64,000 nt of DNA, from the NCBI GenBank assembly GCA_964493715.1, contig CAZBPC010000001.1, forward strand, positions 76,383 to 140,382, given 5' to 3'. The notes under the pieces are model-generated. The model was not told where the DNA came from, did not search any database, and saw only the letters and a list, made by a program, of their open reading frames with translations. Both the position numbers and the translations under genes were made by a program. This DNA is from an uncultured archaeon (GTDB lineage Archaea > Asgardarchaeota > Lokiarchaeia > Sigyniarchaeales > SOKP01). How positions within the stretch are numbered: position 1 is the first letter of the stretch; the number at the start of each line of letters is the position of its first letter. Below, in pieces: positions 1-64,000 of the stretch.

Positions 1-8
1 GTACTAGA

Positions 9-1175
9 GTGAGTGCACAATATGGAGCACGGGATCATATTTTCTTTTCGATGATCTCAACCACGCTAATCTTATTATATGAGAGATTTTTACTCACCTC
101 TGAAGGCTTTATACTTATCATCATTTTTTTTGCTGGCATGCTACTATTTTTGCTAATTGGCATGATTTATAGATTATTTCATGAAAATAACGCGGGATAT
201 ACATCAACTTTGTCCATGCTTCTAGCGATAATTGTTGGGATTTTAACATATTACACTGAATCCTTAGCAATTTCCATCTCTGTTATTTTCTTAATTATTC
301 TTTCGACGAAAAAACAGTTTTATAAAATCAGAAGCTTAAAAGATATAGAATGGACGGGAACCATAGAATTTATCGCAATTGTGGCGTTACTTTACATTTT
401 AATCCCAAATGATTTTTTATTATATGGTATTCAACTAAAGCCAATAATCATCATTTTCATAACAATTTTAATTGTCAAATACTTCAGTTACTTCATACTT
501 AGGAGCTCGATCGATAAAAATTTATATTACATCTCCTTATTAGGGGGTTTTGCTCACAGTGAAGCAACAACAGTGGAATTAGCTGAAGCGGGAGCATCAT
601 CTTCATCTGTGTGGCTGGTAATCCAGACAATGTTAATAAGAATGCTAATTGTTTTACTAATTACACCCACCTTAATGATATATGCAATATATCCAATTTT
701 AATTACATCAATTATTGGTTTATTTGGATCTTTCCTAATTTTAAGAAAAAAGGAGACCAAACTTGATCTATTAAAAGTTAAAAATCCGTTATCATTAAAA
801 GGAGCAATAGCTTTTGCTGGTACTTACATGCTCGCTCTCGCTGTATCAATTTTTTTAAGTTTTGTCGATCTAAACATAATTGTATATTATGTTGTTGTCT
901 TTATGATTGGTTTATTATCCGGTGGCGCTTCCTCCTTATTTGTTGTAACATCTTTCCAATCTCATTTAATAAGTTATGGTAATGCATTAATAATGTTGAC
1001 AATTGGCTTATCAGCGGCAATTCTCAATAAGATTTTTTACTCTACAAGGTCATTAAGGCAGGATAAGAATAAGAGGGTTTATTTAATCCACCTAATCTTC
1101 TATATAATCATCACAATAACCTTATTATCCCTAATGACCTACTTCACAATTATTATATTCAATCTCCCCCTTTAA
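9..1175 (+). CDS. MgtC/SapB-DUF4010 family multi-pass membrane protein (probably 5'-truncated by the window edge)
   Basis: Many hydrophobic segments; GARDHIFFSMIS resembles the MgtC 'G.RT..L' motif; LLGGFAHSEATT and KNPLSLKGAIAFA resemble DUF4010 motifs; the frame is open to the window start. Confidence 0.65.
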   Translation: MSAQYGARDHIFFSMISTTLILLYERFLLTSEGFILIIIFFAGMLLFLLIGMIYRLFHENNAGYTSTLSMLLAIIVGILTYYTESLAISISVIFLIILSTKKQFYKIRSLKDIEWTGTIEFIAIVALLYILIPNDFLLYGIQLKPIIIIFITILIVKYFSYFILRSSIDKNLYYISLLGGFAHSEATTVELAEAGASSSSVWLVIQTMLIRMLIVLLITPTLMIYAIYPILITSIIGLFGSFLILRKKETKLDLLKVKNPLSLKGAIAFAGTYMLALAVSIFLSFVDLNIIVYYVVVFMIGLLSGGASSLFVVTSFQSHLISYGNALIMLTIGLSAAILNKIFYSTRSLRQDKNKRVYLIHLIFYIIITITLLSLMTYFTIIIFNLPL

Positions 1176-1190
1176 AGTCTTGAGTATATC

Positions 1191-2273
1191 ATGGTAAAGT
1201 TAATTTGGGATAATAAAAAAACAAGTGAGGAATTCAAACCACTACAAAACTTCGATGATTATTTTAGTGAGATTCTCCTCCAAAAAAATCAAATTTCATC
1301 TGAAATAGACATAAATACTTCTAAATTGCTTTTTTGGGATGACAACCTACAAGTTCTTAATTATCTCATTTTTAAATTTAAGAAGAAGATAGATTTGATT
1401 TACATAGATCCACCATTCTTTTCGGGTACGAATTATATTGTAAAGATTGAACATAATGGAGAAAATTATGATTCAATCGCGTATCACGATCATTGGAATA
1501 AAGATCTTGATTCTTATTTGCAGATGCTTTATGAAAGAATAGTGCTTTTTAAAGAATTATTATCTGATAAGGGTTTATTATTCATACACCTTGATTGGCA
1601 TGCTAGCCACTATATTCGTGTATTGCTGGATGAAATTTTTGGAGAAAATCAATTTGTCAATAGTATTGTATGGTATTATTATAACAAATATTCTGCAGGT
1701 AAGCAAAATATACCAAGAGCTCATGATGATATCTTGTTATACTCTAAAACACAAAATTATTCTCTAAATGAGATAAGAATAGCTCGTGATAAAACAATAA
1801 AGCAGTTAAAAAGAGTCATGGTTAATGGAGTATTGAAAAACGCAAAGGATGAGAATGGTCATGTAATATATAGAAACGTATCAGATAAGAAAATGGATGA
1901 TGTATGGAAAATTCCTTGTATGCAACCCGCCTCAAAAGAATGGACGGGGTTTCCTACTCAAAAACATCATGAATTATTAAAAAGAATTCTTCTCTTAGGT
2001 AGTAATGAAGGAGATCTAATAGCAGATTTTTTTTGTGGTTCTGGAACAACACTTTTAACAGCAGAAAAGTTAAATCGGAGATGGATTGGATGTGATGTTT
2101 CAAGATTCGCAATATATCTTACCATTAAAAGAATAATTACCTATCAACAAAAATTTAGTAATGGGAAAGAACATAGAAATAAACTTCGAATTTTTGGACA
2201 TTTAACTGACGAGAAGTTACAAACCATTAATTCAGGGTTTTTTGAAAAAAATATAAAATTTAAAAGACATTAA
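1191..2273 (+). CDS. Site-specific DNA methyltransferase, N6-adenine/N4-cytosine, beta class
   Basis: Motif IV IYIDPPF precedes FPTQK and motif I DFFCGSGTT; no adjacent restriction endonuclease seen. Confidence 0.9.
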   Translation: MVKLIWDNKKTSEEFKPLQNFDDYFSEILLQKNQISSEIDINTSKLLFWDDNLQVLNYLIFKFKKKIDLIYIDPPFFSGTNYIVKIEHNGENYDSIAYHDHWNKDLDSYLQMLYERIVLFKELLSDKGLLFIHLDWHASHYIRVLLDEIFGENQFVNSIVWYYYNKYSAGKQNIPRAHDDILLYSKTQNYSLNEIRIARDKTIKQLKRVMVNGVLKNAKDENGHVIYRNVSDKKMDDVWKIPCMQPASKEWTGFPTQKHHELLKRILLLGSNEGDLIADFFCGSGTTLLTAEKLNRRWIGCDVSRFAIYLTIKRIITYQQKFSNGKEHRNKLRIFGHLTDEKLQTINSGFFEKNIKFKRH

Positions 2274-2281
2274 ATAGCTCT

Positions 2282-3724
2282 TTACCCATACTTGTTATGG
2301 TAAATCACATTCCAATTCAAGTAATGAAAGAGTGCTTCATAAACAATATCTCCCACTTCATTTAAAGTAGCAGCTACGTGATGGGCAAAGCCTTCCTTAC
2401 ATAATGTTTTTAGTAAGGATTGTAAACGAGGTATTTCGACAACGCCGAAACCACCAAAAGTCTCTAAAGGATCATCAGTGTATTTCCCATCAACTAATAA
2501 CGCTTTCATTTCTCCGTAATTATCATCAGTTTCTATTCTCAATAGCGTGCAAGGTTTTGACTTTATTCTCCCTTGAATTGCGCCAAAAGTTACCTCTGCT
2601 CCTTTTTGATCTGCTATAATGGGATGTATTGTCATGCGCGTATCTTTAAAGAATGATTTAGGGAGGTTACTGCAATGGAATAAAACCATTTTATCTGGAT
2701 CCTCTCCATAATTATTATTCCAATCTAATATTGCTGAAGGATTCTCGGATGCTACTTGTAAAATGTACATTCCAATCAAACCAGAGATGTCAACTTCGCA
2801 AGCAGCAGGAACTAATCCTTCGCTAAACATCGACATGACTGCACATGGTACAATGCCAAAATTATCCTGTATGGAAGGCCAACATTGGAAAGCAAATCCG
2901 TCTAAATCATTTTCTATAACCCAATTTTCGACAACAACAGCAAGTTTTGCTAGTTTTAGTAACCCATCTTCAGGAAAATTCACTGTTGGAGTGTAATCTT
3001 TGATAAATTGTATTTTCTGTTGAATTTTTGGATCAACATCTTTTAAGCGATTAATCATGCCAAAGATTTCAGACAAGTCAATGGGTTCTATGGTAATGCC
3101 ATTAAATTGTAAGATTTTTTCACTATAACGAACTGTTTCAAATGCATTCGGTCTTGTCCCGATTTGACCAAACCTAGCGTATTTTAACTTTTTTACAATC
3201 TTACATATGCCTTCAAATCGTTTGATATCTAATTTGAAATCTTTAGATGTTATTGGAGTTGTGTGCGTCTTCGTTAGTGTAAATGGAATACCATGCTGAT
3301 ACAGTACGCTACATACAGATATTTTTCCGCAAAATGCGTCTCTTCTGTATTTTCGATTCATTTTTTCAATTTCGTCCGAAGATGCTTGAATAAGGATTGG
3401 TACATTCAATTCTGATAGTTTTAAAGTATTTGATACGGCTTTCTCGTCACCAAAATTGCAAAGGCACAAAATTATTCCCAAAATTTTATCAGAATTTTTT
3501 TTAAAAAGTTTAGCACACTTTTTTGAATCTGAGTATGTCTCAACTGCTCCTAATGGTGTATCTTCTTCATTTAAAATGACATAGCTATATCCTAATTCAT
3601 TCATTACATCTATTATATCATTTCTACCCTCTTGTACTAAATGATCTGGAAATACATCTCGATTCCCAACTATTATTCCAAACGTAGGTCGTTCCAATTT
3701 ATCTCTTTTATCAATGAAAGACAT
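2282..3724 (-). CDS. L-fucose/L-arabinose isomerase family protein
   Basis: NFGDE, RRDAFCGKISVC, QCWP, ACEVD, FHCSN and GFAHHVA motifs; ATG at 3724 preferred over TTG at 3736. Confidence 0.85.
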   Translation of the reverse strand: MSFIDKRDKLERPTFGIIVGNRDVFPDHLVQEGRNDIIDVMNELGYSYVILNEEDTPLGAVETYSDSKKCAKLFKKNSDKILGIILCLCNFGDEKAVSNTLKLSELNVPILIQASSDEIEKMNRKYRRDAFCGKISVCSVLYQHGIPFTLTKTHTTPITSKDFKLDIKRFEGICKIVKKLKYARFGQIGTRPNAFETVRYSEKILQFNGITIEPIDLSEIFGMINRLKDVDPKIQQKIQFIKDYTPTVNFPEDGLLKLAKLAVVVENWVIENDLDGFAFQCWPSIQDNFGIVPCAVMSMFSEGLVPAACEVDISGLIGMYILQVASENPSAILDWNNNYGEDPDKMVLFHCSNLPKSFFKDTRMTIHPIIADQKGAEVTFGAIQGRIKSKPCTLLRIETDDNYGEMKALLVDGKYTDDPLETFGGFGVVEIPRLQSLLKTLCKEGFAHHVAATLNEVGDIVYEALFHYLNWNVIYHNKYG

Positions 3725-3841
3725 AAGTATTTTCAAATTTTTAAAATTAAAAAGTTTATTTCTTTCAGTTCCAAAGGAATAAGTTAGTTTATTTGTTCTT
3801 TTAGAGTTTATGTCCTTAAATCTCCTCGAGAATTAAAAAAA

Positions 3842-5101
3842 TTAGCTCCGATAATCTACACGAGGAAGTTTTTCGATTGCATAAGGAAGTCGAGCATCTT
3901 CAGGGATTGGATCGATATAGAATCGACGGAATTGAGGGTTTTGCATCCTACAGAATGTGCTTCTATGATCATATGCTGGATGATAGATCATTGATTTCCA
4001 AATTTTCTTTAAAGGTTGATCACGGATATTACCAAAAGAAAGTGGCGTAAAATCACAAGGTGCAATATCTCCATAAGCTGATGCATAGAATTGTATATTT
4101 CCTGCTAGACAACCTATTCCAGATAAGTTACCTTCCACAGAATTCTGCCACGATTGAGATGAAAGAGGAGGTATAACTGCTTGCTTAAATATCTTAGAAG
4201 AATAAGTATAAATTTCTTCTCGCAGTTCTTGAGTTAGAAGTTCACTCGTATCTTTTAACATATTACCTGTAGGTACTCCATCAAAAAGAATTACATTATG
4301 AACTCCAATTTCTTTCGCTAGATTATGTAACTTTTTATACATCCCTTTTTCGGTGGCCGAACGGGTTGCATAGGAAGAAAGACCTACGAATACACCTTTT
4401 GATTTTAATCTCTGGATCCCCTTCATGGCAGTGTCAAATAGTCCGGGCATTCCTCTCAAGCTATCATGCTCTTCTGGAATCGGGCTATCAATACTTACAA
4501 AAATAGAGTAAAGTCCTGCTTCGACTAATTTGTCCACATTTTCATCTGTAAGTAGCAATCCGTTAGTGAACATGATGGGCATTGCCTTTTTTTTGTTTAC
4601 ATGAGAGATTAATTCAAAAAGATCCTCTCGCAGTAAAGGTTCTCCTCCAGTAAAAGCGATAATCGTAACGCCCAGCTTTTGGCTATCGTCGATGAGCTTT
4701 TTTGCTTCTTCCGTGCTAAGTTCTTGTGCATCTTCTTTAAAATGTTTTCCAGCACTACAATGAACACATTTGCACATGCATCTATAGGTTACGGCGAAAG
4801 TCATTGCAATAGGAGAAGGATGCCCTAAAATGTGAGACTTTATTAACCCTTTGAACGCCCGAAGTTGAGGAAGACTTCCAACAGGAGGGGCAAAAGTGTT
4901 TGCTACTAATTTTCCTTTCCATCTTCCCAGATTGTTATATTTCCTGTAAAAACCTGCTTGCAAATAGAGCATTATGAATAGGCGTAATTTTTCAAGGATT
5001 GGATTTAAAATGCCCGTGCCAATAATCTTACCATCCTCAAGCTTCTTGAAACTTATTAATTTCGTATTGAAAATTTTCAAGTATATTTGTTCTTTTATCA
5101 T
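3842..5101 (-). CDS. Radical SAM protein with C-terminal SPASM/twitch domain
   Basis: CMCKCVHC (CxxxCxxC), FTGGEPLLR, GCLAG...GDIAPCDF. Confidence 0.9.
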   Translation of the reverse strand: MIKEQIYLKIFNTKLISFKKLEDGKIIGTGILNPILEKLRLFIMLYLQAGFYRKYNNLGRWKGKLVANTFAPPVGSLPQLRAFKGLIKSHILGHPSPIAMTFAVTYRCMCKCVHCSAGKHFKEDAQELSTEEAKKLIDDSQKLGVTIIAFTGGEPLLREDLFELISHVNKKKAMPIMFTNGLLLTDENVDKLVEAGLYSIFVSIDSPIPEEHDSLRGMPGLFDTAMKGIQRLKSKGVFVGLSSYATRSATEKGMYKKLHNLAKEIGVHNVILFDGVPTGNMLKDTSELLTQELREEIYTYSSKIFKQAVIPPLSSQSWQNSVEGNLSGIGCLAGNIQFYASAYGDIAPCDFTPLSFGNIRDQPLKKIWKSMIYHPAYDHRSTFCRMQNPQFRRFYIDPIPEDARLPYAIEKLPRVDYRS

Positions 5102-5314
5102 TAAATATCAGTACTCCTATTCATTTTGTTTAACTACATTTTTAATTAATTAATTGATTAATAAATTAATTAGGTTCTGTAATTTATTAGGGTTTGTATT
5201 TATTATGGTTTTGATATAAAAACATACATCAAATAATCTGTTTTGTGGTATTTAGAGTTATTTTTAAGAAAATTTATAATTAGTTTTATTAACTTTTTAA
5301 ATTCTCTATCATTT

Positions 5315-6205
5315 TTAACCTATTTGTTCAATTTCTGCTTGTCGTTTTCCTAAGATAAAAGAACTTAAAATGATGAGACTAACTCCAAGGATAAAAAAAA
5401 CAAGAGAGGTAATTGAAGAAATTATCACTATAAACACAAAGAAATAGAGAATTGAAGGAGTTAATTGAACAGGAACGTTCTGAATTGGAGCGAGAAAGCT
5501 AGCTTTACCACTTCTAAAAGCTTGTGACATTTTAATAACCCCTAAAATGTTTGCTATTATTAGAATAACCGAAGATATGATAAATAAAAGAAGAGTTTCA
5601 ATAAAAAAATAACCTCCAAACATATTGCCTAGCGACCATATGAAAGGGGCTATCCAAAAATTATTCAATGATAACATTAAGCCAGATATCAACGCTAATA
5701 AAATTACTCTGAAACGTGAAATTTTTGCTTGAATTATTTGAAAAATTATTGCAATTAAAGCTAAACTTCCCGTCGATATAAACATTCTAGCTAAAAAATG
5801 AGGATCTAACAAGTTTTCCCCGCTTATTTCAATAGAGAGCCCGCTCAGTCCTATAAACGTTACAGCCATAATCATCACGATTATTGCAAAAATTTCCATA
5901 TAATTAAGTTTTTCACCGAGAAGATGAACAGATCCAATTGCTAATACGATTAACCCGGATGCCATCAAACCGGGGATAATTGCAGGTCCAATGATTATTT
6001 GTGCAAAAACAAATAAGAGTGAACCAATACCAAACCTAACGAATATTGCGAAAAGCCATAAAGGTTCTTTAATCAGAGTTTTCATTAACTTTGCTTCATC
6101 CGGCATTTTGTTAATAACATGTTTCTCAAGGATTAATCCTGAGTAATGTGAAAATCCCCCCAATATTGCCAATATTACTCCAATCCAATAGATTGCTGGT
6201 TCCAT
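5315..6205 (-). CDS. DMT/EamA-like (NIPA-like) membrane transporter
   Basis: About 9 transmembrane segments; 'L.EPLW', 'LLGEKL' and 'QAFRSG.AS..AP' patterns typical of the DMT superfamily. Confidence 0.65.
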   Translation of the reverse strand: MEPAIYWIGVILAILGGFSHYSGLILEKHVINKMPDEAKLMKTLIKEPLWLFAIFVRFGIGSLLFVFAQIIIGPAIIPGLMASGLIVLAIGSVHLLGEKLNYMEIFAIIVMIMAVTFIGLSGLSIEISGENLLDPHFLARMFISTGSLALIAIIFQIIQAKISRFRVILLALISGLMLSLNNFWIAPFIWSLGNMFGGYFFIETLLLFIISSVILIIANILGVIKMSQAFRSGKASFLAPIQNVPVQLTPSILYFFVFIVIISSITSLVFFILGVSLIILSSFILGKRQAEIEQIG

Positions 6206-6218
6206 GAGAAATTACCAA

Positions 6219-6875
6219 TTAGATTTTTTCAAAGATACCAAAAACAAAACTGAAATTTTCAACCCAATTCCGTCGTTGTGTAAAGAATGGTAATAAAGAG
6301 CTATATAGTGCAAGTTTTTTAAATCCGCACGAAGTTATCAAAGCTTCAATTTCATCAACCGATTTTATGAAAATATGTGTTTTATCTGAAGCAAAAAATA
6401 GATTATATACAATTTTACTTATTTTACCACTAACTGTAGGAATTTCTAAACAAAATAATCCCCCATCATTTAATTGCGCATGGATGTTTTTTAACGCCTT
6501 GCTAGGGTCTATTAAATGCTCAACAACAGAAATAGCTGTTATGATATCAAACTTCATATCAAAAGGAATTCGATCCTCTAAGTTTCCTTGCTTATATTCA
6601 CAATCAACTCGTTTACTTGCTACTTTTATGGCATGATTAGAGATATCCATTCCATAATTGGTAAAATCATCTTTTAAAATATTTAAGAAGTGCCCATATC
6701 CACATCCAATATCTAACAGAGTGTTATGAAATGTCGAATGAGCTTTTATCTTATTTTTATATTTTTTTGAACGCCACAGATTTAATTTTACTAAGACATC
6801 ATACCCTAGAGATTTTGAGAAGTGAGAATCCTCTCCTTCAAAATATTCCCTTTCAAATTTGCTATTATTGCTCAC
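6219..6875 (-). CDS. Class I SAM-dependent methyltransferase
   Basis: LLDIGCGYG, FDII..SVVEHL.DP, LNDGG motifs. Confidence 0.9.
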   Translation of the reverse strand: MSNNSKFEREYFEGEDSHFSKSLGYDVLVKLNLWRSKKYKNKIKAHSTFHNTLLDIGCGYGHFLNILKDDFTNYGMDISNHAIKVASKRVDCEYKQGNLEDRIPFDMKFDIITAISVVEHLIDPSKALKNIHAQLNDGGLFCLEIPTVSGKISKIVYNLFFASDKTHIFIKSVDEIEALITSCGFKKLALYSSLLPFFTQRRNWVENFSFVFGIFEKI

Positions 6876-6990
6876 ATCTATTGTTATATTGGTTGTAATA
6901 AAAAATTTGCGTAGTATTGGTTAAAGATAATTATGAAATAATTTGTTTAGAATCAGTTAATTTTTTTTCCAATTAATTATATTGAAAAAT

Positions 6991-8079
6991 ATGAACATTC
7001 TTTTTATTGAAAATTTTAATCTTTTTAAAAAATTAACGAGTGTTAAGACGATAGGTGGAATTGAAACAAATACAAATGATATAATAAAAGATCTTCGTCA
7101 AAAAGGTCATAAAATCTGGATATTAAACAGAGGTGTGAAACCTAAGTGGGTGGAGAAAGAACAAGTTAACATTATTGCAGCTTCCACATTCGATCCAATT
7201 ACTTATTTTCAAATTAGCAAGTATAAGAAAAAATATAAAACTGCTGCGGTAGTTATTCATGGTCATACAACAGTTGAAGACTTAGCTGGGAATTTTGTAC
7301 CTGATAAACCAATTTTTAACAAGATTTTCAAATACTGGCTAAAACTTTTGTACGGTCAAGCACACTTATTGATTACACCAAGTGAATTTTCTAAGGAGTG
7401 TTTAATGAATATTCAGACTTCTTTGACTTATCCTATATATGTTGTAAGTAATGGAATATGTATTGAAGAATTCAAAGAAAATAGTAATTATAGAACCAAT
7501 TTTAGAAGATTTCTCTCTCAACAATATGGTATATCTGAAGATTCAGTGGTTATTATAAATGTAGGTTTAAGTTGGAGGAAGAAAGGTGTTAAGACTTTTG
7601 GAGAGATCGCTAAGAAACTTCCAGAATATTATTTTGTCTGGGTTGGTCCAATAAACAAAAATCCTGAAATTGATGAGGTAATAAAGCTAAATAACGTGAT
7701 ATTTACAGGATTTTATGATGATATCAGAGAGGCATATTATGGTGCAGATTTATTATTAAACACATCTTGGGTAGAAAATCAAGGAATTCCTATTATAGAA
7801 GCAGCAATTTGCAAATTACCTATTGTTGCTAGAGATTTATCCGCATTTGATTGGGTTTCTCATGACCATTCTTGTTATAAAGCTCAAGATGTAGATGAAT
7901 TTGTTGAAGGTATTAACAAAATCGTCTCAAATTCAAATTTTAGAAAAAAAATCGTTGAAAATGCTTGTGGGGATGCTAAGAAGTTACATGATTTTGATAA
8001 AATTGGCGAGAAAGTCGAGAAATTATATATTAGGGCGATTAAAGTAAAAAAAATATGGGATCGTAAGCGAAATAAATAA
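6991..8079 (+). CDS. Glycosyltransferase family 4 (GT-B)
   Basis: GGIE, PSEFSK, VSNGI, RKKG and ENQGIPIIEAA (Ex7E) motifs; ATG at 6991 (ORF track starts at TTG 6982). Confidence 0.9.
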   Translation: MNILFIENFNLFKKLTSVKTIGGIETNTNDIIKDLRQKGHKIWILNRGVKPKWVEKEQVNIIAASTFDPITYFQISKYKKKYKTAAVVIHGHTTVEDLAGNFVPDKPIFNKIFKYWLKLLYGQAHLLITPSEFSKECLMNIQTSLTYPIYVVSNGICIEEFKENSNYRTNFRRFLSQQYGISEDSVVIINVGLSWRKKGVKTFGEIAKKLPEYYFVWVGPINKNPEIDEVIKLNNVIFTGFYDDIREAYYGADLLLNTSWVENQGIPIIEAAICKLPIVARDLSAFDWVSHDHSCYKAQDVDEFVEGINKIVSNSNFRKKIVENACGDAKKLHDFDKIGEKVEKLYIRAIKVKKIWDRKRNK

Positions 8080-8131
8080 ACATAATGATTAATTTTGTAA
8101 AAATTAGAAGGAATGAGAGAAAATCATATCA

Positions 8132-9418
8132 ATGAGCTGTCAAAACCTAATAAAGAATACTACAGAAAAATTGAAGAGTCTTTGGCGCATACCAATATTT
8201 AAATACGCTGTTATTATTCACCTTCTCTATTTTATTATTTCTACTATCCTAACTCTTGTTTTTTTCCGATATCAGAATGACTTTTTGGTATATTATCAAG
8301 CCGGTGGAACTGCTCTTAACAATTATATAGAATTGTATAATCCTGCTAATTACATTTGGCCTTTTAGATATTTTCCCTTGGCTGCTTTTTACTTTATTCC
8401 CTTTTATTTGATGGGATTTGATTTGGGATTCATACTCTTTAATTTCGCTAACCTAATCTTGAATATAATAATCTCTATTTATCTTTATAAGGTTATCAAG
8501 TTAATGCGCCGAGAAGATCATGAAGACAATGATGATCGAATTATTGTCTATATTTGTATATTTTTATTGAGCCTTCCTCAGCTGTTTAACTATTTTCTTG
8601 GTCAAATAAATTTGTATATCACATTTTTTATAATCTTTTCCCTATATTTATTTTTGAAGAATGACCAGATAAAAATGCAGTTTTTGGCTAGTTTAATATT
8701 AGGTGTTAGCGGAATATTCAAACCTATTACGATTTTCATGGTTCCCTTTCTCATTTTAAGTCATTATAGTTATAATGAAAAAAAATTTAAGTTTGAACTC
8801 AAAAGGAGTCTCATCAGGACTATTGGTATTTTACTTCCCCTAGCGATTAATGGCATTATATTTGTGTTATATCCTAAATTATGTCAAGATTTTATCGCAA
8901 TAAATATTACAGGAGAAACAAATACCTTGATCAATTATTCGTTTAGTATAACCAAATTGGGTACAAACTTTTTATTTTTCATAGGAGTTCCTGCAAATTT
9001 ACTCATACAATATCAATTATATTTATTCATTCCCATTTTACTTATAATTGGAGGTATAAGTTTCTTCATATTTATTTTTCGCCGAGTTTCTCGCAATGCA
9101 GTGATTTATGGATATACTTTTGGCATCCTATTAATGTTACTTACTTATTTTGATTCTTGGAATCATCATCTATTAATTTTAACTCCATTATTATCTATTA
9201 TCCTATTTGATTTACCACGAAATTCAGAAATTTCTAGAAAATACATCAAACCCAGCATATTTTTCTTTAGCTTCTTTGATATAATATTTATGGGGGTGTT
9301 TCTCCTAACTCAACCATTCTTTCCGTTCAATTTTGCGAGTACAATATTCCTAATATTATCATTTTATGGGATTATCAGAATTATGCTAAAGATACAAAAT
9401 AATAATGATCAAAGTTAA
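8132..9418 (+). CDS. GT-C membrane glycosyltransferase (GT87/DUF2029-like)
   Basis: DFLVYYQAG...LY, FRYFP, GQIN, FKP and SWNHH motifs in a multi-TM protein. Confidence 0.8.
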   Translation: MSCQNLIKNTTEKLKSLWRIPIFKYAVIIHLLYFIISTILTLVFFRYQNDFLVYYQAGGTALNNYIELYNPANYIWPFRYFPLAAFYFIPFYLMGFDLGFILFNFANLILNIIISIYLYKVIKLMRREDHEDNDDRIIVYICIFLLSLPQLFNYFLGQINLYITFFIIFSLYLFLKNDQIKMQFLASLILGVSGIFKPITIFMVPFLILSHYSYNEKKFKFELKRSLIRTIGILLPLAINGIIFVLYPKLCQDFIAINITGETNTLINYSFSITKLGTNFLFFIGVPANLLIQYQLYLFIPILLIIGGISFFIFIFRRVSRNAVIYGYTFGILLMLLTYFDSWNHHLLILTPLLSIILFDLPRNSEISRKYIKPSIFFFSFFDIIFMGVFLLTQPFFPFNFASTIFLILSFYGIIRIMLKIQNNNDQS

Positions 9419-9476
9419 ATAATTAGGTTCCTAAAATTAATTGAATTCAAGATTAAAAGAAAGAAATAAATCCACA

Positions 9477-10181
9477 ATGTTTGAATATTTTATAATTTTT
9501 CTTCCAGCATTTCTACTTGGTATTCTTCATACAGTAATTCCTTGTGAGGATAAAGCAATTTTTTTTTTCTGGTCTTTTGGTATTTCTAAGACCCCGAGAA
9601 GAAGTTTAAATATCTTAGTTCTCTATGGGTTTGGATTGATTTCTGCAAATCTTATAATTGCGATGGGTACAGTTTTACTTAGCGTAATTCCGCGGCTGAT
9701 TGCTCCCGGTTTAATTTTTAATCCTTACGCTATTAATTTCTTCGGAGCACTTGTTTCCATGTTAGCTGGTATTTACTTATTATTCTTTGTTAAAACAAGA
9801 AATTACATGCCTCATTCCAAGCAATCAAAGGATATCGGTAAATTAGATTGGGAAAAAAATAAGACTCCCTTTTTATTTGGGATTCTTGCAGGTTTTGCAC
9901 CATGCATTTTTGAATTGATTATCTATTCTCAATGCTTGCAATATTCGTTATCATTCGGATTCATTGAGGGAGTATTAGTAGTATTTTATTTCTCCTTAGG
10001 AACTTTCTTGGGATTATTTCCACTTGCTTTAGCTAAGTATGGAACATCTCAAATAGTAAAGTCAAAAGAAACCAGGAAGGATACCGTTTTTATTTTAATG
10101 ATATTGATCATCATAGTCTTTAACGCGGTTGTTATGATTTTATCATTTTTCAAGATTTCTGTATTTCCTTTGAACATTTAA
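9477..10181 (+). CDS. DsbD_2/UreH/NicO-like membrane protein (metal or sulfite transport related)
   Basis: LGILHTVIPC, GILAGFAPC and FSLGT motifs; about 6 TM; ATG at 9477 preferred. Confidence 0.65.
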   Translation: MFEYFIIFLPAFLLGILHTVIPCEDKAIFFFWSFGISKTPRRSLNILVLYGFGLISANLIIAMGTVLLSVIPRLIAPGLIFNPYAINFFGALVSMLAGIYLLFFVKTRNYMPHSKQSKDIGKLDWEKNKTPFLFGILAGFAPCIFELIIYSQCLQYSLSFGFIEGVLVVFYFSLGTFLGLFPLALAKYGTSQIVKSKETRKDTVFILMILIIIVFNAVVMILSFFKISVFPLNI

Positions 10182-10330
10182 TTTTATCCGTGAGAAGGAA
10201 AAACTTAAAAATTTATTCACCATTCACTTTCAAGAAAAATGAAAAATGGTCTATAATAATTATTTATAACCGGATTTTTTTATATATTATAACCTAAATC
10301 ATAATTAGAAACATTTTAGGAGTCGTTCAA

Positions 10331-12706
10331 ATGCCAAAATGCAAGTTCTGTGAAAGCGAAAAGATTACATTCACTTGTGAAAAATGCAACTCAAGCTTTT
10401 GCATCAATCATATGGCGAGCACTGAAGAATGGATTTGTAAAAAACACGATCATAATTATTCAAAAGCTAGTGCAGCAGAAAAGTTCTATCGATGTACGAT
10501 TATTGAAAATAGCAAGTGTCCTGAATGCGATGCACTCCTACGATTAGAGAGATTATCATCAGGGCAGTATTATTTGGAATGTACTGATGAATCTTGTGGA
10601 TGGAATTCTTATTTAAAGACACCAGGCTTATTTTTCCCAACAAAAGAACAATTAGCGCGGGAAGCTGCAAAAAATAAATTAATAACAGGATATCGGTTAG
10701 AACTTTGTCGCAGAACCTTGAAGAAAAATATTGGAAAAGAAATATGTCCCGAATGTTTCCTTGAATTATTGAAAAGAGCTCATATTACGAATTTTTCTAC
10801 AGTTATGGAGTCATTTAATATTCCCGCAAAACAACTAATTAAATTGATTAACCAATACATTAATGAAGAAAGAATTTATGGAATTATTGAACAGAAAACT
10901 CAGATGTTTTATTATATTTCGGAAGAGATTCGAGAACAAGTTTTATCCAAAATCCAAGATGACGGAAAGATTAATATTAAAGATTTAGGACTTATGTTAG
11001 ACATGAATTCTGATATTGTAATGAAGGTTATCTATAAAATTATTAATCAATATCAGATCAGGGGCTCTTTTTCAGAAGATAAAAGCTTTTATTATACCCA
11101 GAAATATATATTGGATAATTTAATAAAAGAAATAAAAGAAAAAGGGAGAATCTCACTATCAGACCTTGCTAAGTTGTTTGGAATTCCAAAGGAATTAACC
11201 AAATCATTTTGCGTAAATATAATGAGGACTGGGGCTATCAATTCTTTTTTTGCCGCAAGAGGAAATGAAATTATCACTGCTGGACAGATTTATACTGAAA
11301 TTAAGGCTTTTTCAAAAGAAGAGGGATTATTTGAATTATCCAAATTAGCTGAGAAGCTAAAAATTGCTGTCGAATTAGCCAGAAAGAGCTTACATGAATT
11401 GATAAAATCAGGATCAATAAAAGGGATCTTTACACAAAGAAGGGAGTTCATGACCAGAAGATATCTTGAAGGAAAAATAAAAGAACTCGCAAGAGCATAT
11501 AGAACGATGCCTTTGAGAGAATTATCAAACAGATTGGGCGTAACTGAATCAAGCATTGAAGAGAATTTAGCTCAATTAATCGGTAGAGGAGATATAGATG
11601 GCTATATTGACTTACATCAACGATTATTTGTTGCTTATAGTGTTCCTAGAACTAGTGGTGGTGAAGCAACCCCTAAAAAACAAGAAGATATTGAACCAAT
11701 AGATGAAGGTAAGATTGAAGTCGTAAGAGATTATGATTTTGAGGGGGGTCAAGTTCACATGAAAGTAGCAATTCGCAATAAAAGTAACATGGCGATTAAC
11801 AATGTCAAAGTAATATTAGACGCTCCTTCTAGCTTCAAAATGAAACAACCTCTATTTAGCATACCTGTTATAGAAAGTAAGTCAAGTAGAGGTGTTGATT
11901 TTTATCTAGAACCTAAAACATGTGGATCCTCAAACGTTGGGGGTACTGTAATATATAAAGATGCGACTGGTAAAAAACATACTATTAATATTAAAAAAAA
12001 AGAAGTTCAAATCAAATGTCCATTAGTTTGCACGAATTTATCTAACATTGAAGATTGTCAGGTAGCAATACAAACACTTCCAAATGATGCTCGTGCGTTT
12101 TTAATCGCCGATCTAGATCCTCGATTAACTTTTAGAGCTGCGATAAGAACTTTAAAACATTTTGAAACTAGCACAGTAACCTCTCATGAGGGTAATGATA
12201 CTGCTGGTAAATACGAGGCTGAAGCATGGTTCTGTGCAGAGGCTAAAATAACAGGTGGCCGAATTATTACACGCGTCTACGTTTCAGAAAGTAGTCAATC
12301 TCTTGAAGTCCGTGTATGGTGTGGAAATGCTGGACAATTAACAGGATTTTTAGCGAGAATAATTGAACTCCTGTTTGAAGAGATTAACATAATCAGAAAA
12401 ATCAAAAGTGAAGAGAGAGAGAAGACAATTGATGTTATGGCAATAACTCAAAATTTAGCAGAAATAAGTGATTATTGTATGTTACGTTGGAAAGCACAGA
12501 ATATAAGAAATAAATTACACGACACTTTCGTCCGTTTACGTAAATTATTAGGAGACAACGAGGCAATTCTTGGTAGAATTGAATTTTGGCTTACTCAGTT
12601 AAATAAGTATGGAAAAGATGATAAAATCAGCGATGATGACGCAGATCGATTAGTACAAGATGTGGAGAAATTCAGAGGGGTCATCGCTCGGTCAATAAAA
12701 TTATAA
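10331..12706 (+). CDS. Multidomain protein: AN1-like Zn finger, Zn ribbon, tandem PCI/UFL1-like winged helices and a C-terminal adaptin-appendage-like region
   Basis: CKFC..CEKC..FCINH; CPEC..C....C; repeated winged helices (GKINIKDLG, GRISLSDLA, GLFELSKLA, YRTMPLRELSNRLGV...LIGRGDIDGYID); beta-rich region VAIRNKSNMAINNVKV. Confidence 0.6.
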   Translation: MPKCKFCESEKITFTCEKCNSSFCINHMASTEEWICKKHDHNYSKASAAEKFYRCTIIENSKCPECDALLRLERLSSGQYYLECTDESCGWNSYLKTPGLFFPTKEQLAREAAKNKLITGYRLELCRRTLKKNIGKEICPECFLELLKRAHITNFSTVMESFNIPAKQLIKLINQYINEERIYGIIEQKTQMFYYISEEIREQVLSKIQDDGKINIKDLGLMLDMNSDIVMKVIYKIINQYQIRGSFSEDKSFYYTQKYILDNLIKEIKEKGRISLSDLAKLFGIPKELTKSFCVNIMRTGAINSFFAARGNEIITAGQIYTEIKAFSKEEGLFELSKLAEKLKIAVELARKSLHELIKSGSIKGIFTQRREFMTRRYLEGKIKELARAYRTMPLRELSNRLGVTESSIEENLAQLIGRGDIDGYIDLHQRLFVAYSVPRTSGGEATPKKQEDIEPIDEGKIEVVRDYDFEGGQVHMKVAIRNKSNMAINNVKVILDAPSSFKMKQPLFSIPVIESKSSRGVDFYLEPKTCGSSNVGGTVIYKDATGKKHTINIKKKEVQIKCPLVCTNLSNIEDCQVAIQTLPNDARAFLIADLDPRLTFRAAIRTLKHFETSTVTSHEGNDTAGKYEAEAWFCAEAKITGGRIITRVYVSESSQSLEVRVWCGNAGQLTGFLARIIELLFEEINIIRKIKSEEREKTIDVMAITQNLAEISDYCMLRWKAQNIRNKLHDTFVRLRKLLGDNEAILGRIEFWLTQLNKYGKDDKISDDDADRLVQDVEKFRGVIARSIKL

Positions 12707-12791
12707 AAATAACCAGTTTTTTTATAATTAATAGGTATAAATATATAGTAAGTCTAATATTATTAAACTAATAGTTAAAAAACGGTTTATC

Positions 12792-13199
12792 ATGCCAATA
12801 GTATCGTTTTCTATAAATGAAAATCTCCGAGAGTTTATTAATAAGTTGGTCTCACGAAATCAATATGAGAATAAATCAAAGTTGATAAGAGACGCCCTTT
12901 TGAGATTAATGTCAAGCATGGATGTAGCAAGCATTGAATCCTTTAGTAATTTAGCCCCATTGGGTAAATCGATTATTGGGAATCTCATTATTGTAATGCC
13001 ACATGATTCAATAAAAAAAATGAATAAGATAGAAATAGAATTTCAAGAGTATATTATAAGCAAAAATCAACATTTTCAAGGAGATAACGCGATAATTTTC
13101 ATGATAATCGAGACGAGTATAGAAATATTTCAAAGATTTGTTGTGGAAATAAATGGAATTGAGGAAATCTCTAATTTTCGATACATGATTATGAACTAA
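12792..13199 (+). CDS. Ribbon-helix-helix (CopG/NikR-like) transcriptional regulator
   Basis: N-terminal IVSFSINENL...YENKSKLIRDAL RHH signature plus an ACT-like C-terminus. Confidence 0.8.
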   Translation: MPIVSFSINENLREFINKLVSRNQYENKSKLIRDALLRLMSSMDVASIESFSNLAPLGKSIIGNLIIVMPHDSIKKMNKIEIEFQEYIISKNQHFQGDNAIIFMIIETSIEIFQRFVVEINGIEEISNFRYMIMN

Positions 13200-13304
13200 T
13201 TTTCATTATCTCGTTTCTTATTTAAAAACGAAGTCAACTTTAAAATAAGTGTTACTTTTTATCATATATTTAAGTGTATCAAACTTGAATATTGGAAATG
13301 AAAC

Positions 13305-14444
13305 ATGGCTGTAGATCAAACATATATTAAAGATGTCCCTCAAGATGTATATCGTAAATTGCAGCAGCATCTTGATACTTTACCTATTGGATATCCACCA
13401 ACCGAATCGGGAACCGATTTAAAAATTTTGAAATTTATATTCTCACCTGAAGAAGCACTAATTGGAATTAACTTGAGATTGATTCCTGAGCCATTAAAGA
13501 CGATTCATAGGCGAATGAAAAAATATGGTATAACTCTAGAGCAACTTGAGAATGCTTTGAAAAATATGTACAAAAATGGAGCAATTAATGTTAAGAAAGT
13601 TGAAGGCGAAAAAGGAGAAGAGATTTATTATCAAAATGCTTTCTTAGCTGTTGGTATGTATGAATATCAATTGCATCGCATGGATGCGGAGTTTTATGAG
13701 ACATTTGAGCAATATATGGATGAAGTATTTAGAGATGAGGTGGCGAGTACAAAAATCAATCAATTACGGACTATTCCCGTGGAACAAAGCATAACTCCAG
13801 AACATAATGTTGCAACTTTTGATGAATTAAAGAATCTCATTGAAAATGCAGAGAGAATAGCTGTACAAGATTGTGTATGTCGACAAGGGAAAGACCTCAT
13901 AGGAAAACCTTGTAAACAATCAGATTTGAGAGAGGTATGCTTTGTGTTAGATAGTTCTGTTCAACATATTTTAGATAACGAAAAGGGGCGGGAGATAACA
14001 AAACAAGAAGCATATGATATTTTCGAGAAAGTACAACAAGCTGGATTGATTATTCAACCTGGAAATGCCATTAAACCAAATTTTATTTGTTGTTGTTGCG
14101 GTGATTGTTGCGATATGATAACGAACATAAAAAAATTAGATAGACCCGCTGATATGATGCATAGCAATTTTTATGCGGAAGTTGATGGGGAATCTTGTAT
14201 CGGTTGTGGTACTTGTGAACAACGTTGCCAACTCGACGCTATTTCATTAGAAGATGGTGGTGCTATAGTGAGTAAAGAATTATGCATAGGTTGCGGTAAT
14301 TGTACAACTACTTGTCCTGAAGGAGCTATAACGTTAAAAAGAAAGGAGAAAGAATTTATTCCAGTAAATTCAAGTACAGAGCTCTATTTAAAAATCATGC
14401 ATAAAAAAGCCGAACTGCGCCGAAAAGAGAAAGGATTGGAATAA
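13305..14444 (+). CDS. 4Fe-4S dicluster-binding protein
   Basis: CVCR, ICCCCGDCC and two CxxCxxCxxxC ferredoxin motifs. Confidence 0.9.
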   Translation: MAVDQTYIKDVPQDVYRKLQQHLDTLPIGYPPTESGTDLKILKFIFSPEEALIGINLRLIPEPLKTIHRRMKKYGITLEQLENALKNMYKNGAINVKKVEGEKGEEIYYQNAFLAVGMYEYQLHRMDAEFYETFEQYMDEVFRDEVASTKINQLRTIPVEQSITPEHNVATFDELKNLIENAERIAVQDCVCRQGKDLIGKPCKQSDLREVCFVLDSSVQHILDNEKGREITKQEAYDIFEKVQQAGLIIQPGNAIKPNFICCCCGDCCDMITNIKKLDRPADMMHSNFYAEVDGESCIGCGTCEQRCQLDAISLEDGGAIVSKELCIGCGNCTTTCPEGAITLKRKEKEFIPVNSSTELYLKIMHKKAELRRKEKGLE

Positions 14445-14478
14445 TTTAAAATATAAAAACAAGAAGTTATGTGATTTT

Positions 14479-14829
14479 ATGGGGAAGAATAAGTATGGTA
14501 AAGAAATTCAAAAAAAGAGCACCAGTTCAAGTAATCAAGGAGGTTCTCCAATTAAAGGGGGAAAAATAATAGCAAGTCATATTTTAGTTGATAAATTTAC
14601 TAAAGCTCAGGATCTCTATGAAGAAATTTTAGCAGGGGATAAGCTTGAAGACTTAGCAAGAAAATTTTCAACTTGTCCTAGTAAGAAACGAGGAGGTAAT
14701 TTAGGAGAGTTTACTAAAAATGACATGGTTCCAGAATTTTGGAATGCCTGTAAAGACCTAAAAATTGGAGGAATTTCAAAACCTGTTAAAACCAAATATG
14801 GATACCATATTATTAAAAGAACTGGATAG
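14479..14829 (+). CDS. Parvulin-type peptidyl-prolyl cis-trans isomerase
   Basis: ASHILV, LARKFSTCPSKKRGGNLGEF, MVPEF, PVKTKYGYHII. Confidence 0.95.
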   Translation: MGKNKYGKEIQKKSTSSSNQGGSPIKGGKIIASHILVDKFTKAQDLYEEILAGDKLEDLARKFSTCPSKKRGGNLGEFTKNDMVPEFWNACKDLKIGGISKPVKTKYGYHIIKRTG

Positions 14830-14850
14830 ATCTTTTAAAGGATGGTTAAG

Positions 14851-14979
14851 TAGCCCGGCACGGAGTTTCGATTGAATAAGAAATGTCCAATTTTCGAACC
14901 GTGGTCTCAGGATCTCCCTAAACCTCAGAATATGAGGGTTTTCAGAGTCCCAAATGCTTGACCGCTACACTACCGGGCT
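14851..14979 (-). tRNA. tRNA-Gln(CTG) with two 28-nt introns (37/38: 14914-14941; 59/60: 14865-14892)
   Basis: Acceptor AGCCCGG/CCGGGCT-A, D arm GTGT/GCAT, anticodon CTG at 14945-14943, T arm CACGG/CCGTG; removing both inserts gives a 73-nt cloverleaf; both junctions form bulge-helix-bulge motifs. Confidence 0.92.
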
Positions 14980-15161
14980 GAAAAATATTGATTGAATTTT
15001 TTTTAGACTATCATACCAATTGAAAGAATATCTAAAAATCATCCTTCTTTAGTACATTCTATAAGAGAGATGTATGACATTAAAATTTTTTTCTATAAAT
15101 GGGAAATTTTGACGAAAAATTTAGGATAGATTTTTATGCTAAAATGATTTTATAATTTATT

Positions 15162-15290
15162 GGATTACACAACAATATTCTTGGAGGATATTCCTAATTT
15201 TTAAAAAATATTTTCTACTAACCCTATTTTAGGGTTAAACCCCGTGACTGAAAACCCCGTATTAAAAATTGTATCCTCCTAGTGTAATCC
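15162..15290. ncRNA. Candidate structured non-coding element (nested inverted repeats)
   Basis: GGATTACAC/GTGTAATCC, GGAGGATA/TATCCTCC and AATTTTTAA/TTAAAAATT nested stems; internal TAACCCTA-TTT-TAGGGTTA hairpin; two AAACCCCGT copies. Confidence 0.45.
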
Positions 15291-15420
15291 TTTACAATTA
15301 ATTTATTATTTTTTTGCTAGATTTACTAAATTATAAGTCTAATTTAGAATGAGAAATTGCTCCTAGTGGTTTAGTTTAAGTTAATTTAAAAATAATAGAT
15401 AATAGTGGTGATCAATATTA

Positions 15421-15436
15421 TGCAAACCTTTAAATA
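15421..15436 (+). promoter_or_regulatory. Canonical archaeal BRE-TATA promoter
   Basis: GCAAACC followed by TTTAAATA, upstream of ATG 15498. Confidence 0.5.
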
Positions 15437-15497
15437 AAAAATTAGCATAAGATCAAAAATAGTTTAAATAATTTTGAAAAAAAAGAGTTAAATTAAA

Positions 15498-17099
15498 ATG
15501 CAGAAAAAAACTGTAATGATAATCACCTTGCTTTTAGCTGGTGGTCTAATCCCATCTGGTTTAGTAATGAATAATCTCATTAATAATGAAATTGCTCAAG
15601 GAGTTCCTGATGCGCTTCTTGGTATAAAAGAAGAAATGATTCCTGAAATTAATGAGACGATAAAAATAATGGCGATTCCTGATGTTTTAAGTGGAATTTA
15701 TGAAGAAGGTTTTCCATTAATTCACTTCTTAGTAAATTGTACTTTTCTTGCTGGGGCAATGAATGAATTTTATAATCTTCTTGGATTACCTGGCATCACA
15801 TTAATTTTAAATTTTGCTACACTCAGTGCACTCCTTACTTATATCGGATATCCCCCTGTAAAAGGAGTATCAGAGTATGTTTCCAATGCTACTTATTCGT
15901 TAAATTATACTGATGCGGCAAGTGAGGCATTGGCATTTGGCAATGATTCAATTGGATTACCCGGATTGATGGAAGACGTAGATGTAGGATGGGGTGTTTT
16001 AAATTACTTAGATCTCTATGATGAAGCTAGTTTAAATGACACAATAAAGGAATTCATGATCACCAATTACAATGCAACATGGGGTCAATTGACAAATTTA
16101 ACGAGCTATATATTAGATTATTTTATTGTAGAAGCAATAAACTTAATTCTTCTTAGTTCGTTGGCACCTCCAGAATATGTAGGATTAACCACGGTTGATA
16201 TCGCTGAAATCATGTATTATGACCAATGGGCAAATGCTTCAATGGGACAACTCGATCTCGGAGATTTACTTGGTATGCCTTATAGTGTTACCGGTTTTGA
16301 AGTGGGATATCCCATTGCTACAAATATTTCTTTTCAAATATGCTTAAATCTATATAATAAAACCAATTCATATTCATTTTTGAACATCACTTACAATGGA
16401 GATTTACCCTCGTTACAAGAATCTGATGGTTTAGCAATTTGGATCTTAGCAAATAATACTACGCTTGAAGCTAATTCTTCTAAAAATACTTTGAAAAATC
16501 AATTTAACCTAACTGATTTTCAACTTAATTCCATTCTTGCTTGGCTTTGGGGATATAATACTTCTGTTAAAGAAGATGTTGTTCCAGGATTATTTTTATA
16601 TGACAGAGGGATGACTCTCACAAGATTTTCAGAAATGCTTTTTTATGCCCAATGGGCAAATGGAACCCTATATCCTAATGGTTTAACTTTACCAATAGGC
16701 ATAGGAGTAAATGGATGGGAGGTAGGAGTGCCAATTCCCTCAACAATCTCATTAAAAGCATCTGAATCATTGTTTGATGAAACTAATGTTTATGCTTTAG
16801 TAAGTGAAAGTGGTCTCCAATATTGGTATGGTTTGTTAGACAATCCTGACCCTTTAACTTATAATAATTTGAAGACTTTTAATTATTTAAATAACGGTCA
16901 AATAAATGCGATTATATCATGGTTACCGACTTTCAGAGATAATATTGTTCCACTTTTAGCACAATTTCAAGAAGGTTTACCTTTTAACCCCTCTGAACTT
17001 TCTTCTTCCTTGCTTTACGGCATGACTATCTCTGGAGGTGTGATGGCGGTTATTGGAGTAGTAATGTTTATATTAATAAAAAGGAAAGTAAAGGCATAA
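15498..17099 (+). CDS. Double-anchored surface glycoprotein with an internal repeat
   Basis: N- and C-terminal hydrophobic helices; many NxS/T sequons; repeat 'Y.QWAN...G(F/W)EVG.PI...IS...L...N.Y...GL..W...Q.N.I..WL' present twice. Confidence 0.7.
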   Translation: MQKKTVMIITLLLAGGLIPSGLVMNNLINNEIAQGVPDALLGIKEEMIPEINETIKIMAIPDVLSGIYEEGFPLIHFLVNCTFLAGAMNEFYNLLGLPGITLILNFATLSALLTYIGYPPVKGVSEYVSNATYSLNYTDAASEALAFGNDSIGLPGLMEDVDVGWGVLNYLDLYDEASLNDTIKEFMITNYNATWGQLTNLTSYILDYFIVEAINLILLSSLAPPEYVGLTTVDIAEIMYYDQWANASMGQLDLGDLLGMPYSVTGFEVGYPIATNISFQICLNLYNKTNSYSFLNITYNGDLPSLQESDGLAIWILANNTTLEANSSKNTLKNQFNLTDFQLNSILAWLWGYNTSVKEDVVPGLFLYDRGMTLTRFSEMLFYAQWANGTLYPNGLTLPIGIGVNGWEVGVPIPSTISLKASESLFDETNVYALVSESGLQYWYGLLDNPDPLTYNNLKTFNYLNNGQINAIISWLPTFRDNIVPLLAQFQEGLPFNPSELSSSLLYGMTISGGVMAVIGVVMFILIKRKVKA

Positions 17100-17152
17100 A
17101 CGAATTATTATTCTTTTTTTAATATTTTTTAATTTAAAACAAATTAGAACGC

Positions 17153-18355
17153 TTAAGATTGATTTTTCTGAAATCTATAGTAAACTTCTTCAAAATATTT
17201 ATCTGACATTCCAGCTATATAATCTCTGACAATTAAAGTAAGCTTATTCTGATCTCGTAAGGGGTGATAGTATGTATTATATTCAGGATCGTCAATATAT
17301 GCCACATGATCATTAAAAATTGGTGAATCATATATTTCTTCTTCTAAATCTTTTAAAGCAGTTTTGAAGATGAGTTGGAACTTCTCTTTTAACTTATCAA
17401 GAAATTTTGCTCCATTTCCAATCATCAAATCTCGTCTCGTGTATATGCGATCATAATTAAATGCTTTTAATTCACGTAATGCTTCAAATACTTCTTCAGT
17501 ATATCCGATAGTCATATTTTCTAAACTATAGTTTAATAAATCCATGATCAAGGATTTCATAATTTCTCGGTTAGTATCCCCTAACACTTTTTTACAAAAT
17601 TCTGGTATTTCTTCTCTTTTAATGAATTTTAATAAAATTGCATCTTCGATATCCCTTCCAATATATGATATCGTGTCAGCAAATCTAACAGTAATACCCT
17701 CAAACGTGGTAGGAATTTTCCTGATCTTATTTTTCGTAATAGCGTCTTGGTATTCTTTATTGTGATCATCCCAAGTTTTACTGTTTATCTTATTAGGTTT
17801 TAATTCTCTTTCATAGATTTCTCCGTCGTGACATAAAATACCATCAAGTACTTGTAATGTTAAGTTCAATCCTTTTGCAGGTTCTTTTGGAAATCTTTTT
17901 TCCAAAAAGGAAAGCCATCGTACACCTTGAGCATTATGATTAAAATTACCCATTCGATACTCATTACTAATCTCGTCAAGGATTTGTTCCCCAAGATGAC
18001 CGAAAGGAGAGTGCCCAATATCATGACCAAGGGCAATTGCTTCAATTAAATCAGAATTTAATTTTAAGATTCTCCCGATTTGACGTGATACTCTAGACAC
18101 TAATAACACGTGGAGAGAACGATGCGTTATATTTGCATTCATTACTCCAAAGAAGACTTGCGTCTTATCTATATATCTCGCATATGCTTTAGAATGAACA
18201 ATTCTATCTACATCCCTAAAGAAAGGGGGGCGAATGTCAGATTCATCCTCTTCTTCATGAGATCTAATCGCCCAAGAATCAGGGATTCCTCGTTTACCTA
18301 AATCGGTATTTTTTTGCATGAGATGTTTGAATAATTCTATTCGAGCGGGATCCAT
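17153..18355 (-). CDS. dGTPase-like HD-domain phosphohydrolase
   Basis: RPPFFRDVDRIVHSKAYARYIDKTQV, HRSLH, GHDIGHSPFGHLGE, HNAQG, DYIAGMSD. Confidence 0.9.
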   Translation of the reverse strand: MDPARIELFKHLMQKNTDLGKRGIPDSWAIRSHEEEDESDIRPPFFRDVDRIVHSKAYARYIDKTQVFFGVMNANITHRSLHVLLVSRVSRQIGRILKLNSDLIEAIALGHDIGHSPFGHLGEQILDEISNEYRMGNFNHNAQGVRWLSFLEKRFPKEPAKGLNLTLQVLDGILCHDGEIYERELKPNKINSKTWDDHNKEYQDAITKNKIRKIPTTFEGITVRFADTISYIGRDIEDAILLKFIKREEIPEFCKKVLGDTNREIMKSLIMDLLNYSLENMTIGYTEEVFEALRELKAFNYDRIYTRRDLMIGNGAKFLDKLKEKFQLIFKTALKDLEEEIYDSPIFNDHVAYIDDPEYNTYYHPLRDQNKLTLIVRDYIAGMSDKYFEEVYYRFQKNQS

Positions 18356-18431
18356 TAGTCAACCACCATATATGAGGAATCTATTAATAAAACCTGATCT
18401 TTCTCATTATATTATAACGATGAGTTCGATA

Positions 18432-19373
18432 TTACACATTACCAAACTTTATAATAATAGCATCATGAGGACATTTTTCCTTGCAAGTCAAGCATATATT
18501 GCATTCACCATTTCCTGTGAAGAATTCAAATGGTTCATCTAAAATTCTAATTTGTTTAGGACATACTTTTTCACAAATACCACATTCGGATCTTCCAACA
18601 CATCTTACAGGATTTCTTGACAGTTTCAAGAATGAATAATCAGCAATTACAGCTGATATAGCAGCAAAAGGGCAAAAATACCTGCAATATATTCGCGGAT
18701 ACCAAATAGATAAGATAAGAATCAATAGATAGAAAAGAAAGATGAAAATCGCTGCCCAATTACCACTATTGAAAAATGTGGACCAGTTAGTTATAAATTC
18801 AATGAAATAAGAGAAGATAAACTCTGACATGGAAAAATAACCGATTGGTTTATTACCAAACTCACCCAATTGGGTTTTGAATTCTAAGTAAAATAATTGA
18901 TTCGCATTCTTCGTAAGTCCTAATGGTACTATGAAGATTATTAGAATGATTACAATAACATATTTAATATTGAGTAAAGATTTATGGCGTTTCGTTTTGG
19001 GTCTTTTCTTTTTTGTTGGTAGTGCTGCGCAAGCATCTTGAATAGTTCCTATTGGGCATACCCATCCACAAAATGATCTGTTCGTGAAAAGGATAAAAAG
19101 AATTAAAATAGAAATGAGTAATAATGGAAAGAATCCATTCCCAATCGAAAAAAAAATGTATTCAAGAATTCCCGCTCCATGCGAGAGAGGATTTCGAGGA
19201 CTATTTAGAATTGGAAGTACTTTAATAAGATCCTCAAAACCTTTTAAATTTATGCTAAAAATAGTCTCAAGAATTACATAGTTAATTAATAAGAAAGTAG
19301 TGATTTGGACTAAGCGTCTTGCTAGAATAATCTTATGATCTTTCAATTGAATTCTTAATTTCATTGGTACCAC
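18432..19373 (-). CDS. Membrane polyferredoxin (NapH/MauN-like 4Fe-4S binding protein)
   Basis: RSFCGWVCPIGTIQD, RIYCRYFCP and two C-terminal ferredoxin motifs. Confidence 0.88.
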   Translation of the reverse strand: MVPMKLRIQLKDHKIILARRLVQITTFLLINYVILETIFSINLKGFEDLIKVLPILNSPRNPLSHGAGILEYIFFSIGNGFFPLLLISILILFILFTNRSFCGWVCPIGTIQDACAALPTKKKRPKTKRHKSLLNIKYVIVIILIIFIVPLGLTKNANQLFYLEFKTQLGEFGNKPIGYFSMSEFIFSYFIEFITNWSTFFNSGNWAAIFIFLFYLLILILSIWYPRIYCRYFCPFAAISAVIADYSFLKLSRNPVRCVGRSECGICEKVCPKQIRILDEPFEFFTGNGECNICLTCKEKCPHDAIIIKFGNV

Positions 19374-19612
19374 TTAAAATATTTTAAAATTTAATCTAAT
19401 ATCTTATTCAAATTATTGGTGTTTAAAAAAATTAATTTAAATTAGGAATCATCTATGAAGAATAGAATCAATTATGTCAATTTTGGTTAAAATTTAATGT
19501 TAGTAAATCTAATAATTCCTAAAACTTTTAATATTAACAGAATTGACAATTTTTAAATAGAGGAGTTTTATTGCCCAAAATAAAAGTTTTGATTGTGGAA
19601 TGAATTAAAAAA

Positions 19613-21523
19613 CTATTTTAATAGAATAGTCTCTAAATTTTTAGGCGCCTTTGTTGTTTTCCTCAATTTTCTGTGAATCATCGTAGCCAAGCTAATCACT
19701 TTTGTCTCTTCTCCATGATTACAAATTATCATCTTAGGTCTCGGTGCTATTCTTCGTAAGAATTGAGAAATCTGACTTCGAGATGAATGACCACTAAATC
19801 CTTCAAGAGTGAATACGTTTAGATTTAATTTCACTAATTGAGTTCTACCTCTAGGATCAATATATTGAAATTCTCGAAAGCCCCGTATGATTCGACTTCC
19901 TAATGTTCCAGAAACTTGGTATGACACGAAGACTAGACTATTATTTTTATCCTCTGCTAGTGCTCTCAAGTACTGAACTGAAGGACCTCCAATCAACATT
20001 CCACTCGTGGCTAAAATAATACATGGTCCTCCTTGTATTACATCTTGGCGTTCTTCTGGTGAAGAGACAGTTGTAAAGAAATCACTCATAAAAGGATTTT
20101 TTCCTTGATGAAGTATTTTCTCTCTTAAATCCAAGCTAAGGTAATCGGGATGGGCAGTGTGTATTGCAGTGGCTTCAGAAATAAGACCATCCAAGAAAAT
20201 TGGTACGCGGTCAATTATACCTTTTGAAATTAATTCCTCTAAGACAATAATCAGTTCTTGTGCTCTTCCAACTGCTAATACAGGTATGAGTACTTTGCCA
20301 CCCCTTCGAATTGTGGAAGTAAGAACCTGTTTCAAATCTCGTTCAGAATCTTGGCGACTAGGAATTCGATCTTGAGGACCTCCATATGTTGATTCAATCA
20401 ATAAACTCTCTACACGAGGGAATTTTACTGCTGCTTTCTCAAGTAAACGGGTTTTCTGGTATTTAAAATCACCAGTATAAACAAAGTTATATCCTCCTTT
20501 TCCAAAGTGTAAATGTATCATGGATGAGCCGAGTATGTGTCCGGAATTATGAAGGGTTAACTTTACATCAGGAGCAATATCAGTAACTTTTCCCCAAGCT
20601 AATGGAATGGTATGTAGAACTGTCATTTTTACATCTCTTTTTGAATAGGGTGGGACAGTTCCTTCTTTTTCTGCAATTTGCACAAAATCTAACTGAAGCA
20701 TAGTAGAAAGGTTTCTGGTGGGAAGAGTAGAATAGACTGGTCCTCGATATCCATATTTAAATAAAAATGGAACCATTCCACAATGATCCAAATGAGCATG
20801 AGATATAACGACAGCATCCAAATCCCGAACTGAAAATTCTGGGACATCAAAACCGGGAAATCTATCATTTTTATTTCCAACGTTTAACCCTACATCAAGA
20901 AGAATATTACTATCCCTTGTTTGCATTAGTATGCAAGATCTTCCTACTTCTCTAAATCCTCCTAAAGCTGTCATTCTGATAGCTAAATCCTTAAAAAGAG
21001 GGGGCCTGTGGATTCGTTTTCCAATGTCTAATAGTATTTCTTTTTGGTGTTGACGCTCTTTTTTCAACATCTGTCTTATTAATTGTATTGTTATAGACGA
21101 AAGAGGAGGTGTTCGAATTGTTTTAGGTTGCCAAAATGTATTTGACCGAATTTCTTTAAGATTCATCCCTTTTTTACCAATTACTATCCCGGGTTTTCCT
21201 GCTTCAATTATAACTTCTCCACGTGTATGATCAAACTCGATGCTAGTAATTTCGGCCTCTTCACCAACAAGATTGCGAATATATACTTCAGTTTCATCTG
21301 GGTCTTTCCGTTTTTCAACATTCCAACGAAATACTACCCTTTTTCTCATTGATCTTGCTAAATCTTTAAGAATTTCGGAATTTTCAATTCCTTCCACATC
21401 TGCATTTTCGGAATAAACAGCAATTTCTGGACCCTCAAATTCGATTTTTTTCACGACAATATCAGAAGGGAGGATTTGAATAATTTCCTCTCTAATTCTT
21501 TGTAATTCGCCTTCAAAACTCAT
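19613..21523 (-). CDS. fttA: Beta-CASP ribonuclease aCPSF1 (transcription termination factor FttA)
   Basis: N-terminal KH domains (EFEGPEI, KPGIVIGKKG), LGGFREVGRS, SHAHLDH, GHILGS, ESTYG, GFSGHS. Confidence 0.96.
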   Translation of the reverse strand: MSFEGELQRIREEIIQILPSDIVVKKIEFEGPEIAVYSENADVEGIENSEILKDLARSMRKRVVFRWNVEKRKDPDETEVYIRNLVGEEAEITSIEFDHTRGEVIIEAGKPGIVIGKKGMNLKEIRSNTFWQPKTIRTPPLSSITIQLIRQMLKKERQHQKEILLDIGKRIHRPPLFKDLAIRMTALGGFREVGRSCILMQTRDSNILLDVGLNVGNKNDRFPGFDVPEFSVRDLDAVVISHAHLDHCGMVPFLFKYGYRGPVYSTLPTRNLSTMLQLDFVQIAEKEGTVPPYSKRDVKMTVLHTIPLAWGKVTDIAPDVKLTLHNSGHILGSSMIHLHFGKGGYNFVYTGDFKYQKTRLLEKAAVKFPRVESLLIESTYGGPQDRIPSRQDSERDLKQVLTSTIRRGGKVLIPVLAVGRAQELIIVLEELISKGIIDRVPIFLDGLISEATAIHTAHPDYLSLDLREKILHQGKNPFMSDFFTTVSSPEERQDVIQGGPCIILATSGMLIGGPSVQYLRALAEDKNNSLVFVSYQVSGTLGSRIIRGFREFQYIDPRGRTQLVKLNLNVFTLEGFSGHSSRSQISQFLRRIAPRPKMIICNHGEETKVISLATMIHRKLRKTTKAPKNLETILLK

Positions 21524-21810
21524 AATAATCCGATTTTAAAATTATTTCATTTTAAGTATATTGATTGAAAATAATTTGATTACAATTAATGAAAATTATT
21601 TTCCTTAACTCTTTTTTATATTAGTACTTTTTCCGTGGTAAATATCAAGTTAATTTTCAGTGATTTTGTATAAATAGAATAATTATCTCTTAGATATTAT
21701 CACTATTACAAGAGAGTGAATTTAAGAATGAATTCTATTAATCTCTAAATATTATATTGGATAATCACATAAAAATTTTTGCATATGTTATTTCATAAAA
21801 TATAGAATAT

Positions 21811-21828
21811 AGAAGTAAAATTTTATAA
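21811..21828 (+). promoter_or_regulatory. Canonical BRE-TATA promoter of leaderless purN
   Basis: AGAAGTAAAA-TTTTATAA ends 23 nt before ATG 21851. Confidence 0.55.
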
Positions 21829-21850
21829 CTAATGAAAATTAGAAAATCCT

Positions 21851-22486
21851 ATGCCAGAAGTTAAGATTGGCGCAATCGCATCTGGTTCAGGTACAAATCT
21901 AGAGGCAATAATTGAATCATGTGAAAACGGAATTTTAAGGAAAAAAGCCTCAGTAGAGGTTTTAATCTGCAATAAACAAGGAGCTTACTGCATGGAAAGA
22001 GCAAAAAATCACAAGATACCTTATTATTTAATAGAATCAGATAAAAATCTTGATATTTCTCGCGAAGAATTTGATCAACTAATGATTAATGTACTCAAGG
22101 AACATGAATGTGAATTAATTGCATTAGTTGGATACATGAGATTAGTAAGCCAAAAATTCATCAATGCCTTCAATGGTAATGTCATGAACATTCATCCTGC
22201 ATTATTACCTGCATTTAAAGGTCTTCACGGTCAACGTGATGCACTTAATTATGGCGTAAAAGTTTCTGGATGCACTGTTCACTTTATAGATGCAAGTACA
22301 GATCACGGTCCAATAATAATCCAAAAATGCGTGCCAGTATATGCAACAGACACCGAAGAATCTTTGGCTTTAAGAATTTTGGAATGGGAACATAAAATCT
22401 TCCCAAAAGCCATAGAATTATATTGTGAGAAGCGCCTTCATGTAATTAATAGGATTGTGCATATAGACGGAGAGATTAAATATTAA
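21851..22486 (+). CDS. purN: Phosphoribosylglycinamide formyltransferase
   Basis: SGSGTNLEAI, GYMR, NIHPALLP.F.G, GCTVHF.D...DHGPII.Q. Confidence 0.96.
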   Translation: MPEVKIGAIASGSGTNLEAIIESCENGILRKKASVEVLICNKQGAYCMERAKNHKIPYYLIESDKNLDISREEFDQLMINVLKEHECELIALVGYMRLVSQKFINAFNGNVMNIHPALLPAFKGLHGQRDALNYGVKVSGCTVHFIDASTDHGPIIIQKCVPVYATDTEESLALRILEWEHKIFPKAIELYCEKRLHVINRIVHIDGEIKY

Positions 22487-22690
22487 ATCCTAAAATGCGG
22501 GAAATGATATCTTTGAAAGCTCTGACCCAACTGAAAGTATTGGTATCTTCCAAGAAGATGATGACGATCTTGAGTAATGAGAATATTCATTTCCCGCTCC
22601 TATTACACTCAAATAAAACCTAAAATTTTAATCAAATCAATCATGGTTTAATTATATATTATTAATAATCAACAAGAAAATGAAGAAAGG

Positions 22691-24880
22691 ATGCCTCATC
22701 GAAAGGAAATTTCTGAGATTCTAAAAATGATGAAAAAACCTCGCAATATACGTAATATCGGGTTTGTGGGTCATATAGATCATGGAAAGACAACATTAAG
22801 CGATTCACTTTTGAGTGAAGCAGGTTTATTATCACCCGATTTAGCAGGAGAAGCACGAGCTTTAGACTATTTAGAAGAAGAACAAAGGCGCGGAATTACC
22901 ATGAAATCTACTAATATATCTCTATATTATGAAAAATCTCTTAAGGGTCACGACCCATTCTTAATAAATCTTGTTGATACTCCAGGTCACTTAGATTTTA
23001 GTGGAAAAGTAACACGTGCTTTAAGGTTAATAGATGGAGTTGTTGTAGTTGTCGATGCTGTTGAGGAAATAATTAGCCAATCTGAGACGGTTATTAAACA
23101 AGCGCTGCAGGAAGGCGTAAAACCAGTTCTTTATATAAATAAAGTAGATCGCCTTATCCGAGAATTAAAACTAACAGATGAACAAATAAGAAAAAAATAT
23201 ACAAGGATTATAAATGACTTTAATACGCTTATTGAAAGATTTGCAGATAAACCTTTCAAAAAAGAGTGGCAAGTATCTCCTGCTGATGGAAACGTCGCAT
23301 TTGGCTCTGCACTCCACAAATGGGGTTTTACTTTAAATATTTTAGAAAATAACGAGTTAAAGTTTTCGAATATTAGATCACGATATCAAAAAGAAACATA
23401 TACTAAAGAAACTTATGCTGATTTAGCTGTGCATTTTCCAATACACAACGCAATACTAGAAATGGTTGTAGATCACCTCCCTAACCCTATTGATGCTCAG
23501 AAATACAGAATCGGTAAGATTTGGAATGGAGATTTGACATCTGAAATTGGAAAATCCATGATAAATTGCGATCTAAATGGTCCTTTAATAATATGTTTGA
23601 GTAAAGTACAAGCAGATAAGCACACTTTGATCGCGACGGGGAGAATCTTTTCCGGAAATTGTATCAATAAAGAGGAAGTATTTTTATTAAGAGAAAATAA
23701 TTTTGACACAATCCGAAAAACTGCAATTTTTATGGGTCAAAGAAGAGAACAAGTTGAAGAAATACCTGTTGGAAACATCGTGGCTATAGAAGGATTAAAA
23801 CATGTCAAAAGCGGAGAAACCATAATTAATAAGAATTATATTGATAAAATGATTCCATTTGAAAATGTGAAATATGTTTCCACACCCGTTGTTACTGTCT
23901 CTATCGAACCAGATTATTTAAGAGATTTAGATAAGATGAAGGAACTCATCGAAAACATGCTAATCGAAGATCCTAATTTGTTATTTGAAGTAAACGAGGA
24001 AAATGGTGAATTTCTCCTCTCTGGTATGGGTCCCTTACACCTTGAAGTTACCGCAAATGAACTTGAAAAACGAGGCATTCAGGTTTCAACATCCGAACCA
24101 AGAGCCGTTTTTAAAGAATCAATCAGGCATAAATCCTCTATTGTTTCAGTAGAATCATCCATCAATAAAAATTCTCTTAAACTTAAAACTGAAAGATTAG
24201 ATGATAAAACTTCTAGGTTTTTTCAGACTCACGATATTAAGGCTATCAAGCCAAAAACAAAATTGAAAGAATTATTGGAAGAATTTACAGACTTAACAAC
24301 AGATGAAATCCAAAACTTTTGGATGTATTATGATAATAACAATATTTTAATTTACAATTTAGGAGAAAATTTAAATCAATCTTATAAAGAATCTATTGTA
24401 GAAATTATTGGTAAAATTCTTTTATATGGACCTTTATGTGGAGAAAAATTAACGGGTCTAAAAATTATAATTGAAGAACTCATCATCAATAAATTTGATG
24501 AAGAAAACGCGTTTAATGAATTATCCGCAATGTTTTATAATGCTATTAAAGATGCTTTAAACGAATCTGAACTTATCCTACTTGAACCAATTTACCATAC
24601 AATTATTCAATTGCACCCAGATTATATAAAAAATACGCTTTCATTGCTTTCTAAATATTCCGCAAAAATAAAAGAAGTAAACCAAGAAAAGGATTATCAA
24701 GGAATTATAGAAATTTTGCTCCCAGTAAGGAATTCTATTAAATTTGCTGAAGATATTCGGTCTTCAACATCCGGAAAAGCATTCTGGCAGAATGAGTTTT
24801 ATGCGTTTATGGAGGTTCCTAATCACGAAGCTAAGCAAATTATAAATGACCTGCGCTTCATGAAAGGTATTTCGTGGTAA
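22691..24880 (+). CDS. Translation elongation factor EF-2 paralogue (aEF-2p type)
   Basis: GHIDHGKTT, RGITM, DTPGH, NKVD and GMGPLHLE present; the domain IV diphthamide loop (HRG) is absent, replaced by NKFDEENAF. Confidence 0.85.
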   Translation: MPHRKEISEILKMMKKPRNIRNIGFVGHIDHGKTTLSDSLLSEAGLLSPDLAGEARALDYLEEEQRRGITMKSTNISLYYEKSLKGHDPFLINLVDTPGHLDFSGKVTRALRLIDGVVVVVDAVEEIISQSETVIKQALQEGVKPVLYINKVDRLIRELKLTDEQIRKKYTRIINDFNTLIERFADKPFKKEWQVSPADGNVAFGSALHKWGFTLNILENNELKFSNIRSRYQKETYTKETYADLAVHFPIHNAILEMVVDHLPNPIDAQKYRIGKIWNGDLTSEIGKSMINCDLNGPLIICLSKVQADKHTLIATGRIFSGNCINKEEVFLLRENNFDTIRKTAIFMGQRREQVEEIPVGNIVAIEGLKHVKSGETIINKNYIDKMIPFENVKYVSTPVVTVSIEPDYLRDLDKMKELIENMLIEDPNLLFEVNEENGEFLLSGMGPLHLEVTANELEKRGIQVSTSEPRAVFKESIRHKSSIVSVESSINKNSLKLKTERLDDKTSRFFQTHDIKAIKPKTKLKELLEEFTDLTTDEIQNFWMYYDNNNILIYNLGENLNQSYKESIVEIIGKILLYGPLCGEKLTGLKIIIEELIINKFDEENAFNELSAMFYNAIKDALNESELILLEPIYHTIIQLHPDYIKNTLSLLSKYSAKIKEVNQEKDYQGIIEILLPVRNSIKFAEDIRSSTSGKAFWQNEFYAFMEVPNHEAKQIINDLRFMKGISW

Positions 24881-24936
24881 GAATTGACGTAAGCAGAACA
24901 ATTTACTATTAATACATTTGTTTGGGATTCAGGCTA

Positions 24937-25007
24937 TGCGCCTGCCGGGGATCGAACCCGGGACGCTAACTTGGGAAGCTAGCATATTACCACTATACTA
25001 CAAGCGC
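24937..25007 (-). tRNA. tRNA-Gly(CCC), intronless, CCA not encoded
   Basis: GCGCTTG TA GTAT AGTGGTA ATAT G CTAGC TT CCC AA GTTAG CGTC CCGGG TTCGATC CCCGG CAGGCGC A folds as a cloverleaf. Confidence 0.95.
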
Positions 25008-25066
25008 AAAAATTGAAGTCTAATGTTAATAAATGAGAAATTCTAAATAAATTTTTTTTATATCAA

Positions 25067-25528
25067 AAACATAACCTCTCCTCTGAAATTATTAAGGAAT
25101 GTGTCGAGGAAATGATGTATTTGGCTGGAGATCGGGAAGTTGAGATAATATTAAATCCTTTAGATAATGCAGAATGTTAAATTGATAGATTGAGAATTGA
25201 ACAAGTGTTAACTAATCTTTTATCTAACGCAATTAAAAATACTCCATCAATGGGCTTTGTGGAGGTAATTTTGAGCACGCAAGGAGAACATATTTATATT
25301 TCAGTAGAGGATACCGGAATAGGATTGACGAAGGAGGAAATGGATAAGTTATTTAATAAATTTGGGAAGATTGAAAGATGTGGTAAAAAATTAAATGTTG
25401 ATATTGAGGGTTCAGGATTAGGTTTATTCATAACTAAAGAAATCATTGATTTACATAAAGGTAGCATCTGCGTTGAATCAGAGGGGAAAGACAAAGGTTC
25501 AAAATTCACGATTAAACTAAATAAATGA
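25067..25528 (+). pseudogene. Sensor histidine kinase remnant (HATPase_c domain only)
   Basis: N box NLLSNAIK, G1 DTGIG, F box LFNKF, G2 GSGLGL; the same frame upstream reads SEIIKECVEEMMYLA...NAEC-TAA(25178-80)-IDRLRIEQ; no HisKA or sensor part. Confidence 0.8.
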
Positions 25529-25652
25529 TATCAGCTAAGTTAATTTGATTGATTCTAATTATTACTAGATTTTAGTATCCTTAGGTTTTTATGGCAATTA
25601 AACATAAGAATTTTAATTGAAATAAGATTTTTTAGAACATAAATATCAATTT

Positions 25653-26339
25653 ATGGTGAATTTGCTGAAAATTGAAGATCTTAAAATTGAAAGCAATTTA
25701 ATAATTAAATCGAATGATGCTCTACTAATCGTCGATATGCAAAATGATTTTATACCTGGGGGGTCCTTACCTGTTAAAGATGGGGATCAAATAGTGGATG
25801 GAATTAACAGCATTGCAGAATTATTTAGAAAAAATAAAGCATCTATTATATTAACTCAAGATTGGCACCCTGAGGAGCATTTATCATTTGCAAGCAATCA
25901 TCCAGGAATGCACTCAGGTGATATCTATCAAACGGAAGCAATTGGACCAGTTCTATGGCCAGATCATTGCGTTCAAAATACTCTTGGATCTGAATTTCAT
26001 AAAGATTTGAAAAAAGAGTATGCTCATGCTATAATTCGAAAAGGGTATCATCCTGATATTGATAGTTATTCCGGTTTTATCGAGAATGATAAAAAATCAG
26101 AAACAGGATTAGCAGGATATCTAAAATCCCTTAAAATCAAGAGAATATTCATCTGTGGTTTAGCGTTAGACTACTGTTGCTTTTCTACAGCAATGGATGG
26201 CGTGGATTTTGACTTTAAAGTCTACTTTATTGTAGATTTGACAAAAGGAATAGATTTGCCTGCAGGAAATATCTCAAATGCCCTTGAAAGCATGCTGAAT
26301 AAGGGAATAACGTTTGTAATGAAAGATAGCTTTAAATGA
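25653..26339 (+). CDS. pncA: Nicotinamidase/pyrazinamidase
   Basis: VDMQNDF.PGGSL, TQDWHP..H.SF, LWPDHCVQ, KG....DSYSGF, GLALDYC. Confidence 0.95.
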   Translation: MVNLLKIEDLKIESNLIIKSNDALLIVDMQNDFIPGGSLPVKDGDQIVDGINSIAELFRKNKASIILTQDWHPEEHLSFASNHPGMHSGDIYQTEAIGPVLWPDHCVQNTLGSEFHKDLKKEYAHAIIRKGYHPDIDSYSGFIENDKKSETGLAGYLKSLKIKRIFICGLALDYCCFSTAMDGVDFDFKVYFIVDLTKGIDLPAGNISNALESMLNKGITFVMKDSFK

Positions 26340-26431
26340 AGCAAGCAACAACGTTATTCTTTTTTAATAATTACTTTAAAATTTAATAGATTATTTCATT
26401 TTACATAACCAAAAACTTCTAAAACCATTCT

Positions 26432-26917
26432 ATGAATCTAAAAATCAAGAATTTTCCATACAAATCTATTTTAATTGTGTGCAGCGTTAATACAGCACGA
26501 AGTCCTATGACTGAAGGTTTCTTGAAACACATTTTTAAGAATAGTGATATTGATGTAAATGTGTATTCTGGGGGAATATCTTCGAATGCTAGAGACGGAA
26601 TGCTTATTTCGCTCGATGCCAAATTAGCAATGCAAGAAGAGGGGATTCTTTTATCCAACGAATCGATATCCTTAGATTTAAAGAAACATTCTGAATTGAT
26701 TGGAAAGGCTGACCTGATCCTCACCTTAACCAATAAACACAAGGAAGAAATTCTCAAATATGTATCAAAAAATGGTACTGATATTTTAACATTGAAAGAA
26801 TTCGCGGATGATTGCGGTGATATAGAAGATCCCTCCATGAAAGGTATCGATGGTTTTAGAAAAGCACGGGATCAAATAAAAAAGTGTATAATTAAAGGAT
26901 TAAAGAAATATAAGTGA
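26432..26917 (+). CDS. Low-molecular-weight protein phosphatase (LMW-PTP/ArsC fold)
   Basis: P-loop VCSVNTARSPM, ADLILTL and DIEDP. Confidence 0.88.
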   Translation: MNLKIKNFPYKSILIVCSVNTARSPMTEGFLKHIFKNSDIDVNVYSGGISSNARDGMLISLDAKLAMQEEGILLSNESISLDLKKHSELIGKADLILTLTNKHKEEILKYVSKNGTDILTLKEFADDCGDIEDPSMKGIDGFRKARDQIKKCIIKGLKKYK

Positions 26918-27762
26918 AAATTATGATTGAATACATAATAATTGCAATTTTACAAGGATTACTTGAATGGTTACCAATCTCCTCTTCGGGCCAAGTGATG
27001 ATCGTCTCATTAAATCTGCTTGATATATCCCCAGAACAAGCATACAGTTTGAGTATTTGGTTACATCTGGGTACAATGTTTGCTGTATTATTGAGATTTC
27101 GTAAAGATTATTATGGAATTATCAAATCTTTCATTCCTAGTAAAATGAAATTAGATCAAAACGATATAAAAAAGAGAAACTGGTTAATTATAGCAACATT
27201 GGGGACGGCTATAACAGCTTTACCCTTATATCTTATGTTCCGAGTATTGATTTTGGGAACATATTCAGCAGATCAAGGAGATATTTTGACTTTATTCATA
27301 TCTAGTTTTCTTATAATAACTGGTGTTATTCTATTAGTTTTTAAAAAGAAATATGGACGAAAAACAATCGACCTTATTTCCAACAAAGAAATATATCGAG
27401 ATTCTTTCATCTCTGGTCTAATCCAAGGAATCGCGATTCTTCCGGGAATATCGAGATCTGGAATAACAGTATCTACAATGCTGGTAGAAAATTTTGAACA
27501 AGATCACTCGTTAAAGTTAAGTTTCCTCATGTCTGTTCCCGTTATTTTAGCATCTATAGGTGTGGATATAATTTTTGGAGAAGGATCAATATTAGGTAGC
27601 TTAGATCTTCCTACTATTTTGGTTATAACAATAGTGAGTTTTTTGATTGGTTATCTTACAATGGAGGTTCTATTGAGAATTGCGCGTAGAGTCAATTTTG
27701 GTTATTTCTGTATCTTATATGGCGTGATAGCTTTTATTATAATAGTTCCATTTTTAATGTAA
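26914..27762 (+). CDS. uppP: Undecaprenyl-diphosphate phosphatase (BacA family)
   Basis: QGLLEWLPISSSG, LHLGT, QGIAILPGISRSG, SFLMSVP; GTGA overlap with the upstream stop. Confidence 0.92.
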   Translation: MKIMIEYIIIAILQGLLEWLPISSSGQVMIVSLNLLDISPEQAYSLSIWLHLGTMFAVLLRFRKDYYGIIKSFIPSKMKLDQNDIKKRNWLIIATLGTAITALPLYLMFRVLILGTYSADQGDILTLFISSFLIITGVILLVFKKKYGRKTIDLISNKEIYRDSFISGLIQGIAILPGISRSGITVSTMLVENFEQDHSLKLSFLMSVPVILASIGVDIIFGEGSILGSLDLPTILVITIVSFLIGYLTMEVLLRIARRVNFGYFCILYGVIAFIIIVPFLM

Positions 27763-27769
27763 ATTAACC

Positions 27770-28663
27770 TTATATTTGTTTAATATAATCCAAAAGATAA
27801 TTTGAAAGAATTTTTTCAGCATTTTTTATTCCTTGAAAACCTGGAAAGTCATTTAAATCAATAAGATAATATCTATCTTTGTCTATGGGTTTAATTAGAT
27901 CAAATCCAAATATTTTTAGGTCAAGCTCTTTTGATAAAATATCTGCGAGCACCCTCATTTCTTCTGAAACTTTAAATTCTTCCCTATCAATAGCATCAAC
28001 ATCAATACTAGTGGGTTTCTCTCTCATATAAAGATATATAGGATTTTCTCGTTTAATCCCAAATACTTTATCACCAATTACATATACTTTCCTGTCTATA
28101 GCATCACATTCAATAAATTTTTGAATATAGACGTCATAATAGATTAAATGATTATATCGTTTATGAAAATCATCAAAATCCTCCGGCTTTTTTGCTAAGA
28201 AATTAAAGCGATTATATTTGTCATGTTGGGAATGACTTTTAATTACAATAGGAACTTTAGTAGAGCCCCATTTTTTAAATCGATCTAATTTTTTTGCACT
28301 TTGATTCCAAGATTGAACTAATGAAAATCCCTTTAATTTGGATTTATATTGGGAAAATATTCTCCTTAAAGCATAGTCAAGAGCTATTTTATTCTTACAT
28401 GTTGATACAGTTTGAATGTCATGCAAACATTTTATACCATTTATTCTTGCAAAATGAAGTAAATCCACTGAACAATCATTTCTGACTTTTACTATGAACA
28501 AATCGGCTTCTTTATATGCTTTAGGCATTCTCGAAAGATTAAAAAATTGTTTTGTTGGGTCGTGAAAGGTAAAATCCACTTCTTTCTTGGTTTTCAATAT
28601 GTCTATAACCTGTTTAATTACTTCATGGTTTTGCCTTGCGGAAAATACTACCTTTTTATTCAT
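27770..28663 (-). CDS. ATP-grasp protein, ITPK1-like inositol phosphate kinase
   Basis: QKFI...DRKVYVIGD, IFGFDLI and YLIDLNDFPGF (compare ITPK1 'IDIN.FPGY'); lies next to ino1. Confidence 0.75.
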   Translation of the reverse strand: MNKKVVFSARQNHEVIKQVIDILKTKKEVDFTFHDPTKQFFNLSRMPKAYKEADLFIVKVRNDCSVDLLHFARINGIKCLHDIQTVSTCKNKIALDYALRRIFSQYKSKLKGFSLVQSWNQSAKKLDRFKKWGSTKVPIVIKSHSQHDKYNRFNFLAKKPEDFDDFHKRYNHLIYYDVYIQKFIECDAIDRKVYVIGDKVFGIKRENPIYLYMREKPTSIDVDAIDREEFKVSEEMRVLADILSKELDLKIFGFDLIKPIDKDRYYLIDLNDFPGFQGIKNAEKILSNYLLDYIKQI

Positions 28664-28777
28664 TTTAATTACTCATTTAATTCAAATGAATCAATCTTAA
28701 TGAAAATAAATTAATACTGATTAATTATTAATTTAATTTAATCATTTTTTGTTTTTAACAATAATTAGGAAATTAAA

Positions 28778-30109
28778 ATGAAAATAAGAAAAAAAAGAGA
28801 AAAAAAAGAAAAAACATTTAGCGGGTTTCTGTTAAGACAAGTGCTCTTAATTGGAATGCTTTTTATGGGAGATTATCTATTCTTCTTTTTTGAACAAAAT
28901 TATTTTAATACATACCTAGATCATGTTCTTTACCTCCAGCCACTATATATATCGATTATGGTTTCATTATCTGCCACTGTTGGTGCTATTAGTATGCCAC
29001 TATGGGGGATTATAAGTGATAATTCACGCACAAAATTCGGGCGACGTAGACCTTTTTTACTATTTGGGATAATAGCTGGTATTGGCATGATTTTATACAG
29101 CTTTGCATATCCTTTATTTGGGAAAACGGAAACAGCTTTTATGTGGTGCCTAATCATAGATGTTGTAGTTATTGGAATTTCTTCTAACGCCTATCTAGTT
29201 GCGGAGAGGGCTTTAATCCCCGACACAATTGAGGTTGAAAAAAGAGGTAGAGCAAATGGATTAATTAATTCTATAAGTTACATTGGTTTATTGATTGGAG
29301 TTGCATTTTTATTGCTGGGGAATGAATTATTTGGAATTCCAGATCCTCGAGATACTGTTCCTCCAATTGGTACAATTATTACACAAGATGGACATTTCAT
29401 TCTTCTCTCATTTGGAGGAAGTGTTTTTTTTATTGTTTCTATTGTTGGATTTTTCTTCATTAAGGAAAAACACGTTACAGATCTTCCTGTAAAAAAGAAA
29501 TTTTTCTCGGAATTGAAGGATATATTTAACATAAATGAAGTGAGAAAAGTAAAGGAATTTTACAAGATCCTCATAGCATTCGTTGTATTTCAATCCGGTA
29601 TATCCTCAGTAATGCCATATCTTTTTATCTTTATTTTTGCTCAAGGGCTTAGTACAATGGAATTGCTACTAGGAATAGCTATAGCATTTCCAATCGTTTT
29701 CATTGCAACAATATACTTAGGTAAAATTGCAGATAAACATGGAAGAAAGAAGTATGTACCTTTATCCTTAATAATTGTCAGTATTGGATTCTTTATAATG
29801 CCATTTGCGGGAATACTTGCCAGCAAGATCTTATTCATGATTTGCCTACCATTTGTTTTAGTTGGAGTATTAGCAATAGTTACACCTCTTAATGCATGGG
29901 CTCAAGATTTACTTCCCGAAGAAAAACGTGGAAAATTTACAGGTATCTTTAACATTGTTAACACACTTTCTCAAATCATCGGTTCGTTTGCAGGGGGGCT
30001 CATCTTTATGATATTTGGTCTTTCTTGGATATTCATCGCTGCACCAGTATTTTTCTTCCTTTCAATTCCGTTATTCTTAAAGGTAAAAGAAACAGTTAAA
30101 AAAGAATAA
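28778..30109 (+). CDS. MFS transporter (GPH/MelB-like)
   Basis: GIISDNSRTKFGRRRPF and GKIADKHGRK motif-A copies; about 12 TM. Confidence 0.9.
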   Translation: MKIRKKREKKEKTFSGFLLRQVLLIGMLFMGDYLFFFFEQNYFNTYLDHVLYLQPLYISIMVSLSATVGAISMPLWGIISDNSRTKFGRRRPFLLFGIIAGIGMILYSFAYPLFGKTETAFMWCLIIDVVVIGISSNAYLVAERALIPDTIEVEKRGRANGLINSISYIGLLIGVAFLLLGNELFGIPDPRDTVPPIGTIITQDGHFILLSFGGSVFFIVSIVGFFFIKEKHVTDLPVKKKFFSELKDIFNINEVRKVKEFYKILIAFVVFQSGISSVMPYLFIFIFAQGLSTMELLLGIAIAFPIVFIATIYLGKIADKHGRKKYVPLSLIIVSIGFFIMPFAGILASKILFMICLPFVLVGVLAIVTPLNAWAQDLLPEEKRGKFTGIFNIVNTLSQIIGSFAGGLIFMIFGLSWIFIAAPVFFFLSIPLFLKVKETVKKE

Positions 30110-30266
30110 AATCATTTTTTTATTTTTATTTTTGTATCTATTATCTGATGTAATCAATTGGTAAATTTAATAATATTAAAATTGTCATAATCCTAATAAG
30201 GAGGGATTTTTTCTATAGAATATTTCAATAGCATTTAAATATTATATTCTAATAGTTGAAAATAGT

Positions 30267-31358
30267 ATGGCGAATACAATCAAAACAGCTTTAATCGGTA
30301 TCGGTGATGTTGCAAGCGCTTTAGTACAAGGAATAGAAAATTACAAGAAAAATCCCGATAAAATCATAGGATTGTTACCTGAAATTAAACAGTATGTAGT
30401 GAGTGATATTGAATTTGTTTTAGGTATAGATGTAAACGCTAATAAAGTAGGGCATGATCTAAGTGAAGCAATATTTTGTGAACCAAATTGCAATCTTGAA
30501 TTTTATAAACCAAATTTTTTGAATGCACCTATAATTAAGGGCCCCGTTCTGGATGGGTTAAACAGCAATATAAAAAAAATAATTCCTTTAGATGATAATC
30601 AAGTGTTTTCAGATATCGTGCATGAATTAAAAGAAAGGAACGTAGACGTTGTAGTGATTCTCCTTCCAACAGGGTGTCACGAAGCTGTCAAATATTATGC
30701 TAACGCCGCTTTAGAAGCAAATGCTTGTATTATCAATGGCATGCCCTCTTATGTCGCTAAAGATCCACAGATAGTAGCCAAATCGGAAAAATTGAAACGT
30801 TCAATCATTGGAGATGATGTAAAATCTCAAATTGGAGCTACCATCATACACCGTTCATTAGCAAACCTTTTTCCCATGCGTGGAGCAATACTTGATAAAA
30901 CAATTCAATTAGATTGGGGTGGTTCTTCGGATTTCTGCAATTTACTTACTCCAAAACCAGATGGTCAATTAATATATGAAGAAGGAAAACGACAATCAAA
31001 AACTGAGTCAGTTATTTCTAGACTACCAAATAGAGATGAGATAGAATGTCAAATTTCAGCAGTAGATTACATTCCTTTTTTAAAGAATCAAAAGGAAGCA
31101 TATATGAGATTAGAAGGGAGAATTTTTGGAGGTGCTCCTGTCAGGATTGATATTACAATGTTTGTAGAGGATGGAAATAATTCGGCTGGAATAATTGCTG
31201 ACTGTATTAGAGTTTCAAAAATAGCGAAAGATCGACAAGTAGGTGGTGTTTTACAATCTGCTTGTTCCTTTTTTAACAAACATCCCCCAGAGCAATTAGA
31301 GGATCAGGAAGCTAAGAAAAGATTAATTGAATTTTTACAAGGTGAGAGAGAAAGATAA
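30267..31358 (+). CDS. ino1: myo-inositol-1-phosphate synthase
   Basis: IGIGDVASALVQG, IIGDDVKSQIGATIIHR, GG.SDF.NL, KTESV, DYIPFL, D..NSAG. Confidence 0.93.
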   Translation: MANTIKTALIGIGDVASALVQGIENYKKNPDKIIGLLPEIKQYVVSDIEFVLGIDVNANKVGHDLSEAIFCEPNCNLEFYKPNFLNAPIIKGPVLDGLNSNIKKIIPLDDNQVFSDIVHELKERNVDVVVILLPTGCHEAVKYYANAALEANACIINGMPSYVAKDPQIVAKSEKLKRSIIGDDVKSQIGATIIHRSLANLFPMRGAILDKTIQLDWGGSSDFCNLLTPKPDGQLIYEEGKRQSKTESVISRLPNRDEIECQISAVDYIPFLKNQKEAYMRLEGRIFGGAPVRIDITMFVEDGNNSAGIIADCIRVSKIAKDRQVGGVLQSACSFFNKHPPEQLEDQEAKKRLIEFLQGERER

Positions 31359-31373
31359 CCTAATTCTCTTCTA

Positions 31374-32288
31374 TTATTGACTTTTAACTTTTATTGTTCC
31401 CTTAATAAACTGTTCTCTCAATGTAATTATATTGTAAATATGATCTGCTATCAAACTAACACTTTCAGGAATGCTTCGAAAACTGGGGAAATCATTAATA
31501 TCAACAATAAACGGACCATCCTTGGTATTTATAAAATCAACCCCATAAATTGTCATGCCTAATTTACGCCCAATTCTTATAAAATTCCTTTTCAAGTTTT
31601 CATCAATCGAAGTTCTTATATGCACGAGTTCTAATGGAGATAAATTATCATCCTGCTGCAATCGATTATGTGAGGTAATTGAAACTATCCATTGTCCTAT
31701 TACGTATGCTTTATTCACAATATCATAGGCTCCGAGATATTCTTGCAAAAACAATTCACTCTCATCATGATTATTTATCAAAGCTGCGAGATCTTCTTTA
31801 GTCTTAGCTATTCCTATAATTCGTTCATTTTTAGGTAAATTCGGAATATTATGAGCGTCTAATTTGATAATAATTGCGTTTCCATTTTTTAATGTATGAT
31901 TTGCTTTTTGGATTGTATTGTATGTCTTTGGAATGTTAACTTTCTTACAATTTTCTGCAATAAATTGAAATGTTGCATTCCTGCTTTCGCAAATTTTAAC
32001 TGAATCCAATGAATTTAGAATGGGTAGATTGGGGGATACTTGTTTTATGGTATCATAGACAAGTTTATTTTCTATTTGAGTTGTAAGTTTCACGATTAAA
32101 AAAACAATGGGATACTTTTTCAAGCGTTTCTCAAAATATTTCGGATTAAAAGAATTCAATCCCGTTTTCATAAAATCGATCAGAGCAATATTATAGTTTT
32201 TGATTAAAAATGATTTGATATTTGCTAAGACCTCAATATCTCGATTGCAAATGGCCCCTATGTACACTTTTTTTAAATTATTTGCCAT
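31374..32288 (-). CDS. ATP-grasp protein, ITPK1-like inositol phosphate kinase
   Basis: LQEYL, KAYVIG, IYGVDFI and FIVDINDFPSF. Confidence 0.72.
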   Translation of the reverse strand: MANNLKKVYIGAICNRDIEVLANIKSFLIKNYNIALIDFMKTGLNSFNPKYFEKRLKKYPIVFLIVKLTTQIENKLVYDTIKQVSPNLPILNSLDSVKICESRNATFQFIAENCKKVNIPKTYNTIQKANHTLKNGNAIIIKLDAHNIPNLPKNERIIGIAKTKEDLAALINNHDESELFLQEYLGAYDIVNKAYVIGQWIVSITSHNRLQQDDNLSPLELVHIRTSIDENLKRNFIRIGRKLGMTIYGVDFINTKDGPFIVDINDFPSFRSIPESVSLIADHIYNIITLREQFIKGTIKVKSQ

Positions 32289-32538
32289 TTGAACAAAACC
32301 CTTACAGTTTAAGTTTTATTATACTAAACATAGTATATAAATATACCTTAACGTTTTCTTTATGATTTCTTCAAGAAACCTTCCTTTTTAGAATAGTGTA
32401 AGTCTAACAAGATTTTGAGAAATGCTAATAAACCTTTTTTTTTATTTCACCTATATTTATTTAAATTCTAGGGATTTATTAATAAATAGAATTAAGAAAA
32501 AGCAAGGTATTAAATTATAAGAATTTGGGATTAATTTT

Positions 32539-33357
32539 TTGATAACGCTTGGATTAATTATTGATGAATATCATTTGGAAAAAAAGGCCTTAGAATTCAT
32601 GAAATACATGCAAGATAAAGCTAAAATTAATCTCTATGTTGAAGAAAGATACTTACTTGACTTTTCAAATGTGAATTTTAAAGAAGATATATTTGTTGTT
32701 AAAGCAAAAGGGGATTTGGTTATAAATCTTGCGAAGCTAATAGATCGTGAAACCCACATTCCAATAATCAACTCACCGATGAGTATTTGGCTATGTTATA
32801 ATAGATTTCTAAATAGCACACTATTAAAGAAAATTGGTATCAGAGTTCCAGATTTTTCCTTGAATCCTATTGGAGTAGAACCTCCTTTTAAGAATTACAT
32901 TGTTAAAAATATTCGAGATCAACGAAATTATGCCTTCACTCCTTTAATCAAAGAGGAAGAGGGATTAATTAATGTTCAAGATGAAAGAGCTTTAATAGAA
33001 GCTCAAGGAGGAAAAGAAAATTATCAATATTTATATTATCAACAATTCATAAAAAGTGAATGGGAATATAAAGTATATTGTATAGGAGAGGATCTTTTTT
33101 TCTATAAACAAATCCCTGTTTTAATCAATCCAGATAAGATGAAATCGAGAAAAGAGATCAAAGAAATACCAGAACTAAGTGAGATAGCCTTCAAGGCACT
33201 AAAAGCTGTGGGTTTAAAAATTGCTTCCATAGATTTTCTTCAATCTGAAAATGGAGAATTTTACCTTACCGATATCAATTCCTCTCCAAATTTTGATTAT
33301 ATTCAGAATGGTGCCAAAAAAGTTGGTGATTACTTGATTAGAATGGCTAAAGTTTAA
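32539..33357 (+). CDS. ATP-grasp protein (RimK/ITPK1-like)
   Basis: YQQFI, YKVYCIGE, IASIDFL and YLTDINSSPNF. Confidence 0.68.
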   Translation: MITLGLIIDEYHLEKKALEFMKYMQDKAKINLYVEERYLLDFSNVNFKEDIFVVKAKGDLVINLAKLIDRETHIPIINSPMSIWLCYNRFLNSTLLKKIGIRVPDFSLNPIGVEPPFKNYIVKNIRDQRNYAFTPLIKEEEGLINVQDERALIEAQGGKENYQYLYYQQFIKSEWEYKVYCIGEDLFFYKQIPVLINPDKMKSRKEIKEIPELSEIAFKALKAVGLKIASIDFLQSENGEFYLTDINSSPNFDYIQNGAKKVGDYLIRMAKV

Positions 33358-33376
33358 ATTATGAGGTAAATATAAT

Positions 33377-34153
33377 TTGAAGATCGGAATTTTATCGAAG
33401 CGTAATAAAATGTTTACTGCTAAAATGAAGAAATATTTGGAATCAGAAGGTCATATTGTTGAATTATATACTTTAGAGAATTTAAACATAAATCAGTCTC
33501 TCCTAAAGAATGATTTTTACATACTGAAGTCTAAACACATGTTTTTCCTATATGCGGGTTATTTTTTAGATGGAAATAGGATCCCTGTAATACCAAATGT
33601 AAATCTTTCTTATAAACATAAAAATCGTATTGAAGCTCATTACTTGATAAAACAAGCAGGATTATTAGGACCAAATATTTATATGGGCATGAATGATATA
33701 TTAAAAGCCAAATTAAAGAAACAAGATTATCCTTTCATTCAAAAACCATTAATGGGTTCTGGAAGTGCAGGTATTAAACTCATTTCAAGTTCCAAGGATT
33801 TAAAATCCAAGGATGGTGGGGTTATTTATTTAGAAAAATTTATTCAAGGAATTCATTATCTTTCTTATTTCATAGGAGACAAAGTATGTGTCTTTGAAAA
33901 ACTTCCCTTATCAAATGAACACTCACAAGTAAAAGCTATAGAGAAGACTCAAGATCTAATAGATATCACTTTACAATGGAAGAATTATTATAACATGCTG
34001 TTTGGTCATTTAGATATAGTAAGAGATGAAAAAACAAACAAATTGCATGTTGTAGATCCTGGACCCTTTCCTGAATTTTCTCATTGGGATTGCAGTGTAA
34101 ATCCTGTAAAAGAGGTGTGTCAATTGATCTTAAACGAATATGCTAAGTTATAA
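33377..34153 (+). CDS. ATP-grasp protein (RimK/ITPK1-like, divergent metal-binding motif)
   Basis: PFIQKPLMGSGSAG, YLEKFI, FGHLDIV and VVDPGPFPEF. Confidence 0.65.
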   Translation: MKIGILSKRNKMFTAKMKKYLESEGHIVELYTLENLNINQSLLKNDFYILKSKHMFFLYAGYFLDGNRIPVIPNVNLSYKHKNRIEAHYLIKQAGLLGPNIYMGMNDILKAKLKKQDYPFIQKPLMGSGSAGIKLISSSKDLKSKDGGVIYLEKFIQGIHYLSYFIGDKVCVFEKLPLSNEHSQVKAIEKTQDLIDITLQWKNYYNMLFGHLDIVRDEKTNKLHVVDPGPFPEFSHWDCSVNPVKEVCQLILNEYAKL

Positions 34154-34192
34154 AGAATTAAATTAATAGTTAAAAGGATGTGGCTTGCTTAA

Positions 34193-35305
34193 TTATTCTC
34201 CTTTTTCTAACTCATCTTGTTCTTTTTCAAATTCTCCCACCTTCTGTTCAAGTGAGTCCATTGTTGTCGAAGGCAAGGGCATTTTTTCATAAATTTCAAT
34301 AAATTTCACATTATTGATCTCATCTGCCATGTTTGACTGTAGATCCATAGCTAAACCAAATTTCACGTAAGTCAGATTTTGAAATAAAAACATCTTTGGA
34401 ATATTAATTTCAAGATCTTTACTATTAGAGTCATAAGATAAGGTAAATTCAGATACATTTTCTTTGGGAATACCCTTAGAAATCATAAAGTATTCAATCT
34501 TATCATTGAAATCCTCAATTAAATCAATTACTTCTACATTATAATCAATGCTTTGTCCTGCTAATGGATGATTATAGTCAACTACAACCTTCCCTTGATC
34601 TACTCTTATTACGGTACCGCGTTGTCCCGTTCCCTTTTTTACGAAATCTTGCCCATATTCGGGATTTTTTCCATCGTTTAATTTTCTGAACTTGTTAATT
34701 CCTATACGTTCAATTTTTTGTGGATCTCTTTTTCCAAATGCTTTAATTGGGGGAATTCTTACGGATTTTTTCTCAAAAAAATTTAATTTTTCCACAGTTT
34801 CAGTAAGACCTTCATTTAAAAAACCGGGTTTTCCAACAATAACAAATTCAGGTGTATAATAACCCTGCTTTGCTTTTTCCTCTTCATAGATTCCTGATTT
34901 CTTTGCATCATCTTCAGATGAAACTCGAAAAATCGTTCCTTTTTGAGTTTTCCCAGTAATTTTTACTAATACAAAATCCCCCTTCGCAACCTTTCTGCCT
35001 TCTAATTTTTTACGCTTTGCTTCTAATTTCGCCATTTGTTCTTCAATTGCTTTTTTATCATCTATTTGATCCACTGAGGTGTCTAATTGAGACGGTTCAT
35101 CATCAGTTCCTTCTTTACTAATGCTTTCGAGTAAATTTTTAGCGTTTTCTATATACTTTTCAGCAGAAGCTTTCCCGATTCCCTTTAATTCCGATAAAAT
35201 TTCAACATTCGAAGCTGCAAGTTTTTCTACTGAATCAATTCCAGCTTCTACGAGAACATCAGCTTTTTTACCTAAACCTTTTACGTCTTCTAACTTAACG
35301 CTCAT
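34193..35305 (-). CDS. FKBP-type (long SlyD-like) peptidyl-prolyl isomerase with an N-terminal helix-hairpin-helix domain
   Basis: IPP.KAFGKRDP and VDYNHPLAG; N-terminal LEDVKGLG...LKGIGKASAEK. Confidence 0.88.
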   Translation of the reverse strand: MSVKLEDVKGLGKKADVLVEAGIDSVEKLAASNVEILSELKGIGKASAEKYIENAKNLLESISKEGTDDEPSQLDTSVDQIDDKKAIEEQMAKLEAKRKKLEGRKVAKGDFVLVKITGKTQKGTIFRVSSEDDAKKSGIYEEEKAKQGYYTPEFVIVGKPGFLNEGLTETVEKLNFFEKKSVRIPPIKAFGKRDPQKIERIGINKFRKLNDGKNPEYGQDFVKKGTGQRGTVIRVDQGKVVVDYNHPLAGQSIDYNVEVIDLIEDFNDKIEYFMISKGIPKENVSEFTLSYDSNSKDLEINIPKMFLFQNLTYVKFGLAMDLQSNMADEINNVKFIEIYEKMPLPSTTMDSLEQKVGEFEKEQDELEKGE

Positions 35306-35419
35306 TACAACTCAAATCCTTATTCAAAAATACGCGATAAAATTAATAAATAGATGAACAATGAAGTGTTCGATTGTTTTTAGACTTTTCTAATTTAGAA
35401 TTTTTAATAAAAACATTTT

Positions 35420-36529
35420 TCATGATACTGGTTTATAGAGAACATTCAAATCTTCAGCATAACGTCTAACTTCTAATAATTCTTGAGTAGTGGGTCTACG
35501 ATTAATTTCAGAATGTTTATAAGCCAAATATTCTGGCCTGTATTGACCCATAATGTTTACAACGCATTTCGGAATCTCTCTTGCTATATAATCTAATATT
35601 GGCTTCGAGCAGCATTCCACGTGATTAGGCATGACTAGGTGTCGAATTATTATTTCTCTACTTCCATAATCGTGAATTCGTTTTAAATTACGGGTTAGGA
35701 TATCATAATATTTTTCTACTCCCGAATATTTTTTAGCACATTCATTATTACCATATTTAAAATCAGGGAGCCAAAAATCAATGAAATCGATTATGAGAGC
35801 TAAAGATTTCACGGTTAAATAAAAATTCGAATTCCATAGCTGAGTAATGTTGGATCGTTGAAAATTTAGGCTTCCGATTATCGTGTGAATATTTGGAATC
35901 GGATCACCTCCTACATAGTTGATGTTTATCGCACCCTTGTTTACTAGATTCTCTGCTAAATTTGCTAAGTCTTCGACAGATACTCTCTTTGATACATCTT
36001 CAATTGATTTAGATTTCCATGATTGAGAGATATCATAATTTTGGCAAAAAACACACCCGAAATTGCATCCTTGAAAGAAAATCGTACCGCTTGGAATCAA
36101 TGGTGCTTCTTCTCCCATGTGCAAAAAAGCAGATGAAACGAATGAATCTCTTGTAATTTGACAATAACCTTTCTCATTATTTAATCTATTAGCTTTGCAT
36201 TGCCGTTCACAAAAGTTACAAGCCTCCAGATATCTCTCTGCAAGCGTTTCAGCTAATGTTAAGTAATTTTTTGGAAAAATTTGACGATCTTTTAAATTTT
36301 CAACAGGTTCTTTTAATAATTTGTTGAAGTCTACAGATAAGCTTTCTAAAATTTCCTCAAGTTCTTCAGTTGAACTATCGGTATTAAAATCGCATTGAAC
36401 ACTTTTCGCAATCAAGTAACGAGCAATTTCATTATTATCGATAATGCCACGATACCTTGAAAAACGTTGGAATATTTCTTGATATTTCCATACTTTTTCA
36501 GAATCAGATTTGAGTATCTTAAAAACCAT
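35420..36529 (-). CDS. Radical SAM protein, PflX family
   Basis: CNFCERQC, HMGEE, SGTIFFQGCNFGCVFCQN, INYVGGDP, LPDFKYGN, IIRHLVMP. Confidence 0.88.
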   Translation of the reverse strand: MVFKILKSDSEKVWKYQEIFQRFSRYRGIIDNNEIARYLIAKSVQCDFNTDSSTEELEEILESLSVDFNKLLKEPVENLKDRQIFPKNYLTLAETLAERYLEACNFCERQCKANRLNNEKGYCQITRDSFVSSAFLHMGEEAPLIPSGTIFFQGCNFGCVFCQNYDISQSWKSKSIEDVSKRVSVEDLANLAENLVNKGAININYVGGDPIPNIHTIIGSLNFQRSNITQLWNSNFYLTVKSLALIIDFIDFWLPDFKYGNNECAKKYSGVEKYYDILTRNLKRIHDYGSREIIIRHLVMPNHVECCSKPILDYIAREIPKCVVNIMGQYRPEYLAYKHSEINRRPTTQELLEVRRYAEDLNVLYKPVS

Positions 36530-36596
36530 AATTTATACTAATGTAATGTATGAAGGGATTTTTATAACAATTTTCTTTAAAAAAAGGGGAATTCAT

Positions 36597-37328
36597 TTAG
36601 GTCTCAAATGTCAACCAGCTAATTATATTTTGAAGAAACTTCAAATTATCTCCCGCATCAATCCCGAAATCAGAGTCTTCAAGTAAGAATTCAGAAGAAC
36701 CAACTGTCACGCATCTTCCTGAAAAAAAGTCAGATACAGCACAAACAGGTACTGGTCCGATTACCCCGATCTCTCCATCTTCAGAATACTTAAATTCTGC
36801 TTTTTCAGAAGTCACAATGATATCCTCCACGTCTTCTTCAGAGATAGTAAAAAAAGTGCAGTTTGGTAGAACTACTTCAGTTATTCCACTGGTTATGGGA
36901 TGATTATAAAGTTCATTAGCTATTATATTACTTCGATTTACTAAGAAATGTGAACCAGATTCCTGAATAGCGCCATTCCAAAACCGTCTTACTCCTGTCA
37001 TTTTATATAAGACTCGAATTGACCCCTTTTTCATGGGAATGTCCATGTCTCCACCTTCGCCACTTGTTAATAAAAGTGCTCCACCTTCTCCTACGTACTT
37101 TTTTATTGCTAGTAACTCATCTTGAGTGAATTTATCTGCTTTTCCCTCGGGAGTGTGTTGAACGTTTCCAATGAATAAGAGATCATAATCCTCAAGAGTT
37201 TCAAAATCAATAGGTCCTTCATTCTTATCTATATAATCGATATCATAATCTTCCTCACCTAACGCGAACTCTGGCCACTCTTCCACTCGTTCTCGATGTG
37301 AAAGGTCGATTAAAATACTATCACTCAT
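36597..37328 (-). CDS. Stand-alone GIFT (GldG/IFT52 N-terminal-like, DUF4350-like) domain protein
   Basis: ILIDLSH.E, KFTQDELLAIKKYVGEGGALLLTSGEGGD, HPIT.G, GRCVTVGS...DNLKFLQNIISWL. Confidence 0.65.
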   Translation of the reverse strand: MSDSILIDLSHRERVEEWPEFALGEEDYDIDYIDKNEGPIDFETLEDYDLLFIGNVQHTPEGKADKFTQDELLAIKKYVGEGGALLLTSGEGGDMDIPMKKGSIRVLYKMTGVRRFWNGAIQESGSHFLVNRSNIIANELYNHPITSGITEVVLPNCTFFTISEEDVEDIIVTSEKAEFKYSEDGEIGVIGPVPVCAVSDFFSGRCVTVGSSEFLLEDSDFGIDAGDNLKFLQNIISWLTFET

Positions 37329-37541
37329 TTTACTTGTACCCCACTTTGTTAAAAGTTTCGTTTAATTGAAGATATCTATAGTTTTAATAGTTGTCGATGC
37401 GATATTCTAAACAATTTAAATATGTAATAAGTAATTTCTTTTTAAATTTTACGTTAAATCAATATTTCAAAATCTTTGCTTTTAAAGTTTCTTCTTGTGA
37501 ATAAACGTGATTGATAAAATAAGATGAAGAATTAATTTTTT

Positions 37542-38225
37542 TTATTCACTTATAGGAATGAATATTCTTTCCGCTGGACCATCCTTTTTGATGATAGCGA
37601 TATCTATTCCATTTCCAGACGCCATATCTCTAATAATTGACGATGATATAGCTTTAATAATGATTTCTTTCCCTTCTTCAATAGTTAAATCATCTTTATA
37701 TTTTGCTTCTAACACTCCATATGAAAAGTTCTGCCCAGAACCCACAGCAACAAATTTATCGGGTAAAATGGATCCATAAGCGCCGATATCTAAAAGTACG
37801 GGTCCTTCTTCTTCAGTAACTCCGCCTAATATGAGTCCAACTTGATAGGGGTACATCTTGTTCTTATATAAGATATTCGATAAAATTTTACCCGCGCTTT
37901 TAACCTTAATTCTACTCTCTTTTTTGAGTTGATATAGCGTTGTTTCAGCTCGCAATACATCAATCAAGTACTGAGCATCAGCTACCCCCCCTGCTATGGT
38001 CATGTAGATATGTTCTTGGATTTTATGCAGTTTTTCGGAAGTTTTACTAGCTACAAAATAAGACATTGTAGCTCTTTTATCCGTACCTAAAATTACTGCA
38101 TCCTTACATACCAATCCAACAGTAGTTGTCCCCGTTTTAAATGACTGTGATTGAGGATTTGATTTTTCCAATCTCTCTTGAACTAATGAAGATTGAGAGG
38201 GTTCGATTAAATCTTCCTTTCTCAT
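37542..38225 (-). CDS. psmB: 20S proteasome subunit beta
   Basis: Propeptide followed by KTGTTTVG, DKRAT, AG.VADAQ, GSG and RD.ASG. Confidence 0.96.
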   Translation of the reverse strand: MRKEDLIEPSQSSLVQERLEKSNPQSQSFKTGTTTVGLVCKDAVILGTDKRATMSYFVASKTSEKLHKIQEHIYMTIAGGVADAQYLIDVLRAETTLYQLKKESRIKVKSAGKILSNILYKNKMYPYQVGLILGGVTEEEGPVLLDIGAYGSILPDKFVAVGSGQNFSYGVLEAKYKDDLTIEEGKEIIIKAISSSIIRDMASGNGIDIAIIKKDGPAERIFIPISE

Positions 38226-38352
38226 AAGAAAAAGTAAAGAAATCTGATATTAATAATTTTTTATTGTATATTATAGATGATTTCTTAAAAAATTGGATAA
38301 AATTCTTGATTACTTGATTTCTAATAAAGTAAAAATTAATTAAAAAAGTAAA

Positions 38353-39504
38353 TTATTTTACTCTTTTTTGGACAACTACATGCTCACGGAGCGGTTTTGC
38401 GTGAGGAAATATCGTTTGCACAGCTTGTTCGTTATTTGCCCAGATTGTGGTGCCTTCAATGAAGGAGATTCCAGCAGCGACGACTATTGGTTTTCCCATG
38501 TTGTGAATGGAAGAGAACATTCCTTTACCTGCATGTTGTTTCGCAATCATTACAGTGTCCACATTGCAATGCGTTAATGTTTCTCCAAGCCAAAGTTGGT
38601 ACAAATTTGGAAGTGTCATTATTAGACCAGCAATCTTATCTGTTTCTTTTTCAAAAGCGACATGCACCCACGTCACCACTTTTTCTAGATCACAAGAATT
38701 ATACGCTTCAAGGAATTCTGGAACATGAGTAATATTTCGAGGATCGATGAGTAATTCATAATATCCTGGAGGTATTTGAGCATAGTGATACATCATCTCA
38801 TCAAACCGAGACGATCCTCCCGGGGCGTCAGCTAAAATGGAATAAAATGAGTTTGCAGCGAGATCCAAAATTTCCTCCTTGCGACTAATTAATTCTTCAA
38901 GCATGAGATAACCCAAGCGATATTCAGGTCCAACAATATCCCCTTTTTCCCACGGTTTATCAATAACGTGAACGCAACTATATTTCGATTCTGATTCGTA
39001 TCCTAGTTCATTGAGAAATTCCAAAATTCGGGATTCTGGATGGTTAAAATTCACGCCATTCAGCATTGGGGCATCAAACCCTTCAGTTTGTATTCCTATT
39101 CCCCCTACTAATTTAGGATAATTAATCGGACCGCGCAACCTTCGAAGTTTATGTTCCTTGGCAAACATTTCACACTGTTCCATGAGCACGGCACAAGTTT
39201 CTAAGTCATCAGCTAATAACCATCCGAAAGTGGTTGCCTTTCTAGAATATGATCGATAATCGGGATCGATTTGGCAGATAACGAAACCGGTGGGAATGTG
39301 CTCTTTTAATACGATGAACATGCTCGCACTATTTTCCGGAGAATCGAATTTTTCTTCATAATAATCTAAGATTTCCTGTATTATCCTTGGCTTTAATCGT
39401 TCATCGGGCACGTATAAAAGTAATTCTAAAGCTTGGTGAGCGAGTGAAAACAGTTGAAAAGTGTTGATTTCTAACACGCCAATATTTTGAGCTAAAATTA
39501 TCAT
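38353..39504 (-). CDS. Tandem-GNAT acyltransferase, YghO / bacterial ceramide-synthase-like family
   Basis: TFGW, LRGPIN...G...EGFD.P....FN, LPNLYQ, HAGKG, GTTIWANN; ATG at 39504. Confidence 0.65.
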   Translation of the reverse strand: MIILAQNIGVLEINTFQLFSLAHQALELLLYVPDERLKPRIIQEILDYYEEKFDSPENSASMFIVLKEHIPTGFVICQIDPDYRSYSRKATTFGWLLADDLETCAVLMEQCEMFAKEHKLRRLRGPINYPKLVGGIGIQTEGFDAPMLNGVNFNHPESRILEFLNELGYESESKYSCVHVIDKPWEKGDIVGPEYRLGYLMLEELISRKEEILDLAANSFYSILADAPGGSSRFDEMMYHYAQIPPGYYELLIDPRNITHVPEFLEAYNSCDLEKVVTWVHVAFEKETDKIAGLIMTLPNLYQLWLGETLTHCNVDTVMIAKQHAGKGMFSSIHNMGKPIVVAAGISFIEGTTIWANNEQAVQTIFPHAKPLREHVVVQKRVK

Positions 39505-39525
39505 GTACAATCATATGCATGGATC

Positions 39526-39542
39526 TATTTAAACAAAAAAAA
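39526..39542 (-). promoter_or_regulatory. T-tract plus TATA promoter (leaderless)
   Basis: TTTTTTTTG-TTTAAATA, 22 nt before ATG 39504; the T-run could also terminate the upstream gene. Confidence 0.45.
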
Positions 39543-39547
39543 TTGAT

Positions 39548-40489
39548 TTAATAAATAAGACTATTCCTTGTTGTCTTTTTCATTAGAAAAGCAAGTAAGA
39601 CGGCAAAAAGTAAAATTCCAATTGATATCGCTTGTATTTCAATCGGCATGTAGAGAGAATTTCCTGGAGGAGGATCGTTACTTATTGGTGGATCAGAGTT
39701 ATCTAGCGTGACAACAACAATGAGATTCAAGCATGTTTCTAAGTTATCGATTAAAACCTGAATTTTATGAATACCTGGATTAATGGTTTGAAAATGAAAT
39801 GTTAGGAACAATTCATTCAAAGCTTGATCTTGATAAATGATAAAATGATTATCGACGGGATCGTCAATAAACATGTTTATAGCGGCTAAACTGTTAACTA
39901 GTGGAGTGATTAAGGCAATATTAATTGTATAGGAAAAGTTAGGATTAAGTGAAACGGAGACCTCACGTAACGATTCGCTTTGTGAGAAGCAAAAGCCATT
40001 CAAGGCAATTATTTCATCATCTTGATCAAAGAGATCCATAAAATTTACTGTTCTTTCAATTTTCAAGTGAAGATTCAAAGTGAACTGAGTAATAGCATCC
40101 ATTGTAATATTATAAGCCCCTTCAGTAACCATGCCAAGCTGAATCTCTTTAGGTTGTTGATCTACCGTTCCTTGAAAAAGGTTGTAATGATTTCCACTTG
40201 GATCAGTCAATGTCATGTTTATCTCACATTGATGAGGAGTCACGACTTCAAGAGAGAAATCATACATCCAATCCTTTTCAAAAAGTAAATCTTGAAGGAA
40301 AATCTGATCATTTGGGCTAAATACAGTATGAGTAGAATCCCAAATTAACTCTTTACTTGAAGTATTCAGATTTAAATTTTTATTTAAAACGGATTGGAAT
40401 TGAATCTGACTCATTACCAATAATATTATGATACTGCTTATCAAGATATATTCCAAATGAATCTTCCTAATGCCGTGATATTTTTTCAT
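39548..40489 (-). CDS. Membrane-anchored extracellular protein with two beta-sandwich-like repeats
   Basis: N- and C-terminal TM; repeated 'Y.....L.TP......M...DP..NH....Q'; Pro-rich linker. Confidence 0.65.
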   Translation of the reverse strand: MKKYHGIRKIHLEYILISSIIILLVMSQIQFQSVLNKNLNLNTSSKELIWDSTHTVFSPNDQIFLQDLLFEKDWMYDFSLEVVTPHQCEINMTLTDPSGNHYNLFQGTVDQQPKEIQLGMVTEGAYNITMDAITQFTLNLHLKIERTVNFMDLFDQDDEIIALNGFCFSQSESLREVSVSLNPNFSYTINIALITPLVNSLAAINMFIDDPVDNHFIIYQDQALNELFLTFHFQTINPGIHKIQVLIDNLETCLNLIVVVTLDNSDPPISNDPPPGNSLYMPIEIQAISIGILLFAVLLAFLMKKTTRNSLIY

Positions 40490-40911
40490 ATGTTTCCCCT
40501 AATTTTTCCAATGTAAGTGAAAAAATGAGATTAAGCATAAGCTAATTAAATGGGTATAAATTTTAGCTTACTCCAAATTCCATTCGCTCTGAATTGCATG
40601 TTGTGTAAAACAGTCGCCGATAAAAAAGATCTAGACTGCCCTAATTTAATAATGTCTTTACACCCAAATTGTACAATAAAACAATTGTTTATAAAAAAAA
40701 ATAGAATGAATTATAATTCTAAGTTCTCTTCCTTAGGAAGATCAAGTTTTTTTATTACTTCTTCTATTTATATCATGCTAACGTTTTCATGATTCGCAAT
40801 TTCTTGAATAGTCCTCCCTTTATCGAAATATTGCATTTTTAATCATTCTTTATCCTTATAGTGTGCTTTTTTTCTTCAAAAGTAATTTTATTTTTTAATA
40901 TAAAAAGTAGT

Positions 40912-42144
40912 TTAGGCAACTTTCAACCCAACCATAGAAAAAAGTTCTTTCCCTTGGTCTAAGAGTTCAATTCGTTCGATTTCACCATCATAATAGTTAA
41001 ATACCACGCTATCATCATAGTATTGTTCATTCTCATCAAGTTGCCAGCAAGGTACGTACCCTCGTGCCCTGAAACCAAAATCATAGAGAATCTGTTGGTT
41101 TTGTGGCTCGTGTGCGGATGTAAAAATTTCACAATAACGAATGTCTTGCTCAACCATGCATTTCTTAAATTCTTCAATAAACACTTGAAACTCTTCTAAT
41201 GAATCCATATGATATTTTACTTTTTCATAATTTTTCACTGAAGGCGTGTGTAGAAATGAGAAGTAAGATTTACTTCCTTGAAGAGTTAAACAGAAATGTT
41301 CATAACCATGTTTATCTTTTGATACTTTTCTTTTTACTTTCGATCTTAATTCAGTGATTTTTTGTTGGTCTAATTCCAAGTGAGGAGATACCAATTGAAA
41401 AAATCCCAATTGGTACAAGTTGTCAGCAAACAAGAATGGTTCCAATGCATTTTCAATTAAAGCAGGTACCTTTTTTGTACGATAGTTATTTAGAGTTTGT
41501 TCATTAAATATTAAACCCATTACATCACTTTCCACTGATCCATAGAAGATATCCTTGTTAGGAAAAATCGCGACTGTATCAATCCCACATAGAGCTGTCA
41601 TGTGCTGGAGTGCTGCATGGGCTGTTCTGTTTTCGCAATGCCACATTACCACCTCATCCTTGAACGTTGACCACATCCAGTAGTAAGAGCCCATGATGAC
41701 TTTTATGACATCTACCACACCATGAAATTGCTTGCGTAGCATAAATCCACCCATATAGCCTTTTTTTTCTTTGGGGTCGATAACACAGCGAAAACAACCT
41801 GCAGAATATTCTCCAACTTTAAACAAGATGAAATGATGATTAGGGTCTTTAATAAGCTTTTTAATCACCTTTTCATCTTCCATTTCGCGGTATGGATACG
41901 AATTTTCGTAAACCTTTTTACATATATCTGCTAAATCCTTCGCGTCCTCTGTGCGTGCAAGTTTTAACACTGGACTAATCTTGGTACTTGCTTCTCGTCC
42001 TTCTATCAAAAAATCGAGTTCCATTCCGTTCTCGATATCCAAATCAAGAATTCCTTCGAACGCTTCAAGGAAAGCTTCTATTGATTTTGGGTACAAGTAT
42101 TCGCGCGGGATGATAGGACAGGTTAGTATTTCTTGGGTAATCAT
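40912..42144 (-). CDS. Tandem GNAT-fold protein (putative N-acetyltransferase)
   Basis: LARTEDAKDL..ICKKVYENSYPY, ENRTAH...Q, GFRARGYVPCW. Confidence 0.6.
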   Translation of the reverse strand: MITQEILTCPIIPREYLYPKSIEAFLEAFEGILDLDIENGMELDFLIEGREASTKISPVLKLARTEDAKDLADICKKVYENSYPYREMEDEKVIKKLIKDPNHHFILFKVGEYSAGCFRCVIDPKEKKGYMGGFMLRKQFHGVVDVIKVIMGSYYWMWSTFKDEVVMWHCENRTAHAALQHMTALCGIDTVAIFPNKDIFYGSVESDVMGLIFNEQTLNNYRTKKVPALIENALEPFLFADNLYQLGFFQLVSPHLELDQQKITELRSKVKRKVSKDKHGYEHFCLTLQGSKSYFSFLHTPSVKNYEKVKYHMDSLEEFQVFIEEFKKCMVEQDIRYCEIFTSAHEPQNQQILYDFGFRARGYVPCWQLDENEQYYDDSVVFNYYDGEIERIELLDQGKELFSMVGLKVA

Positions 42145-42248
42145 GAGTCTTTATTTAATGTTATTAGACAATAATAACCATCCAATAAAACCTATCTATA
42201 TAAAGGAAAAATGACAAAATTGGCAATGATGTCATAAATTGTGATTTG

Positions 42249-42262
42249 TTTTTTTTTATATA
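42249..42262 (+). promoter_or_regulatory. T-tract plus TATA promoter (leaderless, divergent)
   Basis: TTTTTTTTTATATA, 26 nt before ATG 42288; no upstream gene on the same strand. Confidence 0.55.
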
Positions 42263-42287
42263 GATACGAATTGAATTATCAATTAGA

Positions 42288-43133
42288 ATGTTAGAATTAG
42301 AATCAAAATCGAAATGGTCTCAAGATTATTTGCATCAAGTTAGTCGTAACATAGGACACGTCACTCTGGAAGAACAAGAAACTCTTCGAAAAACTCCTAT
42401 TGGCATATTTGGAGTGGGGGGATTAGGAGGATTACTTTCTGAACAACTAGTTCGTACGGGTTGTGAACACTTAGTCATTTGTGACAGAGATAAATTCGAA
42501 CCATCCAACTTGAACCGCCAAATTTGTAAAAATAAGCACATGGGGCACCAAAAAATCGATGTGGTTGCTGAACACTTGGAAAATATCAATTCCGACGTTC
42601 AGGTAGACAAATTCAATGCTGTTAATCTTCACACCATAGATAGCTTGCTTAAAGACGTGAAAATTGTGGCCTTGACATTGGACGATCCTATAGGTTCAAT
42701 ATTAATTGCCCGCGAATGCAGAAAAAGGAATATTCCGATGGTAGAAACGTGGGGAATTCCCTACATCTGGTCTTTTTGGTTTACTCAACAAAGTATTGAT
42801 TATGAAACTTGCTATGATCTTGATACTCATGACATGACCATCGAAGAACTATTCGTATCAGGGATGACTAGTTTCGGAGATTTATTTCCAAAACTAACCC
42901 AATTTCCTCGTATCGGCGAAATGTATGACCGATATCCTGGGATGTGGGAAAAAATGAAACGAGGAGAAGTTCCTTACCGCTCGTTTGCGCCCTTTATTGG
43001 AATAGCTGCGTCTTACTTATGTGCAGAAATAATTTTTGCAGGTATTCTTGGAGTGAAATCAATGAATTTGGCACCTAAAGTTGTCGGGTTCGATTACATG
43101 AGAATGATTCCATTTCAATTTGAAATGGAATAA
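42288..43133 (+). CDS. ThiF/MoeB/E1-family adenylyltransferase
   Basis: SRNIG....EQ..L, GVGGLG, D.DKFEPSNLNRQ, K.DV, LDD; no CxxC zinc pairs. Confidence 0.9.
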   Translation: MLELESKSKWSQDYLHQVSRNIGHVTLEEQETLRKTPIGIFGVGGLGGLLSEQLVRTGCEHLVICDRDKFEPSNLNRQICKNKHMGHQKIDVVAEHLENINSDVQVDKFNAVNLHTIDSLLKDVKIVALTLDDPIGSILIARECRKRNIPMVETWGIPYIWSFWFTQQSIDYETCYDLDTHDMTIEELFVSGMTSFGDLFPKLTQFPRIGEMYDRYPGMWEKMKRGEVPYRSFAPFIGIAASYLCAEIIFAGILGVKSMNLAPKVVGFDYMRMIPFQFEME

Positions 43134-43163
43134 TCTTTTTTTTCTTTCTAAAATTTCTTGAAA

Positions 43164-44027
43164 TTAAGGAAACAGTTTTATAAGGAGGTTGCTTAATTGA
43201 TGTTGTTCCCAACTATTCTTCGATGCCTTTTTTGCCATGTAATTAGTAAGTAATACTCTTGCTCCTTTGTATGCAATCTTTCTATCTCTATCATTAGATA
43301 CTAGTGTATTCACTTTTTCTTTCACATGGAATTCCATTAGGAACTGAAGCACTCTAAAAAAAACATCGTACATAAGAAGTCTGTCATCCTCATAGATCTC
43401 TTTTCCATTGTGAACAGCATCGTTTCTTGCCTTGTTTAATAGGATCAAATCCTTCTCTAATTCGATGGGAAATTTTAATTCTTTTATCTTGTCTGGCATT
43501 GGTAGTGTATCATCTTTTTCAAATACTCTCTCGTGATATAGCTCGATATTACCGATTAACCGGATCAAGAATCGAAACTCGTCTTCAACTCCTTTTTTTT
43601 CTAAGTTAAGGTAATCAAACATTTTTAACCAAGAATCAATATTAATTACTTGTAATTCCTTTTTAACTATTTTTTCTATAGAATAGACAATATTATTATC
43701 CTCAATATTACTTATTCCATTTTTTTCAATTACTATGGTTCCTTGCACTAACCCTTGGATTCTTCTGGCAATCAACTCGAGTAATTCTTCTCGTTCCTCA
43801 AATTTTTGTTCTAATTCTGATGCATGTAAATCCATTGTTTCACTTTTTGAATTATTATTTTCTTGTAGGTTCTTGATAAAGAAAGGAAACAATTCGATAA
43901 TCTCATCTAATATTATAGCACGCTGGTTTAATATAAGTTGCTTCATCTCTTTTGGGCTGATTTCATTTCGAGAAAATTGGATGATTTTTGTTTTGAGTAA
44001 ATCAAGCTTATCGTGATCAAATATCAC
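43164..44027 (-). CDS. Helical protein with a HEPN-like RxxxxH motif
   Basis: LNKARNDAVH preceded by 'DKIKELK', a pattern typical of HEPN/Abi-like domains. Confidence 0.5.
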   Translation of the reverse strand: MIFDHDKLDLLKTKIIQFSRNEISPKEMKQLILNQRAIILDEIIELFPFFIKNLQENNNSKSETMDLHASELEQKFEEREELLELIARRIQGLVQGTIVIEKNGISNIEDNNIVYSIEKIVKKELQVINIDSWLKMFDYLNLEKKGVEDEFRFLIRLIGNIELYHERVFEKDDTLPMPDKIKELKFPIELEKDLILLNKARNDAVHNGKEIYEDDRLLMYDVFFRVLQFLMEFHVKEKVNTLVSNDRDRKIAYKGARVLLTNYMAKKASKNSWEQHQLSNLLIKLFP

Positions 44028-44074
44028 TTTTTCTGCTAGTCCCTTAAGAATATCTATTGAATTTATGTTCGTTG

Positions 44075-47000
44075 TTATGCGTTCTCTCCTCCTTGTTGGA
44101 TGCTGGTATACTCTTCTAATACCTGAGAGATCTTTTGGTGAGATTTCAATAATTCATGACATGCTTCTTTCTGGGTTTCAACAGAAATCGTAAGTGTTGA
44201 TGGATAAGCAAGATAATTAAATACGTCCTCTTCAGATAAAGGAAACCCATCCATTGTAACTAAACTTTTCAAGAAACTCTCTCTTGATTCAAAAACTCCG
44301 ATTTCGGGGAGTTGTTCTATTCGAGCTTGAATGTTGGAAACATACATCTCGGATAGATCTTGAGCGATGATTAATGCATGTTCGAGATTTCCCTTGTTTA
44401 AATCCCTCTCTATTTGGAACAAGTTCCATTGCAAGATATCAATCAATTCGGAACGAATAATAGCTTTTACACTTTTTACGGGTAGTTTTTTTATCATTGA
44501 TCCTTGAGTTGGGAGGAACTTAAAATCGGGAATGGATTCAGATTGCTGGTCCATTATTTCAAAATCGATGTTGGCAATTGTTTTCCTTCGTGTTTCATAA
44601 TAATCTTCTAAGACTCTATCAAACTTTGGTGAGACTTGGTATGAAGAACGAACGGATTGACCACCACTGGCTTGAGCAGGGTGACTCTCTACCAAGTAAC
44701 CCCTATTGAAAAGGATATCTAAAATCTCATCCCTCATCTTATTCACTATTTTCCTATCTTGATTTATCAATGATAATTTGGAGTATAAAATATTCTTAAG
44801 TTCTTCTCGAATCTTGCTCTTATATAAATTACCTACCGTATGTACGGTTTTCAAACTTTCCAAGAAGGTAATGATTTCAGGGATCAGATGAGAATATTCC
44901 CCCATATCCTTTTCAAACACCGTTTTTTGTGCCCGTTCCAAGATCACTCTTTCAGCATTTTTCATATTAAATCCTTGGGCATCCATGTGAGTGATAATTT
45001 CCTTCCAATCGAGTGAGTCTAATTTCGCTAATTGACTCGAGTCAATTTTCACCGGAAATGGTTGATAAATATCAGTACGTTTCATTATCGCTTCAGGAGG
45101 ACTCATGGTCATTAAATAACGTGTTTGATACAACTCATTACGAGATTTACTATACATGCCCGTTCCATGCATTTCTTCAAGGTTTAACAAGTTTCTAAGA
45201 GTGGATATGTCACGAGGATCGATCGCTTTAAATGCAATGTAATTATCAAGGATGGTGAGCACGTGTGGATGGAGATGATGTACTTGATCGGCAGAACAGA
45301 TGAAGCCAAATCCTTTTTGCAATAATGGAGTCATGAACTTGGATATTTTCCCATATTTCATCGGTTTTTCAAGAAAGTAGACATCAAATATGAGATCCAG
45401 ATGGGGAATAACTAAAAATTTGGGGATATACTGATCATTAAAGTTTAGATAATGAATAAATTTTGCCACCATCAACCATGTAAAAAAGACCTGTTTATTT
45501 AAATCCGATGATCCTGAGATATCTATGATTATGGTTTTATCCGTTTTTAAATACTCTAAAACTGATGAAACAAAATTACTCTCTTCATATTTACTAAACA
45601 AGTATGTAGTATCTTCTGCTGAGAATTCTTCAAGAGTAGCAATGATTGATTCGACGCCGTTTCTTTTTTCGTGGTCTGGTAAATTTTTTACATGAGTTAC
45701 AAGCGTGGAATAATCAACACTAGAGTCATCGTCTTTTTTAATTGAGGAGAGCTTCGAAAGTGAATTTTTAAACAATGTAACCGTTCCCTCATCTTTCTTA
45801 AAGCTCATTTCATATACATCTAACATCAAGTTCAAAAACTCGAGATTGTGGGCATCGTATGAGATCTCAGAATGGATGGGATCGATCGTAATGGTTCTCC
45901 CTAATTTATAGTAAAGAATCGAATTTTCATGTTCCGTTCCCTTAAAAAGCCTGATCATTTTTGACCAATTGCCTGAATAATCAAAAACAATGGAATTTTG
46001 ATTTTGCTTGATGAGTTCAGCAACTATAAGCATTGAAACTGTTTCCCTATTTTGAAATGTTCCATTCGTGATTAAAGAACGTTTAGCTTGAGCTTCTGTG
46101 AATCCAGCGTCAATTTCTCTACCTAAAAACTCAGTATTGATAGTAGTTCCGATATTTATATAACTTTCTAATTGTAATGGAGTATTAAATTCCGCAGCAA
46201 TTTTAGTTTCAATTCCTTTCTTGAATTCATTAGCAATGGTGATGAAAGAAGTTAATGTGGTACCTTGTGTGATCATGTAAGGTAAGTAAGAACCTTTTAA
46301 CTGAGTAAACCTGGTTTTGAGTGAACTCACGGTAAGGGCAGATTCCAAGTGATTTTTTTTGAGTGGTTTTATATTAAAAGTAGAATAATACGAATGGAAT
46401 GAAGTTTTAAGGATTATCGCATTCTCCCGAAGCTGAGATTCAAGGTCTTGAAAATCAGCAGTAGAGACGTTTTTCACACGTTTATACACGTGAGTAGTAT
46501 AAATTCCTACTGTTTTCCATATGCCGGCTCTTTGTATCATCCACTTGTCTTCTTCTCGCTTATCTCTTATCTTATTCATGTGATATTGTTTTTCTGATCG
46601 ACTCAAGTATTTTTTTCCTAATTTATAGAATCGATAGTAAGAAATTGCGCCGGTAATTACCGTGGTTCCAAAGGATATTCCTTGAGACATGAGTGAGCCA
46701 TAGAATTTGCTATCATATGCATATACAGGTAATTTAACTTCATCCACGCTAAATGCTTTCAAACCTCCCAATAAATTATCTCCTATCTGGAAAAAAATCG
46801 TCTCAGGCGCTCGTGAAAAGCGATAGAAACGAATATCACTAAAAGGATTTATGGGAATGATCTCAGGAGAATTAAAATTCTTTTTTGAAAAAAGCTGAAA
46901 CAAGGGTTCTTTCCACCAGCCCATGAGAATCAATCCTATCACTATACTAGATGATAAAATTGTCAGAATCCCATTTTTCCAAACCGCAGAAACCAATCCA

Positions 47001-47860
47001 CCAACAACTATTGCAGTGATTAAGGTCATTATTGTTTTGGAAATAATTTTCATCGTTATTTTGATGTTATTCTTTATAGGATTACTTGGAGGAATATCTT
47101 GTTTGAGAAATATGGTTCTCAAGGCTTGTACGGCTTCATTTTTCTGCAATAGAGTTATCTTGTAATGATGAAAGTTAGGGACAAAATCCGAATTGATAGT
47201 CAATGTTTTTGAGTGCAATGTTTCTAAGAATCGATTGAATCTATTTTTGGAAAAAATACCCTTAATCTCGTGAGATACTGCAAAATAGATAATAGTCCGA
47301 AATGGTGTCATTCTTGCCCCGTTTATCTCTTTTTTCAATGATGATATTTGCGTGGATGGGGTTAAGATGGGCTGTTGTATTACCTGGTAGGTAATGCTTT
47401 GAAAACGAGTTGAAAGCACTCTGATAAATTGCGTGATATTAGCATTAACATTTTCAGGCAACACCTCTACCCGAAAAATTCGTATTCCCACTGTGAGCAA
47501 ATCTTCTCGATTAGTAAAAAAGATGGAATTTTGATCCTTGTTCAATTGCCAGAATGATAAAGATTTAAAAGGATTAAACGGTTGAGTAAAAAAACTTCGA
47601 GTTGAAAATATTAAAATGAAGACTATCATGAAAAACACGCAAAGAGGAACGATTTTGAACAAGTCTGATGATAATAGATAACCATGTATTGCAATGACAG
47701 TGGTTAGTCCTAATAATACCCCTCGTTTAATCCGTACTGTATTTTGAGTAACATCTTTTTTAACGGGGCTTAAGGGCCAGATGTTAAGATACTTCTTGCT
47801 TTCATTTTCGTCTTCTATTTGGATTATTTTTGGTTTTAAATATTCAGCGTAATTTACCAT
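44075..47860 (-). CDS. Large membrane protein with a degenerate HerA/FtsK/VirB4-like ATPase domain
   Basis: Two [2TM + alpha/beta] N-terminal units; motif order LITNGTFQNRE (Walker A position), IVFDYSGNW, IDP, IIIDIS, LVIPHLD (Walker B position), GFGFICSADQ..L...V......IAF. Confidence 0.6.
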   Translation of the reverse strand: MVNYAEYLKPKIIQIEDENESKKYLNIWPLSPVKKDVTQNTVRIKRGVLLGLTTVIAIHGYLLSSDLFKIVPLCVFFMIVFILIFSTRSFFTQPFNPFKSLSFWQLNKDQNSIFFTNREDLLTVGIRIFRVEVLPENVNANITQFIRVLSTRFQSITYQVIQQPILTPSTQISSLKKEINGARMTPFRTIIYFAVSHEIKGIFSKNRFNRFLETLHSKTLTINSDFVPNFHHYKITLLQKNEAVQALRTIFLKQDIPPSNPIKNNIKITMKIISKTIMTLITAIVVGGLVSAVWKNGILTILSSSIVIGLILMGWWKEPLFQLFSKKNFNSPEIIPINPFSDIRFYRFSRAPETIFFQIGDNLLGGLKAFSVDEVKLPVYAYDSKFYGSLMSQGISFGTTVITGAISYYRFYKLGKKYLSRSEKQYHMNKIRDKREEDKWMIQRAGIWKTVGIYTTHVYKRVKNVSTADFQDLESQLRENAIILKTSFHSYYSTFNIKPLKKNHLESALTVSSLKTRFTQLKGSYLPYMITQGTTLTSFITIANEFKKGIETKIAAEFNTPLQLESYINIGTTINTEFLGREIDAGFTEAQAKRSLITNGTFQNRETVSMLIVAELIKQNQNSIVFDYSGNWSKMIRLFKGTEHENSILYYKLGRTITIDPIHSEISYDAHNLEFLNLMLDVYEMSFKKDEGTVTLFKNSLSKLSSIKKDDDSSVDYSTLVTHVKNLPDHEKRNGVESIIATLEEFSAEDTTYLFSKYEESNFVSSVLEYLKTDKTIIIDISGSSDLNKQVFFTWLMVAKFIHYLNFNDQYIPKFLVIPHLDLIFDVYFLEKPMKYGKISKFMTPLLQKGFGFICSADQVHHLHPHVLTILDNYIAFKAIDPRDISTLRNLLNLEEMHGTGMYSKSRNELYQTRYLMTMSPPEAIMKRTDIYQPFPVKIDSSQLAKLDSLDWKEIITHMDAQGFNMKNAERVILERAQKTVFEKDMGEYSHLIPEIITFLESLKTVHTVGNLYKSKIREELKNILYSKLSLINQDRKIVNKMRDEILDILFNRGYLVESHPAQASGGQSVRSSYQVSPKFDRVLEDYYETRRKTIANIDFEIMDQQSESIPDFKFLPTQGSMIKKLPVKSVKAIIRSELIDILQWNLFQIERDLNKGNLEHALIIAQDLSEMYVSNIQARIEQLPEIGVFESRESFLKSLVTMDGFPLSEEDVFNYLAYPSTLTISVETQKEACHELLKSHQKISQVLEEYTSIQQGGENA

Positions 47861-48715
47861 TTACCAATACCTCCATTTTTTCATGGCATTATAATATAGA
47901 TATCCAAGTAACAGAATGCTAACTAAGAAGAAAATCATGAGCATTCCAACCGCTTCCAGCGAGTTCGGCATGATGATTGTTTCTGCAATCAATAAAGATT
48001 CGAAAATTCCCAATAAGATGATGAATCCCAATATAACCAACCATCCGATTCCTTTTTTAGAAGCTACGTAATTCGGATTATCTTTCAATCTTCCTTGAAC
48101 AGGTATCTTGCGATTATCATTGCGATTAAGGGCGGACCTTATCTTCTTTAGCTGTAATGAAGTTTCTAATACGTCCCCATTCATTCCGTTCTGTAAATGA
48201 GAATGGAGTTCTCTTTCTCTTTTTTCAATCTCATCAATGAGGAGATCTCTCACCATTGAAGAAGAATCATTTGGAGTTTTTCTTGAAAATAAGTTAAAAG
48301 ACCTAGTATTCGAATAATCTTGTCTTCTTAGCGTTCGGGTAAAGTTATTAAATTCTGGTATCCTTATCTTGCGAATATCATAATAAAGCGCGATAGCATC
48401 TTTTAAATGGTTTTTTGGTAGATTTCCATCTGATTTGAAAAAGAGCGTTTCAATGATTTTAACCCTATTGATCATATCAGCAGGGATTAGATTGATTCCT
48501 AAATGGACGATATAGCGATTTATTCGTTCCAAGAAATAATGGATAAACTCATCCTTTCTTGGATCTCTCCTACCAATTTCTAATTTAATACCTATCATAT
48601 CCACATGATTACTAATAAGTTGCAAAGTGGTAGCTGAAAGTTTAGCGTGATTACCACTCATTATACATCTTTCCACCAAAGTTTCAAATTTATTATCCAT
48701 TAAATTCATCATCAT
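47861..48715 (-). CDS. Hypothetical protein with two C-terminal TM helices
   Basis: Long ORF translationally coupled to both neighbours; coiled-coil region then a hydrophobic hairpin. Confidence 0.7.
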   Translation of the reverse strand: MMMNLMDNKFETLVERCIMSGNHAKLSATTLQLISNHVDMIGIKLEIGRRDPRKDEFIHYFLERINRYIVHLGINLIPADMINRVKIIETLFFKSDGNLPKNHLKDAIALYYDIRKIRIPEFNNFTRTLRRQDYSNTRSFNLFSRKTPNDSSSMVRDLLIDEIEKRERELHSHLQNGMNGDVLETSLQLKKIRSALNRNDNRKIPVQGRLKDNPNYVASKKGIGWLVILGFIILLGIFESLLIAETIIMPNSLEAVGMLMIFFLVSILLLGYLYYNAMKKWRYW

Positions 48716-49512
48716 TGTTTTTTTAACCTCTTGCTATTCTTTCTTTGAGATTGAAATTGCTGGTATGCAATTTCGATTTTTTGGTCAACTCTACCTTCTC
48801 CTTTTAAAGGTGGCGTCTTGTGGGAACGCGTGATTAATTTTTTTTGTGAGATTAAAAAGGCATCTTCTTCCGCAATGAGTTGGTCCAAGTTAACAGATTC
48901 TTTAACTGCTTGCATTTGAATCCTCTTCTTGGGAATTCTTGAGTGTTGTTCAAAGGTGGTGGCTACTTTATAACAAAAAAATGCGTATGGAAAAGTCAAG
49001 ATAAACCCCATACATTGAAAATAGTAGCCAATTCCGATTCCTTGATATACATAAATGGAAAAATCACCGTTTTCAACAACCATTCCTGGAAAAAATAACC
49101 CATTAGAGAAGAGGATCATAAAAGGAAATATAATTATCATAAGAATTGTCATAAAGGTAGTTGAGAGGAAGAAATAAGAATTGGATCTAGTTGTTTCCAA
49201 GTTAGACACAGTTTCTGGGTTTCTAAATAAAGCGATTACTATCGAACCAACTAATAAAAAAACTTGGATAAAACTCATCATTGGTGATATCATGTAATTT
49301 TGAGGAATGTATTGATTTAACAAGCTGCTTTCAAGATGTTTGATAGTAGCCCAACCATTTAAGATTTCATAAGTGCTTTCCATGAGCTTTTGCCCGATAT
49401 CATTCCGAACTTCCACGGAAAACCATTCTAAAAACAATGAAACGAACGTGAACAAGAGTCCAATGATAAAAAACAGCTTGAGCAAGTCAGCCGATTTTTC
49501 ATAAAGTTTCAT
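48712..49512 (-). CDS. Hypothetical four-TM membrane protein with a basic cytoplasmic tail
   Basis: Four hydrophobic segments (SLFLEWF, GIGIGYY patterns); ATGA overlap with the next gene. Confidence 0.7.
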   Translation of the reverse strand: MKLYEKSADLLKLFFIIGLLFTFVSLFLEWFSVEVRNDIGQKLMESTYEILNGWATIKHLESSLLNQYIPQNYMISPMMSFIQVFLLVGSIVIALFRNPETVSNLETTRSNSYFFLSTTFMTILMIIIFPFMILFSNGLFFPGMVVENGDFSIYVYQGIGIGYYFQCMGFILTFPYAFFCYKVATTFEQHSRIPKKRIQMQAVKESVNLDQLIAEEDAFLISQKKLITRSHKTPPLKGEGRVDQKIEIAYQQFQSQRKNSKRLKKQ

Positions 49513-49533
49513 GCAAGAAGATACTTTTAGAGC

Positions 49534-49548
49534 TATTTAAAAAAAAAA
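49534..49548 (-). promoter_or_regulatory. T-tract plus TATA promoter (leaderless)
   Basis: TTTTTTTTTTAAATA, 22 nt before ATG 49512; about 400 nt from the nearest upstream stop. Confidence 0.6.
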
Positions 49549-49656
49549 TCTCTTAGTGAATATATATTCGAGTTAATATCCTAGTTTTTTCTTTTTAAAT
49601 TAACAACTATAGATTTAAATATATAGCTGTAATGTATTGATCTTGAAAGACGTAAA

Positions 49657-49868
49657 TGCAAAAATTATTAACTATGATACGACCATCTGCCACCCTGGAT
49701 TTTTGTCTTTTGGTAGTGCAATTACTGCACTTTAATTTCGCCCTCCAAGAGTCGTGATATACACGGAACTGGGGAATCCCCCTTTAATTCTTCAGCGAAA
49801 ATACTTTTCGCAGGCAGATGGAAGTATCACCTTTCATTCAAAAAATATTAAAAATAATAATTTTTGCA
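49657..49868. ncRNA. Candidate structured ncRNA (multi-hairpin, bounded by a 14-bp inverted repeat)
   Basis: TGCAAAAATTATTA/TAATAATTTTTGCA outer IR; TGATAC..CCATCTGCC/GGCAGATGG..GTATCA stem; four internal hairpins; GC-rich island in an AT-rich spacer. Confidence 0.6.
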
Positions 49869-49942
49869 CTTTTCTCCTAAAAGTACTGTCAAAATTATGC
49901 TTGAGTATATCATTCTAAAATAATTAACTAATGGTAAGTATT

Positions 49943-52114
49943 TTAGTCATCCAAAAACGACTGGTATTTAGAAAGAATGGCATTATTTTGATTCAAATCT
50001 TGCTCTCTTTCAAATTCAGTTTCTATGGACAAGGGTTTAGTTTCGAATGGTTCATGATTCCCTTGGTCATTTATCATGGTTACCTTCTCTTTTTTAGGTT
50101 CATAAATTGATTTCTTACTTAAGAAAGCCGTGAAACTGTTTTTCTTTAATTTAACAGGTTTTTCTACCCTCCTATAAGTTACTTCGTACTCAATTTGAGT
50201 CATCCATTCCTCAGAAAATTCCTCGCTTATGAGGATGAGGTCTTCCTTAGGAAGAACAAAGCGTTTCTCGTAATGGGGAGTCTTAAATTGAATTGTCATG
50301 TTGTTAGTTGCTTGAAAATAGCGATAGAAGACAAGTGCAATGGCCCCCAAATATATAAAAATCAACGCAAATCCTAATGATGTAAACAAGCGCACTAAAT
50401 CTCCCATTTGCATTGCCAAGAAAAGTGAAAACAAAGCTCCAAATCCTAAAAAGGGTAGGGAATAATTCTTCGCGTTTCTATAGAACGAATTTTTCATCTT
50501 AAGTTGTTTAATGAGCGCGTTTGAAGAGGAGCCTTGAGTTGTTAACAAAGTGTACTTATGCTCCAAATATTCTATTAACTCTTGTAGTTCCTCCAGTTCG
50601 ATAAAATGCATATTAGAAGAATATTGATAGGGAAATGGGATGGTTTTCTCAATGGATGAAACAGATTGATTGGTTATGAGTATCGGATCAATGATGATCT
50701 TGTATTCAACGTCTCCTGATGTTATAAAAAGTGGTTTTTGCTTAATACCTCTCTGAACAAGGATCTCCAATCCAAGGTAATTTGATAATAAAGTGAAAAG
50801 AGTCCCTTCATTTGTAAAGCTTTCAAACATTGCATCAGAAACCTTCTTGAGCTGTCTTAAGTGAGCTTCTGGAATGGAATCTGGAACATATCTTAATGAG
50901 GAAGCTTCATTTGTGCTAAGATGCTTCAGGATTCTTTTTTCAGATACCATTAGGCAATTTCGAGAGAGGAAGTATTTTATAGGCATGAGTATTATTAAAC
51001 GGGTGTTATTAGACACCGTAATGACCTTGCATCCCAAAAAGTCAATTCCCCGTCGAAATTCCCTCATATCTTGTCTATTTAAAGGTATCTCGTGAAATTG
51101 TCGATCTTTTGCTATGCTTGAAATTTTTTGATAAAATTGATTCCTCTCAAATTTAGGTGCTGTTTCTTGTGATGAATTGCGATTTATTTTTGGTATTGAT
51201 GCTCGAAAGGGTTCGGGTAATTTGATCAATGTATCTTCCATTTCAGGTTTACTTACAAGAGGTTCCATTTGCAACTTGTTCATATCAGCACCCTTCTTAT
51301 CAAAATTTACTCTTACACTAGAGCGAAAAACTTGATTTCGAAAGGGTTTTACCTCATCTTCTTCAATAAAGCAAGGTTTCTCTACTTCAAATTCTTCTTC
51401 AATTACTTTCTCTTCATTAATTTTAGGAGGTTGTTCTTCTGATTCAACATCTGATGTTAAGGAATCATCCATCTTTTCTTCATTAAGCGAATTTGAAATC
51501 ATTTCGCTCTCATTTCGTTCTTGATCTTTACTGGCATTAAACCATTCATTGAGGTTATTAATAATTACTTTACTTTTATGAGATCGTAACGTTAACCTTT
51601 CTTGAGGAAGGAGTCTTTTTGGTTCTGATGTGGAAAGGTCTTGGATATTGGGGATTGTTTCATATCCATTAGTGCATTCCTTTGCATTCGTTATTATCTT
51701 ATTTGCGGTAGCGACCCCGATTCCGGGTATGCAAGCTATTTGATCAGATGTGGCCCTTGCTATCTCTTGAATGGTATTAAACCCGTTTGATTTCAATTTC
51801 AAGGCAAAATTCGGCCCGATCCCTTTCACACTCGTGAGATCTTCACATTTTTCTTGATTTACTTGAAAATTAATTTTGGATACTTGAAGCTGATTATCAT
51901 GTAAATTCCTGGACTGAGCAAGTTGGTCCAAAACTTCCTTAAATCTTGCAGTCCATTCTGCATTTTCTTGAATTTGAGCTTCATTTAATGCATTCTCAGC
52001 AAATTTCATCGCTTGCGCGATATGATTTTCATTGACTAACTCTTGCAGATTTTCAAATAAAAATGCGAGATCCCATTTTTTATCTACTTGAAGTGTTCCA
52101 TTCACGCTAACCAT
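49943..52114 (-). CDS. Helix-hairpin-helix DNA-binding protein with a C-terminal membrane hairpin
   Basis: DLTSVKGIGPNFALKL...IPGIGVATANKII (HhH x2); acidic disordered linker; two TM helices near the C-terminus; ATG at 52114. Confidence 0.72.
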   Translation of the reverse strand: MVSVNGTLQVDKKWDLAFLFENLQELVNENHIAQAMKFAENALNEAQIQENAEWTARFKEVLDQLAQSRNLHDNQLQVSKINFQVNQEKCEDLTSVKGIGPNFALKLKSNGFNTIQEIARATSDQIACIPGIGVATANKIITNAKECTNGYETIPNIQDLSTSEPKRLLPQERLTLRSHKSKVIINNLNEWFNASKDQERNESEMISNSLNEEKMDDSLTSDVESEEQPPKINEEKVIEEEFEVEKPCFIEEDEVKPFRNQVFRSSVRVNFDKKGADMNKLQMEPLVSKPEMEDTLIKLPEPFRASIPKINRNSSQETAPKFERNQFYQKISSIAKDRQFHEIPLNRQDMREFRRGIDFLGCKVITVSNNTRLIILMPIKYFLSRNCLMVSEKRILKHLSTNEASSLRYVPDSIPEAHLRQLKKVSDAMFESFTNEGTLFTLLSNYLGLEILVQRGIKQKPLFITSGDVEYKIIIDPILITNQSVSSIEKTIPFPYQYSSNMHFIELEELQELIEYLEHKYTLLTTQGSSSNALIKQLKMKNSFYRNAKNYSLPFLGFGALFSLFLAMQMGDLVRLFTSLGFALIFIYLGAIALVFYRYFQATNNMTIQFKTPHYEKRFVLPKEDLILISEEFSEEWMTQIEYEVTYRRVEKPVKLKKNSFTAFLSKKSIYEPKKEKVTMINDQGNHEPFETKPLSIETEFEREQDLNQNNAILSKYQSFLDD

Positions 52115-52142
52115 AATTTTCAAGGATAATTAGTCACAGTCT

Positions 52143-52157
52143 TATTTAAAAAAAAAA
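52143..52157 (-). promoter_or_regulatory. T-tract plus TATA promoter (divergent)
   Basis: TTTTTTTTTTAAATA, identical 15-mer to 49534-49548 and 58765-58779. Confidence 0.6.
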
Positions 52158-52262
52158 TTGAAAAAGAAAAAAGAGGGGAAGAAACCTCCATACTTTCAAC
52201 TGCTTCTCTCTTTTTATCTAACAATTTTTCTTTATAAAATGAGGAGGATATTAACTTCTAAC

Positions 52263-54776
52263 GTGTCACTAAAAAAATATGTCAACCTCCAAGAACCTTT
52301 ATTAGACGAACCACCAGAAATACTTAATTTCATAAAAGATGAGCGACTTCAACGGGTCCTTTTAGAACACCAAATTTTTACATTACGATCCATTCAGAAA
52401 GAAGCAATCGCGAAAGGATTATTTTTTCGAAAATCTTTCTTGGTTTGCGCTCCGAGCGGGAGTGGGAAGACTCTTATAGGCGAGTTATGTGCGGTTCACG
52501 CCATTTTCAATAATTTTGGTAAATCAATATATCTAGTACCTTTTAAGGCTTTAGCATCCGAAAAATATCTCTCATTCAAGCACGATTATGAGCGTTTCGG
52601 TATTCGCGTGGAACTGTCCATAGGAGACCAAGAACCTGAAGAAAAAGCTTTGGAAGATGCTGACCTAATCATTACCACCTATGAAAAAATGGATTCTATC
52701 CTCCGGAATTTTCACGACAAGCAATGGATTTCAGACATAACAACTATAGTGATTGATGAGATACATGTTATTGACGAGTCGGATAGGGGTCCTCGCTTGG
52801 AATCACTTATCGTCAGACTCAACGAATTCTTGCATCAACCTCAAATCATAGGACTTTCTGCCACCATTGCAAACCCTGAGTTTTTCAATCAATGGCTTTC
52901 TTCACTTGGCAACAAGATGATTTTAATCAAGTCGGACGTTCGACCAGTGCCGCTTCATTATCAGATTGAAATTTCCCGCAATAAGGATTCTACACTAAAA
53001 AAAATCGTAAATGATACCTTATCTCAAAATGGTCAAGTATTGGTGTTTGTCAACAAAAGAAAGTTAACTCAAAACATTGCCCTCAATCTAAGAATGCTGG
53101 TAAAAGGTCATCTAAGTCCTGAAGAACTGAATGAATGCAAAAAAGCGGAAAGTAGCCTTTCATCGCTTCGAGGAGGCATTCTTGACTTGAGAAAGTCAAT
53201 TAAGCACGGTGTTGCATTCCATCATGCGGGCTTGCTTCACAAGGAGCGTAAAGTGGTAGAAGAAGCATTTCGAAAACACTTCCTTAAATTAATAATTTGT
53301 ACTACAACCTTGTCGGCGGGTATTAACCTTCCCGCTAGGGTTGTAGTTTTAAGAGATTTCAAGAAATATACCACTTCAGGGCATAACGTCAAGAATTTCG
53401 AAGATCTCCACGAAAATGGAGATGGCTTTTCCTATTTCAAGCCATTTTCGGCCAATGAGGTATTTCAAATGTTGGGAAGAGCTGGTCGACCAGGTTTGGA
53501 TTCAATAGGACATGGGATCATCCTTGGATGTGATGTAAATGAGAGAGAATGGATTGAAGATCACTATTTTTCTGTAGATCCAACCGAAGAAATTGTCCCT
53601 AAATATAATAATTTAGGTTCCGGGTTAAATACCATCCATACTCTCAAGGAGCAAGTTCTACTAAGAATTTACGAAGAAGAAAACATCTCGATGGAACAGT
53701 TAAAGAATTTCTTTAAGAAAACGTTCTTTTGGTTTTGTATTCAAGATAAAATGGGAGATGATGCCATCCCAATAGAGCAGTTATTAATGATCGAAGAAAT
53801 ATCTCCAAAAAACATTTTGAGATTACATTCCCAACCCGAAAAAATAAAAACCATCAGGAAGCGATCTTATCCCATAAAAATATCAAGATTCACCAAAGAG
53901 GGCATTGGGGGATATGTGAAAACCGATTACGGGGTTCATAACGTCCAATTTGATCTTGATAGAGGAATTGAATGTTCTTGTGGATTTGAGAACGGAATGT
54001 CAGATGGATATGCAACCACCAAGTTCTCATTTGAGTTTTGCGACCACGTACTTGCCTTTTTACTCTATATCTTTGAAATTCCCGACTCTAACTTTCAGAA
54101 ACACGTGGAAGATGTTATACCCCAGTGTTTAAAGACCCAATACATATTGAATTACCTTTTTGAGAAGGGATTAATAATCAAAAATGAGAATGGTACCATA
54201 AAGTGCTCGCAATTTGGAAAATTAATTATACGTTTATACTTGTATCCCGTGTCAGGTGTATTAATTCGATCCAAGTTAGAAAATTTCGAGATATCTTCCT
54301 ATCAAGATATGATAAAGAGCGCCTTTGATATTCTTCGCGCTGAAGCACGCGTTAGAGATTACCACTTGTTACAACCGCTACTCGAATGGACAGATGAGGA
54401 GCCCGTAGACAGCATCATCCAGAAGCACAATATCATGGCAGGTGACCTGTACAGCTTGAGAGATAATTTAGAGAGAATTATCACTTTCATGGGAATCATT
54501 GCCATTCACTTGGCAGATACGGGAAGTGACCTTCAAGATAATTTAATTAGAGTAGCAGAAATGGCAGAAACATTAAAGATTAGAATCCATTATGGCGTGA
54601 GGGAAGAACTATTTGATCTTGTCATGCGTTTGGATAATGTTGCTCGAGTGAGAGGGCGTATTTTATTCGATGCTGGATACCATACTTCAAATCAAGTGAA
54701 AAAGGAGATACCCTCTGTTCTTCACAGAAAAACGGGAATAAGTCTAATAATATGTAAAAAATTATCAAGACTATAA
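52263..54776 (+). CDS. Ski2/Hel308-like SF2 helicase with an inserted SWIM-type zinc finger
   Basis: APSGSGKT, VPFKALA, TYEK, DEIH, LSAT, FHHAGL, TTTLSAGINLP, QMLGRAGRPG; insert ECSCG...FCDH; start probably GTG 52263 (or ATG 52239), not 52158. Confidence 0.88.
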   Translation: MSLKKYVNLQEPLLDEPPEILNFIKDERLQRVLLEHQIFTLRSIQKEAIAKGLFFRKSFLVCAPSGSGKTLIGELCAVHAIFNNFGKSIYLVPFKALASEKYLSFKHDYERFGIRVELSIGDQEPEEKALEDADLIITTYEKMDSILRNFHDKQWISDITTIVIDEIHVIDESDRGPRLESLIVRLNEFLHQPQIIGLSATIANPEFFNQWLSSLGNKMILIKSDVRPVPLHYQIEISRNKDSTLKKIVNDTLSQNGQVLVFVNKRKLTQNIALNLRMLVKGHLSPEELNECKKAESSLSSLRGGILDLRKSIKHGVAFHHAGLLHKERKVVEEAFRKHFLKLIICTTTLSAGINLPARVVVLRDFKKYTTSGHNVKNFEDLHENGDGFSYFKPFSANEVFQMLGRAGRPGLDSIGHGIILGCDVNEREWIEDHYFSVDPTEEIVPKYNNLGSGLNTIHTLKEQVLLRIYEEENISMEQLKNFFKKTFFWFCIQDKMGDDAIPIEQLLMIEEISPKNILRLHSQPEKIKTIRKRSYPIKISRFTKEGIGGYVKTDYGVHNVQFDLDRGIECSCGFENGMSDGYATTKFSFEFCDHVLAFLLYIFEIPDSNFQKHVEDVIPQCLKTQYILNYLFEKGLIIKNENGTIKCSQFGKLIIRLYLYPVSGVLIRSKLENFEISSYQDMIKSAFDILRAEARVRDYHLLQPLLEWTDEEPVDSIIQKHNIMAGDLYSLRDNLERIITFMGIIAIHLADTGSDLQDNLIRVAEMAETLKIRIHYGVREELFDLVMRLDNVARVRGRILFDAGYHTSNQVKKEIPSVLHRKTGISLIICKKLSRL

Positions 54777-54785
54777 GGTGAGAAA

Positions 54786-55073
54786 GTGTCTTACGAAGCC
54801 GATGATGATCCCTTGTTTGCTCCTAGAAAAAAACAAATAAAAATACGGGAATTTTTAGTCATAGAGAAAGAAGAAAAAGGAAATACTAATTATATCATAA
54901 AATCATTTGGATCTTCTAAGGAAGAGGCATTGGATGCACTTTCATTTCTCAAGAACGCAATTAATTCATTTAACAAGTTATCCCCTTTACAAAAAATCGA
55001 ATTTTGTAAAAGCCAACGAACATTAATTAAATTATATCTAAAACTATTAAACCAAAAAAATAATCATTTATAA
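54786..55073 (+). CDS. Small hypothetical protein
   Basis: Follows the helicase stop by 9 nt, with GGTGA SD-like motif; no recognisable family. Confidence 0.55.
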   Translation: MSYEADDDPLFAPRKKQIKIREFLVIEKEEKGNTNYIIKSFGSSKEEALDALSFLKNAINSFNKLSPLQKIEFCKSQRTLIKLYLKLLNQKNNHL

Positions 55074-55111
55074 TTATTTAACGGATGCCTTACATGGAAT
55101 AATAGAATATT

Positions 55112-55372
55112 TTATTTTTTTTTTTTGAAAAAAGTTTGAATGAAAATATAATCACGACAGGCACTTTCAAACTCGATTCGTAATAAAGCCTTGAAAAGAG
55201 GATCCCGCTTGGATAGAGGCAAAGATCTTGAATCATCGTTACCCTTCCTAGATCTGTGGAGGAATTCAGAATGGGGGATAATGATTTTGGATAGATCCTT
55301 TTCCAGCGGGAGATCCTCTGCGTGCTCCGTATCCGATAAAATTTTTCGAAATTTTTTTCCGTGAGAACTCAT
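55112..55372 (-). CDS. Small hypothetical protein
   Basis: ATG 22 nt downstream of a TTTATATA box; no recognisable family. Confidence 0.5.
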   Translation of the reverse strand: MSSHGKKFRKILSDTEHAEDLPLEKDLSKIIIPHSEFLHRSRKGNDDSRSLPLSKRDPLFKALLRIEFESACRDYIFIQTFFKKKK

Positions 55373-55430
55373 GAATATAAATCCTAATAGATCTATATAA
55401 ATAACAAAAAAACAAAAAAAGAATTTTCAA

Positions 55431-55955
55431 TTAAGTACTTTTTAAAATATAATCTTCATTTCGGTTCATGAGATGTCCCTCTTTCAAAGCTCGCCTCATT
55501 AGGTTGGCAAATTCTGATTGAGGAATGTGTTTATTTTCTGCCATAATTTCAATGATATATTTTGGAAAAGTTTTATACATCTCAGAGAGTTCTCTTAACA
55601 TTAAGATAAACGAATTAAACATTTGCTCATCTTTATCTTCATTTTTTGATGGTAATATAGAAACATCACTCACATTACTCGAAGCAATCTTAAATCCTCC
55701 TTCTGAAACAAAATCAGGCTCTCCTTTCAGTTCTTGTCGACTAAATTCATGTTGTAAACGTTTTGTTCTATTTACCGCATTTGTCATTCCATTAACTAGC
55801 TCTGATTTATTTAAGAGGCTCTCGACTTTATGAGAATGCCCACAACGTAAACATTTTTTTGTCTTTTGCGTTGTTTTTACATAACTAAACTGGTGACATT
55901 TATGGCATGCAAATATCAGGTATGGGGTCTCATCTCGCTTCCATTCTTCTTCCAT
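55431..55955 (-). CDS. DUF1922-like zinc-ribbon protein with a C-terminal winged-helix-like segment
   Basis: YLIFACHKC...YVK..QKTKKCLRCG. Confidence 0.7.
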   Translation of the reverse strand: MEEEWKRDETPYLIFACHKCHQFSYVKTTQKTKKCLRCGHSHKVESLLNKSELVNGMTNAVNRTKRLQHEFSRQELKGEPDFVSEGGFKIASSNVSDVSILPSKNEDKDEQMFNSFILMLRELSEMYKTFPKYIIEIMAENKHIPQSEFANLMRRALKEGHLMNRNEDYILKST

Positions 55956-55960
55956 TCATT

Positions 55961-58150
55961 TCACCTCGTTTTTTTATGAGGTGTATACAAATTTTTAATA
56001 ATAAATACTAATTCTTCGGGAACATCAATTGATATGGTTCGAAACCAGTTTTGATCCCCCCATTCGGAAATCCTCTGCTTGAGCAATCGCTTTTCCCCCT
56101 CAAACTGTTCGGTGAAATCCTCGAAGTCAAATACGAATAAGACGAGTTTCCTTGCTTGTCGAAGCCGTATCAAATCCTTCTCTGATATGGACACGCTTTC
56201 TTTAATAAACGTGCGAGGATCGATAATAAATAAAGAAATTTCAGAAAAAAGATCAATTCTCCTTCCAGTTTCCTGCAAACCAAGGATGATACCTTCTTTT
56301 TGTAATTTTTTACGTAAACCAAATTTCCCCGGCACATCCTTGCTAATCAATATTTCTGGATCTGGAATTCTCAATGAGGTGCTGGATATAGGATGCTCAG
56401 GTTTCGAAGAAGAAAAATAAGATACCAAGGTTTCTTGGTTTGGAGATCGAGGTTTTGATGGTGGCAAATATTTAATTTTACTAGTCACCTTTTCAATTTT
56501 TTGTTTGAATTTTACTTCTTTCGTATCTCCCATATCATTTTCCTGATAATTAATTGGTCCTTTTTTATTAGTTTCCTCTGTAGACACCTTAAGATTATCA
56601 TTCATTTTTTGTATTTTATTGAGTGCAATTCTTAAGTAAATTTCATCATTAGTCTCCTTGGTATACAACAAGATGACCTTACCTTCTTTTTGACGAGCAG
56701 TTCGTCCCTTTCTTTGGATATACCTGATTTCTGATGCCACAATATCATAAAATACCACTATATCGCATTCAGCGATATCCAATCCTTCCTCCGCTACATT
56801 TGTAGCTACGAGAACATTAAATATGCCTTCCTTGAAGGACTTCAGAATCTCCAGTTGTCTTTTTTGACTCATTCCCTTATCTTTTTTTGACTTGGTCGCT
56901 TGCCCCACGAATCGAGTGGGCTTGATCATGGATTCTTTTTCCAAACGTGAAGTGATATTTTGGATAGAATCCCTCAATTTTACGAATACCAAGATTCTTG
57001 AATCGGGATTTTCATGTAATTGATCGATTAGTATCTTTTTTAAAACAATATATTTAGGATGGATCAAACCTTCTGGATATTCGGATTCATGATTTTTTAG
57101 TTCAAGATAAATTCGACGTATTCGGTTATCTCCTGCTAGATTCTGATTTGCCTTGCTACTGTTCTGCTTTCGGGCCTCTTTCATTAATTTTTCTAAATAC
57201 GTGAGTAGGATATCGAGTCCTTGTTGTTCGATGAGTTCTAACATGTGATATAGAATGAGTCCTTGGGCATTAACTGAAATAACACCATAGACACTCTTAT
57301 CCCCAGAGGACATCTGCTTGATTAATTCTGTATTGAGCCTTAACAGGTCTTTTCTTGTTATCTTTTTTACCAACGTTTCTCCTTTTTTTTCGATATGCCC
57401 CATTTGGGAGAGATATTGAAGTCGTTCTTCCACCAAGCGATTGATAACGATCAGAGCATCTTCCATTAATTCTGTCATATCCACTCCGATTTTAAATATA
57501 TTCATTGGTTGTAAGTAGTTTTTCACATCTTCATCCTTTCGGGTTCTCACGTGGACATTGTTTTTATCAATATGTAATAATTGACATAGTTCATTAATGC
57601 GTTCCTTGGAAGATCCCGGTGAAGCGGTAAGTGCTAATATGGTACCGTCGGGGTTTTGGTCTTGAAAGGTGTCTGCAATGAGTCCATAGGGATAATCGCC
57701 ACTTGCGTGGTGTGCTTCATCAAAGATGATAAGGCAAGTGTTTTTGAGGTCATAATGTTTTGCAACTAAATCATTTCTTAGAGTTTGAGGGGTATAAAAT
57801 AAGATCTGATGTGCTTCAAATAATTTAGGTCTTTCTTCTGATGGATTTTTCCCAGTAAGCGTAATCATAGAATCATCGGGAATTGCGAGGAATTGAGCAA
57901 ATGATTCATGATGCTGATTAATTAAAGGACGTGTAGGTGCTAGAACAATAATTTTTGAATTTCTGGGATAGGATTGGAGTGTTTCTGCTACTACCAATAG
58001 TGATATGATGGTTTTTCCCAGACCAGTAGGGATGACCACTAATGAGTTTCTATTTACACACTTTTTCGCAATTTCTACTTGGTATTCTCGAAATTGGATT
58101 TTATTTGTTTCAAGGAATCTAAAGGGACTCATTTCGGTCGCACGGGCCAT
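55961..58150 (-). CDS. Hef/FANCM/Mph1-like SF2 helicase with a degenerate C-terminal nuclease-like region
   Basis: REYQ, PTGLGKT, LAPTRPL, DEAHH, LTASPG, FVGQA, ATNVAEEGLDI, IQRKGRTAR; ATG 58150 with GGAGG SD; no ERCC4 GD...ERK motif. Confidence 0.88.
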   Translation of the reverse strand: MARATEMSPFRFLETNKIQFREYQVEIAKKCVNRNSLVVIPTGLGKTIISLLVVAETLQSYPRNSKIIVLAPTRPLINQHHESFAQFLAIPDDSMITLTGKNPSEERPKLFEAHQILFYTPQTLRNDLVAKHYDLKNTCLIIFDEAHHASGDYPYGLIADTFQDQNPDGTILALTASPGSSKERINELCQLLHIDKNNVHVRTRKDEDVKNYLQPMNIFKIGVDMTELMEDALIVINRLVEERLQYLSQMGHIEKKGETLVKKITRKDLLRLNTELIKQMSSGDKSVYGVISVNAQGLILYHMLELIEQQGLDILLTYLEKLMKEARKQNSSKANQNLAGDNRIRRIYLELKNHESEYPEGLIHPKYIVLKKILIDQLHENPDSRILVFVKLRDSIQNITSRLEKESMIKPTRFVGQATKSKKDKGMSQKRQLEILKSFKEGIFNVLVATNVAEEGLDIAECDIVVFYDIVASEIRYIQRKGRTARQKEGKVILLYTKETNDEIYLRIALNKIQKMNDNLKVSTEETNKKGPINYQENDMGDTKEVKFKQKIEKVTSKIKYLPPSKPRSPNQETLVSYFSSSKPEHPISSTSLRIPDPEILISKDVPGKFGLRKKLQKEGIILGLQETGRRIDLFSEISLFIIDPRTFIKESVSISEKDLIRLRQARKLVLFVFDFEDFTEQFEGEKRLLKQRISEWGDQNWFRTISIDVPEELVFIIKNLYTPHKKTR

Positions 58151-58154
58151 TTTA

Positions 58155-58742
58155 TTATCCTCCTTTAATGTATATTTGATAGCCATCAATGTTAACGTGG
58201 GAAGGATCACGGTTAGTTTTTTTAAACATAGCAATCTCAGTTCCTAATCTTATAGCTAAGGGTGAAGGGTATAGTAGAAAATTTTCCCCCGAGTTGAAAA
58301 AATAGGGATAGTTCTTGTATAAACGCACAATTTTCTTCGTGAGCTGAGAGTTAGCAATCTGAATATCAAAACCCTTTCCAATCTTCACTCCTTGGAAATA
58401 AAGAACCATGTCACTTAAATCATTTGCTATTTCTTGAGAGATCCATACTTCCTTCCTCTCACCATGCCAAACTTGTTCATTTCTGGGCCAGATGGTTAAA
58501 TAATTTTTGCCATTCATCCATCTTTTCTCTAGTTGATATCCCTTAAATGAATTTAAGAATAAATCTTGAAACTGTAAGATGAGTTCCATGATAGATTCTG
58601 TTTCTTCACTTGAGATGTCCCATTGAACGGCTAATTTGCTAAAATTAAACGATTTATTCGAATCTTTATCAAATTTCTTAAGATTTAAAATGAGATTCTT
58701 CAATCCTTGAAGAGTAGCCAAAAATTGTGTTCCTTTTTGCAT
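58155..58742 (-). CDS. Hypothetical protein (possible winged helix), first gene of the Hef operon
   Basis: FNFSKLAVQWDISSEETE HTH-like segment; 4 nt upstream of the Hef start. Confidence 0.6.
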   Translation of the reverse strand: MQKGTQFLATLQGLKNLILNLKKFDKDSNKSFNFSKLAVQWDISSEETESIMELILQFQDLFLNSFKGYQLEKRWMNGKNYLTIWPRNEQVWHGERKEVWISQEIANDLSDMVLYFQGVKIGKGFDIQIANSQLTKKIVRLYKNYPYFFNSGENFLLYPSPLAIRLGTEIAMFKKTNRDPSHVNIDGYQIYIKGG

Positions 58743-58764
58743 TAAAGAATATCATCGTCGAAAT

Positions 58765-58779
58765 TATTTAAAAAAAAAA
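58765..58779 (-). promoter_or_regulatory. T-tract plus TATA promoter (leaderless)
   Basis: TTTTTTTTTTAAATA, 23 nt before ATG 58742. Confidence 0.6.
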
Positions 58780-58837
58780 CTTTACTAAATAACACTTCGA
58801 AAAAGGCAATGACAATTATAAAAAAGTGAAAAAAATC

Positions 58838-61759
58838 TCATTTTTTGAATTTATATATCTTTTTATCTGCTTGCTTTCTTCCAGCCGTGTAGATGATTGT
58901 TCCCGGTACTGAAATGAATCCAATGATGAGACCTACTGCCCATAAAAATTCGCCTTCGGATAGATTGAATTCAGGTGGACTTGGATTCCCAGTTAAAGAA
59001 ATTTGCGTTTCTCCCATTAATATCGATTCAGATGCATAACCATCATTTATGTAAATTAATATTCGGTATGAATCCGTATTAAGTGGCGTGTAAAGGAGTG
59101 AAAATATCGTATATGTCAAAAAATCCTTCTGAGTAAATTCAATGTTTTTAAAGAACACCTGATCCTTATATATCTCGATATAAGCATGACCTTCAAATAA
59201 TGGAGTCTGCCCGGTGCCAAATTTTTGAGACGCGTTGATCGTAATCAATAAGGTCTTAGAAGTATTTGTCCATGACACGCTTTTTATTAATTCATAGTAG
59301 GTACTAATAAAGATCTCTTGAGTAGCTATCTTATCCAAACCTTCATATACAGAGATGTATCCTGAAGCTAAAGGATAACAGGAAGGATCCGCAGGAATGT
59401 AAATTGATTTTTCATAAGTTCCGTCTGGAAGTACATCTAACACACTTGAACCTGCGAATTCGGATTCAAATTTTACAGTGGCATAAGGTCCGAATTTTTC
59501 CAATACCAGGTTACCTAATTCTACCGATAAATGACAGTATTCACCTAGTAGTATAGGTCCATCTTGAGTCGCATCTATTCGCACATCATCATTTCTTGCC
59601 ATTTCAAATATCCATCCAAAAATACATGGCTCTATTTGTTCCCTCTCTGAAGTGAGAAAAAATTGGTTAAATTCGTTCGAATAAATCGACTGGATTAGAG
59701 ATTGCGTTTGAGTTATGTTAAATTGAACGGAAAGGTCATATAAACTCGCAATTTTATAGCAATAATAGATATTTTTAATATTAGTATAATTGAGGTTCGC
59801 TTCTACAAATTGCTGAACTTTTACATGGTTGAGATCCGGCTCTCCTAATGCATTTAGGATATATAATGCTTGATAGGTGTTTTCCAAGGCTTTTTCTAGA
59901 GTATTATCGTGGAATGGCAATAAATAAATAAAATTAGCAGTTTCTACCAAGCTTCGAGAAATATGGGTAATTAGAGCATCTGCATCCATTAAAAGATCTC
60001 GTAATGGACCTACATTCAACTCCTTGGTAAGAAGCTCTAAGGACCGAATAGCATTATAGGAGTTCTCGAATACTATAGTTTTTGCTTGCCTTTCGTCAGA
60101 AAATATCATGTCTTGCACTGACATACAAAATCCCCCGAACAACTGAGATTTAGAGGGATTTAAGTATTGCGCGTTAGTGATCCCATGAATCACGGTACTC
60201 AAGTTTATATCGCTCTTTAGATCATCCATTTTAAATAGTATCTCTAACACGTTTAATGCATCGAGCATCCATTCTAGTGAAAAATAATTTCTCACTTCAG
60301 GAATGATATTATAATCGCTAAATGTTATAAATTCTATAGGATGGGATCGAAACCATCCCCTAGTAATATCCATATCAGTACTTCCCAAGAATCCATAGCC
60401 ATCCACTGAATCGAAATACTTTATAGTAGCACTAATCCAATCGTATAATTGTTGTATCGGAAGTTCACTTAGACGGTTCATAACATCATAAGAACCTATC
60501 AATGACTGTAATTGAGCTAATGATTGGTAGTCGTTAGTTAGAGGAGCATATCCTCCTTTTGATTTACAAAAGGAAATAAAAGATGCCACTTGAGCCTTTT
60601 CTAATAGGCTAAGAGAATTAAGCTCACTCGTTCCTTCTAAAGATCGAACAATCTCAAAAGTATCAATGAGTTCATGATAAGGAACCGTGCTGGATGATAC
60701 CCATCCTCCCAAGTGAGTTCTTCCGTCCAATATGAATGAGATTAATTGAGTTCTGTCAATTCCTGTAAATCCCATTATATCAGATAATTCCAATCCGATT
60801 GCACTAGCTACGATATTACTTTCATTGAGTGGATATGGAAATTGAGATACAGAGAAAAAATTCTTGTCTGAATCGTATAATGCTTCCAAATAACCATAAA
60901 AATCTTGTATGTCGATAGTTTGTTCCATTCCAAGCACTTCCAATGACTTTATTGCATAAAACGATGAACGTAAGTTAGGATCAAATGCATCAATAGAATT
61001 AAAGGATATGTCCAGATCATTATAAAACCCCCCACTCCCGGCTTGTAATGAATTTAAGTACACTATCAGATCATCTATCACATTTTGATAGGGCGTCCAA
61101 TCGCTCAATAACATATCTAAAGTGATGAGCGCATAGTAGGTATTATCGGCAGTTGATATTAAATATTTTGGCTCTAAATTCATGTCAAAGGGTCTTCCAA
61201 TGAACCCTGAAGTGATGGGATTATAACAGCTCCAGATAAAATCAATGAGTTTCTGGGAATCAATCGATCCTAATTGATATAGCATGTTCAGGGAAAGAAG
61301 TCCGTAGCAGGTGACTTCAAGCACGCTGGTCAAGGGATAAAATTTTTCCTCAAAATCGACATCCAAGTATCTATAAGTTGTATCATCAATGAAGCAAGAG
61401 TTCAACGGCATGCAATGACTCATTATATATTGTCCAACTGCAACTTCATCCACTTGCGAAAGTTTTCCAAGAGCCCGTAATGTAGAAAGTGCTTGATATG
61501 TAGCTTGAAGGGTAGGTTGGTAATAACTTGAGAAGTAACCATTAGCATTATATTCAGCCGTCTTTTCGGTCAAAATATCCTCCAGAAATTCCATAGTAGC
61601 ATCAGAAGTGAGAGGAGAGAACTCTTGCTGGTCAAATGAGGAATATTTACCCCGCCCAACTGATTGTTGCCCCGCTACATTGTAAAAGATTGAAAATAAG
61701 AGTGTACAAATGGTACATATCAACAATAGACCCATGCTTACCTTCATGTATAATTTCAT
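58838..61759 (-). CDS. Secreted/membrane-anchored prenyltransferase-squalene-cyclase (alpha/alpha barrel) repeat protein
   Basis: N-terminal signal or TM, C-terminal TM; repeated 'F...(C/Q)....GGF...........T(Y/F).A...L..L' units. Confidence 0.72.
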   Translation of the reverse strand: MKLYMKVSMGLLLICTICTLLFSIFYNVAGQQSVGRGKYSSFDQQEFSPLTSDATMEFLEDILTEKTAEYNANGYFSSYYQPTLQATYQALSTLRALGKLSQVDEVAVGQYIMSHCMPLNSCFIDDTTYRYLDVDFEEKFYPLTSVLEVTCYGLLSLNMLYQLGSIDSQKLIDFIWSCYNPITSGFIGRPFDMNLEPKYLISTADNTYYALITLDMLLSDWTPYQNVIDDLIVYLNSLQAGSGGFYNDLDISFNSIDAFDPNLRSSFYAIKSLEVLGMEQTIDIQDFYGYLEALYDSDKNFFSVSQFPYPLNESNIVASAIGLELSDIMGFTGIDRTQLISFILDGRTHLGGWVSSSTVPYHELIDTFEIVRSLEGTSELNSLSLLEKAQVASFISFCKSKGGYAPLTNDYQSLAQLQSLIGSYDVMNRLSELPIQQLYDWISATIKYFDSVDGYGFLGSTDMDITRGWFRSHPIEFITFSDYNIIPEVRNYFSLEWMLDALNVLEILFKMDDLKSDINLSTVIHGITNAQYLNPSKSQLFGGFCMSVQDMIFSDERQAKTIVFENSYNAIRSLELLTKELNVGPLRDLLMDADALITHISRSLVETANFIYLLPFHDNTLEKALENTYQALYILNALGEPDLNHVKVQQFVEANLNYTNIKNIYYCYKIASLYDLSVQFNITQTQSLIQSIYSNEFNQFFLTSEREQIEPCIFGWIFEMARNDDVRIDATQDGPILLGEYCHLSVELGNLVLEKFGPYATVKFESEFAGSSVLDVLPDGTYEKSIYIPADPSCYPLASGYISVYEGLDKIATQEIFISTYYELIKSVSWTNTSKTLLITINASQKFGTGQTPLFEGHAYIEIYKDQVFFKNIEFTQKDFLTYTIFSLLYTPLNTDSYRILIYINDGYASESILMGETQISLTGNPSPPEFNLSEGEFLWAVGLIIGFISVPGTIIYTAGRKQADKKIYKFKK

Positions 61760-61988
61760 TTTTGTAACCTAAAAATATTGCATTTAACCCTAACTGAATC
61801 TATAAGTATTTAAATAAAAAAAGAAAAAAACTCTCAACATTACTTAAATTAATGTTATCTAATCAGATTATGTTTAATCCTAATTTTGATAAGAAAAAGC
61901 GAAAAAATGGAAAACCCGATTGACACATGAAAAATAAGGTAAAAATAGAAAGAGTAAAAAATGTCAGTCTCCAATTGGAGACCAATCA

Positions 61989-63218
61989 TCATGGTCCTAC
62001 CACCTGCAGGGGGGGACCTTTTGGATAATAGTAATTACGCACCTTGATGGTAATCTTCTCGCTACCCGGTGTTCCTAACGGAATGATCATTTTTGAACTG
62101 GAAAACTCGTGTTCATAATCTATTGGTGATTTATTTAATAAAATAAATGATCCTAAATTGGTTCTAACAGCATGCAAGTAATATTCAAAGCTTTCATGAG
62201 GATTAAAGATTTTCTGAGCGGCCCCCAATTTAACCTCCATTAGCGATTGAACCAAGGGCATCTCCTCCTCTTGCTCAATTAACCCGAACTTGATCATGAT
62301 TTTCCGGAGCAGTTCAGATGATTTCACCAAGCTTTTAAACCCTTCCACTCGCAAGTGATTGAACACATTCTGTTCCACTTGATGTTGAATGGTACTCATT
62401 TGTATCCCAAGATGAGAGCAAATAGTATTTACTTTTAATCGTTTCTGCTTGTCACATAACGCAACAATGCTACAAACGACCCCAGCAATAACATCATCTT
62501 TCGTGCATTTAATAGTTTCCCAGAAAGTGTACATTATTCTTTTAGCGGTATCGTAAAACTCCATGTTCATTCCAAATTGTTCTGTTATCTGTAATATTTT
62601 TTGTAGAATGTAATTCTTCCGATCTCGCTTTTGGTAATACGGGATAAAGTTCTTCACTTGGAGCTTGAAGGCGTTAAATTCTTTCTTGGTTATTCGGGAA
62701 ATCTCAAGGAGTTCTTGTTCATTAATCCCCTTGCAATTTAGCTTAAAATGAAGGTAAATGGTAATTGGTACCAACTTCTCCGGACTCCTGAATTTCGTTC
62801 CAGGTTGTAACACTTTTCTAATGGCACTAAATTGTTTGAAAATCGGTTGTAATTCAGATAATGGAAGGGCTAAACCTGATAAGATCCTCCTAATCTCTTT
62901 TTGAGCTTTAATCTTCACGTCTTCCTCACGATCTCGCTCTGAATCAAGTTTTTGCCATTTTTGCAATTGAACTGATTGAGCTTTGGTAACTCGTTCTTTA
63001 TAAAATCCTATTTGAGTTTTTCCACGAGGAGCGTTTTGAATTACGGCTTCATCATAAGGATGATGGTATTCAAAGACTAAACTTGAGAGAATTATTCCAC
63101 AATTCGCACATACGTACCCTTCCCGGGTTTGTTTGATGTCCGTGGAATTGCACGCATCACAAGCGGAAATATCATTGTCTACTGAATACTCTTCTTGCTG
63201 CCATTTTTTTATTACCAT
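61989..63218 (-). CDS. Divergent transcription initiation factor B (TFB/TFIIB) paralogue
   Basis: N-terminal Zn ribbon CDAC...GYVCANCG; two cyclin-like repeats (EIRRILSGLALP...RSPEKLVPITIY; ILQITEQFGM...ICSHLGIQMSTI); C-terminal extension. Confidence 0.8.
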   Translation of the reverse strand: MVIKKWQQEEYSVDNDISACDACNSTDIKQTREGYVCANCGIILSSLVFEYHHPYDEAVIQNAPRGKTQIGFYKERVTKAQSVQLQKWQKLDSERDREEDVKIKAQKEIRRILSGLALPLSELQPIFKQFSAIRKVLQPGTKFRSPEKLVPITIYLHFKLNCKGINEQELLEISRITKKEFNAFKLQVKNFIPYYQKRDRKNYILQKILQITEQFGMNMEFYDTAKRIMYTFWETIKCTKDDVIAGVVCSIVALCDKQKRLKVNTICSHLGIQMSTIQHQVEQNVFNHLRVEGFKSLVKSSELLRKIMIKFGLIEQEEEMPLVQSLMEVKLGAAQKIFNPHESFEYYLHAVRTNLGSFILLNKSPIDYEHEFSSSKMIIPLGTPGSEKITIKVRNYYYPKGPPLQVVGP

Positions 63219-64000
63219 TTAATAACCACTTATTTTAATATTTTTTAGTCGATCTAGTCGACCACAATTTTATATTGCATGAGTTTGATTTTTGAACCTT
63301 ATCTTTCTCACTTTTTGTCACTCGGATCACTAATTCTAAAGGGATCATAATAAATTTTCATAAAAAATTGGAGAGATAGAAAACAAAAATATTAAAATTG
63401 TTTAATAATCTTTATAATTAAGAAGAAGAGAGGAGAGATAGAAAAATCGAACTTGAAAATATATTTCACTGATTTCATTTCGTGGATCACCCCCAAAAAT
63501 AACTCGTGAAGAAGTAGACGCACATCGATGTTATTTCTTAAATTGACTCCAATAATGAAAAAGAATAGCTTTCTCATTATCTATCTAAATGAGGAAACAG
63601 TTTACTTTGGTTGATTATCACACATGCTCTCATTTTTTAATTTTGCTTCCTCAAATCCCTTTTCATGCGTGCTACTCTTTATTTTTAAGAACTTATTTAA
63701 ACTCAACTAAACTTTAAAAATTTGAGTTACTCCTTTTTAAGGTTATTATTATTTTATAATGTAATATAGATTGGAGATATGAATTTTCCATCAAGTCGAT
63801 GTAGAATTGCAAAAGTCAAAAAAATCATAGAGCAGTATCTTAATGCCCTAAAAAAAGGATCCTAAAATATTTTTCACATTATTAGGTGGATGTAAAATTC
63901 AGTAGTTATAAGACCCAAATTAATGGCGTGTTTTTTGTAAAATAAAATTTCCTAAAAAGTTTATAACTATTTAGCTTCTTTTGATTACACGGTGATTATA

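Follow-up and report, generated by a model that had tools for sequence, protein, structure and literature searches.

A pyrimidine-rich element at the BRE position marks a conserved Lokiarchaeia gene block that encodes a divergent TFB-like protein

Introduction

Alternative TFBs are known, and to our knowledge it is mostly unclear how their promoters are told apart. The window analysed here, a 64,000-nucleotide stretch of contig C1 from an uncultured archaeon of the Lokiarchaeia (genome G000), raises this question in a concrete form. A preliminary description noted TATA boxes directly preceded by T-runs in a block of linked genes, together with a gene for a TFB paralogue, and suggested that this protein serves the linked genes as an alternative sigma factor would. 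Do these genes share a core promoter of their own, and is the TFB-like protein, here called P0001, its reader?

Results

T-tract/TATA sites in the window

The 15-mer TTTTTTTTTTAAATA (T10AAATA) occurs identically on the minus strand at 49534-48, 52143-57 and 58765-79; both the coordinates and the distances first given for these copies were borne out, the ATG starting 22, 29 and 23 nt after the 15-mer (21, 28 and 22 nt between them). Dinucleotide shuffles (n=100) contained a mean of 0.05 copies, and none reached three. Genome-wide (3.68 Mb) there are five copies, the three in the block plus C1:154310(+) and C38:16593(-). As the flanks of all five are unrelated, we ruled out that the 15-mers are copies belonging to a repeat family.

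The T-tract/TATA variants listed previously were likewise all present in the window as described, and a similar site does exist outside the block, at 10272-90(+). The ten sites within the block are as follows, with the genes that they putatively serve; comparisons with relatives refer to the conserved motif described below.

39526..39543, minus strand: predicted promoter of a 383-aa gene; ATTTTTTTTGTTTAAATA, parsed as ATTTTTTTTG-TTTAAATA; 21 nt from TATA to ATG; the orthologue in genome G008 has the exact motif
42197..42212, minus strand: predicted promoter of a 410-aa gene; ATTTTTCCTTTATATA; divergent; 2/3 relatives within one mismatch
42246..42262, plus strand: predicted promoter of a ThiF/E1-like gene; T9ATATA; ATG 25 nt on; divergent
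49534..49549, minus strand: predicted promoter of a membrane-protein operon (266, 284, 1261, 260-287 aa); A-T10-AAATA; 21 nt to ATG; 4/6 relatives within one mismatch
49585..49601, plus strand: motif variant; TTTTTTCTTTTTAAATT; divergent; faces a 340-nt stretch
52143..52158, minus strand: predicted promoter of the HhH protein gene; A-T10-AAATA; divergent; identical form in G006
52223..52238, plus strand: predicted promoter of a Hel308-like helicase gene; AATTTTTCTTTATAAA; divergent; 4/5 relatives within one mismatch
55394..55420, minus strand: weaker variant before an 86-aa ORF; T7GT7GTTA-TTTATATA; two mismatches in G000 and in G006
58765..58780, minus strand: predicted promoter of an operon (195-aa gene, Hef-like helicase, DUF1922); G-T10-AAATA; 22 nt to ATG
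61807..61830, minus strand: predicted promoter of the 973-aa surface protein gene; T7CT7A-TTTAAATA; 2/3 relatives within one mismatch

The ORF map confirms that five of the ten (42197-, 42246+, 49585+, 52143-, 52223+) are divergent. The 340-nt stretch that the site at 49585..49601(+) faces contains no ORF of at least 100 aa and has no Rfam match.

Clustering of the sites in the genome

From crude ORF calls (3279 ORFs), we collected 1777 TATA sites by matching TT[TA]A[TA]A[TA]A between -100 and +40 of the starts. Only 29 of these are preceded by 8 nt that contain 7 or more T; six lie in the block as originally noted and 11 in C1:115908-154317. When labels were permuted (n=2000), no 40-kb stretch held more than 5, so that the proposed enrichment of T-tract/TATA combinations inside the block exceeds every permutation. 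Among sites with leaderless spacing, at least 6 T were found at 9/15 in the region and 33/421 elsewhere (Fisher p 1e-6, for a comparison chosen post hoc), and the equal frequency before genes genome-wide that would have spoken against the proposal was not seen. Plain runs of T8 or more, of which the genome has 2119, are not enriched in the block (15 vs 14.3 expected).

A position weight matrix built from distant relatives only (82 sites, leaving out G000, G006 and G001) gave a similar picture. With a threshold of 16 bits it has 54 matches in G000, ten of them within C1:114-157 kb, a span that makes up 1.2% of the genome; raising the threshold to 18 bits leaves 14, five in the region. The genome's top two matches are both in the region, the highest (21.8 bits) being ATTTTTCCTTTATATA at 42197..42212(-). 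Most of the approximately 44 matches outside the block lack promoter geometry, and ten downstream genes that we scanned have unrelated functions. The A-rich BREs ascribed to housekeeping promoters were found for psmB and the 15498 gene, and were also visible by eye on several of 16 tRNA promoters.

Since the 11 sites span C1:115.9-154.3 kb, the cluster runs past the end of the window and past the TFB-like gene. The block was therefore not correctly described as ending at that gene: the motif cluster continues to about C1:156.9 kb, some 17 kb beyond the window. We take the block to comprise ~43 kb (C1:114.7-156.9 kb, from window position 38353 to beyond the window end) and ~15 transcription units.

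Conservation and geometry of the element in relatives

The region is syntenic in nine relatives at 35-65% protein identity, with flanks that are not syntenic, and the orthologous promoters carry the element; the predicted conservation of motif and gene set across relatives is thus observed. In these promoters the sequence reads A-TTTTT-Y-C-TTTAWATA, followed 22 nt on by an initiator-like TTA. Across the relatives' loci, this degenerate motif has 40 exact matches vs 2 for the reversed control, and 125 vs 42 when up to one mismatch is allowed, while the flanking 20-kb loci L024 and L027 have 0 and 1 sites. A T-tract does stand in place of the BRE in G000, as first described, but its all-T form is a local, degenerate version of the conserved TTTTTYC element: position 7 is C in 35/53 sites of distant relatives vs 2/17 in G000, G006 and G001.

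Motifs within one mismatch precede the first genes of transcription units in the relatives, in 8/8 cases for the 195-aa gene, 8/8 for the 252-aa gene, 7/7 for the 125-aa gene and 6/7 for the 95-aa gene. The same holds for the Hel308-like (4/5), FEN1-like (4/4), 81-aa (4/4) and 177-aa (3/3) genes and the 266-aa operon (4/6). Before operon-internal genes of the relatives, the motif is absent. In the best-sampled case, the 195-aa gene, motif and ATG are separated by 22-24 nt across relatives (22 nt in 7/8), and an alignment of nine orthologous upstream regions (A3) shows conservation limited to the motif and the ATG. Over all sites, the distance to the ATG has two peaks, one at 21-24 nt and one at 45-54 nt; T-T-A is over-represented at positions 35-37 whether the sites are leaderless (n=42) or leadered (n=40), and C is kept at one element position in 82% of the 82 relatives' sites.

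Oligo-T terminators were considered and rejected: five of the ten window sites are divergent, the spacing to the ATG is peaked, and the initiator-like signal stands in fixed register. The preliminary argument that the sites are more than terminators, made from the divergent positions, is strengthened by the conservation of the element in register with TATA. Because the orthologous promoters of relatives keep both the element and the spaced initiator-like TTA, their sequences identify a conserved class of putative promoters, explained neither by AT-richness nor by terminators. The linked transcription units share a core-promoter feature that is distinct from housekeeping promoters, lies exactly at the BRE position, is conserved, and is restricted to the block.

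Genes of the block

The genes of the block within the window, apart from that of P0001, include the following.

38353..42144, minus strand: left end of the block, 385-, 313- and 410-aa genes without family assignment; psmB, with a canonical A-rich promoter, lies to the left
43164..49512, minus strand: four-protein operon (266, 284, 1261, 287 aa) without family assignment; three proteins with predicted membrane segments; synteny conserved
49943..52123, minus strand: 726-aa HhH protein, with the HhH domain at residues 94-148 and one predicted membrane segment
52158..54776, plus strand: Hel308-like helicase, start uncertain (ATG 52239 or GTG 52263); sole close Hel308 in the genome
55961..58234, minus strand: Hef-like SF2 helicase (757-aa ORF), matching the helicase part of the Hef model only; two paralogues elsewhere in the genome
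58838..61759, minus strand: 973-aa protein with N- and C-terminal hydrophobic segments and a prenyltransferase-like alpha-alpha toroid domain

Two repair-type helicases and a membrane HhH protein had been recognised from the sequence, and all three assignments agree with the domains found. Other readings did not hold: the 1261-aa protein, described as VirB4/HerA-like, has no Walker A motif and no Pfam match, the sole pointer being an Atlas lead (0.89-0.90), and no acyltransferase domain was found among the block proteins scanned. The block further encodes extra RadA, RadB-like, FEN1 and RPA-like paralogues, an E1-like enzyme, a small GTPase and conserved Zn-ribbon proteins of 105, 125 and 174 aa. 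Pfam scans of the block proteins returned no Orc1/Cdc6 domain. An ArsR-like HTH gene beside the P0001 gene is not conserved in relatives. G017 contains fragments of the 1261-aa and Hel308-like genes.

A divergent TFB-family protein

61989..63218, minus strand: gene for P0001, 409 aa, a divergent TFB-family protein with a Zn ribbon, two predicted cyclin folds, an altered HTH and a C-terminal extension

P0001 has no Pfam TFIIB match (PF00382 is absent at E <= 0.01), and its match to the NCBIfam TFIIB model (E 1.9e-4, 20.6 bits) is below the cut-off of 384. In a comparison of profiles, hhalign of the P0001 family against five of the genome's own TFBs gave 97.6% probability and E 3.5e-12, the 260 aligned columns reaching from the Zn ribbon as far as the second cyclin fold. 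The ribbon cysteines C20, C23, C37 and C40 (CxxC...CxxC) are invariant in 37 family members and correspond, in the alignment, to the ribbon found in the TFBs of G000. In a Foldseek search the best matches of P0001 were TFIIB chains, with TM 0.64-0.72 for TFIIB/TFB cores and TM 0.72 (rmsd 3.8) for the P. woesei TFB in its BRE/TATA complex (1d3u_B); Brf chains appeared at ranks 24-40.

The recognition helix reads MSTIQxQ in P0001 vs TEVTLRxR in TFBs. The invariant TEVT-R-R of TFBs aligns to M-S-T-I-Q/H-x-Q in the P0001 family, so that both arginines, invariant in five of the genome's own TFBs, are replaced family-wide. The reader/linker region also differs from that of TFBs and is conserved within the family, and the C-terminal extension, of ~100 residues, ends in a conserved PKGPP. 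The profile alignment and the fold matches show P0001 to be a TFB-family member with a predicted TFB fold and a changed helix, in agreement with the original description of a TFB paralogue whose BRE-reading helix is altered. Its own promoter is A-rich and lacks the element in G000, and before the orthologous gene the element is found in 0/6 relatives. The genome has one TBP gene and one RNA polymerase. In the open-access literature that we searched, we found no description of the P0001 family or of the motif.

Candidate readers of the element

Support for P0001 as the reader comes from co-location and from co-variation in a single clade. Motif clusters are found around the P0001-family gene in G015, G002, G017 and G016, and motif blocks surround each of the three P0001-family copies of G008 and two of those in G076. 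Five genomes that belong to other families and lack a P0001-family gene have 22 motifs in total vs 23 for the control, and no clusters. The helix varies with the motif: residues that are K/R, H and R/K-R/K elsewhere are Q, Q and Q-N in the G000/G006/G001 clade. This co-variation amounts to a single evolutionary event, and the intermediate clade L066 is mixed. In several genomes with a P0001 gene, exact-motif counts are not above control (G012, 3 vs 4; G005, 1 vs 2; G000, 4 vs 3). Together these data make P0001 a possible reader of the element, an assignment that we place a little below an even call.

The alternative is that element and regulon are real and the reader is another protein, either a repressor that keeps TFB off the promoter or a recruitment factor acting where the BRE is deliberately poor, with canonical TFBs initiating. 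Such a reader might be one of the block's small Zn-ribbon proteins or of those lacking assignment, or it might be encoded elsewhere, and P0001 would have another role or be a mere member of the gene set. The conserved Zn-ribbon proteins (105, 125 and 174 aa) and several of the many block proteins without family assignment could fill that place. Genome G085 (99% complete) points the same way: it keeps a motif-rich block (14 vs 2 control in 19.5 kb) in which the 252-aa and 973-aa genes are adjacent with no P0001-family gene between them, and the profile's sole match in that assembly is a canonical TFB. No P0001-family match was found in G083 or G037 either, although both have contig breaks where the gene would be expected. 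The block of the closed genome G095 is split: its P0001 homologue lies ~720 kb away from the main part, with near-control motif counts there. A precedent comes from the Sulfolobales, in which the damage-response motif ANTTTC is bound by Orc1-2 and not by a TFB, according to PMC6061795.

Several observations nonetheless weigh against another reader. The element abuts TATA exactly at the TFB contact site; a single DNA-reading helix is known for this position, and in P0001 that helix is changed and is invariant within the family; among the conserved genes of the block, that of P0001 alone is never preceded by the element; and the ArsR-like HTH neighbour is not conserved in relatives. We consider a reader other than P0001 unlikely, though by no means negligible.

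Discussion

We propose, as about an even call, that the block is a conserved regulon with a special core promoter, most likely read by the divergent TFB-family protein that it encodes. A pyrimidine element, A-TTTTT-Y-C, abuts an ordinary TATA box (TTTAWATA) where canonical promoters of this genome have the purine-rich BRE, and in the lineage of G000 itself it is mostly relaxed to an all-T run. It would act as a sequence-specific recognition site that separates block promoters from housekeeping ones and lets the genes switch together. With an initiator-like TTA 22 nt after TATA, many of the mRNAs would be leaderless. P0001 would replace the canonical TFB on TBP-TATA, its altered HTH contacting the upstream element, and, being itself made from a canonical promoter, it would establish a two-step cascade like that of an alternative sigma factor. 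We infer that transcripts start at the predicted positions and that the genes are co-regulated; the trigger would presumably be DNA damage or DNA exchange.

A different origin for the same pattern is that the block is a mobile or semi-autonomous element, or the descendant of one, and that promoter style and TFB both arrived with it. In several genomes the P0001 family has more than one copy, with fragments and copies that carry in-frame stops (six matches in G067, four in G076, six in G087), there are three blocks in G008, the flanks are not syntenic, and the G+C content is 0.34-0.35 vs 0.31 for the genome. TFB homologues are reported in Asgard viruses and unclassified mobile elements, where the extra genes are thought to redirect host transcription (10.1101/2021.07.29.453957, PMC13700489). 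The P0001 block differs from these in that neither viral nor integrase genes turned up in it: PF00589 matches genome-wide only on C33 and, weakly, at C1:20866, and no tRNA gene lies at the block borders. A comparison of ten block proteins with PHROG (E <= 0.001) returned one weak SieB-like match only, and the viral contig collection held no P0001-family relative. No viral or conjugative hallmark gene was identified in the block; the 1261-aa protein lacks Walker A. The block also carries the genome's sole close Hel308, and the arrangement of its genes varies between genera by shuffling or splitting, in the manner of a chromosomal neighbourhood. A mobile origin is improbable.

Finally, that no specific reader exists, the T runs being terminators, AT-rich by-products or histone-excluding tracts before TATA, is very improbable: half of the ten window sites lie behind a same-strand gene whose transcript they could also end, and T8+ runs are common, but the block shows no enrichment of T runs by themselves, the other five sites are divergent, the kept C and the fixed register with TATA and TTA recur in relatives where the flanks of the element are not conserved, and the clustering exceeds all permutations.

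The proposed regulon can be set beside known cases of promoter choice. In the Sulfolobales DNA-damage response, TFB3 and Orc1-2 act on the ups, ced and tfb3 promoters via ANTTTC; TFB3 is truncated and lacks the cyclin core of TFBs. P0001 is unlike it in having the ribbon and both predicted cyclin folds. Shared with that response are a short motif, rich in T and with a final C, close to the core promoter, genes for DNA exchange or repair, and a non-canonical TFB in the set. The block genes differ in being contiguous over ~43 kb. The element, too, is different, with A-TTTTT-Y-C fused to TATA; ANTTTC does not occur in the consensus of the 82 sites, in which the A lies more than 5 bases before the conserved C, and only variants such as ATTTTCC fit. 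According to PMC6061795, the ANTTTC motif lies 23-55 bp upstream of the ATG and is bound by Orc1-2.

TFB2 of S. acidocaldarius, the most closely studied recent case, drives a transcription wave, a cell-cycle regulon, and its promoters have TATA boxes near-identical to those of TFB1, with BREs that appear similar and a different spacing, according to the preprint (bioRxiv 10.64898/2026.09.06.749720). Like that regulon, the block ties a TFB paralogue, here a candidate, to a defined promoter subset; unlike it, the sequence at the BRE position is quite different and pyrimidine-rich, and the factor is too divergent for Pfam TFIIB. From the canonical TFB of P. woesei (1d3u), with which it aligns in the Zn ribbon, the two predicted cyclin folds and the HTH ending the second repeat, P0001 differs in its helix, with Q for the R of the five aligned TFBs of its own genome, and in its candidate target, pyrimidine-rich vs the purine-rich BRE. 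Brf1, Brf2 and Rrn7/TAF1B, of eukaryotes, are divergent TFIIB-fold factors that carry C-terminal extensions and work at separate classes of promoter. Compared by fold only, P0001 resembles them in its divergent TFIIB fold and C-terminal extension, and it matches TFIIB/TFB chains better than Brf chains.

The cis side of this system is unusually clean: ~15 linked transcription units carry, at the BRE position, a short and conserved element that is absent from housekeeping promoters, and there is a lineage-specific variant of the element together with a candidate reader whose DNA-reading helix is rewritten. A clean cis element and an obvious candidate reader make promoter selection by a TFIIB-fold protein directly testable. 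The genes form a conserved Asgard set of recombination and repair paralogues and uncharacterised membrane proteins, probably used together, and are a lead to how these organisms use DNA, be it in a damage response, DNA exchange or ploidy-related recombination. Tentatively, and with some doubt, this family of Lokiarchaeia may possess a second, orthogonal core-promoter class, a pyrimidine 'anti-BRE' (TTTTTYC) plus TATA, read not by TFB but by a highly divergent TFIIB-fold factor, as a sigma-factor-like switch for recombination, repair and DNA-handling genes. If so, P0001 would be the first archaeal TFB paralogue with a clearly different DNA code, and would parallel, in the closest relatives of eukaryotes, the division of TFIIB-like factors among eukaryotic promoter classes.

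T-tract promoters cluster in one region of the genome

The promoters of one block of the window (38353-63218) had been described, from the sequence alone, as carrying a T-tract directly before the TATA box, where a BRE would lie. The 15-mer TTTTTTTTTTAAATA, a T-run joined to a TATA box, is indeed present in three minus-strand copies (49534-48, 52143-57 and 58765-79), a number that none of 100 shuffles reached (mean 0.05). Every variant site listed in that preliminary description is present, and our ORF map places five of the ten window sites between divergent genes. Genome-wide there are five copies of the 15-mer: these three, one at C1:154310 (14 kb past the window end on the same contig) and one on another contig, C38. 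Their flanks are unrelated, and the 15-mer is therefore not a dispersed repeat.

To compare the block with the rest of the genome (G000; 3.68 Mb, 160 contigs, 31% G+C; the window covers C1:76383-140382), we used crude ORF calls (3279) and took occurrences of TT[TA]A[TA]A[TA]A in sense orientation upstream of starts, yielding 1777 sites. At least 7 T in the 8 nt before the TATA were found at 29 sites genome-wide, six of them in the block as first delimited and 11 in C1:115908-154317. Permuting this label among the 1307 genes with a TATA-like site placed at most 5 in any 40 kb over 2000 trials; with the cut-off lowered to 6 T, the observed count was 14 and the null maximum 8. Sites at leaderless spacing were T-rich in 9 of 15 cases inside the region versus 33 of 421 outside. 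The 8 nt before TATA-like sites averaged 1.5 A and 5.1 T in the region, versus 3.3 A and 2.9 T (slightly A-rich) elsewhere; A-rich BREs, as had been described for housekeeping promoters, were seen at tRNA promoters, psmB and the 15498 gene. T runs in general were not enriched in the block (15 versus 14.3 expected). Clustering beyond the permutation null with no general excess of T runs confirms the enrichment of T-tract/TATA combinations inside the block. The block does not end at the "TFB" gene, as had been thought, since the cluster runs on past that gene and past the window end.

Unsupervised searches contributed little: de novo EM on 2218 upstream regions gave just weak AT-rich profiles (IC about 3 bits) that were not used, position profiles relative to the ATG showed a Shine-Dalgarno-like G peak alone, and 8-mer counts were uninformative. 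Downstream of the plus-strand motif copy at 49585-601 lie 340 nt (window 49600-49940) without an ORF of at least 100 aa, holding a GC-richer, possibly structured segment that Rfam does not match; the stretch may contain a small ORF or give rise to an RNA. Rfam models had no match anywhere in window 36000-64000. ARAGORN found only 16 tRNA genes in this genome, whose completeness is rated at 100%; introns or split genes probably hide many others from the program.

A syntenic region of repair, recombination and membrane genes

All proteins encoded in C1:105-169 kb were compared by tblastn with 20 loci around homologues of the TFB-like gene. Synteny with nine relatives, at 35-65% identity, covers C1:114.7-156.9 kb and does not extend into the flanks. 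Gene order is shuffled in another genus, which also has a second partial block, and the gene set is split in the closed genome G095.

Genes of the region with family assignments (Pfam/NCBIfam), and the TFB-like gene
In the window, 61989-63218 (-): P0001, 409-aa divergent TFB-like protein
In the window: Hel308-like helicase; the only close Hel308 in the genome
In the window: Hef-like helicase; matches the helicase part only, other copies elsewhere in the genome
In the window: HhH protein
In the window: ThiF/E1-like enzyme
In the window: 973-aa protein; alpha-alpha toroid domain
Beyond the window: RadB/KaiC-like ATPase
Beyond the window, L009:3361-4614 = C1:143743-144996: RadA-like recombinase; extra C-terminal HhH
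Beyond the window: FEN1/XPG-like nuclease
Beyond the window: RPA-like OB-fold protein
Beyond the window: Arf-like GTPase

RadA, FEN1 and RPA, like Hef, have further copies elsewhere in the genome, and many other proteins of the region have no family match in Pfam or NCBIfam. The RadA-like paralogue carries its second HhH at residues 357-407, besides the usual N-terminal one, and is more conserved than its neighbours (74-90% identity in relatives). Two starts come into question for the Hel308-like gene (window 52158-52270): an in-frame ATG at 52239, immediately after the TATA box, and a GTG at 52263, which would suit a leaderless transcript predicted to begin near 52260.

The proposed VirB4/HerA-like membrane operon was not borne out. 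Its 1261-aa protein lacks a Walker A motif, a simple regular expression found no Walker B, and there was no Pfam match at E <= 5; an Atlas feature search pointed to HerA/DUF87/CedB clusters at 0.89-0.90, which we treat as a lead only, leaving the protein unassigned. In one relative (L025, G017:C17:120786-140785) the 1261-aa and Hel308-like genes are reduced to fragments (189-aa and 182-aa matches), a sign that the block has partly decayed there. An ArsR-like HTH gene (DUF7347; L009:55-597 = C1:140437-140979) adjoins the TFB-like gene and has no counterpart in the relatives' syntenic loci, and so looks like a local insertion.

The promoter element is conserved gene by gene

Distant relatives carry AATTTTTTCTTTAWATA-like sequences before orthologous genes. 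The degenerate pattern TTTTTYCTTTWWAWA occurred 40 times in the relatives' loci versus 2 for a reversed control (125 versus 42 at up to one mismatch), and flanking loci held 0-1 sites. The consensus of 82 non-redundant sites with a downstream ORF reads A(0.59)-T-T-T-T-T-Y-C(0.82)-T-T-T-A-W-A-T-A. The distance to the ATG falls into two classes, peaking at 21-24 nt and 45-54 nt; both show an excess of T-T-A at positions 35-37, 22 nt beyond the TATA. An archaeal TATA box and its initiator would be arranged in this way, which puts TTTTTYC in the position of the BRE.

When the regions upstream of the 195-aa gene were aligned for nine orthologues, the motif and the ATG alone were conserved. In nearly all genomes the motif stands before the first genes of transcription units and is absent before operon-internal genes; it was upstream of the TFB-like gene in 0 of 6 genomes. 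Position 7 is C at only 2 of 17 sites in G000 and its relatives G006 and G001, versus 35 of 53 in the distant relatives; with the C mostly replaced, a plain T-tract was what the preliminary description could see.

A PWM built from the distant relatives alone placed 10 of its 54 best G000 matches (at least 16 bits) in the region, including the genome's two best, and most matches outside had no downstream ORF. Ten genes downstream of good outside matches were scanned, and all proved unrelated in function: radical SAM, peptidases, ABC permease, CDF transporter, C2H2 and HEAT proteins, with three more lacking a family. We treated these matches as chance. Within the genus, the exact pattern clusters on contigs with the TFB-like gene (9 of 13 on one contig in G015, 5 of 8 in G002), and in G008 each of the three copies of that gene has a cluster around it. 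In five genomes of other families, where the TFB-like gene was not found, motif counts equalled the control and formed no clusters. That the element and its regulon are real is very probable.

The TFB-like protein is a candidate reader

P0001 had no TFIIB match in Pfam and nothing meaningful by phmmer against PDB sequences (best E 1.6). Its family, for which Asgard metagenomes yield at least 219 members (a source annotates some as TFIIB/Brf1), keeps an invariant CxxC...CxxC ribbon and aligned by hhalign with five of the genome's seven canonical TFBs (97.6% probability, E 3.5e-12, 260 columns). The AlphaFold model (mean pLDDT 68.6, core about 80-90) matches TFIIB chains and also P. woesei TFB in its BRE/TATA complex (1d3u; TM 0.72, rmsd 3.8). 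Canonical TFB reads the BRE with a C-terminal HTH helix bearing TEVT-x-R-x-R; this sequence, invariant in TFBs, aligns with a nearly invariant M-S-T-I-Q/H-x-Q in the P0001 family. The last 100 or so residues form a C-terminal extension modelled with low confidence (pLDDT below 50), and the family's C-terminal end has a conserved Y-x-x-P-K-G-P-P with P402 and P403 invariant. G000 encodes seven canonical TFBs with two TFIIB repeats each (on C23, C11, C61, C2, C106, C67 and C43) and a single TBP, whose N-terminus bears an acidic tail of about 35 residues. A complex prediction of the TBP and P0001 cores, made without controls, scored 0.00 against a mark of 0.32 and is given no weight for or against binding. 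A search for sequencing runs listed 24 rows, all DNA-type metagenomes and none of RNA.

Among sampled genomes, the P0001 family was found in 52 of 66 from the window's own family, weakly in 1 of 6 from a second family and in 0 of 6 from the others. Five genomes (G067, G076, G087, G057, G086) hold several full-length copies along with short fragments and copies interrupted by in-frame stops; this suggests that the gene has repeatedly duplicated and decayed.

Several lines point to P0001 as the reader: the position of the element, a helix rewritten yet conserved on a protein that retains the ribbon, the repeated co-location of gene and motif cluster, and one clade whose motif has lost the C and whose helix has lost three basic/His residues. 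Against it, this co-variation is one event, and the intermediate clade (L066) has four readable promoters only, with mixed bases at position 7. In G095 some 720 kb separate the TFB-like gene from the block's main part. The counter-example is G085 (L081 = G085:C31, 8207-12119). Ten other genomes have the TFB-like gene between the 252-aa and 973-aa genes; G085 lacks it, and there the two genes are direct neighbours with 300 nt between them, both preceded by a T-tract or motif promoter. This genome keeps a motif-rich block with a canonical TFB as its sole detectable TFB. Of the alternative-TFB regulon originally proposed, the distinct shared core-promoter element stands; on these sequence comparisons we hold the TFB-like protein as its reader tentatively, at somewhat under even chances. 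Reading of the element by another factor, as G085 would allow, is the less likely account.

Ancestry in a mobile element is improbable as the main explanation. Asgard viruses and mobile elements are reported to encode TFBs (10.1101/2021.07.29.453957; PMC13700489). The region showed neither an integrase nor a tRNA at its borders, the Rfam scan was empty, and no phage-like protein emerged among the ten block proteins scanned, apart from one weak SieB-like hit; a viral contig collection scanned with the family alignment gave 24 pattern matches, none confirmed. Effects of the tract only are highly improbable beside the conserved C and the ordinary number of T runs in the block.

Comparison with known systems and implications

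TFB3, a truncated TFB, is part of the Sulfolobales damage response. Damage-response promoters there contain ANTTTC bound by Orc1-2 (PMC6061795). TFB2 in S. acidocaldarius marks a set of cell-cycle promoters with BREs resembling those of TFB1 promoters but a different spacing (bioRxiv 10.64898/2026.09.06.749720). As far as these sources extend, neither of these systems nor the viral and mobile Asgard TFBs join a distinct BRE-position sequence with a full-length, helix-rewritten TFB. We found no description of Asgard TFB paralogues, Lokiarchaeial promoters or this gene set in the open-access papers searched.

The view of the block as the regulon of an alternative initiation factor is partly supported. 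On the simplest reading, the TFB-like gene would itself be driven by a canonical A-rich promoter, its product would replace TFB on TBP at TTTTTYC promoters, and the recombination, repair and membrane gene set would be switched on together, making a two-step switch. The cis element on which this switch would act is clean and testable.
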